Virus record (IMG/VR): IMGVR_UViG_3300044730_002015
Coordinates: 96,001 to 160,000 of that record
Strand: one strand, 5' to 3'
DNA: 64,000 nt
Source of the DNA: a virus
In this document: piece by piece, positions 1 through 64,000 of the stretch
Numbering within the stretch: the stretch's first letter is position 1
How the letters are laid out: each line of letters starts with the position of its first letter
Position numbers and translations under genes: made by a program
The notes under the pieces: generated by a model
What the model was told of the DNA's origin: nothing
Databases searched by the model: none
What the model saw: only the letters and a program-made list of their open reading frames with translations

Positions 1-2
1 AA

Positions 3-1934
3 ATAGGCAGCTACGTTGGCGTTGCCGTAGGTGCTGCCGCTTACAATGCCAGTCAAGAAGGCACCGTTGCCTATTATGTAATTGCCAGTGATATTACCAG
101 TGGTGATAACATTGCCTGTGAGGCTGGGCAGTCCGCCCGAATAAAACTGTAGATAACTGGCTACCTGCGCATTGCCATAGACATAGTATCCTTGCGCTTG
201 GGTAATATTTCCCAAAATATAACTGGCCTGGACGTTGCCTACTGTAATAACATTGCCAGTCAATGATGGCAATGCACCAGTCAACGACACAAGATTACCG
301 TTGTAAGTGGGCAGGTACCCGGCTACATTTGAGTTGCCATAGGAACTGCCACCGCTGGTGATACCAGTGAGATAATATCCATTACCAAAGATATAACGAG
401 TGGCATCGCTGTTGCCAGCATTGCTGGTTCCTAGATAAAGATTTCCAGCTACTGTGGCAGCGCCGGCAGTGACTATGCCGGTGGTGGCACTGACGTTGCC
501 TACAAATAAATTGCTCCACTGTGCTGTGGTATGATTTTGGATCTTGACACCATTGACGTTGTCATAGCCCGTGGCCACGGTTATGGCAAAATTGCCTGTG
601 GTATTATTGGCATAAAATCCATCGTCGGTATAGATTCTGTCAAAAGGAGTGTCCTGGCTACCAATGGCTACAAATGCTACATTGGCCAAAGGATACAAGG
701 CCTCGGCATAGACCGATCCATTGAATCTAGGTATGCCGTCGCTGGCATTGCCGGAACCGATGTTGCCACTGAAGTTATCTAAATTCAAAGCAGCGCCATT
801 GCCTAATATCCTGTCGCCTTGAATGTTGGCAGTGGTAGTGATGGTGTTGTTACTGGAAATGGCATTGACATAACTGCCCAGCAAAGTTATTACATTGCTG
901 TTGTCGTATCCGCCGGTGGCAGATCTAATGTTGCCTAACACAAGACCCGAAGTCTGGATATTGCCAGAGAAATTGGCTTCGCCACCGCCAATGGCTGCCA
1001 ACTGGCCGGTGACGGCATCAACAAATTGTATGCCACTGCCGGTATTGCTGGGTCGCAGGCTGGTAGCATTGCCCGAGACACCTGCTGGAATCAAGAAATT
1101 ACCGGCAGCGATGTTGCCAGTGTAAGTGGCCAACAATACAGCAACGTTGGCGTTGTCATATCCCCCGGTGGCAGCACGTATGTTGCCAATAAAGAAATTG
1201 GCCTGTGTATTGGCCGAAGTTATGATATTGCTGGTTAAAGTACCGCTGTTGAGCAAGGCAGCAACATTAGCGTCGCCATAGGTCACATTTCCTGTGGCAG
1301 CGTCCCAATAAAGATTGCCTGCGCCATCGTTGAACAGGGCCTGCCCAGCTGATCCTTGCTGGATAGGAAAATACAAGGCATAGTTATCGCCTGTGCTGCT
1401 GGGAGCCAATATCAAGGTATTGCCATTGTCATTGAGCAAGTTTATATTCTGTGATATCAATGATGCGTCGGATTGAATATTGCCAGTTGAAATAAAATTG
1501 GTATCTACTCCAAAATCTGTACCAGACCAGACCAAGGTAGCCCCGCCTATCGACAGTGTGTTGGACACATAAACGTCTGCCCATCTCAACGAAGGTGTGC
1601 CTAGATCATAGAGAGTGTTGGCACTTGGTATGATGCTGCCGTCAAAGGACTGCAGATACGATTTGACATTTGAGTTACTATAGTTGGCATTACCGCCGCC
1701 GCCGGCAATTCCGGTTAAAAACGCCCCATTGCCTAGGATATATGCGCCCTGTACATTGCCTGAAGCAGTGACCGTGGTAAAGTTACCAGTATTGGGCGTG
1801 ATATTTCCAATGACTATGTTGTTGATAGCGCCGGTGGTGGCTAGGGCCCAGGCCTGGCCCGTATAGACCCAGGTTTTACCGTTGAAACTATAGGTATCAT
1901 TGACACTGGGGCTGGGCGGAAAATTTAATTGCAT
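3..1934 (-). CDS. Tail fibre-like protein, partial (runs off the left edge; missing from ORF track)
   Basis: ATG at 1934 gives MQLNFPPSPSVNDTYSFNGKTWVYTGQAW; same frame at position 3 reads YGNANVAAY; carries the same NANVAAYL / LGNGAFLTGI repeats as neighbouring fibres. Confidence 0.8.
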   Translation of the reverse strand, partial: MQLNFPPSPSVNDTYSFNGKTWVYTGQAWALATTGAINNIVIGNITPNTGNFTTVTASGNVQGAYILGNGAFLTGIAGGGGNANYSNSNVKSYLQSFDGSIIPSANTLYDLGTPSLRWADVYVSNTLSIGGATLVWSGTDFGVDTNFISTGNIQSDASLISQNINLLNDNGNTLILAPSSTGDNYALYFPIQQGSAGQALFNDGAGNLYWDAATGNVTYGDANVAALLNSGTLTSNIITSANTQANFFIGNIRAATGGYDNANVAVLLATYTGNIAAGNFLIPAGVSGNATSLRPSNTGSGIQFVDAVTGQLAAIGGGEANFSGNIQTSGLVLGNIRSATGGYDNSNVITLLGSYVNAISSNNTITTTANIQGDRILGNGAALNLDNFSGNIGSGNASDGIPRFNGSVYAEALYPLANVAFVAIGSQDTPFDRIYTDDGFYANNTTGNFAITVATGYDNVNGVKIQNHTTAQWSNLFVGNVSATTGIVTAGAATVAGNLYLGTSNAGNSDATRYIFGNGYYLTGITSGGSSYGNSNVAGYLPTYNGNLVSLTGALPSLTGNVITVGNVQASYILGNITQAQGYYVYGNAQVASYLQFYSGGLPSLTGNVITTGNITGNYIIGNGAFLTGIVSGSTYGNANVAAY

Positions 1935-1996
1935 AATTATAAAATCTCAGGGTATGCTATATTTAGTAAAACACGCCAGGACAAATTATGCATTTT

Positions 1997-3139
1997 TTAG
2001 GCAGGTATGGTCCAGGTAGTGCTGCCTGCAATGGTATGACGCACATATGCGCCAGGATTTACAGTGGTCACGGGTGCTGCAGGGCTAAAGGTGCCTTGTA
2101 CCACGCTGCCAGGATACTGTATAATAACAACGCCTGAACCTCCGGTACCTCCGGGTTGAGCAGAAGCGCTGGCCGGTGGGGATTGGGATCTGTATCTAGC
2201 CTGCCCTGACCCACCACCGCCACCGCCAGTATTGACAGTACCGGACGTGCCCGCGCCACCACCGCAGCCCGAAAAGGTAGGTGATGGTTTGACCCAACCC
2301 TGTGATCCTGCACCTCCGCCACCGGCACCACCGTCACCACCGGGCCTAATAGTGCCACAGGTTGTAGGAGTAGGCGTTAATGCGCCAGCTGGTCCACAAG
2401 TTCCACCACCACCACCGCCACCACTGTAGATGCCGCCAAAGGTAGCACTGGTTTGTCCTGATCCGCCTGCACCGCCACCAATGGGATTGCTTGGTCCCGA
2501 GGGTGGGCCTGGGTTTCCTGCTCCTCCGGCACCACCACCGCCACCCCCGCCGCAGATGGCATAGCCCGAAGGAGTTGGTTGCGGTGCTGGACCAGCGGTC
2601 CCACCATTTCCCCCAGCGTTGGCTCCCGAACCTGCCACTGAACCCTGAATGTAACTTGGTCCAGCACCGCAACCACCGCCACCAGAACCCGAACCTTGGG
2701 GTTGTAAATAGCCCGGGCTAGAAGACGATGGCACACCCACGCTGGTGTTAGATGCGCCAGTGATACGACTTCCTCCACCGCCACCACCATAAGACGTTTT
2801 TGGTCCGTTGGGCAGCACAGGAGCAGGGGCCACTATGCTGGTAGCACCGCCCACGCCGCCACTGTCAGTGTAACTGGGATCGGCCAAAGTTGAATTCCTG
2901 CCAGCTGTGCCACCACCGCCCACGGTCAACACAATGGTGCCGGGGCCTTGGATATCAAAATTGGTAGTTTCTACAAATCCACCACCACCGCCACCACCTC
3001 CCCCTTGGGCACCACCGCCTCCACCTCCGCCCACAGTCAGCACTGATGCAGTAAAAAATGGGGCAGGGCTAGGGCTAGGGCTAGGGCTTGGTGAAACCTC
3101 GGGCCCTTTCCATAACAAAGCTTGTTGTATGGCTACCAT
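1997..3139 (-). CDS. Gly-rich, Ser/Pro-rich virion-associated protein
   Basis: VLTVGGGGGGG...GGGGAGG repeats and C-terminal GGSGVVIIQY typical of phage Gly-rich tail proteins; (SP)n tract. Confidence 0.7.
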   Translation of the reverse strand: MVAIQQALLWKGPEVSPSPSPSPSPAPFFTASVLTVGGGGGGGAQGGGGGGGGGFVETTNFDIQGPGTIVLTVGGGGTAGRNSTLADPSYTDSGGVGGATSIVAPAPVLPNGPKTSYGGGGGGSRITGASNTSVGVPSSSSPGYLQPQGSGSGGGGCGAGPSYIQGSVAGSGANAGGNGGTAGPAPQPTPSGYAICGGGGGGGAGGAGNPGPPSGPSNPIGGGAGGSGQTSATFGGIYSGGGGGGGTCGPAGALTPTPTTCGTIRPGGDGGAGGGGAGSQGWVKPSPTFSGCGGGAGTSGTVNTGGGGGGSGQARYRSQSPPASASAQPGGTGGSGVVIIQYPGSVVQGTFSPAAPVTTVNPGAYVRHTIAGSTTWTIPA

Positions 3140-3152
3140 ATGTTTGATTGGA

Positions 3153-3863
3153 TTAAATTACATTACTGCCACTGATAAACCATCTATCTGTGGCCACTTT
3201 TAGCAGTGTGGCAGCGCCGTACCAGGACAGTGTTCTAGTGCCAGCAGTGGCATTGCCGCCCAATATCAAGGTCACTCCCACGGCTGGTGCTATGGTGCAA
3301 TTACTGCTGCTTTCATTGACCACGCTGATGGCGGTGCCAATGGGCAAGGTCACTGAACTGTTGGTAGGAATATTCAAAGTGACTCCACCCGAATTGGTGT
3401 AATAGTGCTTACCGCCATCATCGGCTGCAATGGTAGTGGTGTTCCAGGTAATTTGTGGAATACTTCTATAGCCTATGCTGTAGCCATTGACAGTGGCGTT
3501 GATATTTCCTGTGACCAGATTACCAGCTGTGAGATTGCCCGTGACCTGGCAGTATTGATCTACCTGCAGAAAACCGTCGACTTCGACATTGCCTGCAAAA
3601 CTGGAATCGCCGGCACTAAAATCAGCCAGTTGTCCCGAACCTGAATCTACAAAAGCCACGCCGCTGCCAGTGCTGCTGGCTTCTAAAGTAGTGGCATTGC
3701 CCGAGACACCCGCAGGCGATATAAAATCGCTGGCTGATACTGTGCCGCTGAACACAGCGTTGCTGCCTGTATAGGAAGTGGCAGTAAAGCTGGATATAGA
3801 TCCGGTGTTACTGACATTGGCGCTGCGGGCCAGGGCCAGCAGTATTTCATTTCGGATAGTCAT
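3153..3863 (-). CDS. Short tail fibre/structural protein
   Basis: Beta-rich sequence; C-terminal IPTNSSVTLPIGT...ATLLKVATDRWFISG resembles common phage fibre tips. Confidence 0.6.
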   Translation of the reverse strand: MTIRNEILLALARSANVSNTGSISSFTATSYTGSNAVFSGTVSASDFISPAGVSGNATTLEASSTGSGVAFVDSGSGQLADFSAGDSSFAGNVEVDGFLQVDQYCQVTGNLTAGNLVTGNINATVNGYSIGYRSIPQITWNTTTIAADDGGKHYYTNSGGVTLNIPTNSSVTLPIGTAISVVNESSSNCTIAPAVGVTLILGGNATAGTRTLSWYGAATLLKVATDRWFISGSNVI

Positions 3864-3885
3864 AGATAGTTAGAATTGGTTCTAA

Positions 3886-4071
3886 CTATTTAGCAGAATC
3901 GTCTGGGGTCAGCAGTTGTAGAGCAGGCACAGCAGATTTTTGCTGTGCTTCCCATTCACGAGATTCACGCATCAGGGATTCCACCAAAAAATGTACTTCT
4001 TTATAAGGTTTGCCGGATAGATAGTCCAGAACCTGATTTATGGTGGTAGCTTTGAATTGATAGTGTTCCAT
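3886..4071 (-). CDS. Small hypothetical protein, possible fibre chaperone
   Basis: ORF between fibre genes with a TAAATA box upstream (4087-4092). Confidence 0.5.
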   Translation of the reverse strand: MEHYQFKATTINQVLDYLSGKPYKEVHFLVESLMRESREWEAQQKSAVPALQLLTPDDSAK

Positions 4072-4093
4072 GGCTTTGCTAGCCAATATTTAA

Positions 4094-7000
4094 TTAGGCT
4101 ATGTTGCCCCAGACAATTTCTTTGGTCACAGTGTTGTAAAACAACATTTTGATATTGGTGTTGGACAACACGTTGGCGCTGCTGTCATTGCGTATGGAAC
4201 TGATAAACAAGGAATTGGCCACGTTGGGCTGCAGATTAGAACCGCTGGCATTCAACACGATAGAGTTGTTGGGCTGACCTATGTTGCCTGTACCGTCGCC
4301 TGCTGCATAACCAATGGCTATGCTGTACAATCCTTGATTATGCTGTGCCGCCTGGTAACCAATGCCGATGGCCCCTTGATTTTGCTTGTTCTGTCCTGCC
4401 CGATAACCCACAGCAATGGCATACTGGCTTTGTGCAGCCACACTGGTATTGTTTCCTGCAGCCTGATAGCCAATGGCTATGGCATACTGTGCTTGTGCAG
4501 TGAGACCAGCGCCTTCGCCGATAGCGATAGCACTTTGTCCTTGATTGTAAGTTGCAGTACCGCCTCCTACAGCTATTGCACCTGCTCCCTGATATTCTTC
4601 TCCGGCGTTGCGACCAACAGCTACACCCCAATACCCTTGATTATTTTTTCCGGCTGCATAGCCAACTGCAGTAGATTGGCTGCCTTGAATGTTACCGCCA
4701 GCATAACTACCAACAGCCACGCCACCCTGGCCCTGATTGATCTGTCCGGCACCATAACCAATGGCCAAGCCATAGGTTTGTTGTCCTGTGTTGCCAGCAT
4801 TGGTACCAATGCCTATGCCACCTATCACGGTGTTGGCGTTGGCGTTGGTACCAAGAGCTAGATAAGTTGATCCAATGGTTAAGCCGCTGACGCTGGCACT
4901 GATGCCTGTGAGATAAGATCCATTACCAAAAAAGTAGTTGGCAGTGATGTTGCCATCGGCCACAATGTCTCCTTGCAGATCAATGTTGCCGCTGGCCTGT
5001 ATGTTGGCCACATCTATGTCTAGGAATACATTGGGATCAGCACTGTCTGTAAATGTCACAAAAGGAGCACTGTAGCCAATGGTAGCGCCCGAAGTAAGAT
5101 TCAATGAGTTTGAGGTGATATTGCCATTGGCTACATCAAGATTGGTGATAGAAAGTGTGCCATTGACATTGGCATTGCCATATATCAACAGTGTGTTGCC
5201 TTCTAACACATTGCCGTAGATGTTGCCGGCTATGACACCAACTGGTGCTCCCGAAACAGCATCCACGATGCTGATACCAGTGTCAATGCTGCTGGGCTGA
5301 ATTTTTGTGGCGTTGCCTGCGGCTCCGGCCGGAATTATGATATTGCCATAGATGTTTCTAAATGTAACAGCTGAATTGCCAAGATCGTAGGTGGCATTGG
5401 CATTGGCTATGATGTTGCCATCGAACACTGACAGATATGATTTGACATTAGCATTGCCATAGGTACCGGCGCCGCCGGAGATACCAGTCAAGAACGCACC
5501 GTTGCCCAGCACATAACCAGCTGACACATTGCCAGTGGTAATGATATTACCAGTGATGGTGCCACTGGCTAGATAAGCGGCCACGTTGCTGTTGCCGTAG
5601 CCTGAATTGGCATAAGTGGTGGTGGAATTGTCTATGCTGACAGCAGCTTCCATTTCAGCCCACTGGCTGTTGCCGCTGGAAGTAAAGTAAACAAATTGCG
5701 TGCCAGTGTTGCCTTGTATCCAGACATCACCCTGGCTGGGCGACACCGGCGCAGTGTTGCTGACAGTGAGCATACCGCTGGCAGTGATACCGGTCAGCAA
5801 TGAACCGTTGCCCAAGAAATACTGTCCGGTGATATTGCCTTGGGTGATTATTTGGATGTTGGCATTGCTGGCCAAATAACTGGCCACATTACTGTTGCTG
5901 TACAAACTGGTGATATCTACTATGTTGCCCACGCTGGGGCCAACGTCAACGGTGTCACCTGTGACCAGATACGTGTCAATGGTCAAGTTGGAACCTGATA
6001 TACTGTAGTTGCCTAGATATTGATAAGCGCCATTGACATACACGCTCATGGCATTGCTTTGGCTGTTGTAATACTCTAGATAGCCATTGCTGAATGTTTG
6101 ATTGGATCCATTGCTGGACACACTGAAATGCACCGAAGGTATGGTCACTCCCGAGCCGTTGCCGCCAGTGGCCACGATGCCAGCCAGGTATCTACCATTG
6201 CCATAATAGTAGACGTCAGTGTCGCTGAGATTGCCTATGTCAGTGCTGTTGCCTAGATATAGGTTGCCCGTGATATTGACTGTGGCATTGGGATTGACAG
6301 TGACAGCATTGGCACCACTGGTGGTCAACACCAATGGAAATGCCGAAGCAGCTCCGCCCAGTCCTACAGCAGCATAGTTGGGATAAGCAGTGAGATCCAA
6401 CTGCAGACCATTGCCGCTTTGTATCTTGACATTGGCCACTGTGGAGGAACCATTGGTGCCCACGTGCAGATTGGCCAAGGGATCTAAAACATTGATGCCC
6501 ACGTGCGGCTGATTGTATTTCAGTACCAGGTGCTTGATGTTTGCTGTGTTGAGATTCTGATAAATCCAGAAATTTTGATTCTCGCCAGCAAAACCTGTGT
6601 CGCTGGTGTAACGCAAGGCCCAGACATTGGCATTGCTTTGATTGACAAACTGCAGATCCACGTGATCAAGACTGCTGTTGGCCAACAGGCGTAGAGCCTG
6701 GCTGTTGCCTTGTGTGGCGTTGGGGCCTGTGCCTGTGGTGCGGAACTGTGCCTGACCTACTGCATCCAGTCTAGCCACTGGAGATTCTGTAGACAGGCCA
6801 ATGTTGCGGCTGCCATCAACAAATATAGCAGTGGTGCCGGTGCTGCTGTTGGCCAAGAAAAATGTATTGTTGCTGTCGCCTATGCCCAGTGTATAGCTGC
6901 CAGTGTTGGGTCCGGCCTGGCGACTCAGTGTCAAACCTTGTGCCAGTCTGTTGGCGCCAATGCTGTTGATGTGCGTGATGCTCACGGGAGTCTGTGTGCC

Positions 7001-8467
7001 TATACCAACCCAACCCGCGGGCTGTGAAGGATAGTTTACATTGGCAGTGATGGTCACTGCTGGTGCTACACTGCTGGTGGTACGCAGTTGGATGCTGTCA
7101 TTGGCGCCAGTGGCTTCTATGGTCAAGATGCCTGCAGAACCAGTGTTGGCATAGACCAAACCTGCGTGTGTGGCATTGCCGGGGCCAAAGCCCATAAAGT
7201 TATTGGCCACTACATCATAGTTGGACTGTATGTTACCTGTGGTGGTAACCACCAGACGATTGGCTGAACTGGCAGTGGCTGGAGTGTTGCTGTAACCAAT
7301 GACAAAGTCACCAGATACTGCGCGATTGTAAATGTCCCAGCTGGCATTGCCTGCGGTAATGGCATTGACTATCTGCAGTCCCACTGGACCTGAGTTGGTG
7401 CTGTCGGTGTTGCGTATCTTCAGCAGTCGACCTGCCAAGAGACTGCCGTTGGCCTGGCTGGATGTGATGTCAACCAGGTTGCCATTCACAGTGGCTATGT
7501 TCGAAGTGGTAGAGCGCAGTGTGGTTATGCGAGCATTGGCTATGTTGACCGCGGCCACTTCGCTTTCAAATCTCACGTCTGTGTCAGGACCAAAGGTCAC
7601 ACGTCCCGGTGCTAGGTTACTGGCCACTGGTGCGGCGCTGGCACTGATAAACAGACCCGGAGTCCATACTCCCGGATACACACTCAGCACAGTCTGCTGT
7701 ATGTTGCTGCCTAGACCTATGTCATGGAATCGGATGTTGGGAGTGTTGGCCAAGGTCAGGGCATTGGTATTGCCCCAGGTAATGCCGCTGCCATCCAGCA
7801 AAGGCAAACTATTTGTGGTGTTGGCCAGACTCAATACAAATGCGCCCAGTTCTATGATGGCAGCATTGGCTTCGTTGATGTACTGGAATACTGTGAGATT
7901 ACCACGTATGACTGCGTCACCGTTGGATATAAATGTGCCTGTGCTGAGCTGACCAATGACATTGGCGCTGTTGGCCACTGTTAGATCGCCACTGATTAAG
8001 GCATCTTCCAGAGTCTGTAGATTGGTAACTCCCAGCGTGGCATTACCTTCGGTATAGACAAAAGTGCCCGTGGTGCCAAATCTATCGTTGCGATTGTATT
8101 GTACCGCTCCTTCGGGTCCGGTAGCTCCGTTGCTCCAGTAAACATTACCAAAAGCATCGGCTGAACGTAAAAATTGCCCTGCCAAAGCACCACCGATGTG
8201 GATATTTCCACCGGTGGGTAACAGTGTTGTTCCGGCAGCGCCGAGATCTAGATATGCGTTGCTGACCTTTAAACGAAAATCCTGCCCCGACGGAGCCGAT
8301 ATATTGCTGCCATTAAAACTTAAATTGGTATAGGCCAGCCCGGTATTGCCTAGCACTGCCCAGTTGATGTTTTGTGCTGTGAAACTATCGCGAAAACTAT
8401 CGCCAGTTCCGTCGTTGGGATTGGCGCCTACGTTTACTTGATAAAATCCGTTTGCTAGATTTGCCAT
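4094..8467 (-). CDS. Long tail fibre with T4 gp9/gp10-like baseplate-anchoring N-terminus and YadA-head-like C-terminal repeats
   Basis: NVGANPNDGTGDSFRDSF motif; VGIGT/VGIN fibre motifs; 14-aa AIGYxAGxxxQ repeats. Confidence 0.8.
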   Translation of the reverse strand: MANLANGFYQVNVGANPNDGTGDSFRDSFTAQNINWAVLGNTGLAYTNLSFNGSNISAPSGQDFRLKVSNAYLDLGAAGTTLLPTGGNIHIGGALAGQFLRSADAFGNVYWSNGATGPEGAVQYNRNDRFGTTGTFVYTEGNATLGVTNLQTLEDALISGDLTVANSANVIGQLSTGTFISNGDAVIRGNLTVFQYINEANAAIIELGAFVLSLANTTNSLPLLDGSGITWGNTNALTLANTPNIRFHDIGLGSNIQQTVLSVYPGVWTPGLFISASAAPVASNLAPGRVTFGPDTDVRFESEVAAVNIANARITTLRSTTSNIATVNGNLVDITSSQANGSLLAGRLLKIRNTDSTNSGPVGLQIVNAITAGNASWDIYNRAVSGDFVIGYSNTPATASSANRLVVTTTGNIQSNYDVVANNFMGFGPGNATHAGLVYANTGSAGILTIEATGANDSIQLRTTSSVAPAVTITANVNYPSQPAGWVGIGTQTPVSITHINSIGANRLAQGLTLSRQAGPNTGSYTLGIGDSNNTFFLANSSTGTTAIFVDGSRNIGLSTESPVARLDAVGQAQFRTTGTGPNATQGNSQALRLLANSSLDHVDLQFVNQSNANVWALRYTSDTGFAGENQNFWIYQNLNTANIKHLVLKYNQPHVGINVLDPLANLHVGTNGSSTVANVKIQSGNGLQLDLTAYPNYAAVGLGGAASAFPLVLTTSGANAVTVNPNATVNITGNLYLGNSTDIGNLSDTDVYYYGNGRYLAGIVATGGNGSGVTIPSVHFSVSSNGSNQTFSNGYLEYYNSQSNAMSVYVNGAYQYLGNYSISGSNLTIDTYLVTGDTVDVGPSVGNIVDITSLYSNSNVASYLASNANIQIITQGNITGQYFLGNGSLLTGITASGMLTVSNTAPVSPSQGDVWIQGNTGTQFVYFTSSGNSQWAEMEAAVSIDNSTTTYANSGYGNSNVAAYLASGTITGNIITTGNVSAGYVLGNGAFLTGISGGAGTYGNANVKSYLSVFDGNIIANANATYDLGNSAVTFRNIYGNIIIPAGAAGNATKIQPSSIDTGISIVDAVSGAPVGVIAGNIYGNVLEGNTLLIYGNANVNGTLSITNLDVANGNITSNSLNLTSGATIGYSAPFVTFTDSADPNVFLDIDVANIQASGNIDLQGDIVADGNITANYFFGNGSYLTGISASVSGLTIGSTYLALGTNANANTVIGGIGIGTNAGNTGQQTYGLAIGYGAGQINQGQGGVAVGSYAGGNIQGSQSTAVGYAAGKNNQGYWGVAVGRNAGEEYQGAGAIAVGGGTATYNQGQSAIAIGEGAGLTAQAQYAIAIGYQAAGNNTSVAAQSQYAIAVGYRAGQNKQNQGAIGIGYQAAQHNQGLYSIAIGYAAGDGTGNIGQPNNSIVLNASGSNLQPNVANSLFISSIRNDSSANVLSNTNIKMLFYNTVTKEIVWGNIA

Positions 8468-8512
8468 GAATTTCTCTACGTTTTAGTTTATTTAGCACCC
8501 TTGGTGCTGGCA

Positions 8513-10906
8513 CTATTCCAGATCAATGTCGCCTTGACCCGTGGTATAATTTATAAAATCCAAGTTTCCTGCAGCAATTGGCACAGCATCTAGGTAGGCC
8601 ACATAGTTGCCACCACCTTGTAAACTGGTGTAATTTTCGTAATTGGGCAATGTGCTGTTGTTTTGCGTGGCAGATCCAACCATGGTCAGTTTATTTTGCT
8701 GTGCCGATGCCAGTAATCTAGAACGAGCAGTGCTTTGTGTCAATCCCGGATCAACCTGGGCCAAAAGACAGCAGATACCTGCTATCTGTGGACTGGCCAT
8801 GGAAGTACCGCTGAGTTTGTTTAAAAAGTAAGCATAACTGGTGGCCACAGATCTTGGATCTAACACACTGCCTTGATAATTTCTATAAGCTCCCATGATA
8901 GCACCGCCAGCGGCATAGATATCAACCCTGGGGCCTGTATGACTAAATCCTGCTTTGGTTTCTTGTATGGCAAAAAAATCGTTGGCAGCACGAAAAGCAA
9001 CATCAATGGCTCCCACACTGATCACACTGTTACCGGAGGTGGTATTGCCCGTGGCTGATGGTGTGGCACCACGCATATAAGCATTGGTAAATCCATCAGC
9101 GGTATCCACGGTGTTGTTAAAATCTGTACCACCGGTCACATCTGTTTTATAGCTGTAATTGCCTGCCGATGACACAATCACAGCGCCGGCGTTGGTGGCA
9201 TCCATGACATCACTGTCAACAGCGGAGTTTCGCGAAGGATAAGTGGTGTTGACCAATCCATATTGGGGGACTCTTACCGCACCAGTTCCTGTATTGACTG
9301 CTGCACTGTTTATGCCACGGTAATTTAATCTTGTGACTCGTGTGCTGGAGGATTGAGCATGATAGTAATTGAAACTAAGGTTACATACCGTGGCACGACC
9401 ATTGGCTTTGGTAGTATGGAACAAGCGTATCAACTGTGCAAATTTTTCAAAAGGTATAGCACCCAGTGTTGAGCCCGTGGTGATATCTATACCAGACCAA
9501 AGTCTAATGGAATATATGTCAGCAGACTTGGCCCAGCCCTGGCTTTTGCCAGCAGCTATACTGGCACAATGACTGCCGTGTCCGCCGCTGCCCGATGCCG
9601 GATCAGGATTCATGGCATCGCCGAGATATCCCCCAATGCTGACGCTAGTGGGAACACCGGATACGCCCAAGGATGCCCAATCCATGGCCTGTACACGAGT
9701 GGCCGCTCCTGTGGCCATATAACTGCCCTGCGCGGCATAAAATGTATTGGCCACGCCGGTATTGGCAGTGGACCAGTTGACAGCGTCTGAACTGACTACC
9801 GCTGCGCCATTTTGCCCCAGGGCCAGACATTGACTGCCTACCGTGGTCACACAAAATAGATCAGCCACTGTGGCGCTGGTTCTCACAGTCCAGGTACTGC
9901 CATTGTTGGTGCTGGTCAAGATACAACCACCGCGACCTACTGCTATCAGGGTCGAACCAATGACGGTTATGTCATGCAAGCCACAGGTCACACCAGAAGT
10001 TTGTCTGGTCCAGGAAGTACCATCATTGGTGCTGACTATGATAGTACCATTATCGCCAACAGCAAAAAATCTACTGTTAATATAACGCACACGATTTAGA
10101 TTATAATTCAAAGGAATATCAAATGCAGTGGTGATCTGCTGCCAGGTGGAACCATTGAATCTCAGGATCAGTGCTGTGGGCGCAATGATATTATTATAAT
10201 TAAATCTGCGAAAACTATATCCTGGTGTGCCCACTGCTACCAAAGCGGTGCTGCTGGCCGCTGCACCGCGCAATTGTTTAACAGCATAATTGTTATCTGT
10301 ACCATAAGGCGTGACATCACTCCAGACCTGGCCAGTGGTGCTGGTTAAAACTTTTACGCCGGGACCGCGGGGCACAGGTGCTTGCGAAGTGTCACTGCTG
10401 TAAAATCCACCCACTGCATACAGGCGATTTTGAAACACAGTGACGTCAGACAGCATATAATCTTTGGCATTTTGTATCATGAGATTATTAAATCTTATTT
10501 CTCCATGATCACCCACTGTCACTGTGTTATTATTGTATCTAATGATGCCGCGGAAACTGTTGAGAGTAGACACAGCGGATTCAGCAAAGGCAGCGCCATC
10601 GTAAGTGACCAGGCTGCTGTCGCTGTTTTTTATAAATTCTGGATGATAAGCGTCTACACCAGTGTCGGCGATTAAAAAATCCACGCCTGTGCCATCCAAT
10701 TGATAGCTGTATTCACCGGGTATGACAAATCCCGAGTTGGGCTGTTGTGGCCAAGGCCAGGGATTATCTTTAAGTATGTGGCGAAGCAGTCCCCAATTGA
10801 TGTCAGTGGCAGTGACATTCTGATTTTGCCGATCAAAATTATCAGTTTGTTCAACAGATTGAGGATCAGGACGACTGAATAATCCTGGTTGTGAATTAGT
10901 GGTCAT
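8513..10906 (-). CDS. Subtilisin-like (S8) serine protease with inserted beta-propeller
   Basis: IADTG (Asp), GHGSHCAS (His), SAGN (oxyanion Asn), SGTSMASP (Ser); SxDGxxW/BNR-like repeats between Asp and His; ATG at 10906 overlaps the upstream TGA. Confidence 0.85.
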   Translation of the reverse strand: MTTNSQPGLFSRPDPQSVEQTDNFDRQNQNVTATDINWGLLRHILKDNPWPWPQQPNSGFVIPGEYSYQLDGTGVDFLIADTGVDAYHPEFIKNSDSSLVTYDGAAFAESAVSTLNSFRGIIRYNNNTVTVGDHGEIRFNNLMIQNAKDYMLSDVTVFQNRLYAVGGFYSSDTSQAPVPRGPGVKVLTSTTGQVWSDVTPYGTDNNYAVKQLRGAAASSTALVAVGTPGYSFRRFNYNNIIAPTALILRFNGSTWQQITTAFDIPLNYNLNRVRYINSRFFAVGDNGTIIVSTNDGTSWTRQTSGVTCGLHDITVIGSTLIAVGRGGCILTSTNNGSTWTVRTSATVADLFCVTTVGSQCLALGQNGAAVVSSDAVNWSTANTGVANTFYAAQGSYMATGAATRVQAMDWASLGVSGVPTSVSIGGYLGDAMNPDPASGSGGHGSHCASIAAGKSQGWAKSADIYSIRLWSGIDITTGSTLGAIPFEKFAQLIRLFHTTKANGRATVCNLSFNYYHAQSSSTRVTRLNYRGINSAAVNTGTGAVRVPQYGLVNTTYPSRNSAVDSDVMDATNAGAVIVSSAGNYSYKTDVTGGTDFNNTVDTADGFTNAYMRGATPSATGNTTSGNSVISVGAIDVAFRAANDFFAIQETKAGFSHTGPRVDIYAAGGAIMGAYRNYQGSVLDPRSVATSYAYFLNKLSGTSMASPQIAGICCLLAQVDPGLTQSTARSRLLASAQQNKLTMVGSATQNNSTLPNYENYTSLQGGGNYVAYLDAVPIAAGNLDFINYTTGQGDIDLE

Positions 10907-11121
10907 TGGTGAAAAGGCGGTATTTCTATAATCAGTCCCGGCCAATCACTGGGGTGTGGCTGTACATCTGCTACTCTGGGATCTTTCAGCAGCTGATCTA
11001 CATCGGCCGTGGACACCAATATATTGGTAAGACTGCCAGGCTCTGTGTCAATGATACTGGGCAGTGTCATTAATAATTCTTGCTTGTCCTCTGGACTGCG
11101 GGCCGTGACATAATAACGCAT
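10903..11121 (-). CDS. Probable subtilase prodomain (I9-like) encoded as a separate ORF
   Basis: MRYYVT...QLLKDPRVADVQP resembles I9 propeptides (YIV...LxxDPxVxxVE); TAATG and ATGA overlaps on both sides. Confidence 0.6.
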   Translation of the reverse strand: MRYYVTARSPEDKQELLMTLPSIIDTEPGSLTNILVSTADVDQLLKDPRVADVQPHPSDWPGLIIEIPPFHQ

Positions 11122-13709
11122 TATACCGCCGTGCCATCAAAATATCTCCAGCTGCTGCCATTGTAATACGCTGGACGATTGGTAGAGCTGATGTAAATTA
11201 TCGCGCCGGCAGCAGCAGTTGGCAGTGCGCCAGTGGTATAAGATGCTAATTTTACCGGAGCGTTGGCTGTGATTTGATTTAAAGATCTGAGATTTAAATT
11301 GCCTACAGCAGTGATATTTAAATTGCCGCCGCCGGGTGCCGCACCTGTGCTGATGAAATTGTTGGCGGTAACTGTGCCCGTGAACGATGCTGCCACGCCT
11401 GTGATATTGGCATTGGCAGTGATGGTGCTGGCATACACAGCGCCGTAGTGTGCGCCTACCAAGGTGCCATTGATGCCACCTGACGCTGTGACAGTGGTGG
11501 CAGAAATCGTGGGCACAGACAGTGTGTTGCTGCTGCGATTGTAAGTGAAGTTGTTAGACGAACCCAATATTCCTGAATTGTTGTACTGGATCTGTGTATT
11601 GGATCCAGATGCTCCGCTGCCACCGCCTCCGCTGATGTTGGCCAATATGCTCTGACCATTGGCATATACAAACACGTCAGATACAAATCTGGCTGCTGTG
11701 ACATTGCCTGTGGCAGTGAGTTGCCCGCTGGTGTAGGTCAGGCCAGTGGCCGCGGCAAGATTGCTGCCGTCGGTGATCTGCAGTGTGTTGGCTGTGCCCT
11801 GCGCGGTACTGTAACGCAGTCCTGATCCTGTTCTCACAGCGCCTGTGATGGTGACATTGCCGGCAGTGATGTTGCCTGTGTAGGTGGGCAGATAAGCAGC
11901 CACGTTGGCGTTGCTGTAGTTGATGTTGGTTAGATTTGAACCATCGCCAATGAAATAAGCAGCCGAAACTGTGCCAGTGACATTGGCCTGTGCAGCGCCC
12001 ACGTTGCCGGCTGTTCTCAGTCCACCAGTGGCCGAAATCAAGTTGCTGGTAGACACAGGTACTACCAAACTGTTTAGTATGGTTGGCACATAGCCCTGTA
12101 CATCAATATTGCTGTAAGTGGCATTGACGGTAACTGTGCCCAGGCCCGTGGGCGGCGATATGGTCACTCCGGTTCCGGCCAAGATCTGATTGACATTGCC
12201 ACCTTGTATGGTGATGTTGCTGCCACCGCCGGTAAAGGGTGTGCCGTTGGCATAGTAATAATTGTCAGTGTGTATGCTGGTGGTGCGCACAGTACCGGTC
12301 ACAGTCAAAGTGTCAGTGACGTTGCTGCGATAGCTGAATACTGTGCCGCTGGCGATCACATTGCCAGCAGCGATATTGCCTGTGTAAGTGGGCAAATAAG
12401 CAGCCACATTGGCATTGGCATACTGCGTGGGCAGGCCTGTGAGTTGGCTGCCATTGCCCAGCACATATCCAGCTGACACATTGCCCGACACTGTGACATT
12501 GCCGGCTGCAACATTACCGGTGTAGACCAGCAAATAAGCAGCCACATTGGCATTGCCGTAGTTGTTGTTTAGGCCAGTTAAAAATGCTCCGTTGCCCAGC
12601 AAATAACTGCCGGCGATATTGGCCGTGGTGGTGACATTGCTGGTCAAGCCAGTGAGATAATTGGCTACGTTGGCATTGCTGTAGTTGATGGTCACACCAG
12701 TGAGCAATGCTCCGTTGCCCAGGAAATACAGCGCCTGCACATTGCTGGTATTGTTGGGCAATACCACGCCAAATCTTGCATCTACGTTGGCATCACCGTA
12801 GTTGCTGGTCAGCGTGACCATGCCTTGCCCGGTGCTGGGCGTGACCACGATCTGGCTGTTGCCCGAAGTGATTTGTGTAACACCTATGTTGGCAGTGACA
12901 TTGCCATTGCCGCCAAAATTGATCAGATTACCATTTTGATCATAATATGCCGCGGCTCTGATGCCTTGTGTGACGATACTGGTGGCAGTCAATGCTGTGT
13001 TGGCCAGGATATAGTTAAATTGCGCACTGGCTCCTGTTATAAGATTCACGCCTTTGATGGTATTGACTGTGAGATTATTGACGTTTTGTATGCTGGTGGG
13101 ATTCAATGTGCCAGAATATGTAGGCAGATAATTGGCCACATTTTGATTATTGTAACTGCTGACAATGCTGGTGCCATTGGGATATAGATAATTGGCAGCG
13201 GTAACAGTGGTGGCAGTCACTGCCGGCACAGTCATAAGACCAGTGCCGGGATTGTAGGTCAGGCTGGCATTGGCTGACAGCGCGGTATTGATATTGTATT
13301 GTATCTGATAGTTGCCGCCCGCGGCCTGCACCGCGGCACTGGCATAGGTCCAGTACAGTTGTCCGTTGCCACGTGTGGCTAAAAACTGGCCATTTAATCC
13401 GCCTTGTATGCTCACATAGGCATTGCTGGGCAATATCACGCGGCCCGTGCCCCTGGGAGCTATCTGTATGTTGCCATTGGTTCTGCTGGTGCTGCTGATA
13501 AGACTGGTGTTGTTGCTGGCACTCCAGGTCATGGCCAGATTTGAATCTGTGTTGGCTGTTCTACTGGTTATGACCAGCGCTGTGCCGTTGATGGGGCCTA
13601 CATTGGCCAGTTTACGGAAATTGTCGTTGACTTTTTGCAGTGCGGTGCGTAATGGATCACCGTCGCTGGCATTGGCTCGTGTTCCTACATTGATCAGTTG
13701 GAATGGCAT
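11121..13709 (-). CDS. Tail fibre with gp9/gp10-like N-terminus
   Basis: INVGTRANASDGDPLRTALQKVNDNF motif; repeated YxNANVAAYLPTYTGNI units. Confidence 0.8.
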   Translation of the reverse strand: MPFQLINVGTRANASDGDPLRTALQKVNDNFRKLANVGPINGTALVITSRTANTDSNLAMTWSASNNTSLISSTSRTNGNIQIAPRGTGRVILPSNAYVSIQGGLNGQFLATRGNGQLYWTYASAAVQAAGGNYQIQYNINTALSANASLTYNPGTGLMTVPAVTATTVTAANYLYPNGTSIVSSYNNQNVANYLPTYSGTLNPTSIQNVNNLTVNTIKGVNLITGASAQFNYILANTALTATSIVTQGIRAAAYYDQNGNLINFGGNGNVTANIGVTQITSGNSQIVVTPSTGQGMVTLTSNYGDANVDARFGVVLPNNTSNVQALYFLGNGALLTGVTINYSNANVANYLTGLTSNVTTTANIAGSYLLGNGAFLTGLNNNYGNANVAAYLLVYTGNVAAGNVTVSGNVSAGYVLGNGSQLTGLPTQYANANVAAYLPTYTGNIAAGNVIASGTVFSYRSNVTDTLTVTGTVRTTSIHTDNYYYANGTPFTGGGSNITIQGGNVNQILAGTGVTISPPTGLGTVTVNATYSNIDVQGYVPTILNSLVVPVSTSNLISATGGLRTAGNVGAAQANVTGTVSAAYFIGDGSNLTNINYSNANVAAYLPTYTGNITAGNVTITGAVRTGSGLRYSTAQGTANTLQITDGSNLAAATGLTYTSGQLTATGNVTAARFVSDVFVYANGQSILANISGGGGSGASGSNTQIQYNNSGILGSSNNFTYNRSSNTLSVPTISATTVTASGGINGTLVGAHYGAVYASTITANANITGVAASFTGTVTANNFISTGAAPGGGNLNITAVGNLNLRSLNQITANAPVKLASYTTGALPTAAAGAIIYISSTNRPAYYNGSSWRYFDGTAV

Positions 13710-13749
13710 ACTCTAAAGAATCCTTTAGAGTATTTAGCGGTTTTGGATT

Positions 13750-14061
13750 TTACACGCTAAAGGAACTGCCGCAGCCACAGGTGGTAGTGGCGTTGGGATT
13801 GATGATTTTGAATTCTGCACCCAACACAGATTCTGCATAGTCAATGGTGGCGCCCTGTAGATATTGCATACTCATTGAGTCTACCAACACACCATCTATG
13901 TTGTAGTCGTCCTCGGCTGTGTCTGCGTCAAAGGTAAATCCATACTGGAAGCCAGAGCAGCCGCCACCTTGCACAAAAGCACGTACCCGCAGTTTGTCAT
14001 CATTTTCTTCAGCCAGCAATTGTGTGATTTTGTTTCGGGCAGATTCCGTGATATTAATCAT
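13750..14061 (-). CDS. erpA: A-type Fe-S cluster carrier (ErpA/IscA)
   Basis: [11 protein letters not shown] and [14 protein letters not shown] motifs. Confidence 0.93.
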
Positions 14062-14617
14062 TTTGGTAGGCCTGTCCCCAGCGGGCATTGATCACATTCC
14101 AGTCAAATATTTTCCATATATTTGCGAGATATTGTTTTTTATCGCTTTGATAATCCAAGGCCCAGGCGTGTTCCCACCAGTCCACCAAGATTAAAATATC
14201 ATCGCGCACCTGGTGATTGGGTATGATTTTTATATCCCCAGATCTGGCCAGATAAACCCAGCCCGATCCCTGCACAGTCATGGCCTGTTTTTGGAATTGT
14301 TGTTTGAACTCCTCCCAGGATCCAAATTTAGCGTTGATCATGCTGCCAATGGGACCGTTGGGGCGATTGTTGTTGCGCGATTTTCTAAACTGTGGGAAAA
14401 ATAAATTGTGTAAAAAAGCACCAGCGTAGTTGAATTCCCTATCGCCTTCATCTTTATTGAATCGATCAGCATAGCCGTGGGCCAATTTGCCATAGTGATA
14501 TTCCATGGTCCGGGCACTCATAACGGGATTCAAATCCGAATCTGTGTAGGACAGTTCTACAATACCTATGTCCTGTGGTCGGCTTTTTTCTTCTAGTAAG
14601 GTGATTATTTCACGCAT
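14054..14617 (-). CDS. sod: Fe/Mn superoxide dismutase
   Basis: Metal ligands in YHYGK, FLHNLFF and DWWEHAW; QGSGW. Confidence 0.88.
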
Positions 14618-14622
14618 GACTC

Positions 14623-14628
14623 TATTTA
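14623..14628 (-). promoter_or_regulatory. T4-late-like TAAATA box, representative (also 3887, 4087, 13731, 22739, 33620, 41664, 53983, 59644)
   Basis: Recurrent TAAATA just upstream of gene starts; resembles the T4 gp55 consensus TATAAATA. Confidence 0.7.
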
Positions 14629-14629
14629 T

Positions 14630-14845
14630 TTAAAGTCTGCGTGTGACTCTGCCCTTGGTTAAATCGTAGGGTGAAAATTCCACTTCCACGCGATCGCCTG
14701 CCAGCACCTTGATGTTGTACTGGCGCATTTTTCCTGAAATATGTGCTGTGATTTCCGCGCCCTGGTCCAGGCGCACACGGAACATGGCATTGCGTAATAC
14801 TTCGGTGACTTGCCCTTCTAGTGTAAGCGAGTCTTCTTTACTCAT
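14630..14845 (-). CDS. infA: Translation initiation factor IF-1
   Basis: MSKED...[30 protein letters not shown]. Confidence 0.96.
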
Positions 14846-15003
14846 AAAAATTAATGATTTTCATTGGTTTTATCTAAGATCTCCATGATACTTCTCACCA
14901 CTACGTATATGGCTGGCATTCCCACTGCTGTGGCTACTGCTACTAACAAGAACACGTCATTCATGATTGCTCTCCTAGTGTGTGTTACTTATTTACGGTT
15001 TTG

Positions 15004-15822
15004 CTAGACTTCAATTAACTTTGGTTGCCACTGATCAGCACGGGCTTCGTAGCCCACATAGCCACGTGGGTTACACACGATCCTGGTACGCCCAATTTCA
15101 TAGTCAAAATCCTCGTGGGTGTGCCCGTGGGTCCACAGGCAGATTTCTGGACGGTCTAAAATGAATCCGTCCAGGTGAGAACTGTAACAGCCGTTCATGA
15201 GCACTTCGTTTTGATAACGAGCGTGTGTGCTTTGTCTGCTGGGCGAGTGGTGCCCTACCACGATCACACGATCTGAATGCTCTCCCCGGGCTCTGCGATC
15301 GTCAATGGTTTCTTTAATATATTTCAACATGGCTTCATGATCAGCCAGTGCATCCTGGGGCAGGAATCTCCAGGAGCCACCTGCTGCTCCATTGGCAGAA
15401 TGTTTCACACCTTTGAAATCGTGCATCATGCTGCCAGCAGCAGTCAAGGTCAAGGGATCGTTGCCGTTGAAATCAGTCCATAAGGTACCACCAATAAACA
15501 CATAGTCATCGATCTCAACTGACTGCTTGTCCAACACATGGAAGTTGTCATAGTCTGCCACTGCGGCACGGATGATGTCTGTGCTTTTGCAGAAGTCACC
15601 GTGATAGTGTTCGTGATTGCCCAGGATCATGACCACCTGGGGGAACAGGTTGTGGCACCTGTGCAGGAATGCCTGGCTCAACACACCGCGTGGATTCATG
15701 GTTTCTATATCTCTAGCCACCAGGATATCGCCCGACAGGATCAGCACATCTACATCGTGACGATTTTCAAGATCCAGATCACCAAATTCTAGATGGAGAT
15801 CGCTGGTAACATACAATTTCAT
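15004..15822 (-). CDS. Calcineurin-like metallophosphoesterase
   Basis: SDLHLE, GD, GNHE, HH, HGHTH, NPRGY motifs. Confidence 0.9.
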   Translation of the reverse strand: MKLYVTSDLHLEFGDLDLENRHDVDVLILSGDILVARDIETMNPRGVLSQAFLHRCHNLFPQVVMILGNHEHYHGDFCKSTDIIRAAVADYDNFHVLDKQSVEIDDYVFIGGTLWTDFNGNDPLTLTAAGSMMHDFKGVKHSANGAAGGSWRFLPQDALADHEAMLKYIKETIDDRRARGEHSDRVIVVGHHSPSRQSTHARYQNEVLMNGCYSSHLDGFILDRPEICLWTHGHTHEDFDYEIGRTRIVCNPRGYVGYEARADQWQPKLIEV

Positions 15823-16214
15823 TATCGTCTCATGTGTGCTATGTCAATGGCTTCATCGTCGGTGAATATAGGCACAGCATTGGATTTGTGCAAGGTACCA
15901 ATGCCTTTGATCTTGGTGCCAGTATATACCTTGTCAGCAGGCCTAGCGGCCACTCCCACGGTATCGGCCTTGCTGGGTATGGCCTGCGGTTCACGTCCAG
16001 GTGGATATTGCGGTGACACTGATCGGGCGGGGGTTGCCGGTAATTTGCTGGTAGCGAACTGGGGAGCCAGTTTGGCCCACTCGGCGCGGCGCTGTTGCCA
16101 CTCGGCCTGCAGTTCGCGTTCTTGCTGTGCGGCCGCCGCCGAGGCATACTTGCGTCGTTTGGTACGCCACTTGCCCGTGGTGGTCAACCAGGGTCCTTCC
16201 AAGTGCATGGTCAT
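15822..16214 (-). CDS. Phage hypothetical protein
   Basis: C-terminal GIGTLHKSNAVP motif recalled from T4-like phages; coupled to neighbours. Confidence 0.6.
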   Translation of the reverse strand: MTMHLEGPWLTTTGKWRTKRRKYASAAAAQQERELQAEWQQRRAEWAKLAPQFATSKLPATPARSVSPQYPPGREPQAIPSKADTVGVAARPADKVYTGTKIKGIGTLHKSNAVPIFTDDEAIDIAHMRR

Positions 16215-16346
16215 CAGCGGTCTCCTTTGTGTCGCTTGGTGAAATCACACAGTGGGTGATAGCCCATGTTGTAGCAGGCACAATGCCTGCCTAAAATCCA
16301 GCGGGCCAGGGCTAATCTTAATTTGATCATTTTTGAAGTCCAGATG

Positions 16347-16562
16347 TTATTTGGCTTTCCAATTTGATTCGCACACAAATTTAGTGGAAGACTTGTATGG
16401 CCAATCACTGCTCAGCATAAACTGCTGACGGATCTGGGCAGTGTTTTCGCAGTCGGCCTGATGGCGCATCTGGTAAGTTGTACCCGGACCATAGAGCACT
16501 TGCCGTTGCGTGGGCGCATCAGGCGCAGTCCACCAAACCATTACCACTATCCATTCTATCAC
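16347..16562 (-). CDS. Small hypothetical protein
   Basis: AGGAGG RBS and sigma70 promoter upstream. Confidence 0.55.
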   Translation of the reverse strand: MIEWIVVMVWWTAPDAPTQRQVLYGPGTTYQMRHQADCENTAQIRQQFMLSSDWPYKSSTKFVCESNWKAK

Positions 16563-16651
16563 GGCAGTTTCCGCCTCCTTTGATTTGCGATTTTATTAGT
16601 ATAGCACAACGGGATTTTTTGGTCAAGTCTAAGACCCTGATGGGGGCAGGG

Positions 16652-17092
16652 TTATTTGGGCAGTTCAACGGGGGTATTTTTTAACTTTTCCAGCACGGTT
16701 AATTTTTGCTTCACGTGCTCGTAGTGCTCGCGGGCCTGGCGCAGTTCTTCATACTCACGTTCCAGTTTCACATCGGGTACCAAGATGGCCAATCTATCTG
16801 CGATTTCTTTCAGTGTTTGTTTTAGACTCACATCACCAAGCTTGATGTCCGCGCCATCCTCCAGTTGGATGTCGTGTGTTCTCGAGGTATAGTCATTGGA
16901 TATGGTCCACTGACCTGGATTATAGGAATAGCCAGGACCAGTGTAGCCGATACCCGAGTGACTAAATCCGTGTCCCAAGGATATGCTGGGCATTGGCGTA
17001 GAGCTTAGCGCACCAATGTCCGAGACTGATAAATTGGCAAGATCGTCTATTTCGAATTCAGTGTATCCGTGGTAAGGGTTTTTATCTTCCAC
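16652..17092 (-). CDS. Hypothetical protein with C-terminal coiled coil
   Basis: GTG at 17092 after AGGA; hairpin immediately downstream. Confidence 0.55.
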   Translation of the reverse strand: MEDKNPYHGYTEFEIDDLANLSVSDIGALSSTPMPSISLGHGFSHSGIGYTGPGYSYNPGQWTISNDYTSRTHDIQLEDGADIKLGDVSLKQTLKEIADRLAILVPDVKLEREYEELRQAREHYEHVKQKLTVLEKLKNTPVELPK

Positions 17093-17094
17093 TG

Positions 17095-17292
17095 TTAGTC
17101 CTGGGAGTCGGTGTCGGGCTGATTGGGGTGTATCACTATGGCGCCATTTTTTTCCACGCGGTGCTGGAACTGGCCTTGCTTCAATTTCATCCAACTCTTT
17201 ATCTGCTCGGGCATTTCTGCCAGCAAATTGGCACTGTCCGTGACATCTCTGGCCAGACCAGTGGTGAACTTTCTCCGGGGTTGATCTGTCAT
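17095..17292 (-). CDS. Small hypothetical protein (MTDQPRRKF...)
   Basis: ATGA overlap with the BI-1 gene stop. Confidence 0.5.
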   Translation of the reverse strand: MTDQPRRKFTTGLARDVTDSANLLAEMPEQIKSWMKLKQGQFQHRVEKNGAIVIHPNQPDTDSQD

Positions 17293-17960
17293 TCGCGATT
17301 GCCCAACAGTTGTACGAGATTCACAAAGATATTGATGTAGTTGATAAACAAGCTCAAGGCTCCGATAACGATGATACGATCTTCTAGGTCGCTGTCGCTG
17401 GCCCAAAGTTGATTGCGGATCTGTTGCATATCGTAGGCAGTCAAGCCCAGGAATATGCCCACTGCCAAAACATTGATAATGGTCTGTAGCAGTGAACTGC
17501 CAAACCAAATGTTGAACAGGCCAATCAAGATCAAGGCTATCACACCTGCAAACAAGAAGCCACCCATGCTGGTGAGATCACGTCGAGTAAAATATCCCCA
17601 ACCTGCCAAGGCACCAAAACTCACAGTGGTGATCAACAGACTCTGCACGATACTGGCAGCGGTAAACACTGAAAAAATCAAACTCAAACTTATACCAAAA
17701 CTCACAGCAAACGCCCAGAAACTGTATTTCAGTTGTGCTGTGGTCAGTTGTTCCATACGGAACATCAAAAACAAACTCAGGATCAAGGGCATGAATATCA
17801 CGATGTAGCCCAAGATGCCTGTGAATATGGCCTGTGCCAATCCTGGCACTGCCGCGATGCCCGCAGCCATGAGCATGGTCACTGCCAGACCTTGTGTGAG
17901 TTGTTTCAAGACCTGAAGTAATTTGGTGTTAAGGGCCTCTGCGGCCATGGCGATTTGCAT
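17289..17960 (-). CDS. Bax inhibitor-1/YccA family membrane protein
   Basis: About 7 TM segments; TRRDLTSMG, GLTAYDMQQI, GALSLFINYINIF motifs. Confidence 0.88.
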   Translation of the reverse strand: MQIAMAAEALNTKLLQVLKQLTQGLAVTMLMAAGIAAVPGLAQAIFTGILGYIVIFMPLILSLFLMFRMEQLTTAQLKYSFWAFAVSFGISLSLIFSVFTAASIVQSLLITTVSFGALAGWGYFTRRDLTSMGGFLFAGVIALILIGLFNIWFGSSLLQTIINVLAVGIFLGLTAYDMQQIRNQLWASDSDLEDRIIVIGALSLFINYINIFVNLVQLLGNRE

Positions 17961-18022
17961 GGTGTGTTTCTCCGGTTACGATAATAATAATTTATGCGAA
18001 CTTGCTAGAGATGTCAACGTTT

Positions 18023-18244
18023 TTAGGCGTTATTAATGTGTCTTTTGTTCCAACTGTCCCACACTGTGACAGTTTCCCAACTGTGTGGCCAAGTCATCTG
18101 GAACTTGGCAAGACTGTGGTCATCCAAGAGCCCCAGACGGTTGCCTTGGATGGTGTGTTTGACTCGGTTACTGTTGGCCCAATTTTTGAGTTTTTGGGCG
18201 GCATCAGTACCTCGTGCTATCACGAGATACATGGGTTCTGTCAT
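18023..18244 (-). CDS. Hypothetical protein
   Basis: ORF tightly packed with neighbours. Confidence 0.5.
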   Translation of the reverse strand: MTEPMYLVIARGTDAAQKLKNWANSNRVKHTIQGNRLGLLDDHSLAKFQMTWPHSWETVTVWDSWNKRHINNA

Positions 18245-18464
18245 TTAATGTAGATAAGGTTGTTGTTCTAGTTGATCCAGTGTTTCGGAATCGATGGCCA
18301 CAGTTTCTTGATCAAACTCTTGTGCCAGGGATTCTGGCACTCCAATCAATCTCAGTAAACTGCCCATATGTATGGTTTCAACTTCTAGTTCGACCAGGGT
18401 ACCAAGCACAGCCGCAAATCTTGTGAGTTGCTCTTCGGTAAGGTCGTAATCCTTGAGATGTGGC
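18245..18464 (-). CDS. Hypothetical protein (start uncertain)
   Basis: ORF track entry; the longer start would run through a terminator. Confidence 0.4.
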
Positions 18465-18483
18465 ACACTTTTATTTAGCCAAC

Positions 18484-18510
18484 AAAAAAGGATCCTTGCG
18501 GATCCTTTTT
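18484..18510. terminator. Intrinsic terminator, possibly bidirectional
   Basis: AAAAAAGGATCC-TTGC-GGATCCTTTTT. Confidence 0.75.
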
Positions 18511-18528
18511 GCTTCAAGCACCTGCAGT

Positions 18529-18867
18529 TTAGGCTTCTACTGCTACACCAGACTTGGCAGTGGCCTTGGCTGTGGGACGAGCCGCAGGCTTGGTAGCCTT
18601 GACCTTGACTTCGCCCTTTTTAACAGAGCGTGTCATTTCTGCCAGCTTGTTGCTGACTGCAAAACCAGCGTCGCCTTCTAACTTACGGCCATCCAGCATC
18701 TGCAGGATTTCCAGTTTAGACATTGGGCGCTCAAGGTCCTCAAACAGAGCGATGCTATGACCCAGGCCAATGTACGACTTTTGGCGCGCCACAGAGTCGG
18801 TGGCAAAACGCACTTTGGTGATACCATTTTTGGTTGTAATACCAACTGCTGTAAACTTCTTGTCCAT
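18529..18867 (-). CDS. Basic protein with Lys/Ala-rich tail, possibly DNA-binding
   Basis: Own promoter (18923-18951) and terminator; KATAK-rich C-terminus. Confidence 0.6.
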   Translation of the reverse strand: MDKKFTAVGITTKNGITKVRFATDSVARQKSYIGLGHSIALFEDLERPMSKLEILQMLDGRKLEGDAGFAVSNKLAEMTRSVKKGEVKVKATKPAARPTAKATAKSGVAVEA

Positions 18868-18999
18868 ACTATGCCTCACTTATCAAAGTTGAAAAAATCA
18901 GCGACAGTGTCACTGTACCACTACTATAACAGGAATGGATTTTCCTGTCAACATTGGATTTGGCCAAAATCTCAGTTTTGACCAAACCAAATTCCTTTA

Positions 19000-19341
19000 T
19001 CATCGGATCAGCACCTTTTCGTCCCGGGCCACTCGATGACCATAAATCTTATGACCAATTTCACGCACACGGTCGGCCATGGCCTGCGGCGCACGTTCGA
19101 AAGCATCCACTATGTCTTGTACCGAAACATCATCTGTGGTTTCAATCACATAGATCTCATAGTGCCTGTGACTATTGACCTGTGCGCGGAGTTGCCACAC
19201 GGTGAGATTCAAAGGCAAGGGTACTTTGTTGGGATTTTCACCTTTCAATATGGCCAACACACGCTGTTGGTCAAAGTCGTCGATACGAACCGCAGACTCA
19301 AGGCCATAACAGTCCCACATCACGGCTACTTGCTTGCTCAT
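19000..19341 (-). CDS. Hypothetical protein
   Basis: ATGA overlap with upstream gene. Confidence 0.55.
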   Translation of the reverse strand: MSKQVAVMWDCYGLESAVRIDDFDQQRVLAILKGENPNKVPLPLNLTVWQLRAQVNSHRHYEIYVIETTDDVSVQDIVDAFERAPQAMADRVREIGHKIYGHRVARDEKVLIR

Positions 19342-19982
19342 GACAGGACCTTTACACGGTTCAGTTGAGTCTGATAGTCATCGCGATGTGCTTTCACAGT
19401 GCCACGGATGCTATAGCGTCCTGGCTTGAGTTGTTCTTTGTAGGCAAAAAACGCCACACAACCATCATCGGTCTTGGCCGTGGTAAAGAACACACCATAG
19501 TTCACGCTGAAGTTGCTTCGCACCACTTCAATGTTGACAGTGACTTTGGCACCCACTGCGCCCAGATACGACTGGGCACGATCAGCGATCTTTTCTTCCT
19601 GTTGACGGTGCTGTTCCACACGAGCCACAGTCTGTGGCACTGACGCCAGCAGAGCCAGGTGATAGCGATCCGCATCTGTGATGGTGTCACGATTGGCCAC
19701 TTCTAGAATCACGCTGTCATACTGATTGATGTCGTTGGCCAATTTTTTCATGATCAGGCCACGGCAGTGAGCCAGCAGTTCTTTACCGCGAGCAAGATCG
19801 GCTTCGGTGGCCTTGTCACCGTCAATGATATACTGCAACAGCCGGACCTTGTTGCTTATGGTTCCCGGGGTCACATCACCATCTTTGAAGTAACCGCCCA
19901 GTTCACGATGCACACGAGCCGACAGGGCAAAGGCCTGCTCAATGGTGATTTCTACCTTGGGCTGTGCTGTGCGTGGTTTCAT
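19338..19982 (-). CDS. Early hypothetical protein, C-terminal OB-fold-like
   Basis: AAGGAG RBS; sigma70 promoter 20013-20041; GTVKAH...QTQLNRVK end. Confidence 0.6.
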   Translation of the reverse strand: MKPRTAQPKVEITIEQAFALSARVHRELGGYFKDGDVTPGTISNKVRLLQYIIDGDKATEADLARGKELLAHCRGLIMKKLANDINQYDSVILEVANRDTITDADRYHLALLASVPQTVARVEQHRQQEEKIADRAQSYLGAVGAKVTVNIEVVRSNFSVNYGVFFTTAKTDDGCVAFFAYKEQLKPGRYSIRGTVKAHRDDYQTQLNRVKVLS

Positions 19983-20012
19983 GGTTGGCTCCTTGTTGTT
20001 CACTATACCCAT

Positions 20013-20041
20013 ATTATAGCAGATTACCATTTTCTGGTCAA
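20013..20041 (-). promoter_or_regulatory. Sigma70-type early promoter, representative of a family (also 16598-16626, 18923-18951, 21082-21110, 21337-21365, 23526-23554, 30130-30158, 31126-31155, 32096-32124, 35186-35214, 37224-37252, 38433-38461, 38644-38672, 40750-40778, 58761-58789)
   Basis: TTGACC-17 nt-TATAAT, usually with extended TGn; 17-nt spacing counted at each site (18 at 31126). Confidence 0.85.
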
Positions 20042-20473
20042 CCGCCTAGTACCCCAGGGCTATCAGCCATAAAGCTGCGATAACACCAACGTACCAGTAA
20101 GCTGTAAAGCTCAATGCTATGATAATCAGCCAACTGTAGATCATTGCAGTGCCTCCGGTGCTGGTTGCACACCATATTTGATCTGCGCCGCCAGTTCCAC
20201 CACTCGATGAAACTCTGTGAGTTCATCTTCGGATGCCAGCACTTCGGGAGCATTTTGCATGACCACACTCCAGATCCGTTGCATATCTTCCAAGGTAAGC
20301 CAAGTCTCGATGCCGTCCATTATTGTTTCACCGAGTCTTTGACCACTGCCTTGGCTGAATCTACACCGCGGTCGGCCAGTGCCGCCATATCTGAAAATGT
20401 CACGCCTGCCCCACCAATGATGATGCCAGCCACGAATGCGATAAAGACTTTCATAATGCCTCCAGAGTTAAAG

Positions 20474-20776
20474 TTAAACCTGTAAACCTTGTTTGAGATG
20501 CAGTTCTACCGCTGTTTCAGATCCCCAGCATACACTGGGCAACCTGTTGAAAACGAACTGACAGATGGGCTTGAGTAGAGCCAAGTTGTCATCATCGGCA
20601 TAGATCACAGCCATCTGCAGATCGTTGCTGAGTACCGCGGTCAGAAACGAACCCGGACTGCGGCTTTCAAACACATAGCGTTCCAATGCTGTAACAGTCT
20701 TGGCAGGAATGTCATAGCCACGACTGTCCAGTCTATCGGCAGCCACTTCGGGAAACATCGCCAGCACCTGTCCCAT
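20474..20776 (-). CDS. Phage hypothetical protein
   Basis: PGSFLTAVLSNDL..A...AD motif; TAATG overlap. Confidence 0.6.
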   Translation of the reverse strand: MGQVLAMFPEVAADRLDSRGYDIPAKTVTALERYVFESRSPGSFLTAVLSNDLQMAVIYADDDNLALLKPICQFVFNRLPSVCWGSETAVELHLKQGLQV

Positions 20777-21051
20777 TATACCCGCTCCAGGAGATTGGCT
20801 GGCACATTGTACATACCACGAGCAGTGTTGACCAAGATGTTCTTGATCTTGACACGGGTTACCGGACCCTGCAGATCCTGGCCCAGTTTGGGATGATAGA
20901 ACTTCACAGTATCACCCACGCGGATTGACACTTTCAAATCTCGGCCAATCTGGCGCCGGCGAAACTTGATGGCCTGGCCAATGGCATTGAGTTGATCATT
21001 GGTAAAGTTACCCTGCATGATCTCAATATTGATTTCGTTAATGGTAGGCAC
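20776..21051 (-). CDS. Small SH3/KOW-like early protein
   Basis: IRVGDTVKF...GPVTRV...YNVPANLL; AGGAG RBS. Confidence 0.55.
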   Translation of the reverse strand: MPTINEINIEIMQGNFTNDQLNAIGQAIKFRRRQIGRDLKVSIRVGDTVKFYHPKLGQDLQGPVTRVKIKNILVNTARGMYNVPANLLERV

Positions 21052-21106
21052 TGCTATCTCCTGATTGGTTACGATATGCTTAGTATAGCAAATCGGAAAT
21101 TTTTGG

Positions 21107-21307
21107 TCAACCTGCCAAGACTTTGAGTATGGTGGCCTGCAGATCGGCTACTTCCTCAGCGGGCACATAAAAGTCTGTCAAGGGATCATAGTACTCACCG
21201 GCACGGGCATCATAGTACAGCACACGACCGTTGGGATAGTGGAAAGGACCTTCTAGACCCTGACGCGGACCAAACTCTTTGGAGTGCTTGAAAACGGTAT
21301 ATGCCAC
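21107..21307 (-). CDS. Small early hypothetical protein
   Basis: GLEGPF...VLYYD...GEYYDP; promoter and AGGAG RBS. Confidence 0.6.
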   Translation of the reverse strand: MAYTVFKHSKEFGPRQGLEGPFHYPNGRVLYYDARAGEYYDPLTDFYVPAEEVADLQATILKVLAG

Positions 21308-21383
21308 TGTGGCTCCTGTTTGTTTACTATACCCATATTATAGCAAAACGGGAATTTTTGGTCAACCGCTCTAAAACCGCTAG

Positions 21384-21399
21384 GTTAGTGGGCACTAAC
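21384..21399. promoter_or_regulatory. 16-bp palindromic motif GTWAGTG-N2-CACTAAC (variants at 31162, 38722, 58692, 58796)
   Basis: Five copies, four of them next to early promoters. Confidence 0.55.
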
Positions 21400-22126
21400 C
21401 TAGGGTTTGACCAAAATGCTGATAAGCCCGGGGGTTGAGTTCAAAGCCAATGAATCTGCGATCCATGGCTAGCACAGCGCGGCCTGTGGAGAACGATCCG
21501 CCAAAGGGATCCAAAACCAAGTCGCCGGCATTGGTGCTGTAGTCTATGAATTTTCGGATAAATGATTCGGCCAGTTGATTGTTGTTGCGTATCTCACCGT
21601 GCTTGTATTCTCTGGGCAGGCTCTGAACACTCAGCCGGTCATTGTAGGATTCGGTGGTATCGTCAAATCTGCAGTGGGTGTTGAAGGTTCGTGGTTGTTT
21701 TCTAGTTTGGGGTTTGGCCCAGAACAGCACATGGTAGTGACTGCTGACCCATTTCCGTTTGGTGTATACACCAAAGGTATACTGGGCAATGATGTGATTG
21801 ATTTCTTCTAAGTCAGTTTCATGCAAAGCATTCAAGATATGATGCAGATTTGAGTAGCCACTCACGATGTAGATTGAGCCGCCGGGACGCAACACACGCT
21901 CACATTCCCGAATCCAGGTACTGCACCAAGTGCCATACTGATCTCTAGGTACGTCTACATAGCCACCAATAACCTTGGATTCATCGCGATTGTAGTGCGT
22001 GTCCAATTGATCTCCTGCAATGCCATAGGGTGGATCAGTGAAAATCATGTCTACGGAATTGTCCAAGACGTGCTGTTGCATACCCTCCACACAGTCTTGA
22101 TTGTAGATCTGGTAGGAGTCGGTCAT
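21395..22126 (-). CDS. DNA N6-adenine/N4-cytosine methyltransferase, beta class
   Basis: TDPPY precedes VLDPFGGSFST; GFELN. Confidence 0.9.
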   Translation of the reverse strand: MTDSYQIYNQDCVEGMQQHVLDNSVDMIFTDPPYGIAGDQLDTHYNRDESKVIGGYVDVPRDQYGTWCSTWIRECERVLRPGGSIYIVSGYSNLHHILNALHETDLEEINHIIAQYTFGVYTKRKWVSSHYHVLFWAKPQTRKQPRTFNTHCRFDDTTESYNDRLSVQSLPREYKHGEIRNNNQLAESFIRKFIDYSTNAGDLVLDPFGGSFSTGRAVLAMDRRFIGFELNPRAYQHFGQTLG

Positions 22127-22365
22127 CGCCACCTCATGGTAAACATGAAGTAATCTTCCTCGCCATCAAAATAAAAAAGGTATTCACCGGGATCGTGATC
22201 GTTAGGCAAGGATATCATTTGCCAGCGCCAATCTTGTGTGAGGTTTTGTCTGCACCACTGTATCACAGGGTCCAGTTCACCAAAAGGTTTGGAAGTGTGT
22301 TGGGCATAGTTAAAACTATCAGCCGAACGCTCATCAATACGATTGAAGTCTAGTTCAAGTTGCAT
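22123..22365 (-). CDS. Small protein of the W...FxF...FxxRW paralog family
   Basis: Motif shared with the ORFs at 54575-55540. Confidence 0.6.
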   Translation of the reverse strand: MQLELDFNRIDERSADSFNYAQHTSKPFGELDPVIQWCRQNLTQDWRWQMISLPNDHDPGEYLFYFDGEEDYFMFTMRWR

Positions 22366-22403
22366 GGGTCAGATACTTAGTATCTGCGGCACTCCGGCCC
22401 GTA

Positions 22404-22733
22404 TTATTCTGATGCTGGAGTCAGCCTAGGAATGATGTCAGCCATTTCCCGATCTATGGCACAAACCTTGCCAGGAAAACGACTTTTGAAATGTGTGCGT
22501 ATTTCTTCCCAGGTACGTCCTTGTGCTAGAAACTCTTGGGTTTTTTCGCTGTAGACGAAAAACATATCATCCACTTGCTCTACCTGTGCTATGACCATGA
22601 TGTCCGCCAACTGTAACAGTGCAATCAATTTACGATTGCGCCATACCAAATAGCGTTCCAGTATCAGTAGCAAGATGCGATACGCCACGGCACCAACCAC
22701 AAAACCCAGAATCAAGTACAAGATAGTGTCCAT
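22404..22733 (-). CDS. Membrane-anchored hypothetical protein
   Basis: N-terminal TM; EFLAQG; TAAATA-N5-ATG. Confidence 0.6.
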   Translation of the reverse strand: MDTILYLILGFVVGAVAYRILLLILERYLVWRNRKLIALLQLADIMVIAQVEQVDDMFFVYSEKTQEFLAQGRTWEEIRTHFKSRFPGKVCAIDREMADIIPRLTPASE

Positions 22734-22741
22734 AGCGATAT

Positions 22742-23062
22742 TTACTTTTGTAAGTTTTCCATAAAAATGATCTTGCCGATGGCAGTGCCTAGATCCTGAT
22801 CATCGTGTACGATGTGCAGTCTGGGTCTGGATTCTTCATTGGAGGTGCTAAGACCATGTATGGAGTTTGGGTCAACTTGTTTTTTGGTCTCCACGATCCA
22901 ACCACCATTGGCTCGATAAAGATTAAAACTCAGTGGCCTAGAATTCAACATTCTATCTTGCACGAAATCCTCGATTCGCAGAGGTTTGAGTTCAAGGGTG
23001 CATTGTTTGTGTTGTTCTGTTTGCAGCCAGTTATACAGCCTGCGTCTTAGATAATTCAACAT
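22742..23062 (-). CDS. Hypothetical protein
   Basis: Packed ORF; YRANGGWIVE. Confidence 0.5.
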   Translation of the reverse strand: MLNYLRRRLYNWLQTEQHKQCTLELKPLRIEDFVQDRMLNSRPLSFNLYRANGGWIVETKKQVDPNSIHGLSTSNEESRPRLHIVHDDQDLGTAIGKIIFMENLQK

Positions 23063-23519
23063 GGTTGACTTTCTGTTTGGGTGCTTGATATTGAAAGTGT
23101 GGTACCCATTGGTTTCCATTGCGTAAGAATCCCCATTCCCGTTGATGTGGTCCGGGTATGAACAAGGTCCAAGGTGTCACGCCAGGTTTCAACTCTATGC
23201 GATGATAAGAGCCAGCACCGCAAATACGGAAATGACCCGGTCCACGCCATACCGGGTGCTCACAGTAGACATGGCCAAGGGTATCCAGTGTTGGTATCCA
23301 TTCCCAGTATCCACCTTTAAGGATCAAGGTAAAGTAAGGCCAAGGATGATCGTGCGGATCCCAGGGATCACCTTTCAGGAACTTGTGTACAAAGATGTTG
23401 AACGGAAATCTGCCACGATCTTTCAAAAACAGATAGTATCGTTCAAGATACGGCTCTTGATTTTCTCGATCCAGGATAACACGATGGCGTCCAAAATACT
23501 GGAAGATTTTTTTAAGCAT
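23031..23519 (-). CDS. Cupin-like phage protein
   Basis: HDHPW...LKGGYWE...HRIEL cupin metal motifs. Confidence 0.7.
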   Translation of the reverse strand: MLKKIFQYFGRHRVILDRENQEPYLERYYLFLKDRGRFPFNIFVHKFLKGDPWDPHDHPWPYFTLILKGGYWEWIPTLDTLGHVYCEHPVWRGPGHFRICGAGSYHRIELKPGVTPWTLFIPGPHQREWGFLRNGNQWVPHFQYQAPKQKVNHVELSKTQAV

Positions 23520-23568
23520 AAAATGATTTTAGCACACTACGAAAATAAGATCAAGACCAATTGGTAAA

Positions 23569-25527
23569 TCAGTGTGCGGAATTTACAACTTCAATCTGGG
23601 TACCATCTTCTTTGATTGTGTGACAAGTCCTGATAAATTTTACATCAACGGTGGTCCAATCAATTGGTTTGGCCAAAGTGTGAAATCTGCGTATTTGAAA
23701 TTCGGGCAGTACTGAGTGCTGGCGTGATTCTTCCCAAGCGTCCCAAGCATATTTTACCGAAAACTTTACTGCCTGCGTTTCTCTAAATGTAGACATTTCT
23801 AAATAATCAACTAGATCCGCAAATGCATCAATGGGCATAAAATCTGCGAACATTTGCCTGATCTTTTGGAAAATTTCAGATCTGTGTCTTGACCAAAGTT
23901 TCAACAACACATTGAATATAGGTTCTTCTACGCCATCCAATTCAACCTTGCGCCAATCTTTGTCTGCATACTGGCCCGAAGCCATAAGATCGAGATATCG
24001 ATCAAACGGTTGATAGAATCCTGGCACAGCAACAGCTACTTCATATAATCTCCTGAGAGTTTGCCCAGCAGAGAAGTTTTGGTGCAACCGAAGATATTCA
24101 ATCATTGGAGTCAATAAATGTTGATTACTGATGATCATATCAAAATCGGTCATAAACATCATCTGTTTCCAATCATCGACTGTATAGCTCGAACTGCTGA
24201 CCGGAATAAAAACCACTTGATCTGACACTGTGGTGTTGTCGTAAATCGCGATGTAATCTTGATCCAATAGCTGTACCTGCTCGCCGCCTTCACCTTCCAT
24301 GCCCAAAGGTACCAATTGCAGTTGATGTTGCTTGATATAGTCGGGATTGGCTGCTGGTGTATCTGGCATGACGAAAAACGGTGCGCGAGTCACCCCACTG
24401 TATTTGTTAAACACACGATGCACTATGTTGCATTCTTCATAAAAGTCGTCCAATGTGCTGCCGGGCAGGCCCAGTATCAATTCTACATTGACTCCAATGT
24501 CATAATCATCTATATAGGATCTGGCCATTGCTATGTTATCTTCCAAACTGATATCAGTGCGATCTATGTTTTTAAGAGCAATTGGGCTGACTGTCTGTAT
24601 GCTCATTTGATAGTTTCTAACCAGTCCGGATTCTATCAGCGGTGTTAACACAGCACGTCTTTTGTCAATCTGTACTTTAGCCAGGCCTCCTATGTACACA
24701 TCATTCAGTTGATCTTTCAAGGCAGCAAACATTTCAGCGATCTTGGCGTCTCTAGGAAGTATACCAAAATTGGCATCTGTGATGTACACACTTTTGACTC
24801 CTATCACAGGAAAGTAACTGAGATCGTCAGCAATATTTTCCATGCTGTTTGGTACTACCTTGGTATTGATACCACCGCCCCATTCGCAATAAACACAACC
24901 ATATGGACATCCTCTGTTGGTTTCATACAGCACTGTTACCGGTCTTCCGCTTTGTTGGCTGTATTCAGCGTATTTCATTGATTCATCTAAGTTGGTAGAA
25001 TACACACCACTGGGGAAAACAAAATCTCTTTTGTTGGGTTGTGGACCGCGGCCGCCCGGATGATAACTATTCCGGACATTAGACCAATCAAGATTGTTGT
25101 CAATGATAGAATCTAAGGTATCGGTTAAAAACCATTCCCCGTATTCGGTAGGTGTACAGGTGGCGTCAAACCAAGGATATTTTTTAAACCATAGCAGTGG
25201 AGATGTATGCGTGGTATTTTGATGTGGACCGCCCAAGACCAATAAAGCATTGGGCTGTAGTTTTTTCACTTTCTGAGAGACAATTTTGATTACATTCCAA
25301 CTCCACATATAGCTGGAAAAGGCATAGACATCGGCTTGATGCTGTACTGTGTCCTCTACTATATCCTCTATGCTCCAACCAGTGTAGTCTATCTTTGGAG
25401 CAATCCATTGCCATTGGTCAGGGTGCCGGCCATTGAGTTCATAGTATCTTTTGAAACTAAAATAACTGCCAGGTAAGAAAAGATCGTAGCGAGTGGTGTC
25501 AAATTTGAAAAAGTGAATCTTTTTCAT
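23569..25527 (-). CDS. Cobalamin-binding radical SAM protein
   Basis: FSSYMWS and VLGGPH (B12-binding domain); ETNRGCPYGCVYC; TDANFG; ELILGLPG. Confidence 0.88.
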   Translation of the reverse strand: MKKIHFFKFDTTRYDLFLPGSYFSFKRYYELNGRHPDQWQWIAPKIDYTGWSIEDIVEDTVQHQADVYAFSSYMWSWNVIKIVSQKVKKLQPNALLVLGGPHQNTTHTSPLLWFKKYPWFDATCTPTEYGEWFLTDTLDSIIDNNLDWSNVRNSYHPGGRGPQPNKRDFVFPSGVYSTNLDESMKYAEYSQQSGRPVTVLYETNRGCPYGCVYCEWGGGINTKVVPNSMENIADDLSYFPVIGVKSVYITDANFGILPRDAKIAEMFAALKDQLNDVYIGGLAKVQIDKRRAVLTPLIESGLVRNYQMSIQTVSPIALKNIDRTDISLEDNIAMARSYIDDYDIGVNVELILGLPGSTLDDFYEECNIVHRVFNKYSGVTRAPFFVMPDTPAANPDYIKQHQLQLVPLGMEGEGGEQVQLLDQDYIAIYDNTTVSDQVVFIPVSSSSYTVDDWKQMMFMTDFDMIISNQHLLTPMIEYLRLHQNFSAGQTLRRLYEVAVAVPGFYQPFDRYLDLMASGQYADKDWRKVELDGVEEPIFNVLLKLWSRHRSEIFQKIRQMFADFMPIDAFADLVDYLEMSTFRETQAVKFSVKYAWDAWEESRQHSVLPEFQIRRFHTLAKPIDWTTVDVKFIRTCHTIKEDGTQIEVVNSAH

Positions 25528-25565
25528 ATTTGTACTTAGCATGGGTCAGCGGGCGGTCAAAAGGA

Positions 25566-25587
25566 AACAGGTGCCGAAGCACCTGTT
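25566..25587 (-). terminator. Intrinsic terminator with cUUCGg loop
   Basis: AACAGGTGC-TTCG-GCACCTGTT followed by T-rich tract on the minus strand. Confidence 0.7.
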
Positions 25588-25616
25588 GTGACTTACCAGT
25601 CGACTGGTTCCTGCTA

Positions 25617-25889
25617 TTACAGGGTCAGGCCCATGGCTTTGGCTTTGTAACCAAGTGCCACGATTTCGCGGCTGGGTTTGCCCATTTCATACTCGGTAAC
25701 ATTTACACCGTTGCCTGCGCGACGCTGGTTTGCATAGACTGCATAGCCATTGTGGCGGATGCGGCTAACTTCGGCACCAATGTTCTTGATACCAAAACGC
25801 TTTTCAGCCTGGCTTGCGGTCACTTTCTGACCATTGTAAAGAGCGTTGAACAGTTTAAAAGTTTTTGTTTCAGGGTTGAAGTATTTCAT
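25617..25889 (-). CDS. Small winged-HTH DNA-binding protein
   Basis: TASQAEKRFGIKNIGAEVSRIRHNGY; own promoter and terminator. Confidence 0.6.
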   Translation of the reverse strand: MKYFNPETKTFKLFNALYNGQKVTASQAEKRFGIKNIGAEVSRIRHNGYAVYANQRRAGNGVNVTEYEMGKPSREIVALGYKAKAMGLTL

Positions 25890-25998
25890 AAAGTCCTCTT
25901 AAGTTAGTTCGCTGTTGTTGGCAGCGTGTAGTTAGTATAGCAGTTTTAGAGTTGTATGCAACAGTTTTTGGCAAGATATTTTGGGTGACATTTACCAT

Positions 25999-26874
25999 TT
26001 ACTGCTTGCTCAGTAATGCGGCACCAACGCTGCCTGCACTGTCGCCCAATTCGGCCCGCACGATCACAGTATCAAATGAGTCGGAAAAAAGGTGTTCACG
26101 GATCATGGTGTCACCGGTGGTCATGATATCAGGCAGGTTGCTGAGTCCTCCGCCCAACACTATACAATCGGGATCCAGAACCTGTATCAAATTGGCCATG
26201 GCCAGTCCATAGTCTCGGTACCATTGGTACAGTCTCATAGGATTTTGTGCCAGGATCACATCGGCAGGTGGTGCTATCTCGTTGGGTCGAGATAGATATG
26301 ACTCTTGAATGGCGCCGCCACCTAGATTGCTTTCCACACAACCTCGGCGACCACAACGGCAGTTGTGCTGGTCATTCAGCGTGGTATGCCCCCACTCGCC
26401 CAATATGCCATTGCGGCCACGAGTGATTCGGCCATATTCCACCAATGCGCCGCCAACTCCAGTGCCCAGTATCACACCAAACACGCGATCGTAGCCACGG
26501 CCTGCACCCAGTCTAGCTTCGGCCAAGGCAAAACACTGAGCATCATTGGCCACTGTGACAGGTTGATGCAACCAACAGGCCAGATCGCGCTCAATGTCAT
26601 GACCATTCATGTGTTCAATACTGGAATTCCTCAGCAGGCCTGTTTTGGAGTTTAGGCTGCCAGGAGTGCCGAGGCCCACTGTGTGTTGGCCTATGCCGGT
26701 GGTGGTTATGGCTGTAAGATACTGTTGCCTGATATTGGTGAGAACTTGTTGCCGGCCCAGATTTGCTTGTGTAGGGCCACGCTCCCGGTATAGAATACTA
26801 TTATTACGATCAATAATCGCGCACTCAATTTTGGTACCTCCTAGATCAATACCTACTTTGTATTCTGGTGCCAT
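25999..26874 (-). CDS. ROK-family sugar kinase (fructokinase-like)
   Basis: GIDLGGTKIE, ANDAQCFALAE, GTGVGG, GEWGH, CRCGRRGCVE, LGGGLSN. Confidence 0.92.
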   Translation of the reverse strand: MAPEYKVGIDLGGTKIECAIIDRNNSILYRERGPTQANLGRQQVLTNIRQQYLTAITTTGIGQHTVGLGTPGSLNSKTGLLRNSSIEHMNGHDIERDLACWLHQPVTVANDAQCFALAEARLGAGRGYDRVFGVILGTGVGGALVEYGRITRGRNGILGEWGHTTLNDQHNCRCGRRGCVESNLGGGAIQESYLSRPNEIAPPADVILAQNPMRLYQWYRDYGLAMANLIQVLDPDCIVLGGGLSNLPDIMTTGDTMIREHLFSDSFDTVIVRAELGDSAGSVGAALLSKQ

Positions 26875-27392
26875 TATGACTCCAGTCCTAAACTATGATA
26901 ACCACGGAACATGATACTGACACAAATCCTGCGGTTGATTGCTGCTTTTCTTGGTTCTATGCAGTGTTCATATCTTTCATGATCATGGCGCACCAAAAAG
27001 CAATCACCGGTGGATAGATCCATGAATCTGGTGCTGTCGGGGGTCAACAAATCTCTATAGCCCACCCGCATTCCGGTGGATTCATTGATCTTGGGATCAC
27101 AGATATAGTACATGATGATGCCATCAATGTTTGGGTCTAGATCAGTGTGCCAGTCCATGAATTTGCCAGAAATCTTGTCTCTTTCTATAACTCTTTGATA
27201 ATCATAAATGGTAAGATTATAAAAGTCTAGTCCCAGGTTATCTAATAATATTTTGCAGTACGAATTACCTAAATCTTCGGGCACATCTGGTACTGTCGAC
27301 ATGATGTCTTTATGATCAGAATCTATGATCAAACGATGCACGCCCGAGGTAACAGGAATTACATCAATCATTGAGTCGTTCCTGGAGATCAT
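26874..27392 (-). CDS. 2OG-Fe(II) oxygenase-like protein
   Basis: WHTD...HCIEP...RICVS (HxD...H...R). Confidence 0.6.
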   Translation of the reverse strand: MISRNDSMIDVIPVTSGVHRLIIDSDHKDIMSTVPDVPEDLGNSYCKILLDNLGLDFYNLTIYDYQRVIERDKISGKFMDWHTDLDPNIDGIIMYYICDPKINESTGMRVGYRDLLTPDSTRFMDLSTGDCFLVRHDHERYEHCIEPRKAAINRRICVSIMFRGYHSLGLES

Positions 27393-27612
27393 TGGCAGTA
27401 AAATAACCGCAGGGCCAGTCTATGTTTGTGGATTCCTGATTTAAACTATCTCTGATACGGTTGAAATGTATACTGAACAATTCTTCGTTGATGACATTGT
27501 TGGTCATGATCCCGGGAGTTTCCAATATGGATCTTATCTGCGGCACAGTCAGTAGGTTGCCCGATATGCATTGAGCTATGTCATCGTCTGACAGATCTTG
27601 ATAAGTTCTCAT
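27364..27612 (-). CDS. Hypothetical protein
   Basis: GAGG RBS; ATGA overlap. Confidence 0.45.
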   Translation of the reverse strand: MRTYQDLSDDDIAQCISGNLLTVPQIRSILETPGIMTNNVINEELFSIHFNRIRDSLNQESTNIDWPCGYFTANDLQERLND

Positions 27613-27869
27613 CGATCCTCAAAAAGTTTCCCAAATTTCTGTTGGAATTCATACAGCGTGGTCATGAGCCTGCGGGGAATGTTGCCGCCTTCATTGATCT
27701 CAAATATCACCCAAGGGCATTCTTCTCGTTGTTTGATCTGATGGATCTTGATGCTTTTGCCATCTTCAAAGTCTACTGTTTTGCCTACATATTGATACAA
27801 GGTTATCTCCGTGGAACTCCGCCCGGGGGTTTGGGCAACTGGGGCAAAGATTTCCAATAATCCAGCCAC
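27609..27869 (-). CDS. Hypothetical protein (start uncertain)
   Basis: ORF track. Confidence 0.45.
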   Translation of the reverse strand: MAGLLEIFAPVAQTPGRSSTEITLYQYVGKTVDFEDGKSIKIHQIKQREECPWVIFEINEGGNIPRRLMTTLYEFQQKFGKLFEDR

Positions 27870-28153
27870 TTCTGCTGTTCTTCTATGTGCCTTTGTTGTG
27901 CTTCGTTCATCCTGCGCATTTCGTTGAGATGTTCTTTTTGTTCGTGCTGTCCCTGTGCTATCTTGTCTATCTTTTGGTCCATGTAATTGAGTCGTTGTTC
28001 CTGCAGGCCCAAACGTTCTTTGAAATAATCAATGTCATGACCTCTGCTGGCTGCTATGGCATACAGAACCAAAACGGTGACACACAGCACCATGACCAAA
28101 GACCACAGCACCTGAGTTTTTTCAACCGGAGTTAGATCATTCCAAAGTTGCAT
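27803..28153 (-). CDS. Membrane-anchored coiled-coil protein
   Basis: One TM followed by a heptad-rich region. Confidence 0.55.
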   Translation of the reverse strand: MQLWNDLTPVEKTQVLWSLVMVLCVTVLVLYAIAASRGHDIDYFKERLGLQEQRLNYMDQKIDKIAQGQHEQKEHLNEMRRMNEAQQRHIEEQQKWLDYWKSLPQLPKPPGGVPRR

Positions 28154-28686
28154 CTACGCACGGGGCCTCGCTTCACACCAGACTAGGTATCGACTGCCCG
28201 ATTGCCTAGCAGCGGCCGTGTACTGCCGCACCTTATCTTCACACATAGACCGTGTGGCAAAACTATCCACGTCTATGCTCCAGCCATTCAAAAACATCAC
28301 AAACACCCAGACCATCAAGCGCCCATGTCGCCGTCTCTGCGACTTTCGTCTATCACACGCTGGCTCCACATTTCTTCGTTTTCCAGCACAGGAATATCAT
28401 AGGATCCCACAGCAGGTAGATCGCTGTAGTGATCCCACTGTGTGGTATCTTTCCTGCCAAAAATCCTGTCCCAGTTCTGATCAAATGTCATTTGATCCAC
28501 TGAACTGGGGCGAGGTTTAGAGCCCTTGCCCGCCATACCTTATCTCCTGTGTTCGTACTTATCTAAGGGCAGTAACCGTGACTGCCACCAACAAAAACAC
28601 GATAGCTATAGCCAGTGCAGTCAGGAGGAAAGTCAGCACGTGGGATATGCCTGTGATTGCCCAATGTATCCAGCGTAGTAACATGA

Positions 28687-29145
28687 TCAACTCCCTGTGT
28701 GCAGTTGTAGGTATCCGGGACGGCCCTCAATGAGAGAGAACGATTCTATAAAGCAGTGATGACCGTCACCTGACTCACGTATGGCCGCGTCCGAGGCACG
28801 ATAAAGAGCATTCCAGTCCTTGCCCTCGATTGGAACCACCACTTCTTTATCTCCCCAATGTTCGTCATAGACCACGTGCGTGGCATCTTTGTAGGGATGG
28901 CAGGTGGTCATGTGGTTGACCTGATACAGGCTCCAAGTGGAGCGGAGCCCATAGTGTTGTTGCCAATGTTGGTATTCACGATGTTTTCTGTCGAAGTCCG
29001 CATTGTCCTGCTCATAGGCCGATTTCAGTGCCTCGCGGATACGCTCAGCACCTGTCGCACCATCAAGGCCTTGGTACTGCAATTCCCAAAGGGTGTTGTG
29101 GATGGCTTTGAATTCGTTTTTGGTCACTGTAACGTCGCAATACAT
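28687..29145 (-). CDS. Phage hypothetical protein
   Basis: GGAGG RBS; SGDGHHCFIE...LHTGS. Confidence 0.6.
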   Translation of the reverse strand: MYCDVTVTKNEFKAIHNTLWELQYQGLDGATGAERIREALKSAYEQDNADFDRKHREYQHWQQHYGLRSTWSLYQVNHMTTCHPYKDATHVVYDEHWGDKEVVVPIEGKDWNALYRASDAAIRESGDGHHCFIESFSLIEGRPGYLQLHTGS

Positions 29146-29345
29146 TATGATTCCTCCTTGGAATTTAAACGTAGATATTCTTGATACAATTCAAGACGTT
29201 GATAATATTCGTTCATGATATGCTCCAGGATGCCGGTCTGATCCAAGCGACCACTGCGCTCACGGATAAGTTCCAGGACCTCGCGATCGGCATCAGTGAT
29301 GGTCACAGTGATCTTGACATCTGGATTGGGTCGGAGTTCGCTCAT
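29145..29345 (-). CDS. Small ribbon-helix-helix-like protein
   Basis: KITVTITDADREVLE pattern; TAATG overlap. Confidence 0.4.
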   Translation of the reverse strand: MSELRPNPDVKITVTITDADREVLELIRERSGRLDQTGILEHIMNEYYQRLELYQEYLRLNSKEES

Positions 29346-29755
29346 GATAAAAACCCTAGAACAAATGGAAACTCATACAGCCCGAAAGCAGGCTCACTGA
29401 CAAAGTGATCGCTAGAAATTTCATTGCGGTTGCTCCAGGGCCTGCAGTCGCAGATACTCTTGATTGAGTTCAGCGATCCGCCGTTCATTCTTTGCGTTGG
29501 CTTCCAGATCCAGTTCGCCGCGCACTTCGCAGAGATGGATCAGTTCTTCAATCACATCGTTCATGGTTCTCATATGATCTCCTTTGTGCCGTCGATCCGA
29601 CGGCGTTCCAGTTCCGATTCCAGCAAGTCTCGCACGATGGTGTCCTTGACCCCCATACTCCGGAGGCCTCGATAAAGACTGTATCGTTGTTGTAAGACTT
29701 CGGTGGTGCTCTTCACAATGTCTGCTTTGAGTTCATCCATGGTCATCGTGTCTCC

Positions 29756-30100
29756 TTAGTCTAATCTCGATCCAGCATAAGCTTCAATGCCATACCGTTT
29801 CAGCACTTCGGCATAGGCTTCAGCACCAGCCTCCAGGGTGTCCACATTCTGGCACCCAAACTTTGATGGATTCCAAAGTTGGAGCCCGCCATCGTAGGCC
29901 CGGCGGAAGCCCACTTCTTTAAGACGTCGGCCCAGTTTGGTTGATGCCTTTTCAAACACCGTGACCCAGGCAAAGCCACAGGCCATTTGATCCTGGCCGC
30001 CGAGTTTTTCCTGGAAGAACCGGGCCGCGGCCTGCTCGGCGGCCCGGGTGGCTTCAAAATGTATTTCTTCTATGGATTCAAGACTAATTGTGGTATTCAT
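29756..30100 (-). CDS. Early phage protein
   Basis: CGFAWV...A.AYAEVL..YGI.AYAGSRLD; promoter 30130-30158; AGGAG RBS. Confidence 0.65.
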   Translation of the reverse strand: MNTTISLESIEEIHFEATRAAEQAAARFFQEKLGGQDQMACGFAWVTVFEKASTKLGRRLKEVGFRRAYDGGLQLWNPSKFGCQNVDTLEAGAEAYAEVLKRYGIEAYAGSRLD

Positions 30101-30262
30101 ATCTGCTCCTTTTCATTTACAATACACATATTATAGCAAAAAGGGATTTTTTGGTCAACCTTGGGAAAACCTAGTAGCACTGCGCTCGCGCCACCATTTT
30201 TTAACACGCCAGACCATATAGTGTAACCATTCTTTGCGATGAATCATCATTGCCTCCTTGGG

Positions 30263-30637
30263 TTAAGAATTTGTGGTATGCTTACAGGATTTTCTAAACT
30301 GGAAACCTGGGCAGGTACAAGACCAACCACCGGACCAACGGCTCACGGTGTACTCATTGCCTTTGCTACCTGAAACTGTCCAGGTCTTGACATCTGTGTC
30401 AATTGTGGTCACTGACCCCGAGACGATTTCCAAATCAGTGACAGCCGCGGCATTGATCACTCGTATGGGAAAGTCAGCATCACCGGTAATACAGAATTCT
30501 CTGTCGGTCAGCCACTTGTGTGGCTTGACCACACGGCCTTCGAACACCTGAACACTGGCCCTGGGTGGGATCATGGACGAGGCCATACGGTCGCGTAGCG
30601 TCACACGGATAACACTATCAAGGGCTGGTATTTTCAT
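30263..30637 (-). CDS. SWIM zinc-finger protein
   Basis: GSKGNEYTV...CTCPGFQFRKSCKH. Confidence 0.8.
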   Translation of the reverse strand: MKIPALDSVIRVTLRDRMASSMIPPRASVQVFEGRVVKPHKWLTDREFCITGDADFPIRVINAAAVTDLEIVSGSVTTIDTDVKTWTVSGSKGNEYTVSRWSGGWSCTCPGFQFRKSCKHTTNS

Positions 30638-31119
30638 AGTGTGTTGAATATACGGGATTCTGAATATTCGGTCAACAGGTATTGATGGCTGTCATTTAGA
30701 GCACGATACATCTGTGCCTTGCTTACGCCAAAATGATCATAGCCTTCTTCCAGCATAGTCCAGTAGCCTTCGTCGGGCGGAAAATCCAATTGGCCAGGCG
30801 TCATATGATACACCACGGCGTGATATGTTTGGCCGTGACACACCACGGGCAGGACCTGTCGGGTGTAGTAGTGTGGATAGCCTTCGCGAACATCCAATCT
30901 GGCCAGGTGTTCATCGGTGATCTGCCACAGCACACCGGCCACCGACTGATTGTGAGTGGGCACAACATCAGCGTGGACAGCAAAACGGAACCGCCATTCC
31001 TGCAGATGTGCGGCGCCCAGACTACGAGCAACACCGTCGGCGCTGAGCCGTTCGCTCATGGCATCAGGATTGGTGTTCATGCCATAGGCAAAATAGTAGT
31101 GTAGATTTTTACTGTCCAT
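30634..31119 (-). CDS. Gamma-glutamylcyclotransferase (GGCT/AIG2-like)
   Basis: YFAYGMN, GVLW, LDVREGYP. Confidence 0.85.
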   Translation of the reverse strand: MDSKNLHYYFAYGMNTNPDAMSERLSADGVARSLGAAHLQEWRFRFAVHADVVPTHNQSVAGVLWQITDEHLARLDVREGYPHYYTRQVLPVVCHGQTYHAVVYHMTPGQLDFPPDEGYWTMLEEGYDHFGVSKAQMYRALNDSHQYLLTEYSESRIFNTL

Positions 31120-31177
31120 ACACATATATTAGCATATCTGGGAATTATAGGTCAACCGCAGATTAGTGCCTACTAAC

Positions 31178-32089
31178 CTAGCGTAAACCAGCGATTCTTT
31201 GCGCCATTGCGGCGTACATCTTTGTATCACGCTCGATCAATATAGATCTGCGTCCTTGATTGTGTGCGGCCACACCAGTGGATCCCGATCCAGCAAAGGT
31301 ATCTAGCACTGTGTCACCGGGGCGACTTAGCAAGGCCACAAAGTATTCCAATATTTCTGTGGGCTTTTGTGTAGGATGTATCTTGTCTCGGCCTAGTCCA
31401 CCACTGTAAGTCAAGGTATTGGGTATCACACACTCCACTATGTCATCTTTGCGTTTGCGGCTGTCTAACATGGTCTGTGCCTGCTCTTCGGCCATGGCCA
31501 TGATCTGGGACAAGGCGTAAGTGGGATGATCTTTGATCAGTTTGTATACTATGCTAGAAACTTTGTCGGCTCTAGCATAACGCTCAACGATACTGTGTTC
31601 TTCGGCATCGGCATTGAAGATTCTGGTGCCGCCGGGCTTGATACCAAACAGCACATACTCACAGGCACTCACAGGATTCACTCGGCGATTGAAAGGAACT
31701 GCAGCGGGCTTTTTCCAAGTCCATACTCGCTTGGGTTCAAATCCCTGTGCTTCCATGATCTTCCAAAGATGTGAAATATACTGATCAGAAATGAACACAG
31801 CAAAGGCTCCACCTTTTCGTAGTTTGCTGTGCCATACACCGGCCCAGGATTCCATTTGCTGTAAGAATTCTTCGTGACTCACGCTGTCCCAATCCTGCTC
31901 AAAACTTTCACTGAAACGCTGGCTGTGTATGGTATTTTTGTTTTGACCAGTTTCAGGATCAATCCACTCAGGTTTGGCGCCACCATCACTGATGTTGTAC
32001 GGTGGATCAGTCAACAGCAGATCCACAGAGCCGGCGGCAATTTGATCATGCACCAATAGGAAATCACCTGTGATTGTTTTTACAGTCAT
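31178..32089 (-). CDS. DNA N6-adenine/N4-cytosine methyltransferase, beta class
   Basis: TDPPYN, HPTQKP, DTFAGSGST. Confidence 0.92.
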   Translation of the reverse strand: MTVKTITGDFLLVHDQIAAGSVDLLLTDPPYNISDGGAKPEWIDPETGQNKNTIHSQRFSESFEQDWDSVSHEEFLQQMESWAGVWHSKLRKGGAFAVFISDQYISHLWKIMEAQGFEPKRVWTWKKPAAVPFNRRVNPVSACEYVLFGIKPGGTRIFNADAEEHSIVERYARADKVSSIVYKLIKDHPTYALSQIMAMAEEQAQTMLDSRKRKDDIVECVIPNTLTYSGGLGRDKIHPTQKPTEILEYFVALLSRPGDTVLDTFAGSGSTGVAAHNQGRRSILIERDTKMYAAMAQRIAGLR

Positions 32090-32120
32090 ACTATTATTTT
32101 AGCAGAAACCAGGTATGTGG

Positions 32121-33614
32121 TCAAGAGAATTGGATGTGGAATCCAGGAGCGTTTTGATCAGGAGTGTCGGTGCCAGCATGATACTGAAAACCAAATTTTA
32201 AATCTTTGAAAGGAGTTTCACTGACTTGAATAGATCCGTTTTTATTGATAGTAATCCAGGCAGCCTTGGCGTTTTTCTTTGTCATGACATTGGTAATTGT
32301 CTGAGCCATGTCCTTGGCATCTTCGCCTTCTACCACTGCATTACGGAATGCCATGCCCAACATATAAGTCAGCTGTCTGCTGGCTGCTCTTTTAAAATTA
32401 GCGTCAAACTTGGCTCGGGATCTTGGTATACCTACGGGTTTGACATTTTTTCCGCGTGTTCGGCCTGCTGCCAACGCTGCAGGCATGATGGTGTCGATGT
32501 AGGCGGTATACAGGTCCTTTTGACCTTGGGGAGTCTGCGACAACTTATCAATTAGATTGGACACAGCAGATTCCATTTCTGCATAGTTGGTAGGAGCGGT
32601 GCCTAAAATCTGATTCAGTTTTGTGGCTTCAGGAACTTGGGCTTTTTGGGCTGCTCTTATCAGTTTGTCGTTGGTCTTGCCTTCTTTGCTGATAAAATCT
32701 TTTAGAATAGCAAAATACTTGTCAGCATTCCAAGCCGAATCGCTGGCGAGCATGCTTTGCTCATAATCATCGATCAGATCGCGTATGGCGGCAAAACTAT
32801 TACCGCTGCCGCCAAGACTTTTTACAGCCACTGGGGTGCCTTTGACTGTGACATCGATCAAGGGAGTGTTAGATACCGCCGAAAAGGAAATTACATCATT
32901 GGCATTTTGAGCCAGCACTATGGGAGTCAATATTTCACCAAAATCCTGACTTATAAGATTCAAACAGGGTGTAATATGATCCATGAGTTCAGGATCAATA
33001 GATTGTCTTTGACCTGCTGCCACATCTATCAACTGTGACAATGCCTGCTGTAGTTTTATGTCAGACGGGATAACAGCAGGAAGATTCTTTTTGACCAAGG
33101 CTATCATCTGTTGCTTGGTGAGATCGATACCTTTGAGCCCAAATTTTTCTGGGCGCAACATTTGTATGCCAACTTGGCATTTACCCTCGGCGCCTACAGG
33201 TCCACCCTTGCCAGCAATGACCACTGTAAAAACTGTGCCATCTCTGCCGGTGGCGGTGTAGATACTGTCTTTGTAAGTGCCCGACACCATTTGCGTGGGA
33301 TTGGTGGTTTTTGTCAAAGGCAAACCATTTTTTGCCAGCAATTCTACCACTCTATCTTTGGGCAAGGCATTGAGTATTCTAATACTAGGAATCAACTTAT
33401 TGGCGTTGGGATCTTCCACATCGTTGCGTACATTTACCGATGGAAACTCCTTGGCTAGAATGCTTTTGATTGATTCTATAGGCTGCTGTTGCTCTAATTT
33501 GTTGGCATATTTGACACCATTGATTTCAAAAGGTCCCATGCCCTTGGCTCTGGAACGCTTATTGACGTCAGCAGTTGGGGTATCTTGCTCTCTCAGCATT
33601 TCTATAAATCGCAT
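32121..33614 (-). CDS. Large hypothetical protein with possible PD-(D/E)xK nuclease fold
   Basis: DFGE...NTPLID...AVKS; TAAATA-N5-ATG; MRFIEMLRE N-terminus. Confidence 0.45.
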   Translation of the reverse strand: MRFIEMLREQDTPTADVNKRSRAKGMGPFEINGVKYANKLEQQQPIESIKSILAKEFPSVNVRNDVEDPNANKLIPSIRILNALPKDRVVELLAKNGLPLTKTTNPTQMVSGTYKDSIYTATGRDGTVFTVVIAGKGGPVGAEGKCQVGIQMLRPEKFGLKGIDLTKQQMIALVKKNLPAVIPSDIKLQQALSQLIDVAAGQRQSIDPELMDHITPCLNLISQDFGEILTPIVLAQNANDVISFSAVSNTPLIDVTVKGTPVAVKSLGGSGNSFAAIRDLIDDYEQSMLASDSAWNADKYFAILKDFISKEGKTNDKLIRAAQKAQVPEATKLNQILGTAPTNYAEMESAVSNLIDKLSQTPQGQKDLYTAYIDTIMPAALAAGRTRGKNVKPVGIPRSRAKFDANFKRAASRQLTYMLGMAFRNAVVEGEDAKDMAQTITNVMTKKNAKAAWITINKNGSIQVSETPFKDLKFGFQYHAGTDTPDQNAPGFHIQFS

Positions 33615-33618
33615 CTAA

Positions 33619-33927
33619 CTATTTATTGGTGTCGGCATTGTCCTCGATTTGTACCATAATCATGCGATAAGCGTCATGATTCCTGCTGGAACCATCGGCA
33701 TTTTCCCAAGAGTCGGTCCATTGTTGTATGCGAGGATCTACTGCAGAAGAGAATTTAACACTGTACAATTGCCCGTGTGGCCACTCTATGGATTCAAGGG
33801 CAACATCCTGCTGTGCAAACCATCGTAAGATATCCCTGTGCAGGCCTGATTCTAAGTCCAACAATTGAAGCAGATAAATCGAGTTACCTTCGCCGGCATC
33901 TGCTATGGTATCATGCAGACTGTTCAT
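33619..33927 (-). CDS. Hypothetical protein
   Basis: ATGA overlap with clpP. Confidence 0.5.
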
Positions 33928-34514
33928 AGATCGCGCTGTGTGACTATCTTGTCCACCAAACCATATTGCAGAGCCTGATCTGCAGTCATGAAGTTGTCTC
34001 TTTCCATGTCGTGGCGCAAGGCTTCATAATCACGGCCGGTGTGCCGAACATAGATGTTGATCAGGACTTCTTTCCAGCGCAAGAGTTCTCGTGCCTGGAT
34101 CTCAACGTCGGTGGCCTGCCCCGAGGCACCGCCCAGAGGTTGGTGTATCATGTGTCTGGCATTGGGTAGGATATAGCGTTTTCCGGCACTTCCGGCCGCA
34201 GCCAACAACGATCCCATTGACGCGGCCTGTCCCAATACGATGGTGCTGACATCACACTTGATGAACTGCATGGTATCATATATGCTCATGCCCGCAGTGA
34301 CTGAACCACCCGGTGAGTTGATATAGAATTGTATGTCTTTGTCGGGATCTTCGGATTCCAAAAACAACAGTTGTGCCACTATCAAACTGGCCGAGTGTTG
34401 ACTGACTTCGGTGTCCAGCATGATGATACGATCTTTGAGCAAGCGACTGTAGATGTCATAACTGCGTTCACCTTTGGAAGTTTGTTCCAAGACGATGGGT
34501 ACTAGATTAGGCAT
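33924..34514 (-). CDS. clpP: ATP-dependent Clp protease proteolytic subunit
   Basis: [27 protein letters not shown] (Ser), MIHQP (His), RDNFM (Asp). Confidence 0.97.
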
Positions 34515-34522
34515 GATTTCCT

Positions 34523-35179
34523 TTATCGGTCTGAATTAATGGGAGTATCTTTAACTATTTTGGGGATCTTGGGCAGTTTGCCGGATTTGCTTTTTTCAGA
34601 AAATTCTTGATAGTTGCCGCCAATGTGATCGCAGATGTTTAATTTCATGGCCTCGTCGGCAGACAACCAAACATCCTGGCTGGGCAACAGGTACTTGCGT
34701 ATGCTGGCATCTGACGCACCTGTACAACGACGATAGTGCTCAATCATACGCTGCTCAGTGAGTTTGAATTCCTTGACCGTGGCAAACAGTTCATGAGCCT
34801 TGCCTTCAGTTTGCCAAGAGAACTGATGGCTTAGGATAGAAGTATTGGGAGTGAGTATTCTGCGCCCTTTGGTGCCCGCCATGAATATCAATAGGCCACA
34901 GCTGGCTATGCAACCCAAGCCCACAGTTTTGATAGGCACTGTGGAAGAATTCATTACATCGATCAAGGCAAATGCTTCGGAAATGTCCCCACCGCCACTG
35001 CAGATCATGAGCAACAGTTCCTTTTTCTTGACCTTGGCCAGGTGGTTTTCAAATAGTATCCATTCGATAATGGGTTTCATAGATTCAGCAGAAACTGCAT
35101 CCATGAACACATACATTCCTGCGTCCATCAACGATTGACTATGGCTTTTGTCCAAATCTTCAGTATCTTGTGTGCTCAT
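34523..35179 (-). CDS. Second, divergent ClpP-family protease
   Basis: [24 protein letters not shown]. Confidence 0.85.
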
Positions 35180-35227
35180 GATATTATTGTACGGGAGTTT
35201 ATTACTTAATGCAATACGCACTGGCAA

Positions 35228-35261
35228 ATAAAAAAGGCCCCGATAAACCAATACCGGGGCC
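35228..35261 (-). terminator. Intrinsic terminator
   Basis: GGCCCCG...CGGGGCC stem followed by T6 on the minus strand. Confidence 0.6.
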
Positions 35262-35477
35262 AAGCACTGCTAGGAGGTAAACTTACTGGAAATTTCTGAT
35301 GGCAATTTCTTGCTTGATACGCAGATCTATCATACGATCAATGGTGCTTTTATTGTCAATGGCTTCATACATAGTTTCCAAATCTAAGAGTTCTGAAAAA
35401 CTGCTGTTCTGTATCATGTGTTCTTCCATTGATATGGGATTTATCACAGTCATTTTATTGATCCTTGTGTTATCAGA

Positions 35478-36551
35478 TTAACAGCCGGTACGTCCGGTGC
35501 CCCACTTGATTTCTGCCGAAACTGTATTCAAACTACGGATGTAATCAGAACTGAGTCCGGGCATTGAGAATTCAAATGAAATCGTACGACTGGAATCAAG
35601 GTAAATCTGTTTTTGATTATAGTCAATGATGCCACCCAGATGCAGTTGGCGGCACATACTGCTTTGCTCGCCAGTGACTGTTTCTAACTTGTAGTGTATG
35701 GTCAATATCTTGTAAACCGGATATCTCTGTTCTAAGCCTGTACGCACAGCATTTAGGATACTGGGATTATTGAATCCAAACTCGCTCATATTGGTGCCAA
35801 ACCATTGCCCAGGATAGCGCATACGGATTTTTTCTCGCTCAGGACAACCGTCATAATTGGTGGCACCATTGTTGCAAGGAACCAAAGGTCCGGCATTTTT
35901 CAATGCCTCCCAGAGAGCAAACACATAGTCATTGTTCCACTTGACCGTGGTAGGCAACACCAGAGTACCATCGCGACCCATTTTAGCATTGACTTTCACA
36001 TCATAGGCGCGATGTGGATAATCTACCAACACACTTTCAACAGCACGAGTAGTGGTCGAAACGCTGTTATTATAACTGTCCAGTGTGTCGGCAAAACGAT
36101 TGCCGTCGATACGTCCTGATCCGCGGCTTTCGGCCAAGAATCTGTCTGCTATGCGGCTTTCGGTGACCCAAACGTCCAGTATCACTTCAACCGCATTACC
36201 CAACTGACGTTCGCTGACTACTCGGCTGTCCTCAACATAGCCGGCACTGGCCACTATGATCTCGTTACGCACCACAGCCTGATTCCTAATTTCAACTGTG
36301 CTGAGAGATAGCGCACCCAGAGCCTGTTCTACAGCCAACTTATAACCTGCTTGTATGGCCTGGTGGCGATCTTGCGCCGAACTGCGGACCTGAATGTAGT
36401 AGACTTTTTTACGGTCTTTGATGATCCATTGGCCCACTGTGATAGCCACCGAAATTGGACTGGGCAACAGCATTTGGCCCAAGGGAGCGGCCGCGGCCGA
36501 TAGTGTGGTAGTTATCAAGGCCGCGGCTATGGCTGTTTTAAGAGTTCGCAT
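35478..36551 (-). CDS. Secreted protein with LPP20/FlgT-N-like region
   Basis: Signal peptide; AIQAGYKLAVEQALG...GYVED pattern. Confidence 0.5.
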   Translation of the reverse strand: MRTLKTAIAAALITTTLSAAAAPLGQMLLPSPISVAITVGQWIIKDRKKVYYIQVRSSAQDRHQAIQAGYKLAVEQALGALSLSTVEIRNQAVVRNEIIVASAGYVEDSRVVSERQLGNAVEVILDVWVTESRIADRFLAESRGSGRIDGNRFADTLDSYNNSVSTTTRAVESVLVDYPHRAYDVKVNAKMGRDGTLVLPTTVKWNNDYVFALWEALKNAGPLVPCNNGATNYDGCPEREKIRMRYPGQWFGTNMSEFGFNNPSILNAVRTGLEQRYPVYKILTIHYKLETVTGEQSSMCRQLHLGGIIDYNQKQIYLDSSRTISFEFSMPGLSSDYIRSLNTVSAEIKWGTGRTGC

Positions 36552-36574
36552 TTTAGTCTCCAGATAATCTAAGA

Positions 36575-37192
36575 TTATCGGCTGCGAAGCATCAGGCCAC
36601 GAATCTGGTCTGCGGCGCCTTGTTGCTTTTCACTCCACTCGTACACAGCAACATAAGTCCGGCCACCGTCCACAGTGTAATCACGGGCCTTACGCATACC
36701 TCGCAATTTTCCAGCACTGGTAATAGTGGTCAAGGCCGTCACTAGAGTTTCGTCCACGCGGCTGGCCTGGCGCTGTGCGGTATGATTGGCCTTGCCCTCG
36801 CTGGCTTCTAATTCACGGCTAGTAGATTCGGTGATGCCACGATCCTGCGCCCGTTCAATGGCACGACCAATGACTTTGATACGTCGATCACTGCTGACAT
36901 TTTCGCCGTGTAAGAATTTGGTAAGTTTTACCTTGGCATCAGCTTCGGCCAGTAAATCGTGATTACCTTTCCACACTGGCGCCGAACCTAGAACTTCAAT
37001 TCTGTCAACATTACCAAACATGGTATAATAGATCTTGATACCTTCGTCCACGAACTCAGTAGACAGACGTTGATCCTTGACAGCCACACGATCTTCGCTG
37101 GCGCCAAAACCTGCGCCAACTTTTGCTGTAGACGAGCAACCAGTGATGCCTACAACAGCCAACAACGATAATGCGATTACAGTCTTTTTCAT
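36575..37192 (-). CDS. Lipoprotein
   Basis: MKK + hydrophobic core + lipobox ITGC; GGAGG RBS; promoter 37224-37252. Confidence 0.7.
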   Translation of the reverse strand: MKKTVIALSLLAVVGITGCSSTAKVGAGFGASEDRVAVKDQRLSTEFVDEGIKIYYTMFGNVDRIEVLGSAPVWKGNHDLLAEADAKVKLTKFLHGENVSSDRRIKVIGRAIERAQDRGITESTSRELEASEGKANHTAQRQASRVDETLVTALTTITSAGKLRGMRKARDYTVDGGRTYVAVYEWSEKQQGAADQIRGLMLRSR

Positions 37193-37342
37193 ACTTGCCT
37201 CCTATGGCAGTTATTGTCTAATAATAATACAGCAAACATCTTTTTTGGTCAAGTTTGAGTGATCCAAAAAACGGCGCCTATCACGGCACCTAGGCCAGCA
37301 GACCCCAAACATATGCCCATGGTTTCCGCTAGATTCCAAAAT

Positions 37343-37900
37343 TCAGTTGTTACCTTCATCGGCCCATTCCTCCATTGATTCACTGATGCCAAAATAGTCA
37401 TCAAGATATTCTGGTATGCTTTCACGTACCCCATCAGCATCGCCGGGAATTTCATAGCAGTCGTCTGCGCCGTTGTCCCAGTGGCCAACAAATGAACAGC
37501 CGGGCTCATAATAGTATGCGGAAACTTCAAACCCTTGCTCCACCATACGGTCGTAGAATGCCAAGGGCGGCGACCAAGCGGTGTCAAATATCAATTCCAT
37601 CGACTGATCCGAATCGCTGTTGATGGTGATGTTGTTGGCGTCCCACTTGGTGCCCCATTCACTGACGCAAAAGTCATACCAATCCTTGTAGCCGTGTGAG
37701 TCACGATTGGCATCCTGTAGCATTTCCAATTTTTCCTGCTCTACCACATCGCCCAGTTGCCCTGCGGTGATGTTCAAGGATGCTGGCATTGGCACAAAAG
37801 TCTGGAACAATTCATTGCGGTCAACTGCTTGTTGTACCAGGCTCATCATGGCCGGATCCTCGTGTCTGAGTCGCAGAGTATTGGCGCACCAGTTGGGCAT
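37343..37900 (-). CDS. DUF1281/YubB-like ferredoxin-fold protein
   Basis: MPNWCAN, WYDFCVSEWGTKWD, FDTAWSPP, YYEPG. Confidence 0.8.
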   Translation of the reverse strand: MPNWCANTLRLRHEDPAMMSLVQQAVDRNELFQTFVPMPASLNITAGQLGDVVEQEKLEMLQDANRDSHGYKDWYDFCVSEWGTKWDANNITINSDSDQSMELIFDTAWSPPLAFYDRMVEQGFEVSAYYYEPGCSFVGHWDNGADDCYEIPGDADGVRESIPEYLDDYFGISESMEEWADEGNN

Positions 37901-37903
37901 GAT

Positions 37904-38083
37904 TATGCTCCTGAGGGTGCCGGCGCACCAATACCACAGGCGGCAAAGAACCGTTGCTCATCAAATCTAGCATTGGCCAATTTACAGGCCGAGGCCACTG
38001 CCACAGCGGCTTGCAGGCGAGCGTGTGGATCCAGGATCATTTGAATATAGTCTGCCAAAAGTTTGAAATGTTTCTTGCTCATT
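37904..38083 (-). CDS. Small phage protein (MSKKHFKLLA...RFDEQRFFAACG), not in ORF track
   Basis: Manual translation; AGGAG RBS. Confidence 0.55.
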
Positions 38084-38098
38084 GCAGTATCTCCTGGA

Positions 38099-38401
38099 TT
38101 ACATTGACCAATAGGTTTCGCTGGAAGGCGAGCAGAAGTAAGGAGTGTCTACATCTTCCATGAACTTCTGGCCCGTCATGATATTGGTGCGCTCTACCTT
38201 GGTTGGTAGGTTGTGAGCGTGGCGGAACTTCTGGAGATTGTCCTGGCTCACGATCACCAGTTCTGCTTCACGGAAGCCCTGCTTGGTCACCACTCTGGTG
38301 CGACAGGCCTTGGCCGCGGCCTGTGTCTTGTAGGCCTGCCAGCGACCACCACGATCAGTGATGATATTGCCGGTGTTTTGATGAACTAGGTAGTATGCCA
38401 T
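38099..38401 (-). CDS. Early phage protein
   Basis: C-terminal NIMTG..F.E..DTP.FCSPSSETYWSM; promoter and RBS. Confidence 0.65.
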   Translation of the reverse strand: MAYYLVHQNTGNIITDRGGRWQAYKTQAAAKACRTRVVTKQGFREAELVIVSQDNLQKFRHAHNLPTKVERTNIMTGQKFMEDVDTPYFCSPSSETYWSM

Positions 38402-38690
38402 TTTGTTGCTCCTTTTTTTACTGTATGTCTATATTATAGCAAAATGGGAATTTCTGGTCAACCGCGGCGTTTTTGGATTTCACGCAGGGTTTCAATGTGG
38501 CGCTCGTTTTCCAAGCGGGTTTCACGGATCAAAGCATAGGCCTGTCCTAGATTGAAAATAGCAAAGCCACCGCAGGCCATGACAAATATGGTTACAATAG
38601 TATCTACTGTCATCTACATCTCCTTGTGATTTACTATACCCATATTTTAGCACGGGCTGAATTTCTGGTCAACCGTGGAAAAACAGCCAA

Positions 38691-38719
38691 AAAATAACCC
38701 TGCGCAGGGCAGGGTTATT
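38691..38719. terminator. Intrinsic terminator
   Basis: AATAACCCTGC-GCAGG-GCAGGGTTATT with T-run on the minus strand. Confidence 0.65.
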
Positions 38720-39051
38720 AGGTAAGTGACTGCTAACTTAGCAACGGCAATCCAAGGACATTATTTTCCTGGCCAAGGCATAGTTGCCATTACGACTGTG
38801 ATAAGCAGCCGCGCGAGACCGTCCCCAAGAACAGGCCACAGCATATAAAAATTTGCCAATGTTTGATAAGATCTTTTTCATAATAACAATTCCTTTTGCG
38901 TGCTCCACTGCTGCCAATACCATTGATATCCTGACCCATATCTCAGTTTCAGGTACCACATTATCAATGGATCGTACAGTGTACCAATGATTTCTGCCTG
39001 CTGATCCGTCAACCGAATCTTGCTAGGCAGAAATCCAAACCAAAACATCAA

Positions 39052-39273
39052 TTACTTGACAGCAACAGCAGACTCTAAGGCCTTGCGTGTTTCAGCAGCC
39101 ACAACCAAGGTTGCGTCAACTGTGGCTTTGGCCAAGCCAAACTGTGCGTCCAGCAATTTCTGAACTGAAGTTTTTACAGCGCCCGAAGGTACAGCAGCCA
39201 AAAACACTTCTGCGTTTTTCTCTGCGGACTTGAGGATTTCGTTGATATCAAACATTTTGGTAAATTGTTCCAT
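39052..39273 (-). CDS. Phasin-like amphipathic helical protein (tentative)
   Basis: Ala/Lys-rich amphipathic helices; AGGA RBS; TGC-N3-GCA box in its promoter. Confidence 0.45.
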   Translation of the reverse strand: MEQFTKMFDINEILKSAEKNAEVFLAAVPSGAVKTSVQKLLDAQFGLAKATVDATLVVAAETRKALESAVAVK

Positions 39274-39439
39274 TTTAATTTCCTTTCATAAGCGATTATG
39301 GAATGTGAACCCGGACCATCCGGCACTCACTACAACATCTATTGTATATGAATTTATGTTGCGTTGCAATATGTTATCTCGCCAGATAATGAAGTTTTGG
39401 CAAAATTGCGTTAGACATTAAATAACTGCATCTAAGGAG

Positions 39440-39688
39440 ATGGGCAACATGGAATCAATCGTAATCATTGTAGCAGTGGTAGTCATCGCGGGCATTATCT
39501 ATTACAATCGTGCCAATAAAAGTCTTGATGTAAATCAAGATGGCAAAGTCAATGCCAAAGATGTCAAGATTGCTGTGAAAACAGCCGCAGTTGGTGTCAA
39601 GGCAGATGTAGGCAGTGCCAGGGTCGCAGTAAAGAAAGCCGCGGTAAAAGCAAAATCTGCTAGAAGTCGCAAGGCTCCCAAGGCCTAA
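39440..39688 (+). CDS. Small membrane protein with EF-hand-like loop and basic tail
   Basis: TM, DVNQDGKVNAKD, K/A-rich end; TAAATA and AAGGAG upstream. Confidence 0.65.
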   Translation: MGNMESIVIIVAVVVIAGIIYYNRANKSLDVNQDGKVNAKDVKIAVKTAAVGVKADVGSARVAVKKAAVKAKSARSRKAPKA

Positions 39689-39701
39689 CAGCCAAAAAAT
39701 A

Positions 39702-40721
39702 TTATGCTAGTGCTTGTTGGGCAAAGCCATCTCTAGCGAGATTCTTTCCCTTGGCCTCACATTGAATATCAAAATCCGCAATGAAGCCAGCGGCCCAGTC
39801 ATTCACAGCTGAATTCCAATAAAAGTCCGAGTGTGCCCGAAGTTTCTGTTTCTTGTAGCCCTTGGCCAGTAGATCTGCAAGATCAGGCCTGGTTCGGGCA
39901 TCGTGGTCCACAAGAATATCTTCCCGGCTCACTGAGTAATGGCAAGCAGGCCTAACACCACGCCAAGACTCAATCACCCGCTGCACACGAGAATCTACAG
40001 GATCAATGTATTCGCCGCTGTTGATCCAATGATGATGTATGTCCAACACAAGAGCCACACGATCTGCCACAGCCAAAGTCACGTCCAACCCATTTGACAT
40101 CTCGTCATTTTCTATGGAAATTAGATTCCTGGCTTCGGGACTGAGTTTGTCCAGGGTACTAAGGAATTTCACAGGTCCACCCTTGCCCGACAAGTGTACG
40201 TTGATTTTGAACCCATGATCGTGCCAACTAGAGCCATAGCCCATCCAGCGTGCCATGTCTGCGTGGTATTCAAACTCCAAGATACTGCGTTCCACGATAC
40301 CGTCATTTTCGCTGGCCAGCACACAAAACTGCCCGGGGTGGAAACTCAGCCGCACACCCAGGCGTCTGGCTGCTTCACCAACAGGAGCAAAAATACGCTC
40401 ACAGTGATCCTGTATTTCTCGTCGTTGCCACCAGTCGATCCAGGAGGGTTCGGTGTAGCCCTGCAACATCTCTGATCCCAGCCGCACCATGCGCAAGTGC
40501 TCGGGCATGGATCCCACACGCTCTACCATTTTTAGAGCAGCCGCGGCATTGTGGTTCATGATGTCCCATTGGCGTTGATCGGCTTCGTTGGCGTGCTCGC
40601 GCAACCAACGCATTGTGGTTGAGCGACCATTGATGTCGCGATCTTTGGCATTTACTTTCATGCCGCCACACTCTGTGGGATCATTCAACCATTTGCAACA
40701 AAAGCCAATGCGACCTGTCAT
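39702..40721 (-). CDS. uvsE: UV-damage endonuclease
   Basis: RIGFCC, RLSFHPGQF, ISIENDE, DIHHHW, RAHSD, EAKGKN. Confidence 0.9.
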   Translation of the reverse strand: MTGRIGFCCKWLNDPTECGGMKVNAKDRDINGRSTTMRWLREHANEADQRQWDIMNHNAAAALKMVERVGSMPEHLRMVRLGSEMLQGYTEPSWIDWWQRREIQDHCERIFAPVGEAARRLGVRLSFHPGQFCVLASENDGIVERSILEFEYHADMARWMGYGSSWHDHGFKINVHLSGKGGPVKFLSTLDKLSPEARNLISIENDEMSNGLDVTLAVADRVALVLDIHHHWINSGEYIDPVDSRVQRVIESWRGVRPACHYSVSREDILVDHDARTRPDLADLLAKGYKKQKLRAHSDFYWNSAVNDWAAGFIADFDIQCEAKGKNLARDGFAQQALA

Positions 40722-40737
40722 GGGGAGCCTTGTAGTA

Positions 40738-41142
40738 TCAATAAGGGTTATTGTAACACACTAACTGTTTTGTTGCAAGTGCGATGTGTGAGTGGATTTT
40801 AGGGTCTTGGAACTGTCTTCCATATCCATCCCATCGGGCCAGGTTGGCATGATATTTAGATTGGATGTCCCTGCGCTGAACAAGATCATCATTGTCACCA
40901 ACCAACTTGCAAAACTGACCAGAATGAAAACACAGGCACACATCAAGATCCCTAGCCATTTCATTGACAGTTCTGAAAGCATTTTGACACCGCTGTTGAA
41001 TATCAGCCTGCTGCCAAAAACCAATCCTGTCAGGCTCAGAATAGACAGGAAGTATATGGCCAGAAAGTCGTACCATTCAAAGATGTGCATCAAATGTGTG
41101 AACTTTCTCTACCAAAGTGAATGCTGCCTGTACAAGTATCAT
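40738..41142 (-). pseudogene. Decayed uvsE paralog fragment
   Basis: Aligns by eye with the central part of the adjacent UvsE; in-frame TGA at 41077-41079 replaces the Arg of HLRMVRL. Confidence 0.75.
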
Positions 41143-41657
41143 GACAATAATTGTAGCACGTTTTCATATGTGTCGCAAGTGAAATTGGTCAATATTTGGT
41201 AACGTTCGGGTGCTGTTTTTACTGCATCAATCTGCACGAATTGGCAGTTGGTATTGCCAGAAATTATGGTATAAATTTGGTCACTGTATGAAGCAGGTTG
41301 TTCCAGATCAAATCCCAACAGCAATATCAAATCGTACTGCTGGCTGGCGATGCTGACAGCAATGACATCATCTTGATATTCAACATCTGTTCGAGGAAGA
41401 CCTTCAAACCATTTAACGCCCAGCGGTTCGCCTAACTCCTTGCAATAGATTTTGGGAAGATAAAAATTGGCAGCACCTTGAAATGCTCTAGACAGTAGTT
41501 CTCTAGATTTACGTATTTCGCTGCAGGTGCAATTGTCTGTTTTGAATTCGCGCCAGGTGCTCCAGGAGCCCCAGGTGGGAGCTATGTCTTGTAGCCTACC
41601 ATATACCTTGGTGGGTAATAGTTGTAAAGATTCGCTAATGATCCAGGCTACACGCAT
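41139..41657 (-). CDS. Hypothetical protein (ILLLGFD motif)
   Basis: TAAATA-N6-ATG; ORF track. Confidence 0.5.
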   Translation of the reverse strand: MRVAWIISESLQLLPTKVYGRLQDIAPTWGSWSTWREFKTDNCTCSEIRKSRELLSRAFQGAANFYLPKIYCKELGEPLGVKWFEGLPRTDVEYQDDVIAVSIASQQYDLILLLGFDLEQPASYSDQIYTIISGNTNCQFVQIDAVKTAPERYQILTNFTCDTYENVLQLLS

Positions 41658-41716
41658 TTTAGATATTTAGTTACACAAAAAGGGCCCAGGGCCCTTTATT
41701 GTGTGGTTCCTAACTT

Positions 41717-43117
41717 TTACAATCCAAACTTCTTAACAAACTTTGATTTTTTAACAGAAACTTCAAGATCTGGTTTTTTAATTTCAATAGTATCTACGGT
41801 AGCCACCGGCTTGGGTGGTTTGATGGATTCCACGGGTTTCTCAATAGGTGCTTCATCAAGGCCATGAGTTTCCTTCAATCCTAATCTAGTGTTTCCGTAA
41901 TGAATTACTCTAACGTCTTTAGTGCTTTGTAATTTACGCCAGGGATCAACGATTACACTACCCGGCCGTATTTCACAGTAGGGCTGTGTGTCTTGTTGTT
42001 CACCGGTATATTCGTAAGTGATTTTTCTATTGTGTGCCCAAAGGAAAATAGCATTACTGTCAATGCTGTCGATACATTCGTTTCGATCATCGGCCAATGG
42101 ATCAACATAACGAACTCGTTGGCCAGCTTCTTTGACATAATGTCCAATCAGTGTTGAATAAGATCCAATGCAGTATTCAACATCGGGTTTGTAAGCCTTT
42201 CCATGGATCACTATAGGAAGTTTAGTTTCCTCTCTTAATTTCACCAGGAACAAGGCCATGTTTTTTGCTTGTATTTCTCTAGCGTGCATAATGGTATCAA
42301 ACAAGTCGTAGCCAACACCATACTCCTGAGCCAACCAACGCAAGGCAATGTTATCCCTGGGATGGCAAGCGCCGGCGTCGCCCATGCCTGCGGTCATATA
42401 CTTGGGACCTTGCAGTCTCATAGTTGACTTGGCCAAGGCATTGGTAACCACATCAACATCGATGTTGCCGATCTTGATGGCAAAGTCTTGTATCATGTTT
42501 ACGATGCCAACTTTGGCTGAAATATATGTGTTGTAAAAAATCTTGATGGCCTCGCACTCATCCCAAGTCCCGATTTCATAACGTGGATTGTTCTGCATGA
42601 TTGTATCATAGATCTCAATCAGTTCGCTGGCGATACCAGTTTTTTCTCCTGATGCTGTGCCCACGATAACCATTTCAGGATTGGCCATATCCCACTTGAC
42701 TGATCCCATGGCAATGAGATATGGATTGTAAACAAACTGATGCATTTTATCCAGTCTTGTGATAAAATGTTTTCTAGTGGTTCCAGGTAGTACCGTGCTT
42801 ACTAACACAATTTTTTTAGGAGTTTTGGCATAACGATTGATATTATCAATGGCATCAAAAACTGCCAGATGTCCAAAATCCCTGGGTTCTTTATGGCTGC
42901 TAGGCACCGAACCGTCGTATCCTTCGGCGTGTGGCGTTGGCACAGCAATAAAAATCCAATCCGAGTTGTTGATCAACTCAATGACATTGACTACTTTTAC
43001 TGTTTTGCTGGTGCGGGGAACTACGTCATATCCCCATACATCGTGTTTTTCAGCCATGACTTCGGCACAGTCCATGCCTAACTTACCTACACCAATCCAA
43101 CCTATTTTTTTACGCAT
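41717..43117 (-). CDS. UDP-glucose/GDP-mannose 6-dehydrogenase
   Basis: IGVGKLG, AVPTP, STVLPGT, YNP, KIFYN, GACHPRD. Confidence 0.88.
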   Translation of the reverse strand: MRKKIGWIGVGKLGMDCAEVMAEKHDVWGYDVVPRTSKTVKVVNVIELINNSDWIFIAVPTPHAEGYDGSVPSSHKEPRDFGHLAVFDAIDNINRYAKTPKKIVLVSTVLPGTTRKHFITRLDKMHQFVYNPYLIAMGSVKWDMANPEMVIVGTASGEKTGIASELIEIYDTIMQNNPRYEIGTWDECEAIKIFYNTYISAKVGIVNMIQDFAIKIGNIDVDVVTNALAKSTMRLQGPKYMTAGMGDAGACHPRDNIALRWLAQEYGVGYDLFDTIMHAREIQAKNMALFLVKLREETKLPIVIHGKAYKPDVEYCIGSYSTLIGHYVKEAGQRVRYVDPLADDRNECIDSIDSNAIFLWAHNRKITYEYTGEQQDTQPYCEIRPGSVIVDPWRKLQSTKDVRVIHYGNTRLGLKETHGLDEAPIEKPVESIKPPKPVATVDTIEIKKPDLEVSVKKSKFVKKFGL

Positions 43118-43290
43118 ACGAGCCCTCTTTTTGTATTGATATAGATATTTACAAGGCCATAAGCCCACCTAAAAATTTATTGACGCTAAATAATATTGCA
43201 ACACAGTAGGAGGCGAAATACAACAAAATCCACGGATCTCTGGTTAATATCTGAGATCTACCTCTTATGTTAGTGCCTAAGGAAAAACAG

Positions 43291-43860
43291 ATGTTTTCGA
43301 AAAACAAATTCTGGGCCGGCATATTCTTATCTGCTGTCACGACCATTGTGGCAGCTCAGACCGATCCAATCATAACACAAAGCACCAGCACATCCACTAG
43401 CACCACAAATGCCAACAGCGAGACCACAGTGAAATCGCCGCCGCCCACGGCCGTGGCACCTTCCATTAGTTCAATGAACTCGGACCTGTGTGCAGTGGGT
43501 GTATCAGGAGCGGCACAGACCCAGATCCTGGGCATAGCCATTGGTACAACCTTTGTAGACAAAAACTGCGAGCGATTAAAACTCAGCAAAAGCCTCTACG
43601 ACATGGGCATGAAGGTAGCAGCCGTGGCCACCTTGTGTGGCGACGAGCGTGTGTTTGAAGCCATGATGAACGCAGGCACACCCTGTCCTGTAGAAGGCAA
43701 AATCGGAGCCGAAGCTAAATCTATCTGGGAAGAGCGTCGCAATCCCCGAAAGGCCGAAGCACTGCCTGTGGCATCTGCAGATACCAAGAAAGACAAATGG
43801 ACCTGTGAATCCTATGCCGGTGATGATCCTTTAGTGCGACAGAGACTTGGATGCCGGTAG
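43291..43860 (+). CDS. Secreted Cys-containing phage protein
   Basis: Signal peptide; SPPPTA...DLC...NCERLK...GTPCP; AAGGA RBS. Confidence 0.7.
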   Translation: MFSKNKFWAGIFLSAVTTIVAAQTDPIITQSTSTSTSTTNANSETTVKSPPPTAVAPSISSMNSDLCAVGVSGAAQTQILGIAIGTTFVDKNCERLKLSKSLYDMGMKVAAVATLCGDERVFEAMMNAGTPCPVEGKIGAEAKSIWEERRNPRKAEALPVASADTKKDKWTCESYAGDDPLVRQRLGCR

Positions 43861-45342
43861 ATGAATATGTGGCTTCGTTTCTGGATCTACTGGGCCTTGT
43901 TGACCTTTGGATTCTGGCTATATTATCCTGCCTACGGTCAAACAGTCACCGGTAATCTTGTTAACCCTGCTGGAACGGCCTGGGGCATACCCAGTGCTCA
44001 AGTATTGAACTCGGCGGGCATTCTCGCTGTAGAAGGTGGCGGTGCATTTGTACCTGGTAGTCCTTACTACAACTCCGATTTCAACACCATCAGATTTAGT
44101 TACGCTCTAGGCACAGTGGCACAGAGCATAGCCATCAACTCGGCCTTGGCCGGAACTGGCATCAAGTGGTTGGGCTATGACTATTCTTGGCAGATACAGA
44201 ATTCTTCGGGGCAGTCGGGGGGTACTCTGTACGGCACTGTGTCGCTAAATGGCAACAATGGTAAGGCCTTGGAATCCTATGTCTACAACTATCCGCAAGG
44301 TATCACTCCAGCATCAACATTCTTGGCCGACTCGGGACGCCAATTGTTTTCGCAGAGCGGTGGCTACACCACGGGACAGGTCAGCAGTCTTGACATCACC
44401 TGGACCGGTCAGGATAGTCTTTTCTGGATGGGACTATATGGACCGCGTGTACGTAACACCGATGTGAGACTGTTGTATGGAGCAGATCTGTGTGCTGTCA
44501 ACCCCTTGAGTGATCCCACTTGTCCTGGCTATCAGACAGCCATGTGTACTTCTAATCCTCTCAGCAGTGCTCTATGTCCAGGCTACGCCGCAGCCTATCT
44601 ACAACAACAATGCACCATCTCGGCCTTGAGTGATCCTTCTTGCCCGGGATACACCACGGCCTATGTAACACAGCAAATGACCCAGACCTCCTCTGCCACT
44701 GCTTCTACCTCTGCCACCAGCACCACTACAGTGAGTGTGACTGGAACTGTATCAACCACAGAACCCACCATAACCATCGCCACCGATGGCACTGTGACAA
44801 CCACGGTGGCCACTGTGCCCGAGGCCGAAGTCAATGCCGTGGTCACACGCCAGATACCCAGCACAGCCAGTCCCACTGGCACTGTGACACTGCAGGTACA
44901 GACCAAGCCACAGGAAGAAAGCGAAGAAGAACGACGCCGCAGGCTGCGAGCAGCCACTGATGCCGAGCGTGAGATAGCACTCAAAGAAGAAAAGAAACGC
45001 GAAGAAGAAGCCAGCGAGCGTAGGCGAGAACTTGCGGCCAAAATGCGGGCCGCAGCACAAGAGTCTGCCATTGGTCGGGGTCGCGAAGCCATACGTGATG
45101 CCAGTCGTGCCGAGAACATGGAACAACAAGTGGCCAACCAGGCCTTGATCGTGGCCACCATGAACTTTGTTCCGGGATTTGAAAGTTATGGTGTGGCTAG
45201 ATTGCCCGACGCCCCGGGCTATCGTCCCTATGAAATATATCGCGGCCAACAGCCGGTAGACAACCGTAGACTATTACGCGGGCTCACTGGTGCTTCGGAC
45301 CAAAGGCACGCTGACATGGTCAATAGCCAGTATGGGAGATAG
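43861..45342 (+). CDS. Secreted protein with Cys repeats, Thr-rich linker and charged helix
   Basis: Three C..(N)PL(S)xxxCPGY-type repeats; E/R-rich helix. Confidence 0.7.
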   Translation: MNMWLRFWIYWALLTFGFWLYYPAYGQTVTGNLVNPAGTAWGIPSAQVLNSAGILAVEGGGAFVPGSPYYNSDFNTIRFSYALGTVAQSIAINSALAGTGIKWLGYDYSWQIQNSSGQSGGTLYGTVSLNGNNGKALESYVYNYPQGITPASTFLADSGRQLFSQSGGYTTGQVSSLDITWTGQDSLFWMGLYGPRVRNTDVRLLYGADLCAVNPLSDPTCPGYQTAMCTSNPLSSALCPGYAAAYLQQQCTISALSDPSCPGYTTAYVTQQMTQTSSATASTSATSTTTVSVTGTVSTTEPTITIATDGTVTTTVATVPEAEVNAVVTRQIPSTASPTGTVTLQVQTKPQEESEEERRRRLRAATDAEREIALKEEKKREEEASERRRELAAKMRAAAQESAIGRGREAIRDASRAENMEQQVANQALIVATMNFVPGFESYGVARLPDAPGYRPYEIYRGQQPVDNRRLLRGLTGASDQRHADMVNSQYGR

Positions 45343-45344
45343 GC

Positions 45345-45551
45345 GTGGAATATAACCTACTGTTCCAGGCGTTCATGGTTTTCTATCTGCTAGAGATCGC
45401 ATTTGTAGCGGTGTTTGTGTACATGATGTCTCGAGAATATCATATAGAAGAACAGCAGCAGGCCATAGAACTGGCCAGAAACACAGGACCGTCTGCCAGT
45501 GATCTTATAAAAATGCGAGCCCTTGCTCGCGAACTAGAAAGACAAGGGTGA
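45345..45551 (+). CDS. Small membrane protein
   Basis: N-terminal TM; packed in operon. Confidence 0.5.
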   Translation: MEYNLLFQAFMVFYLLEIAFVAVFVYMMSREYHIEEQQQAIELARNTGPSASDLIKMRALARELERQG

Positions 45552-45552
45552 T

Positions 45553-45792
45553 ATGCACATCAAAGAAGCAGTACAGATACTAACAGAAGGCAATCACAGA
45601 TTGGCCTGGCGTACTGATCGTGCCTTGGATCTCTTGAATCAGTGGCGCAGTGCTGCTATTGATGATAAAACTTTCCAGAATGGTATATCTTCGCTGTGTG
45701 AACTGGATCCGCAAGATCTAGCATCAGATGAAGAAGTGCATCTTGATTTGTTTAACAAAACGATGTACGCCATAGCCAATCAAGACAAATAA
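45553..45792 (+). CDS. Hypothetical protein
   Basis: Packed in operon. Confidence 0.5.
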   Translation: MHIKEAVQILTEGNHRLAWRTDRALDLLNQWRSAAIDDKTFQNGISSLCELDPQDLASDEEVHLDLFNKTMYAIANQDK

Positions 45793-45807
45793 CAAAGGAG
45801 CTGTAAA

Positions 45808-46287
45808 ATGACGCAAGAAATCAAAGATGTAAACAAAAAGATAGACGCTGCAGAAGCAGCAGTCAAAAAGTATGCCAGCAAAGACACAGTGATCAGCATA
45901 GGTGGATACGAGTTCACGCCAGCAAAACTCATGGTAGCAGCCACAATAGTTTCGTCTGTTTTGGGCGCACTTTACGGTACTTTTGAAGTGTACAAAAGTT
46001 ACCAGGACATGAAGACCAAGATTGAAAAGTATGTGACTCCGGACCTGACAGAAATTGAAAAGAAACTGGCCATCGTGGAAGAGAACAGCCAGAAGTCATC
46101 GGACTACACACGCGATATCAAGAACGATCTAAGAGCAGATATCCGCAAACTGGAAAAGATAGTGGAAGATGTAGAACGCAGTTCAAAGCAGAGCCAGCGT
46201 GAGCAAGATCGTGATCTGCGTGAAATCCGCCGAGAGATTGACAACAAGATCCAAAAGGCTCTAGACAATCCCCTGGCAGGAAAATAA
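45808..46287 (+). CDS. TM + coiled-coil protein
   Basis: AAGGAG RBS; TM; KALDNPLA end. Confidence 0.65.
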   Translation: MTQEIKDVNKKIDAAEAAVKKYASKDTVISIGGYEFTPAKLMVAATIVSSVLGALYGTFEVYKSYQDMKTKIEKYVTPDLTEIEKKLAIVEENSQKSSDYTRDIKNDLRADIRKLEKIVEDVERSSKQSQREQDRDLREIRREIDNKIQKALDNPLAGK

Positions 46288-46299
46288 AGGTGAAGTTAG

Positions 46300-46743
46300 A
46301 TGTCAGATATAAAGAAGCCTTCGATGGCACGCATAGCCGTGGATACCATCAAGGAGGCCAAAGAAGCCGGCGAAGAGATCGGCAGGATGGTAGCAGAAAT
46401 ACAGGCCGACAACGAGCGTTCGGTCAGGCAGTATCAAGCCCAGGTCATGTCAAAGCGCCGAGAAGAACGCATCCACGAACACGAACTGGATCAGATCGCC
46501 ATGGATCAGTGGATTGCGGAAGAGCAACGCAAAAAACATCAAGAAAAGGTGCGGCAAGATGTAGAACGAACCTACGGTCGGGGCAGTTGGGATAAGATAC
46601 AGGCCACCAAGGCTAGAATAAAACAGATCGAAGCCGAAGATCTTCGGGCAGCCAATGAATTACGCAATCGCATGAATGATTTGCTGTGGTGGTGCCTGGG
46701 CATATCTGCCATACTGGCCTATGCATTCAAACTATACAAATGA
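46300..46743 (+). CDS. Coiled-coil protein with C-terminal TM
   Basis: ORF track; hydrophobic C-terminus. Confidence 0.6.
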   Translation: MSDIKKPSMARIAVDTIKEAKEAGEEIGRMVAEIQADNERSVRQYQAQVMSKRREERIHEHELDQIAMDQWIAEEQRKKHQEKVRQDVERTYGRGSWDKIQATKARIKQIEAEDLRAANELRNRMNDLLWWCLGISAILAYAFKLYK

Positions 46744-46853
46744 GACCCGCACACATATTCGCCTTCACAAGTCTTTTGTGTACATTTTTTTTGCTGTGGC
46801 TAGAACATCAAAAATTCTAGCATTGGTAAATATTCCTGTTAGGAGCAACTGCG

Positions 46854-47126
46854 GTGAACGATAAAAAATTATTCAAGTGGGCGGCCTTGCTGATAGTTTT
46901 ACCCATAGGGTTAGCCATATTCGGCGGTGATAAATTTCGTTATCCCTGTCAAGATCCTGCCAACTGGGATACGCCACAATGTCAAAAACCCTTGTGTGAC
47001 GTCACTCGCACCTGCCCCGAGCACATATTCAAAGGTCAGCGTGATCCTAGACTGGGTCCACCCACAGAAACTGCCCAGGCCCCTGCGCCTGCCGCCAAAC
47101 CACAACAAGGAGCCGAGTGCAAATGA
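46854..47126 (+). CDS. Small Cys-rich exported protein
   Basis: TM; RYPCQDPANW...C..P.C....CPE; AGGAG RBS and TAAATA. Confidence 0.65.
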   Translation: MNDKKLFKWAALLIVLPIGLAIFGGDKFRYPCQDPANWDTPQCQKPLCDVTRTCPEHIFKGQRDPRLGPPTETAQAPAPAAKPQQGAECK

Positions 47127-47440
47127 AACTGTTAGATAAAATCATAGATCGTAGTCCAGAAGAAAAACAAACCTTTATCTATACCGATGAACAGCTCATG
47201 GCCAGACTGCGTTTCTTTATAGGCATCTGTCTAGCATTGACCTTGACTGGTATCGTGTTTGTGGTACTGTACTCGATTATATTTGTCACTCAACCGCTGA
47301 ATGCTATCAGCCCTATAGATCAAAAGTTCTTTGAACTTATCATACCAATCGCAACTTTCTTGACTGGTACATTGTCAGGCATCATGTTGGCCGGCAATGA
47401 CAAAAAGCCCAAGCCCGAAGAATCCAAATCCCAAGATTAA
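47123..47440 (+). CDS. Two-TM membrane protein, holin-like
   Basis: Two TM segments, charged C-tail, ATGA overlap. Confidence 0.5.
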   Translation: MKLLDKIIDRSPEEKQTFIYTDEQLMARLRFFIGICLALTLTGIVFVVLYSIIFVTQPLNAISPIDQKFFELIIPIATFLTGTLSGIMLAGNDKKPKPEESKSQD

Positions 47441-47721
47441 TATTTTTTGCCGTGGCTACGGAAAATAAGATGATTGCCTGCGCCTAGCACACAGGCTCGA
47501 TCAGTGTAGACCACTACCACCGTAAATGATTCGTTGGTTGGATTACTGTAAATGGCCAAGGTGGCTTTGTCTTGTACACTACGGCCCAGCACCACTGGTT
47601 CTTCCTCGTACTCTTTCCTTAGAGTGCGATCCAATGTTTCAAATGTACTGCAATAGAATTCGGCTTTCAAGGGTTTAATTTCTGCCTGGGCCATGAGCGT
47701 GACAAATAGTAAATCAATCAT
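47437..47721 (-). CDS. Small secreted protein
   Basis: Hydrophobic N-terminus, two Cys; ATGA overlap. Confidence 0.5.
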   Translation of the reverse strand: MIDLLFVTLMAQAEIKPLKAEFYCSTFETLDRTLRKEYEEEPVVLGRSVQDKATLAIYSNPTNESFTVVVVYTDRACVLGAGNHLIFRSHGKKY

Positions 47722-48947
47722 GTTTTGTCCTTAGAATTTTGTCCACCGCATATCCACACACAAAGATAGCATCTTAGATGATGGCGATATCGCTGATATA
47801 AAATGAATAGCACAGGCGTGAGAGATATCACTGTGGGCCATACAGGATCAAACAGCACATTGATGTTGGACAAGGCCACAAAAGGCACGCCAGCAGTGAT
47901 GCATAAAATCAGCACAAGTTTCACTACATTTATTACATCTTGCGATCTTTGCCAGAAATACCATAGGGCCAAAAACGCACATATAGATATGATGGTTTCT
48001 AACATGACCACAAATGCAGAACGCAAGGGTGGCGGACCGTCCAGGATGGTCTGTAGAGCGTGTGCCTGTATCACGTGGGAGTACATCAGTCCATTGGGAG
48101 TTGACAGTTGACTATTAACTCCTGATAGACTGGTACCCACTATCACTATTTTGTTTTTTACAGCTTTGAATCGATCCTGCCCTAGTTTAAGAGTTTTGAA
48201 CTCGTGATCGTAGTTGATGTAAAATTTGCCTGAACTGTCAGTGGCGATATTAAGAAACTGTCCTATACCAATACGCACACCTTTTCCGGTGTGTTTGAAA
48301 TCATAATTGGACTCGTGTACTGTGTATCTCAGCGCTTCTATGATGGGACTGGCGTGTAGCACACCGTTGACTGGCACCACTAATGGATATTTGTTGTACA
48401 AATCAGATGCTGTGGAAAAGTCTGTGGTACCCACACCCGATGCAGATTGTATCAACTTTGGCAGCGGAGATACTGTGCCACTGTATTGATGCATTTGATC
48501 TAGATTTTTTTGATCCAACCCTTGGAATTTTTTCGGAGTATATGAACTACCCGTTGAGTCCATGGTGGCCTGCTGTACCAGGATCACGCCTTTGGAGGCC
48601 AGTGCTTTGGCCAACTCCTCATCGCCACGAGCACGATCTGGATCTTCTAGGGGTATGTCCAAGATAATGGCACCGGCGCCTTCGGTTCTCAATCGATTGA
48701 CAACGGCAGCAACATCACGGCGATCAAATGGCCAGCGACCGTATTTGGCTTGGCTGGATTGATCTATGTCTACTATCACAATATCATCGCTGATTCTAGA
48801 ATGGCTGCTGCTGGTAACCCAGGCCAGGCCTTGTTTTCCTATGCCAAATAAATCCATGGCCTGTAGTATCACCAAAACGGTCAACACCAGGCCTGGCACC
48901 AAGATGCTGCGGAAAGATTGCATATGAGATTTGATTTTTTCTATCAC
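47718..48947 (-). CDS. CHASE2-domain membrane sensor lacking an output domain
   Basis: IVIVDID..S...YGRWPFDR, GDEELAKAL, KNKIVIVGT, TPNG....VIQA; three TMs then stop. Confidence 0.8.
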   Translation of the reverse strand: MIEKIKSHMQSFRSILVPGLVLTVLVILQAMDLFGIGKQGLAWVTSSSHSRISDDIVIVDIDQSSQAKYGRWPFDRRDVAAVVNRLRTEGAGAIILDIPLEDPDRARGDEELAKALASKGVILVQQATMDSTGSSYTPKKFQGLDQKNLDQMHQYSGTVSPLPKLIQSASGVGTTDFSTASDLYNKYPLVVPVNGVLHASPIIEALRYTVHESNYDFKHTGKGVRIGIGQFLNIATDSSGKFYINYDHEFKTLKLGQDRFKAVKNKIVIVGTSLSGVNSQLSTPNGLMYSHVIQAHALQTILDGPPPLRSAFVVMLETIISICAFLALWYFWQRSQDVINVVKLVLILCITAGVPFVALSNINVLFDPVWPTVISLTPVLFILYQRYRHHLRCYLCVWICGGQNSKDKT

Positions 48948-49236
48948 GGTAGATATTGATTTTATACTCTACTGCGAATTACTGCTAGTAGTTAGGTTAA
49001 GTTGACAGGGATTTTGAACATTGGCATTGCTGCCTTGATTGATCTGTAGTCTATCAAGTTCTGCAATCACACCTACATATAACAACAGATCTTTATTCAT
49101 GATATCACATAGAAAAATGTCGTTGATTTGCATCAACGACATAGTTTCCACGGCTTGCCTCCGCTGGGGTCTACAAATATTTACGGCGCAATCATACAAA
49201 ATAAACTGAGCATACAAAGAAAACATAAATTATTGC

Positions 49237-50022
49237 ATGGCCTTTGCATTTGATCTTATTTCGGATCTGCACGTTCTTCCAGAAGATGACTTCTCCTGGG
49301 AAGGTCAAGCCACCAGCCTGATTGCCATAGTGGCCGGAGATGTCAGCAAAGATCGGGCCACTACTGTTGCTGTGCTTAAAGAAATAGCATCCAAGTACCG
49401 ACAAGTTTTTTATCTGGATGGCAACACCGAACACAGGTACTTCTTAGATGATATCCCGGCCAGCATAGAAGATCTTGAAAACGAACTCAATGTCATTGAA
49501 AATTTGGTTTATCTAAACAACAAGGTAGTGATCAGCAATGGCATCGCTATACTTGGTACCAATGGTTGGTGGGATTACGAATTTGACCAGACCGACGACA
49601 TTGAGCAAAGTTTCAATTTCGTCACAGACACTTACAAGATCACCAGAGATGCGGCCTATAAACTCTTGAGCCTGGCATATCAAGATGCTGCTTATCTCAC
49701 ACGCAGTATTGAAAAACTACAAAGGCACAGAGATGTCAGTCGTATCATTGTAGTAACGCACACCTTGCCTCGAGCCAGTTTGGTTCAACACGACCCAACC
49801 CTGCAAGGAACTTACAAAATGGGCCTAATGGGCAATGCTGGTATGCAGGCTGTGCTGGATGCAGATACCGAAAAGAAAATCACACATTGGTTATTTGGAC
49901 ACTACCACGGACGTGTGGATCAGGCCATTGACGGTGTAAGATATATCAACAATCCGCGTGGTAGGGTTTCAGATGTACTGCATGATCCTTATCATCCACT
50001 AAGGATCAGTATACAGATTTAA
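49237..50022 (+). CDS. Calcineurin-like metallophosphoesterase
   Basis: SDLH, AGD, GNTEH, THT, FGHYH, NPRG. Confidence 0.85.
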   Translation: MAFAFDLISDLHVLPEDDFSWEGQATSLIAIVAGDVSKDRATTVAVLKEIASKYRQVFYLDGNTEHRYFLDDIPASIEDLENELNVIENLVYLNNKVVISNGIAILGTNGWWDYEFDQTDDIEQSFNFVTDTYKITRDAAYKLLSLAYQDAAYLTRSIEKLQRHRDVSRIIVVTHTLPRASLVQHDPTLQGTYKMGLMGNAGMQAVLDADTEKKITHWLFGHYHGRVDQAIDGVRYINNPRGRVSDVLHDPYHPLRISIQI

Positions 50023-50327
50023 CTTTCGTCGGGCTCTAGCCGTACCTGCAAGGGATAACCATTGGTACGAGCATTGAGCGTGACTTCTATGCCTTTTTGT
50101 TCTGCGATTTCATAGGGCAGCACCGCAACAGTGGCCGCGCCCTGCGTATGGATATCCACTGTGATCTTTTCGGCTGTTTCGTAACTGTAACGGAAATGCT
50201 CTATCAGGCTTTGGATCACAAATTCCAGCGTGGTTTGATTGTCGTTGATGTATATGACCTTGAACATAGGTGGTTCTTTAAGGTCTAGATTCTTTTTGAT
50301 TTCTGTTTTAACGTCAGCCAATCCCAT
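50019..50327 (-). CDS. clpS: N-end rule adaptor ClpS
   Basis: PPMFKVIYINDNQTTLEFV, IHTQG, YEIAEQK, YPL. Confidence 0.92.
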   Translation of the reverse strand: MGLADVKTEIKKNLDLKEPPMFKVIYINDNQTTLEFVIQSLIEHFRYSYETAEKITVDIHTQGAATVAVLPYEIAEQKGIEVTLNARTNGYPLQVRLEPDES

Positions 50328-50396
50328 GATGATCCTTTAAGTTAAAGTAAGCAGAGTTGCCTCTGCTTACTTGTATTTACACCAAAGTTTATTATA

Positions 50397-50840
50397 TTAG
50401 CCTTTGTAGGTAATCGCAATAGCCTTTGGCTTTTTCTCTTCGGGAACACGGCGTTTGAGTTCAATGCTGAGTATTCCATTCTCCTGTTCGGCATTGACCA
50501 CTTCCACGTGTTCGGCCAAGGTCCACTGGCGTACAAAACTACGGGCACTGATGCCTCTATGCATGAATTCTACCTGTGCATCGTCTTTGGTTTGATCACC
50601 GTGTACTTTGAGCTGATTACCTTCAACCTCCACATTGATTTCGCCGGGTTTGAAACCTGCCACAGCGATTTCAATCACGAACTCGTCATCTGTGCGACGG
50701 ATCATGTTGTAGGGAGGATAATTCTGCTGCACCTGATTGGCAGTAAGATTGATAAAGTTGTCAAACATGTCATCAAATCCCACACCAAAGCGGCGTATAA
50801 GAGGTAAATCGATGGTTCGTAAAGATAGTTGATTTGTCAT
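50397..50840 (-). CDS. Small heat-shock protein (Hsp20/IbpA-like)
   Basis: YPPYN, IAVAGF, HRGISARSF, NGILSIEL..VPEEKKP. Confidence 0.93.
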   Translation of the reverse strand: MTNQLSLRTIDLPLIRRFGVGFDDMFDNFINLTANQVQQNYPPYNMIRRTDDEFVIEIAVAGFKPGEINVEVEGNQLKVHGDQTKDDAQVEFMHRGISARSFVRQWTLAEHVEVVNAEQENGILSIELKRRVPEEKKPKAIAITYKG

Positions 50841-50955
50841 AGCATTCTCCTTTCATTAAGCAAGATATGACTTTTGAAACCGTAGACCCCATTTGGGCAT
50901 CTACACTATTATTTATTATACGGATTTTGAATTATCTGTAAAGATTATTTGGCAA

Positions 50956-51183
50956 TCAATACAGTTGTTTGGGAAGTTGTTGACTGGACAGTTGTTTTTT
51001 CCAACGACGCACGGCCTGTTTTTTCTTTTGTTTGCGTATGACATTGGGTTTGGTATATTCCGCGCGGTCGCGAAGTTCCAGCAGTAGTCCGGATTCTTGG
51101 ATTTTCTTTTTAAATTTACGCAGGGCCTTTTCCACATTGCCGTCGGGCACTATCACACTGCGTCCATACAATTTAGCACTCAA
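50956..51183 (-). CDS. rpsU: Ribosomal protein bS21
   Basis: NVEKALRKFKKK...G.L.ELR.R.EYTKP...RK. Confidence 0.9.
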   Translation of the reverse strand: MSAKLYGRSVIVPDGNVEKALRKFKKKIQESGLLLELRDRAEYTKPNVIRKQKKKQAVRRWKKQLSSQQLPKQLY

Positions 51184-52384
51184 GTTTAAATTCTCCCAGG
51201 GGTTTGGGATCCACCACTAGATCCCGTGTGATATTTAGTGATTTAATGTTCTGTTTATGATATTGTCTAGCATAAAACATATGAGGTTGTAGGATACGCT
51301 CCATTTCAGCGTGCAGGCCCCTGGCTCCCGTTTTGAGTTTCAATGTGCGTTCGGCTATTTCATCAAGTGCTGTATCTTCAAAATTCAATTCAATTTTGTC
51401 AAGATCAAAAAGAAACTTGTACTGACCTGTGTAACTATTTTTAATTTCGGTCAGGACATAAATCAACTGCTGTTTGCTTAATTCTTGGGTAGCACAGTAA
51501 CTGACAAAACGTCCAATAAATTCTGGGATCAGTCCAAATTTAATTAGATCATCGGGAATACATTGGTTCAGCAAATCCGCATTGGCCTGTGTGCGAACTC
51601 GTCCCTGGAATCCAATGGTGCTTTCACTCACACGGCTTTGGATGATCTTGTCCAAGCCTACAAAAGCACCGCCTGCTATGAACAGGATGTTGCTGGTATC
51701 TACTTCAATCATTTCGGCTTGTGGATGTTTACGATTTCCTTGCCCGGGCACACGACATTTGGTACCTTCTACCAACTTCAGCAAGGCCTGCTGTACACCT
51801 TCGCCCGAAACATCTCGACTGATACTGGCGCTTTCGCTTTTTCTAGAAATCTTATCAATTTCATCGATAAACACTATACCGCGCTCGGCACGAGCCACAT
51901 CTCCCTTGGATTGCTGTAGTAATCTACTAATCATGGTTTCCACATCATCGCCTACATAGCCTGCTTCGGTGAGACTGGTGGCATCAGCGATGACAAAAGG
52001 TACATCTAGGTATTTGGCGATAGTTTTAGCCAATAGTGTTTTACCAGATCCTGTGGGACCAAGGACCAGCACATTAGACTTTTCAACTTCGATGCTTTTG
52101 ACATGATTGTCGATTCGTTTGTAATGATTGGTCACTGCTACACTGATAGAGATTTTGGCCTGCTCTTGTCCAATTACATATTGATCAAGATACTGTTTGA
52201 TAGCAGTGGGGTCTAGTTCTATAGATTTTACTTCTTTATCTTCAAGTTTTTCTTCTTTGAGAAGATCATCACAAAAAGACACACACTCGTTACATATACC
52301 AACATCTGTACCGACTATGAGTTTTTTTACTTGATCTTTGTGCTTGCCACAGAAACTACAGTTATCGAAGGTTTTATTGGTCAT
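51173..52384 (-). CDS. clpX: ClpX ATPase
   Basis: C4 zinc finger, GPTGSGKT, DEIDKI, RDVSGEGVQQ, IGF loop, TGARGL. Confidence 0.97.
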   Translation of the reverse strand: MTNKTFDNCSFCGKHKDQVKKLIVGTDVGICNECVSFCDDLLKEEKLEDKEVKSIELDPTAIKQYLDQYVIGQEQAKISISVAVTNHYKRIDNHVKSIEVEKSNVLVLGPTGSGKTLLAKTIAKYLDVPFVIADATSLTEAGYVGDDVETMISRLLQQSKGDVARAERGIVFIDEIDKISRKSESASISRDVSGEGVQQALLKLVEGTKCRVPGQGNRKHPQAEMIEVDTSNILFIAGGAFVGLDKIIQSRVSESTIGFQGRVRTQANADLLNQCIPDDLIKFGLIPEFIGRFVSYCATQELSKQQLIYVLTEIKNSYTGQYKFLFDLDKIELNFEDTALDEIAERTLKLKTGARGLHAEMERILQPHMFYARQYHKQNIKSLNITRDLVVDPKPLGEFKLEC

Positions 52385-53977
52385 TTATTTTTTCAAGGTT
52401 ATATCACGGGCCAAGATATTTTGCAATTGAGCACGCTCGCTGTCGCTTAGTAGTTCAGGATCATATTCACCGCTGGCAATTTTCTCGATTAGGTATTCTA
52501 TGTAATTCTTATCGTAACTATATGTATCTGTGGTATTTTTGTCAATCTCTATCCATTGGTTACCATTGTATTTGAACAATTTAGTAGGCAAATAATCTAC
52601 ACGTAAAAACTGATCACCTTTTTCTGCAAACTTTGGCCACTCGACCCCAAATCTCACATTGGCCGGATCATCATTGGTATCTTCTTTAATTTTGATCTTT
52701 GAATTCCACAATTCTGGATGCATAGACATCAATGCTTCACGACGCCAAAGTTTGCCTTGATAATCTATGTACTCGGCATCTAAATCAATGTCGTTATTTC
52801 TGCTAGATTGAGACTGCATAAATTTCTGGATCACAGTAGGAACAGATTCTTGAGTGTCCTCATCTTGGGTTATATCGTCAATGACTGGCGATTCATCAAC
52901 TTTGGTTGGATCTAGGACTTGGGCGGGCAGAGGTTGGGGTATTGAAGAGTCCGGAACCATTGGCTGATCATTTGGTTGTACAGGTTCAATGGGTCCAAGG
53001 GCAGCAGGTTCTGCGGTGGCAGGCTCTGCAGTCTGCGGTACTGATTGAGGTACAGGTTCTTTGCGTTTGAAACGGGATTGAACACGCTGAACCAATCCTC
53101 TACCACTCTGGGCCATACCATCAATAAAATCAATAAGTTTGCGTTCATATCCTTGTTCCTTGTGGTTGTTTTCTGGATCAGGCTGAGGTATAGGTTCATT
53201 TCGTAAACGTGCAACCAGGCCCGAGCGATGCCACTGCATTGATTCTGTGGCAGCCAACACCATCATGATGGCCAAGGGATCAAACACAGCCACTATGATG
53301 ATAATGACCCAACGCACGGCCTTTTCCAAAAGATTGGCATCGGGGTTGTCGCCGTAGATCAGTGCGGCAATATACTTGATTGGACCAACTTCGGCTTCAA
53401 CTTTGCGCACTTCTGATGCTATGGGTGCGCGGACTTCATTTAGTTTGGCGATCTCAGCCTGTGCCCTGCCGATGTCTGCTTGCAGTGTGCCACGCTCTCT
53501 GGCTTGATTGCGTCTCAAGGCCGCAGCCTTGTCTGCGCCTTTTTCGTCCGATGAACGAGCCATGGTCTGATCCACGGCTTCGTCCATTTGCTGCAGGGCC
53601 TTGCGAGCGGCTGCAATATTGTCACGCTGTGTTTTGATCTTTTCATCTACCAGACTGAGTTTGGCCTGCACATCTCCCGAGGGTATGGCCTGATCAAGGT
53701 GTGCTTTGCTGAGAAAGCCAAAGATACCCATGCTGGTCAACAGCATGAGGAAGAACACAGCAGGCACCAAGTAGGCCTTCATTATGGGGCGGCACAGGCG
53801 CCAGTATTGGTGCAACCATACAGTGATGGCTACTTTGGCTACCTCCAGCGCTCCACCCATGATAATGATTGGAATCACAGCTGCGGCAAAGATAGCAGTG
53901 AGACCTATGATGCTGTACCAGGCTGCTATAACACTGAGACTGAGTGCTATGAATAATATTAGATAACTTAAGAACAT
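52385..53977 (-). CDS. Multi-TM coiled-coil phage protein
   Basis: N-terminal TMs, TSMGIFGFLSKAH, coiled coil, VGPIKY, VFDPLA. Confidence 0.65.
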   Translation of the reverse strand: MFLSYLILFIALSLSVIAAWYSIIGLTAIFAAAVIPIIIMGGALEVAKVAITVWLHQYWRLCRPIMKAYLVPAVFFLMLLTSMGIFGFLSKAHLDQAIPSGDVQAKLSLVDEKIKTQRDNIAAARKALQQMDEAVDQTMARSSDEKGADKAAALRRNQARERGTLQADIGRAQAEIAKLNEVRAPIASEVRKVEAEVGPIKYIAALIYGDNPDANLLEKAVRWVIIIIVAVFDPLAIMMVLAATESMQWHRSGLVARLRNEPIPQPDPENNHKEQGYERKLIDFIDGMAQSGRGLVQRVQSRFKRKEPVPQSVPQTAEPATAEPAALGPIEPVQPNDQPMVPDSSIPQPLPAQVLDPTKVDESPVIDDITQDEDTQESVPTVIQKFMQSQSSRNNDIDLDAEYIDYQGKLWRREALMSMHPELWNSKIKIKEDTNDDPANVRFGVEWPKFAEKGDQFLRVDYLPTKLFKYNGNQWIEIDKNTTDTYSYDKNYIEYLIEKIASGEYDPELLSDSERAQLQNILARDITLKK

Positions 53978-53985
53978 AAGAATAT

Positions 53986-54366
53986 TTAGCGGTTCACAAA
54001 CTTGTGATTCAAACCATGTTTCAGCACGATTTTGAACACCCAGGGCAAACTGGGCACATCAAACCACACAGGCACAGCATCCAAACGATGGAATATCTTG
54101 TGGTTATTGTGCCGGAAAACAGTGTTGATATGGTGTGTCATGCGTTTCATACGGCTGAGTTTTAATTTCCTTAACACACGCTTTTGACTGCCAAATCCCT
54201 GCCTACCAAATTCTCTGGCGGCATCGTGCAAGATATCATACCATTGTGCTGTGCTGGTGATTTCAAAAACAACACGGTGCATAACTCCGAGACCCGTTGA
54301 TTCTAAGGAGGACAATTCTTCATTACATAATGATTTAGCATTAGCGGTAAGATGACTGTCAGACAT
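53986..54366 (-). CDS. Hypothetical protein
   Basis: AAGGA RBS before MSDSHL. Confidence 0.5.
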   Translation of the reverse strand: MSDSHLTANAKSLCNEELSSLESTGLGVMHRVVFEITSTAQWYDILHDAAREFGRQGFGSQKRVLRKLKLSRMKRMTHHINTVFRHNNHKIFHRLDAVPVWFDVPSLPWVFKIVLKHGLNHKFVNR

Positions 54367-54574
54367 AGATCCTTTCACTGATCCTCTTTTTAGGGCGTAA
54401 CTTTGCTTCACAGGGAAACAATTTCGACATCTGCTGGCGGGAAATCGCAGATACCAAAGCAGTGCTCCAACCTCGTGGACTTACAGATCTTCGCCGCGGA
54501 ACTCAAACGATACGGGTGTTATACCGCATCTCGCTCCATAATCCAGCCACTGATCCCGGGTATGCTTGATAATA

Positions 54575-55540
54575 CTAACTGTTTTTCCACTCGCTGTCAA
54601 TGTCTTCTGGTGGAATGATCTCACCGCCAAATCTCAATCTAAACAACATGGCCTGTGAAGGATCATCGATGTGTAGTATCAAACAGTTCATCAACATCGA
54701 AGTTGTTTCTATGGTCCACCCGCGGCCAGTGACCTGTGCAGATCGCCAGGCCAATCTTGGTCCTAGATTTTCTTGCAGCCATTGATAGACCTGTAGAAAA
54801 CTGACCTTATCCTCGGCGTTCTGATCAGTCAACTTGATGGTGGTGTGCATTCGGGGAATCTCATGATCAGCACAGTGACAAACTTATCCAATTCTTTCCT
54901 GCTGTGAAAATACCACTGGTCAAAGGCCATGCGGCGTATTTCGGGTTGATTCTCTGTATTGGCCACCGCCCACTCAATCACTTCCATCCAATCGTAGCCG
55001 CGCTCTTCCCTGCCGTAGTCGCGATCAACATAGGCCAGTTCGTCCACGATCTGCAGACAATGCCAGCGGCCTTGGCGACTGTAACAGCACACAATGTCGC
55101 TCACTGTTGTATCCGCCCGCCCCAGCGCAGGATATAGAGCATGGCGTCAAATTCATCGACGAAATAAATGGTCATGACATCAGCATCTGCATAGTAGTTC
55201 CATCTGCGACTGGGTCGGCCATAAGTTTCAAGCAGCCAACTGGACATTTTGTCCCAGTCACGGCTGGTTTCAAAATCAGGAGATATTACTGTGACCATCT
55301 CAACTTGAACAGCGTGGCCTGTATGGGATCTCGGAATTTGAAATACAGTCGGTCCGCGGGCCAGGCTGATTCTATTTCATAGTTTTCCACGCCCACATTG
55401 TCCTGGCACCATTCTACTGCCTCGATCAAACGATCGTATCCTTGCAATTCTAGATTAACGGAAATCATACTAAATTTTCTCCCCGGGTTCAAAGCCACGG
55501 AATCGCAGGAATCTTGGAAAACGTAGACTGTATGTGCCAT
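54575..55540 (-). repeat. Tandem array of four overlapping small paralogous CDS (54575-54850, 54829-55104, 55101-55298, 55286-55540)
   Basis: Shared W(L/C/A)xxN..., W/Y, F-x-F/D and FxLR(W/F) motifs. Confidence 0.65.
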
Positions 55541-56777
55541 CTTGATTCTGTGTCACAGCGTCGGCGCGGATCTCTACCATGTTACCAATGACAGCAGTCC
55601 TATGATTCCATATGCTGTCGCGAAGGCTATCAGTAAAACCACTGCCAACATTAACACAAATTTCACGAGTATCGTCAGTGCCCTTACAGACCAAGGCACC
55701 AAGCCTGCCCTGATTTTTGCCTGTGCCAACTTCAACATCTTGAACCTCCAGGGTAACTTCAATAAAAGGCTTAGACTTCAGCCAAGCAGTGCTACGTTTA
55801 CATTCATACACAGCATCGGGATCCTTGATCATGATGCCTTCGTAGCCGCCGGCTATGGCCTGCTGATTTATTTCACGGAAACGCCGTTGTCCCGCCGCAC
55901 TGTCTAAATCCACTAACTCATGGCTCAAGACCTGAACATTGGGCAAGCGATCACGCACTGAGTGATGCCATCCTACCAAGGCTTGTGTGCGACTTTGTTG
56001 TGGGTCTTCTGACACACCTTTTTGGAACTCTTCCAGTGTTAGTCTATCAAACAAGTGCAACACTGAATCATCGGCCTGCACATCGCTTTTACGATGCACC
56101 TGCCGCATGAGATCCTGGAATGAACTAGACATAACTTCACCGTCGTAGACCCAGGGTTCTGTGAGTGTGCCAGCGATGGATTCAAACTGCTGTCGTATGC
56201 GCTCGAAGTTGACGAACTCTTTGCCGTTGCGGCTGTATTGGTTAACACGGCCATCGGGGTGTACGATAGTGACCACACGCACTCCGTCTAGTTTGACCTC
56301 CACCATCTTTTCACCTGCGATCTTGCTTTCGTGGTTGGCACCATCGTGCGCCAACTGCACAGCAAACACAGGCACGATCTCTTGCTTGAACAATTGCTGT
56401 GCCACATCATTGATGGTCTTTTCTGACACACCACAGCGCAGATCCTTGATCAAGATACGTCTGTACCAACCATTCCACTGGGCCTCAGTGGCCTGGCGCA
56501 TGGCATCAGCAATGGCATCACGGGCCGCATCACCAGTGAGTTCACGGGTGGCCAGTTTTCGAGCAAGTTCACAGAACTCTGCCCAACCCAGTCCCGATCC
56601 TGACTGTTTAGATTCTGCTACTTTTTTCACACCAAAGGTTATCATGGCATCGTAGGCCATACGTGCGCCTTGTGCAAACTCGCCATCCACACCTTGCTGG
56701 GTCAACACCTGCTCAACTATGGCCTGTTTGGCCAACCTACTGGCGTCTGATTCCAACTGCTCAATGATCGTGTTCAT
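55470..56777 (-). CDS. lig: ATP-dependent DNA ligase
   Basis: EVKLDGVR, YDGE, EGIMIK, WLKSK, VGSGF, SLRFPRF. Confidence 0.95.
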   Translation of the reverse strand: MNTIIEQLESDASRLAKQAIVEQVLTQQGVDGEFAQGARMAYDAMITFGVKKVAESKQSGSGLGWAEFCELARKLATRELTGDAARDAIADAMRQATEAQWNGWYRRILIKDLRCGVSEKTINDVAQQLFKQEIVPVFAVQLAHDGANHESKIAGEKMVEVKLDGVRVVTIVHPDGRVNQYSRNGKEFVNFERIRQQFESIAGTLTEPWVYDGEVMSSSFQDLMRQVHRKSDVQADDSVLHLFDRLTLEEFQKGVSEDPQQSRTQALVGWHHSVRDRLPNVQVLSHELVDLDSAAGQRRFREINQQAIAGGYEGIMIKDPDAVYECKRSTAWLKSKPFIEVTLEVQDVEVGTGKNQGRLGALVCKGTDDTREICVNVGSGFTDSLRDSIWNHRTAVIGNMVEIRADAVTQNQDGTYSLRFPRFLRFRGFEPGEKI

Positions 56778-56814
56778 AGTGTATAGTGTATTGTCAAGAG
56801 TAATTATTGGGCAA

Positions 56815-57123
56815 CTACCTAATCCTATCGAGCGGTAAATGACGCTCTTGTATAATCTGTTGTACAAATTCTAACAATTCATCCGCAGTCCAACCATTAT
56901 CTAACCACTCGGTTTCCCATTCATCCACCATCCATAACATCTCGCGATTCTGCGTCTTAATGATATTTTCAAGACGTTTGATATGCGGTGTTGGGCCTTC
57001 AAATAGGTAACAAAACCGCGCTTCACCACCCCAGGAGCCAGTGTAATCTTTTTCCCGGCGATCGTAATCATTGGTTATACCAAAACCCAATCGGAAAGGT
57101 CCAGGCAGGATATAGAAATACAT
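56815..57123 (-). CDS. GIY-YIG/T5orf172-like small protein
   Basis: YFYI...GFGIT.D..RR..Y...LE...EW. Confidence 0.5.
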   Translation of the reverse strand: MYFYILPGPFRLGFGITNDYDRREKDYTGSWGGEARFCYLFEGPTPHIKRLENIIKTQNREMLWMVDEWETEWLDNGWTADELLEFVQQIIQERHLPLDRIR

Positions 57124-58274
57124 CACGCGGCCTTTTTCTGTTTCCACATTGATTTGATATCATCATCAATAAAATCCAGAATTTTTCCAAATCGGTCTAA
57201 CATAGGTTTTGGGATAGACTGCTTGCCTCCTAGTTTTTGATACAGCATAACCAAAAGAGGAGCGATGCAATCGTCTTGCCAGTCTACTTCGTACCCATAA
57301 GTGTGTTTACCCCACCGACGATGAGCACCATGACACGCCTCATGGAATTGTGCGATTCCTGCAAAATAATGCTGTAGAATACCTGCAAGTTCACCTAGGA
57401 ATTTGTCAGTCAACGGTATTTTAGCCGAACGGAAACTTTTTACAATGTCTGTGATCATAAACCACAATGCACCATTTATCTCGTCATAATGGAAATAGTC
57501 ATTGTGGAATTTGCAACATATCTCAAGAGTTTCCTCGTCTAAGTTTAATGCTTGCATATGAGTAAACGTACCCGGCTTGCCCACAAACTGACTTTCTTTG
57601 TCCACAGGATAGCAATGGTGTTTTTCGCATATCAATTGTTTGCGCCAGGCCTCGAGATCTTCGGGATCGGTGCTGTTATCTATTCTCTTGCTCAAAACTT
57701 TGGTGCGATGCTCATACCAAGGAGAAATCTTTTTCTTGCCTTTACCATTGATCAGTGCAAAGGCTTTGCGAGCAAAAGCCTTGCTGGTAGTTTCTATATA
57801 CAGCACTGGAACTTCTACTTGGCGCCAATCTTTTTCGCCATCAAATATACCGGCATCAATTAAAGCCGCAGTCAGTGTACCAGAATGCTGGCCATCTACA
57901 GCGTGATATTCTTCGGCTCCTGGAATTTTGACACAATAGATTACCTGTAGTAGGCTCGGATTGAATGTACCCACTGCGGCAATCTTGGTGCAATGGCCGC
58001 AATCCAATTCACGTTGGATGTCTTCATCAATTTCAATGCATCCAAGTTTAACCATCTTGACCAATGGTCGCAATTTGGGATCAATCTTGATCCCTTGTTG
58101 CTGATATTCCTGTACAAGTTTCTGCCATTTTTTGGCGCTTTGGAGTTCTAACATTCTGTCGGCCAGAGTGACTGTCTTGCTCACTGTCTGAGCCAAAGGA
58201 TTGCGGTGCTTCATGATATTAGGAATGCGAACTACTTGTTCATATATTGGTAACATTTCTTTTCTCCTGGTCAA
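57120..58274 (-). CDS. ParB-like/DGQH(R)-domain protein
   Basis: IQRELD...AVDGQH...FALIN. Confidence 0.6.
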
Positions 58275-58510
58275 AACCTAAGTATAGTACCTATTGAATA
58301 AATGGTCAACAACCCAACATTCACTGTTATCATTGCACCGTCACGGATCCTGCAGGCCCACCAAACAAAAACTGCTGACCCCAGATTTAACAACCAAACA
58401 TTCCAGGGCTGGATATCCACACTGGTCAACACCGCACCGGCCAGGGTCAAAACAGTGCCAATCCATTTCAACTGCCAAGTAAAATTCCTGTAATCAGGTT
58501 TAGTAAACAT
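58271..58510 (-). CDS. Small three-TM membrane protein
   Basis: LKWIGT; three hydrophobic segments. Confidence 0.55.
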   Translation of the reverse strand: MFTKPDYRNFTWQLKWIGTVLTLAGAVLTSVDIQPWNVWLLNLGSAVFVWWACRIRDGAMITVNVGLLTIYSIGTILRF

Positions 58511-58754
58511 AGATAGCTGCCGAACGGGCATCACGTTTGAGGCAGGTGCTTCGCTGCCAGTCGTGCCTGGGTCCGCGGTATTTCACGCTGATGATTCGGC
58601 CTGGACTGCAGAGTCGGATCAGGCGTTTGATTTGGGCCAACTGATCTAAGGGCACGCCCTTGACTGTGCTGGATTCTGTGGCTGGACTTAGGTAAGTGTT
58701 GACTAACTTACGCTGATCTTGGCTGAGAGCAAATGTATATAAAAATTTATCCAT
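58500..58754 (-). CDS. Early hypothetical protein
   Basis: Promoter TAGACC-17-TATACT directly upstream; YRGPR motif. Confidence 0.55.
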   Translation of the reverse strand: MDKFLYTFALSQDQRKLVNTYLSPATESSTVKGVPLDQLAQIKRLIRLCSPGRIISVKYRGPRHDWQRSTCLKRDARSAAIYVY

Positions 58755-58811
58755 ACACCAAGTATAACACAAGGTGATTTATTGGTCTACCAGAAGTAAG
58801 TGCGCACTAAC

Positions 58812-59639
58812 CTAGAATAAACCATTATGCTCATCGTCTCTAAACTGGCTTTCTAGTTGCCCCAGCGATAAACGGCTCAATGCACGATCCAGGCTATCTT
58901 TCCTGGCCGCCCGAGATGTATTACCTGCACTGATCAGTGCATAACGATGATTATCAAGTTCTATTATCATGGCCAGACAAAATCCTGCCGCACGAGTATA
59001 TCCGGTCTTGGCCACCACTGTGGTAAACGACTGCGGATCTCTAGCATAGGGATTGGTGGCGCGACCTATAATCTTTTCGATCCAGGTGCGTTTCTTGGCA
59101 GTTTTGACTATGGCGATTTCAAGACCGTCTTGGTTTGAAAATTGTTTTATTATATCAAATCGACTGGATCTGTCCAAGATCTTGATCAAATCATCTGCGG
59201 TAGATTTGTTTGCACTGCCGATACCCGATGCATCTACGAACACAGTGTTCTTGGCACCGATATTGTCAGCCAAGGTATTCATGGCTGCCAAACCCAATTT
59301 ATTGCCGCCAGGGTAATGATGTAACAATGTTTCTGCTGCGAGATTGTCTGATGTGACCAACAACAACTGCATCAACTCTCGCCGAGTCAGTGTCATACCC
59401 GGATGTATGCGATTGCTGGATTCGCTGCCGCGCACTCGGAGTTTTTGATCCAGGTCCTGGCCCGCATCAATCACCACCATGGCCGTGGCCAGTTTGGTGA
59501 TGCTGGCTATTGAAATCACCTGATTGGCCTGCTGGCCTTCTACATAGGTTTTACGATCAAGATCATAGATTACCAGTATCTGGCTGTGTGCCGACACTGA
59601 TACCAGGCACAGCAGTATAGCTGCCGAAAATTTCCACAT
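58812..59639 (-). CDS. D-Ala-D-Ala peptidase (S11; PBP5/PBP7-like)
   Basis: Signal peptide; SITK (SxxK), SDN (SxN), KTG. Confidence 0.9.
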   Translation of the reverse strand: MWKFSAAILLCLVSVSAHSQILVIYDLDRKTYVEGQQANQVISIASITKLATAMVVIDAGQDLDQKLRVRGSESSNRIHPGMTLTRRELMQLLLVTSDNLAAETLLHHYPGGNKLGLAAMNTLADNIGAKNTVFVDASGIGSANKSTADDLIKILDRSSRFDIIKQFSNQDGLEIAIVKTAKKRTWIEKIIGRATNPYARDPQSFTTVVAKTGYTRAAGFCLAMIIELDNHRYALISAGNTSRAARKDSLDRALSRLSLGQLESQFRDDEHNGLF

Positions 59640-59654
59640 CTATTATTTAAGAGT

Positions 59655-60467
59655 TTAGACTCTGGCAGTGATCAGCAGATGCCAGCCAAAGTTGCGTTTT
59701 AAACAATCAAAGATTTCAGGTGGCATGGAGTCAAACCAGGGCTCTCGAACATATTGATAATTTTTGTATTCGGGTATGCTGTAAGGGAAGATATGATCTT
59801 GCCTGATCTGTACCGACTGGAACCGGTTGAATGCTTCGTATACTTCTTCGTGAGTATAAGTTTTGGCCTGAGGACAGCCTGGTTGTGCTTCTGGCTGTTC
59901 AAGACCATCACGTATCAATGCTGCCTTATAGGAGTTTTCGGCGTAGAGCATGATGCGGGCCTCGCCCCCGGCATTGAGTAATAGATGCAGTTGATCGATA
60001 ATCAGTTGTGGCGTTTCTGAATGATGTATCACTCCAAAACTATAGATCAAGTCAAACTTTTGACCTTGGAATATCTGGCCAATCTCTTCAGCATTGCCTA
60101 TCAAGAATCGGCCTGCTAATCCTTCCACTTGAAATCTCTGCTGGGCCAACTTCACTGATTCGTCAGATAAATCAAAACCGGTATAGTCAGCACCTGCACG
60201 GGCAAACTCAGCAGCATCGGTGCCTATGCCTACACCAATTTCAAGCACACTTTTGCCTGAACAATTGTCAAATCCAGCAAATTGTGGAATATGCGGTTCT
60301 ACAAAATATCTACGTTGAGTGACTTCCTGGTAGTACTCTAGTGTGCCCACGGGCTGCGTGCTGTGCCTGATGTTGCAGGGTCGGCGATTCCAGTATTCGC
60401 GGATGTTGGACAGTGTGGCTTCTGCGGCGGGAGTACTTAACTCCTGTTTGATTTCTTCTGTGATCAT
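59655..60467 (-). CDS. Class I SAM-dependent methyltransferase
   Basis: [21 protein letters not shown]. Confidence 0.88.
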
Positions 60468-61183
60468 CGGATTTGTCCTGTGTGTCTTGCCAGTCGCTCG
60501 CGCCAGGTCATTAGATCGCGCTGGCGATCCGGATGTGCATAATCCACAGGATTGGTAGGATCTTTGCCATCTGCAGAGTAACTGGTTTCTCGGTAGGTTT
60601 CGTCGTTGTTGCCGCCAGTGATGTCAGCACGATTATGATATACATCCACGCGGATGTTGAGCATACGAGTCAGTGGTGCGGTTACATTGTATATCCACCA
60701 ATCCGAATGGACCACCGGAGAAATCTCTTTAAATAGTTTAACCCAGCCCTGTGGTATGATAGGAAACAATGCAAATGGATGCTGGTGATTGATGCACTGC
60801 ATACGCAGGCATCCAAAATAATCAGGATACTTCAGTACCTCTCGATCCCAGGCATTGGTCAGCATGACCGCATCGTCGTTCCAGAACATGATCCAATCGC
60901 CAGTGGCGTGGCTACCTAAGAGGTTTACATAGCGATGCAGTTGGGTATAACCATAACGCTCGCTTTCAAATATTTGCAATGTCACGCAGGGCCAATATCT
61001 GTTTAGATCGGGCCAGACCGTGGCAAAGAAATTTCTACTTTCGTCGTCGTCGCGGTCATATGCTATGAGTATTTCAAGTTCGCCGTCACCGGAAAAGTTA
61101 TTACAGATGCTGGTAAGACTGGTTACCAAGGCACGGGCTCGCTTGCGCGTGGGCAATAGCACTGATATTTTTTGTGTTTTCAT
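60464..61183 (-). CDS. Glycosyltransferase family 2-like
   Basis: [22 protein letters not shown]. Confidence 0.78.
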
Positions 61184-61219
61184 AATACTATGTAGCGGGC
61201 TTGGTCATCGAGAAATAAT

Positions 61220-61663
61220 TTATGCCAAGGGTAGGCCCTGATCATCCACTTCTATCCAACTGTAGTCGCCTAGCCATTTGACTCTGGCTAGATATTGATA
61301 ATGGTCTGGTGCGCTGGCGTGCCAGTCGTTGGGACCCAGCATACTCAATCTGAGGGTATTCTGGATAGAGTCCTGCAGTAACCAATAGCATTGATTGTGA
61401 TAAATCTGGAAATCGTAGCGGGCCGAATGAACCCAGTCAGTGACATCTAATCTGCGTTTTATTCCAGCAGCCTGTTGTTGTAGCACCGACACCAACTGCA
61501 TAATACGATCATACTCTTGTTGAGCGTGTAGCCTAGCAACATTCAGCATGATATCTTTCTGCTGAGTCACTGGCACAAGATCAAATGCAGGTGCTCCGAC
61601 TTCTGTTGGATAAGGTGTTACGTTACGATTGATGAATGACACCAGGCTGTTGCCAGCCTTCAT
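61220..61663 (-). CDS. DUF2452-like protein (start uncertain, may extend upstream)
   Basis: PYPTEVGAPAF...LSMLGP.DW...DYSW. Confidence 0.55.
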   Translation of the reverse strand: MKAGNSLVSFINRNVTPYPTEVGAPAFDLVPVTQQKDIMLNVARLHAQQEYDRIMQLVSVLQQQAAGIKRRLDVTDWVHSARYDFQIYHNQCYWLLQDSIQNTLRLSMLGPNDWHASAPDHYQYLARVKWLGDYSWIEVDDQGLPLA

Positions 61664-61691
61664 ATCAAAACTGTCCCGCCCCTTGGCGGAG

Positions 61692-62405
61692 TTAGTCTTG
61701 TCCACTCTTGGTATCTGCTGACAGACCCAGCATGGGACGGTGATCAAATTTGTAGTCTTTGTATTTGCCGCGAGCATCCACATAGTGCAAGAAAGCCTGG
61801 ATATGTTCACGCCCGGTATATTCTTCTCTCCAATGTTCTAAATCAGTGCCGTGATAGACCAACATATCACCCGGCGCCAGGGTCACAGCCGACGTTTTGC
61901 CAGCATAGTTTTTGATATAGATAGGATAAGGGTCTTTCACGTCGTAGTCAATACAGGCTGTGGTGCTGAATTGGCAGCTGGGGCGATCCTTGTGTACTTT
62001 CATATCTGCTCCTGCATACATGATTCTAGCATAGGTATAGCAAGGATGCAGTTTCTTGCCAATCACTATTTCCATGGCAGGTTGCATTTCAACCATGAGT
62101 GCTTCAAAAGCGTAAAAACCATAGTGGGGAAAACTATAAGGTACCTGACCATCCTCAAATGCTCTGACGTGTTCCAAGGGTGCGTTGCGATAAAAGTATG
62201 AACACCTGCGATGCATCCTAAATTGTTCTGCCAGCACCCTACAGGTCTGAGGCTCAATTATGCCACGTGCCACCGCATATCCATTGGTGACAAAATCCTT
62301 GTGTAGTTTATCGAATTTTTGATCCCGTGCTGGTGCTATTTTGGTCGCAGTGGTTTTCGTAGATTTAACCTTTTTTGCTGGAGATTTGACTGCTGTTTCT
62401 TTCAT
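61692..62405 (-). CDS. 2OG-Fe(II) oxygenase
   Basis: YARIMY, HKDRPSC, GDMLVY.G..LEHWR, QAFLHY. Confidence 0.8.
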   Translation of the reverse strand: MKETAVKSPAKKVKSTKTTATKIAPARDQKFDKLHKDFVTNGYAVARGIIEPQTCRVLAEQFRMHRRCSYFYRNAPLEHVRAFEDGQVPYSFPHYGFYAFEALMVEMQPAMEIVIGKKLHPCYTYARIMYAGADMKVHKDRPSCQFSTTACIDYDVKDPYPIYIKNYAGKTSAVTLAPGDMLVYHGTDLEHWREEYTGREHIQAFLHYVDARGKYKDYKFDHRPMLGLSADTKSGQD

Positions 62406-62422
62406 GTTTATCTTTCTAATAT

Positions 62423-62513
<91 letters not shown>

Positions 62514-62526
62514 TGTGTATTAGTTA

Positions 62527-63371
62527 TTAAGTCCAAAGATACTGACGTAATTTAATGAGACGTATCATCATATCCTCATCTTCTTGCTCATATCTCTGTT
62601 CTAGTTCCTGCACTTGATCGATCATGTCTGTGCGACGGCGCCGATCCTGGAGATCGTTGCTTTCCCATATTCCAAACACCGAATCGTCATTCTTGTTGTC
62701 ATTCAGGCGGCTGTTGACGTAATCACTCCAACCTGACACATCATGTGGGTCCAGCCGGTTAGGGCGCATTTGGGTCCACCAAAGATACAGATTGATACAC
62801 TCCACAGCATTCTTGGCCTGTGCAGTAGGCTGACCATAGTCAGGGTGGCTGGGATTCACACCCGAGTCTTCATCATAGACCAAACCTGCGGCCCAGCGTA
62901 AAGCATCCAATCCGGCTTCGCGTGATCTCCAGGTACGCCAACGCAACCACCCACGGGCATAAAAAGGTGCGTGATATTTTTCTCTTGCTTCCGGGTCCCA
63001 GGCAATGTTCCACCAAGCCTGCTCAACTTCCACAAAGTCAACCAGTTCGTTAAACAAGCAGGGAAGAAATCGATTGCCCACATCGCACCACGTACCCGGC
63101 CGGATGTCCTTTGGGTGTGCTGTGAGTTTATGTGTGCCCGTGACCCAGCGATTGTTCACATAATACTTGACAGCGTAAATCTTATCAGGCACAAACATCA
63201 CAATATTTTGCAAGTGATCAAGGCCCTCTTCGGCCAGCCAATATCTAAATGAATGAGTTGTTTTGGCAGTGCGACGCCAATCGCGCCATTGCTCACTGGT
63301 GCCAGCCGACAACTTTGGTGTGCCGCGCAACCAATCAGCAAAACGTGAGCAACTCCAATAATTCGATCTCA
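62527..63371 (-). CDS. Trp-rich phage hypothetical protein
   Basis: LFNELVDFVEVE; LYLWWT..RP; MMIRLIKLR..LWT. Confidence 0.6.
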
Positions 63372-63407
63372 TTTGACTATTATGTATTACACGACTCAAG
63401 AAGTCAA

Positions 63408-63438
63408 GAAAAAAGGTGACGTTTTGGCATCACCTTTT
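63408..63438. terminator. Intrinsic terminator after ahpD
   Basis: AAAAGGTGA...TCACCTTTT inverted repeat. Confidence 0.65.
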
Positions 63439-63459
63439 GACCGCCTCTGCCCGACCAAA

Positions 63460-63975
63460 CTATTGTGCCAGCACTCGGCTCACTGCTGTGATCACGGCAG
63501 CTATGCGACCAATGTCACGCAATTGCTCCACCGTGTAGCCCGCTGACTTCAGTGTTTCATAATGTGCTTTGACACAGAAGTGACACTTGCCAACAATGCT
63601 GGCAGACAGTGCATATGCTTCAAACCGCTCACGTGTGGTACCACCGTGCGTGGCTATGGCATTCATGCGCAACTGCGGTGGCAATCCCGACAGGTTGGCA
63701 TCTTCTGCCATTTCTACGTAAGGATACCATACATTGTTCATGGCCATGAGGCTTGCGGCTGTGACAGCGGCTTCTGCTTCTTTCTGATCAGCAATCTGGC
63801 TCTGCATCCAGGTCCATAACTTGGTATTACCTGAAGCAAAGGCTGCTGCCAGGGCCACTGCTTCGGCTTCCTCCTGCGGCAGCGTTGAACGCTTGACCAC
63901 CGCGTCTATGTTGAGACGTGTGTCTTTGGCATAGTCAGGAATGGTTTCTTTCAGTTTATCAACCCAGGCAGTCAT
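63460..63975 (-). CDS. ahpD: Alkyl hydroperoxide reductase AhpD
   Basis: PDYAKD.RLN, MAMNNVWY, LRMN, CHFC. Confidence 0.92.
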   Translation of the reverse strand: MTAWVDKLKETIPDYAKDTRLNIDAVVKRSTLPQEEAEAVALAAAFASGNTKLWTWMQSQIADQKEAEAAVTAASLMAMNNVWYPYVEMAEDANLSGLPPQLRMNAIATHGGTTRERFEAYALSASIVGKCHFCVKAHYETLKSAGYTVEQLRDIGRIAAVITAVSRVLAQ

Positions 63976-64000
63976 TACAGTGTTTCTCCACCTACTGCAC
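63975..64000 (-). CDS. C-terminal end of a probable AhpC peroxiredoxin (partial)
   Basis: ...AVGGETL* with TAATG overlap to ahpD, the usual ahpC-ahpD order. Confidence 0.5.

Follow-up and report, generated by a model that had tools for sequence, protein, structure and literature searches.

Late-type and sigma70-type promoter elements abutting start codons suggest leaderless mRNAs in a T4-like giant phage

Results

The window, the whole stretch of DNA analysed, comprised 64,000 nt (positions 96,001–160,000) of the IMG/VR record IMGVR_UViG_3300044730_002015, which derives from an uncultured T4-like giant phage. Genome-wide counts refer to the 169.5-kb contig (CheckV completeness 48%), and Shine–Dalgarno (SD) and start-codon counts to its 187 genes (first ATGs). 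In a subset of genes a putative promoter element, either a TAAATA box or a sigma70-type promoter, lay directly before the ATG (Table 1; N5 denotes five intervening nucleotides). At all 15 sites named in a preliminary description of this DNA the sequence was as given there. Its estimate of about 15 genes was close to our 13–15 candidates in the window (22–25 on the contig), but its term "pervasive" was too strong, since only about 12% of genes were involved. The genes were mostly accessory single-gene units, encoding superoxide dismutase (SOD), a DNA methyltransferase, ClpP-like and GGACT-like proteins, a carboxypeptidase, a phosphoesterase and unknown products, so that the arrangement resembles an expression cassette that is minimal and self-contained. 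Most other genes belonged to ordinary units of promoter, 20–30 nt leader and AAGGAG.

Table 1. Promoter-adjacent start codons, leadered comparators and ribosome-related genes in the window.
Feature	Gene (coordinates)	Position	Strand	Remarks
Phage gene	IF-1 (infA-like)	14630..14845	-	PF01176, 82 bits
Phage gene	bS21	50956..51183	-	PF01165, 56.8 bits
TAAATA-N5-ATG	Fe/Mn superoxide dismutase, sod (14054-14617)	14615..14628	-	TAAATAGAGTCATG; Pfam Sod_Fe_N/C
TAAATA-N5-ATG	109-aa ORF (22404-22733)	22731..22744	-	without SD core
TAAATA-N5-ATG	497-aa ORF (32121-33614)	33612..33625	-	box overlaps end of upstream gene
TAAATA-N5-ATG	530-aa ORF (52385-53977)	53975..53988	-	weak virion-protein PHROG match
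TAAATA-N4-ATG	D-Ala-D-Ala carboxypeptidase-like (58812-59639)	59637..59649	-	Pfam Peptidase_S11; without SD core
Intrinsic terminator (GGGCCC..GGGCCC+TTTTT), then TAAATA-N6-ATG	172-aa ORF (41139-41657)	41655..41700	-	
TAAATT-N5-ATG	Metallophosphoesterase (49237-50022)	49226..49239	+	one-base variant
Strong terminator hairpin (dG -14.7), then TAAGTA-N5-ATG	B12-binding radical SAM (23569-25527)	25525..25600	-	
TACATA-N5-ATG	GT2 glycosyltransferase (60464-61183)	61181..61194	-	weak candidate
TTGACC-N17-TGCTAAAAT-N6-ATG	N6/N4 DNA methyltransferase (31178-32089)	32087..32124	-	
TTGACC-N18-TGCTAATAT-N6-ATG	Gamma-glutamyl cyclotransferase-like (GGACT-like) (30634-31119)	31117..31155	-	
TTGATC-N17-TGCTAAAAT-N6-ATG	Cysteine-dioxygenase-like (23031-23519)	23517..23554	-	
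Strong terminator (dG -19, T6), then TTGCAT-N17-TACAAT-N6-ATG	ClpP-like protease (34523-35179)	35177..35262	-	
TAGACC-N17-TGTTATACT-N6-ATG	84-aa ORF (58500-58754)	58752..58789	-	-10 TATACT
TTGACC-N17-TATATT-N9-ATG	124-aa ORF (30263-30637)	30635..30675	-	predicted 2-3 nt leader; absent from preliminary description
Weak TTGCCC-N18-TACACT-N7	ATP-dependent DNA ligase start	56775..56814	-	doubtful member
Two leadered canonical early promoters, TTGACC-N17-TGCTA(T/A)AAT, N30-31, AAGGAG, ATG		38401..38672	-	comparators
Further leadered early promoters		starts 16626, 20041, 21110, 21365, 30158, 37252, 58309		comparators

TAAATA occurred 67 times on the contig (51 sense, 16 antisense), mostly just 5' of ORFs, with fibre and structural genes carrying the box at N20–30. 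Ten copies had the ATG of an ORF of at least 50 codons exactly 5 nt downstream, whereas other offsets averaged 0.69 (Poisson P = 3.8e-9), which bears out the fixed spacing proposed in the preliminary description. The box stood at N5 before 10 of the 187 first ATGs and before none of 526 internal in-frame ATGs. Although the TAAATA core was retained, the full 8-bp T4 consensus TATAAATA was not, and the conserved 6–7 bp, (G)CTAAATA, resembled the motif of Aeh1. The one-base variants TAAGTA and TAAATT were weakly enriched at N5 (3 each versus a background of 0.44), with 3 of 31 TAAGTA copies in this position. TACATA was not enriched at N5 on the contig (1 versus 0.3), and the proposed site at 61183 does not exceed chance expectation. 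At TAAATA-N5 in five genomes (ORFs of at least 50 codons), 43 starts were ATG, four GTG, one TTG and one CTG; GTG starts were frequent among the SD-led genes of the contig. Some sites and orthologues had spacings between N4 and N7, which would place 5' ends 1–2 nt off the AUG.

Homologues bore on several late-class starts. The SOD domain begins at residue 20, and no in-frame start follows before codon 29, so that the ATG at 14617 is the sole start that preserves the domain; the same 187-aa product was called on 12 public contigs. Six orthologues of the 497-aa ORF (62–67% amino acid identity) retained GCTAAATA at N5 or N7 before the ATG. For the 530-aa ORF, tblastn homologues aligned from residue 1–2, and the orthologues (L002–L005, L023) retained TAAATA at N4 or N5. 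The metallophosphoesterase orthologue in L002 had the canonical TAAATA at N6. Pfam and PHROG searches with the 109-aa ORF gave no match. Strong terminators lay directly 5' of promoter and ATG at 41657, 35179 and 25527; at 41657 the T-run ended 19 nt before the ATG, leaving room for the TAAATA box only. The start of the radical SAM gene is uncertain, with an alternative in-frame ATG at 25542, 15 nt upstream of 25527. The TAAGTA variant claimed there holds as a weakly enriched motif, but the site itself is weak.

The second class consisted of TTGAC(C/A)-N17/18-TGCTAnAAT promoters. In the 13 strongest promoters with a TGC extension, the −10 box lay either 6 nt (n = 4) or 19–34 nt (n = 9) from the start, with none between, and the nine distant cases had an AAGGAG site. 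The −10-to-ATG spacing suggested previously was thus recovered as a bimodal distribution in the strong set but not as a genome-wide peak of generic TANNNT on the contig, for which the class (4–6 convincing sites) is too small. A −35 element, a 16–18 bp spacer and a −10 box with the TGC extension were present at 32089, 31119, 23519 and 30637; the −35 elements at 35179 and 58754 were weaker. The ligase gene (56777), previously counted as a member, had a weak promoter, and its orthologues used a canonical promoter, a leader of about 25 nt and AGGAG, with TTG, GTG or ATG starts. For the methyltransferase, most of 27 orthologous loci, which represented about eight distinct upstream sequences, retained the −35/N17/−10/N6/ATG arrangement with differing spacers (aatagt, aatact, tacaat, acgtgt, atacaa, taccca, tgacgc, agcaat, ctatag), while a few had an N18–N26 leader with SD instead. 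The ATG moved by up to three codons among orthologues, the promoter moving along. A second in-frame ATG was located at N0 (31125) in the cyclotransferase-like gene.

None of the 22 promoter-adjacent genes picked by a mechanical first-ATG rule had an SD core, versus 83 of 187 genes overall, in line with the previously reported lack of SD at these sites and its presence at other early genes. There was no temporal split between predicted leaderless and leadered genes, as early-type and late-type promoters each had members of both kinds.

The IMG/VR relatives G001, G002 and G003 and the Pelagibacter phage Mosig EXVC030M (Kyanoviridae; MT647606) had N5 and N6 peaks alike. TAAATA-N5 counts were 11, 7, 9 and 6, respectively, and Poisson P ranged from 1e-4 to 4e-9 across four genomes. 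The sigma70-type N6 excess (five sites each in G002 and Mosig) was not seen in T4 or S-PM2. The N5 peak was missing in the cyanophages Syn9 (0) and S-PM2 (1) and in T4 (3), where about 20–30 nt, including an SD, separate the box from the ATG, unlike the additional sharp N5 class here, which leaves no room for a leader. Orthologues conserved spacer length while spacer sequence varied. Eight of 11 TAAATA-N5-ATG sites in Mosig coincided with CDS starts annotated by its depositors. Mosig, which encodes bS21 and gp55, differs in its 141 kb genome (33% GC) and in the 27–45% amino acid identity of the shared genes tested.

The contig carried gp43-like and gp44-like genes; gp55, gp33, gp45 and the major capsid protein gave no match on its 169.5 kb, which CheckV rates as 48% complete. 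Relatives G001–G003 contained gp55-like late sigma ORFs (E about 1e-10). The nearest cellular homologues of the phage IF-1 were only 54–64% identical and taxonomically scattered, and IF-1 was not found in the complete Mosig genome or in the searched parts of G001–G003. Homologues of bS21 were present in Mosig, G001, L002, L003 and L005.

Discussion

T4 is the textbook model of how large lytic phages transcribe their late genes and translate from SD-led mRNAs, and the sigma70 −10 box occupies positions −12 to −7. In T4, late transcription requires the gp55 sigma, the gp33 co-activator and the gp45 clamp, and the box TATAAATA occupies −13 to −6 (PMC2988020); the Aeh1 late motif CTAAATA begins at −12 (PMC1524935). 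The predicted late units described here resemble those of T4 and Aeh1 in a TAAATA core ending at −6, the lack of an obvious −35 element, the position before late or structural genes and the gp55-like genes in relatives. Promoter identity and mode of translation are inferred here, and transcription starts are extrapolated from those of T4, Aeh1 and E. coli; on this basis +1 should fall on the A of the ATG in both classes, as the preliminary description had proposed. Since the gene start would then be the transcription start of the adjacent promoter, the mRNA probably has no ribosome-binding leader. The late box (core TAAATA, often GCTAAATA), ending 5 nt and sometimes 4–7 nt before the ATG, would presumably be read by a gp55-like late sigma, and host sigma70-type promoters (TTGACC-N17/18-TGCTAnAAT) would end 6 nt before it. 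Transcripts starting at the AUG would be translated by an SD-independent leaderless route, with a 70S ribosome or IF2 and fMet-tRNA recognising the 5'-terminal AUG. We regard leaderless mRNAs from both promoter classes as the best reading, and as probably correct.

Motif geometry, its statistics and conservation, and the absence of SD cores were observed directly, and other readings of them were weighed. The boxes could be real promoters while longer read-through transcripts account for most translation of the adjacent ORFs, by termination–reinitiation or coupling or by SD-independent A/U-rich S1-type initiation, with short transcripts being minor or serving downstream genes. Many candidates lie 4–12 nt beyond the preceding stop codon, so that polycistronic mRNAs with termination–reinitiation could also translate them; most in the late class begin 4–15 nt past an upstream stop, some with boxes overlapping the upstream coding end. 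A further 26 genes appear to be coupled, and 56 lack both an SD and a promoter; SD-independent initiation must therefore be common in this phage anyway. Coupling, however, predicts neither peaks sharp to one nucleotide at N5 and N6 nor a separate spacing for each promoter type; three candidates lie directly behind strong terminators, and orthologues keep the geometry with varying spacer sequences. We consider read-through unlikely as the main source of translation.

TAAATA near the ATG might instead be a translation signal, such as an A/U-rich enhancer or a site for bS21-carrying ribosomes. Its composition, its place at the SD position and the bS21 and IF-1 genes of the phage fit this proposal, but GCTAAATA also precedes SD-led fibre and structural genes in the manner of T4 late promoters, the N6 class with its −35 and extended −10 elements is left unexplained, and Mosig has the layout without IF-1; a translation signal seems very unlikely. 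Chance or misassigned starts, with true starts and ordinary ribosome-binding sites downstream, would accommodate the ambiguous pairs 25527/25542 and 31119/31125, the weak ligase site and the background-level TACATA. Against this stand the Poisson probabilities in four genomes, Pfam domains and homologue alignments that start within a few residues of the ATGs, and independent annotation in Mosig and, for SOD, on 12 contigs. This explanation is already disfavoured, and we judge it extremely improbable.

We do not retain the dual translation programme that the preliminary description linked with IF-1 and bS21; it is unsupported because Mosig has the same layout without IF-1. A broader proposal, distinctly unlikely at present, is that promoter-fused starts are a routine mode of expression across T4-like giant phages of a widespread aquatic clade, the cultured SAR11 phage Mosig among them, in which bS21 (and here IF-1) would retune host ribosomes toward 5'-AUG as a private translation channel.

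The classic leaderless mRNA is that of lambda cI from PRM (PMC10491246, PMC9031893), which likewise has a sigma70 promoter with +1 at the A of the AUG (predicted here) and is translated without SD. It concerns one regulatory gene of a temperate phage, whereas here a family of at least 20 genes shares a clade-conserved layout. In the lytic Thermus phage phiYS40, middle and late transcripts are mostly leaderless, many of them believed to begin directly at the start codon, −10-like promoter elements adjoin the ORF, and IF2 rises while IF3 falls (PMC3594737). In the phylum of its host, ORFs adjacent to a −10 element are the norm (PMC12340547). The T4-like phage studied here departs from that programme, in which most middle and late mRNAs are affected: about 12% of its genes are involved, under both sigma70-type and gp55-type promoters and thus both temporal types. 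We found no published description of promoter-fused start codons in T4-like phages or of the layout in Mosig.

A sharp, conserved class of promoter-fused start codons in aquatic relatives of T4 would have several consequences. Gene callers and promoter finders mishandle such genomes, one example being the selection of TTG or GTG starts that lie upstream, within the promoter. The range of leaderless initiation would extend far past Actinobacteria, Deinococcus-Thermus, archaea and phage phiYS40, and there would be a concrete setting in which to ask why ribosomal and initiation-factor genes are carried by phages. A cultured phage, Mosig, whose host is Pelagibacter HTCC1062, shares the layout.

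Late-type boxes at start codons

The TAAATA box of T4-type late promoters occurred 67 times on the contig over both strands, with 51 copies in coding-sense orientation. An ATG followed at exactly N5 (Nk denoting k nucleotides between promoter box and start codon) in 10 cases, compared with 0–4 at other offsets, and the genome-wide peak predicted by the preliminary description was thus found. All 10 were retained when only ATGs heading ORFs of 50 codons or more were counted, whereas the other offsets averaged 0.69 (P = 3.8e-9; all P values are from offset-background Poisson tests). TAAATA stood at N5 before 10 of the 187 gene starts assigned by a mechanical first-ATG rule and before none of 526 internal in-frame ATGs. 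Every motif listed in that description was present where it had been placed; the proposed one-base variants TAAGTA and TAAATT were weakly enriched at N5, TACATA at 61183 was at chance level, and one-base variants pooled over four genomes gave no clear N5 peak. Outside the window, the contig carried further starts of this kind, including that of a 1395-aa ORF. Over five genomes, the start codons at TAAATA-N5 were 43 ATG versus 6 others, a preference in keeping with the known reliance of leaderless initiation on AUG (Brock et al. 2008, cited by PMC5312081). The remaining sense-strand boxes mostly lay 15–30 nt 5′ of fibre or structural genes with AAGGAG in between, an arrangement shared with T4, which lacked the significant N5 excess seen here.

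Sigma70-type promoters at start codons

The early promoter family of the phage was well defined, (gg)TTGACC-N17-TGCTATAAT (N17 being the −35 to −10 spacer), and in most copies a conserved leader (about 24 nt) and AAGGAG led to a start codon at N29–31. For the 13 strongest TGC-extended promoters, the −10-to-start distance was exactly 6 nt (n = 4) or 19–34 nt, with none between. No N6 peak emerged from a generic TANNNT histogram, whether compiled upstream of every ATG or of every gene start; the early class proposed from −10-to-ATG distances was visible only when a −35 element and the TGC extension were required. The ligase start at 56777 was unconvincing as a member, its orthologues having a standard promoter, leader and Shine–Dalgarno (SD) sequence.

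The region upstream of this ATP-dependent DNA ligase was unlike the canonical early promoter, leader, AGGAG and TTG/GTG starts of the orthologues, and the ORF ran 30 codons further upstream, to a TTG at 56867. The leadered early promoters formed a repeated cassette of a −10, a conserved transcribed block (ATGGGTATAGTAAAC-like) with a second −10-like TATAGT, and AAGGAG. The ATGGGTATAGTAAAC-like block, which also preceded the ligase orthologues in relatives (loci L010–L013), could represent either a tandem promoter or some 5′-UTR element. An operator-like palindrome, possibly bound by a repressor, adjoined the −35 of two predicted leaderless early promoters; in L014, a 97%-identical relative, it read AGGTTAGT-aggc-ACTAACCT.

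Coordinates of promoter-related features and genes (window positions unless marked genome)
Feature	Position	Sequence or spacing
N6 starts among the 13 strongest promoters	32089, 31119, 23519	N6
N6 start among the 13 strongest, outside window	genome 30483	TTGACA-N17-TGCTAAAAT-N6-GTG
Starts with weaker −35 elements	35179, 58754	N6
Start with N9 spacing	30637	N9
Leadered cassette copies	16590–16626, 20005–20041, 21075–21110, 21330–21365, 30120–30158, 38425–38461, 38635–38672	
Palindromes	31156–31180 and 58790–58815 (−)	AGGTTAGTAGGCACTAATCT and AGGTTAGTGCGCACTTACTT, respectively
Further late-type starts, outside window	genome 13567, 21059, 22731, 26328, 29716, 31993, 33551, 38012, 161650, 165357	TAAATA-N5-7-ATG
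IF-1, SOD and Fe-S biogenesis block	13750–14845	
SOD gene	14054–14617 (−)	
Methyltransferase gene	31178–32089 (−)	
497-aa ORF	32121–33614 (−)	
Phosphoesterase gene	49237–50022 (+)	TAAATT, N5
530-aa ORF	52385–53977 (−)	
DNA ligase ORF, including the upstream extension to TTG	55470–56867	
gp55-like match L122	G001:162712–162990	

Predicted transcript starts

The sigma70 −10 hexamer occupies positions −12 to −7, so that N6 spacing would put +1 on the A of the ATG. The T4 late box lies at −13 to −6, its first position being termed A(−13) (PMC2988020), and the CTAAATA motif of Aeh1 starts at −12 (PMC1524935); by either, TAAATA-N5 would also put +1 on this A. The two promoter types, with their unlike spacing rules, thus lead to one predicted 5′ end. 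A search for transcript-like contigs with the SOD ATG as their first codon was uninformative on 5′ ends, since all 12 SOD contigs extended upstream of the ATG.

An SD core was found in none of the 22 promoter-adjacent genes, compared with 83 of 187 genes overall. Three of the ATGs were preceded by strong intrinsic terminators, which ended 19 nt (41657), 50 nt (35179) and 31 nt (25527) upstream, so read-through is hardly a source of transcripts for these three genes. Pfam and homologue alignments began no more than a few residues from the proposed starts, and no other start preserved the SOD domain. The layout had been called pervasive; at about 12% of genes, it characterizes a substantial minority.

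Conservation in relatives and reference phages

With the same 50-codon minimum for the ORF, TAAATA-N5-ATG sites were counted in three related IMG/VR contigs (G001–G003) and four reference phages: Mosig (a cultured Pelagibacter phage of the Kyanoviridae), Syn9, S-PM2 and T4. The counts were 11 in G001 (P = 5.5e-7), 7 in G002 (P = 1.2e-4), 9 in G003 (P = 5.5e-7) and 6 in Mosig (P = 2e-3). Those in Syn9 (0), S-PM2 (1) and T4 (3) were not significant, and TAAATA-to-ATG distances in these phages formed a hump at N20–30 instead. In Mosig, 8 of 11 TAAATA-N5-ATG sites were depositor-annotated CDS starts, among them those of the tail tube protein at 24964 and a gp2-like DNA end protector at 106670, with further ones at 60990, 94129, 60328 and 92996. 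Strong sigma70-type promoters at N6 numbered five each in G002 and Mosig, two each in G001 and G003, one in Syn9 and none in T4 or S-PM2.

Spacing was also followed in orthologues. Most of the 27 IMG/VR methyltransferase loci (64–93% amino acid identity) kept TTGAC(A/T)-N17-TAT(A/C)(A/C)T-N6-ATG with a six-base spacer whose sequence varied by lineage, and in some lineages the ATG had shifted by 1–3 codons along with the promoter. In a few lineages the promoter was instead followed by an SD-containing leader, at N18 or N26, which shows that the leaderless-type and leadered layouts, as read from these loci, interconvert. All six orthologues of the 497-aa protein kept GCTAAATA at N5 or N7, and five loci encoding orthologues of the 530-aa protein kept TAAATA at N4 or N5. 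The phosphoesterase orthologue at locus L002 had the canonical TAAATA at N6, compared with the variant box here.

IF-1, bS21 and translation

The phage does encode IF-1 and bS21, which the preliminary description had tied to a dual translation programme. IF-1 was absent from the examined parts of G001–G003 and from the complete genome of Mosig, and its absence from Mosig, which has the layout, shows that IF-1 is not necessary for it. Among the genomes tested, bS21 was confined to the contig under study, G001 and Mosig; with IF-1 missing and bS21 patchy, a causal link of either to the layout is speculation. Leaderless-type and leadered genes occurred under both promoter types, which argues against a simple early/late translation switch.

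IF-1 was contiguous with genes for an Fe/Mn SOD and an Fe-S biogenesis protein (PF01521, ErpA/IscA-like), a block kept on 12 public contigs (JGI, ENA, Logan), one at about 380x coverage. Host inference from IF-1 was attempted; the best cellular matches were distant (54–64% identical) and taxonomically scattered (WOR-3, Blastocatellia, Saccharibacteria, Clostridia and others), and no host was therefore assigned.

Known systems and genome context

Lambda cI is a known case of a leaderless mRNA (PMC10491246); such mRNAs are common in Deinococcus-Thermus (PMC12340547) and, according to PMC3594737, include most middle and late mRNAs of Thermus phage phiYS40. phiKZ has none (PMC8244752). Our literature search found no paper describing leaderless units for T4-like phages, Kyanoviridae or pelagimyophages; its hits were citations of software and work on unrelated phages. 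The layout thus combines familiar elements in a new way, with late promoters of the T4 type as well as sigma70 promoters apparently fused to start codons across a phage clade.

The contig (169,524 bp, linear, 47.5% GC, about 170 of ~187 predicted genes on the minus strand) had a CheckV completeness of 48%, and the capsid module and gp55 were not found on it. It carried Mosig homologues (gp43-like DNA polymerase, gp44-like clamp loader, bS21) and had orthologues in common with G001 (204 kb), G002 (180 kb) and G003 (140 kb), each an estimated 40–56% complete. On these grounds, it is part of the genome, about 350 kb in size, of a T4-like giant phage. Neither 20 kb of the window (megablast) nor the 497-aa protein (tblastn) had a match among 50,697 phage records. 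G001–G003 encoded gp55-like late sigma factors; the open frames of the gp55-like matches L122, L123 and L124 were 295–307 aa, compared with 172 aa in Mosig gp55, which may reflect an additional domain in the clade's late sigma.
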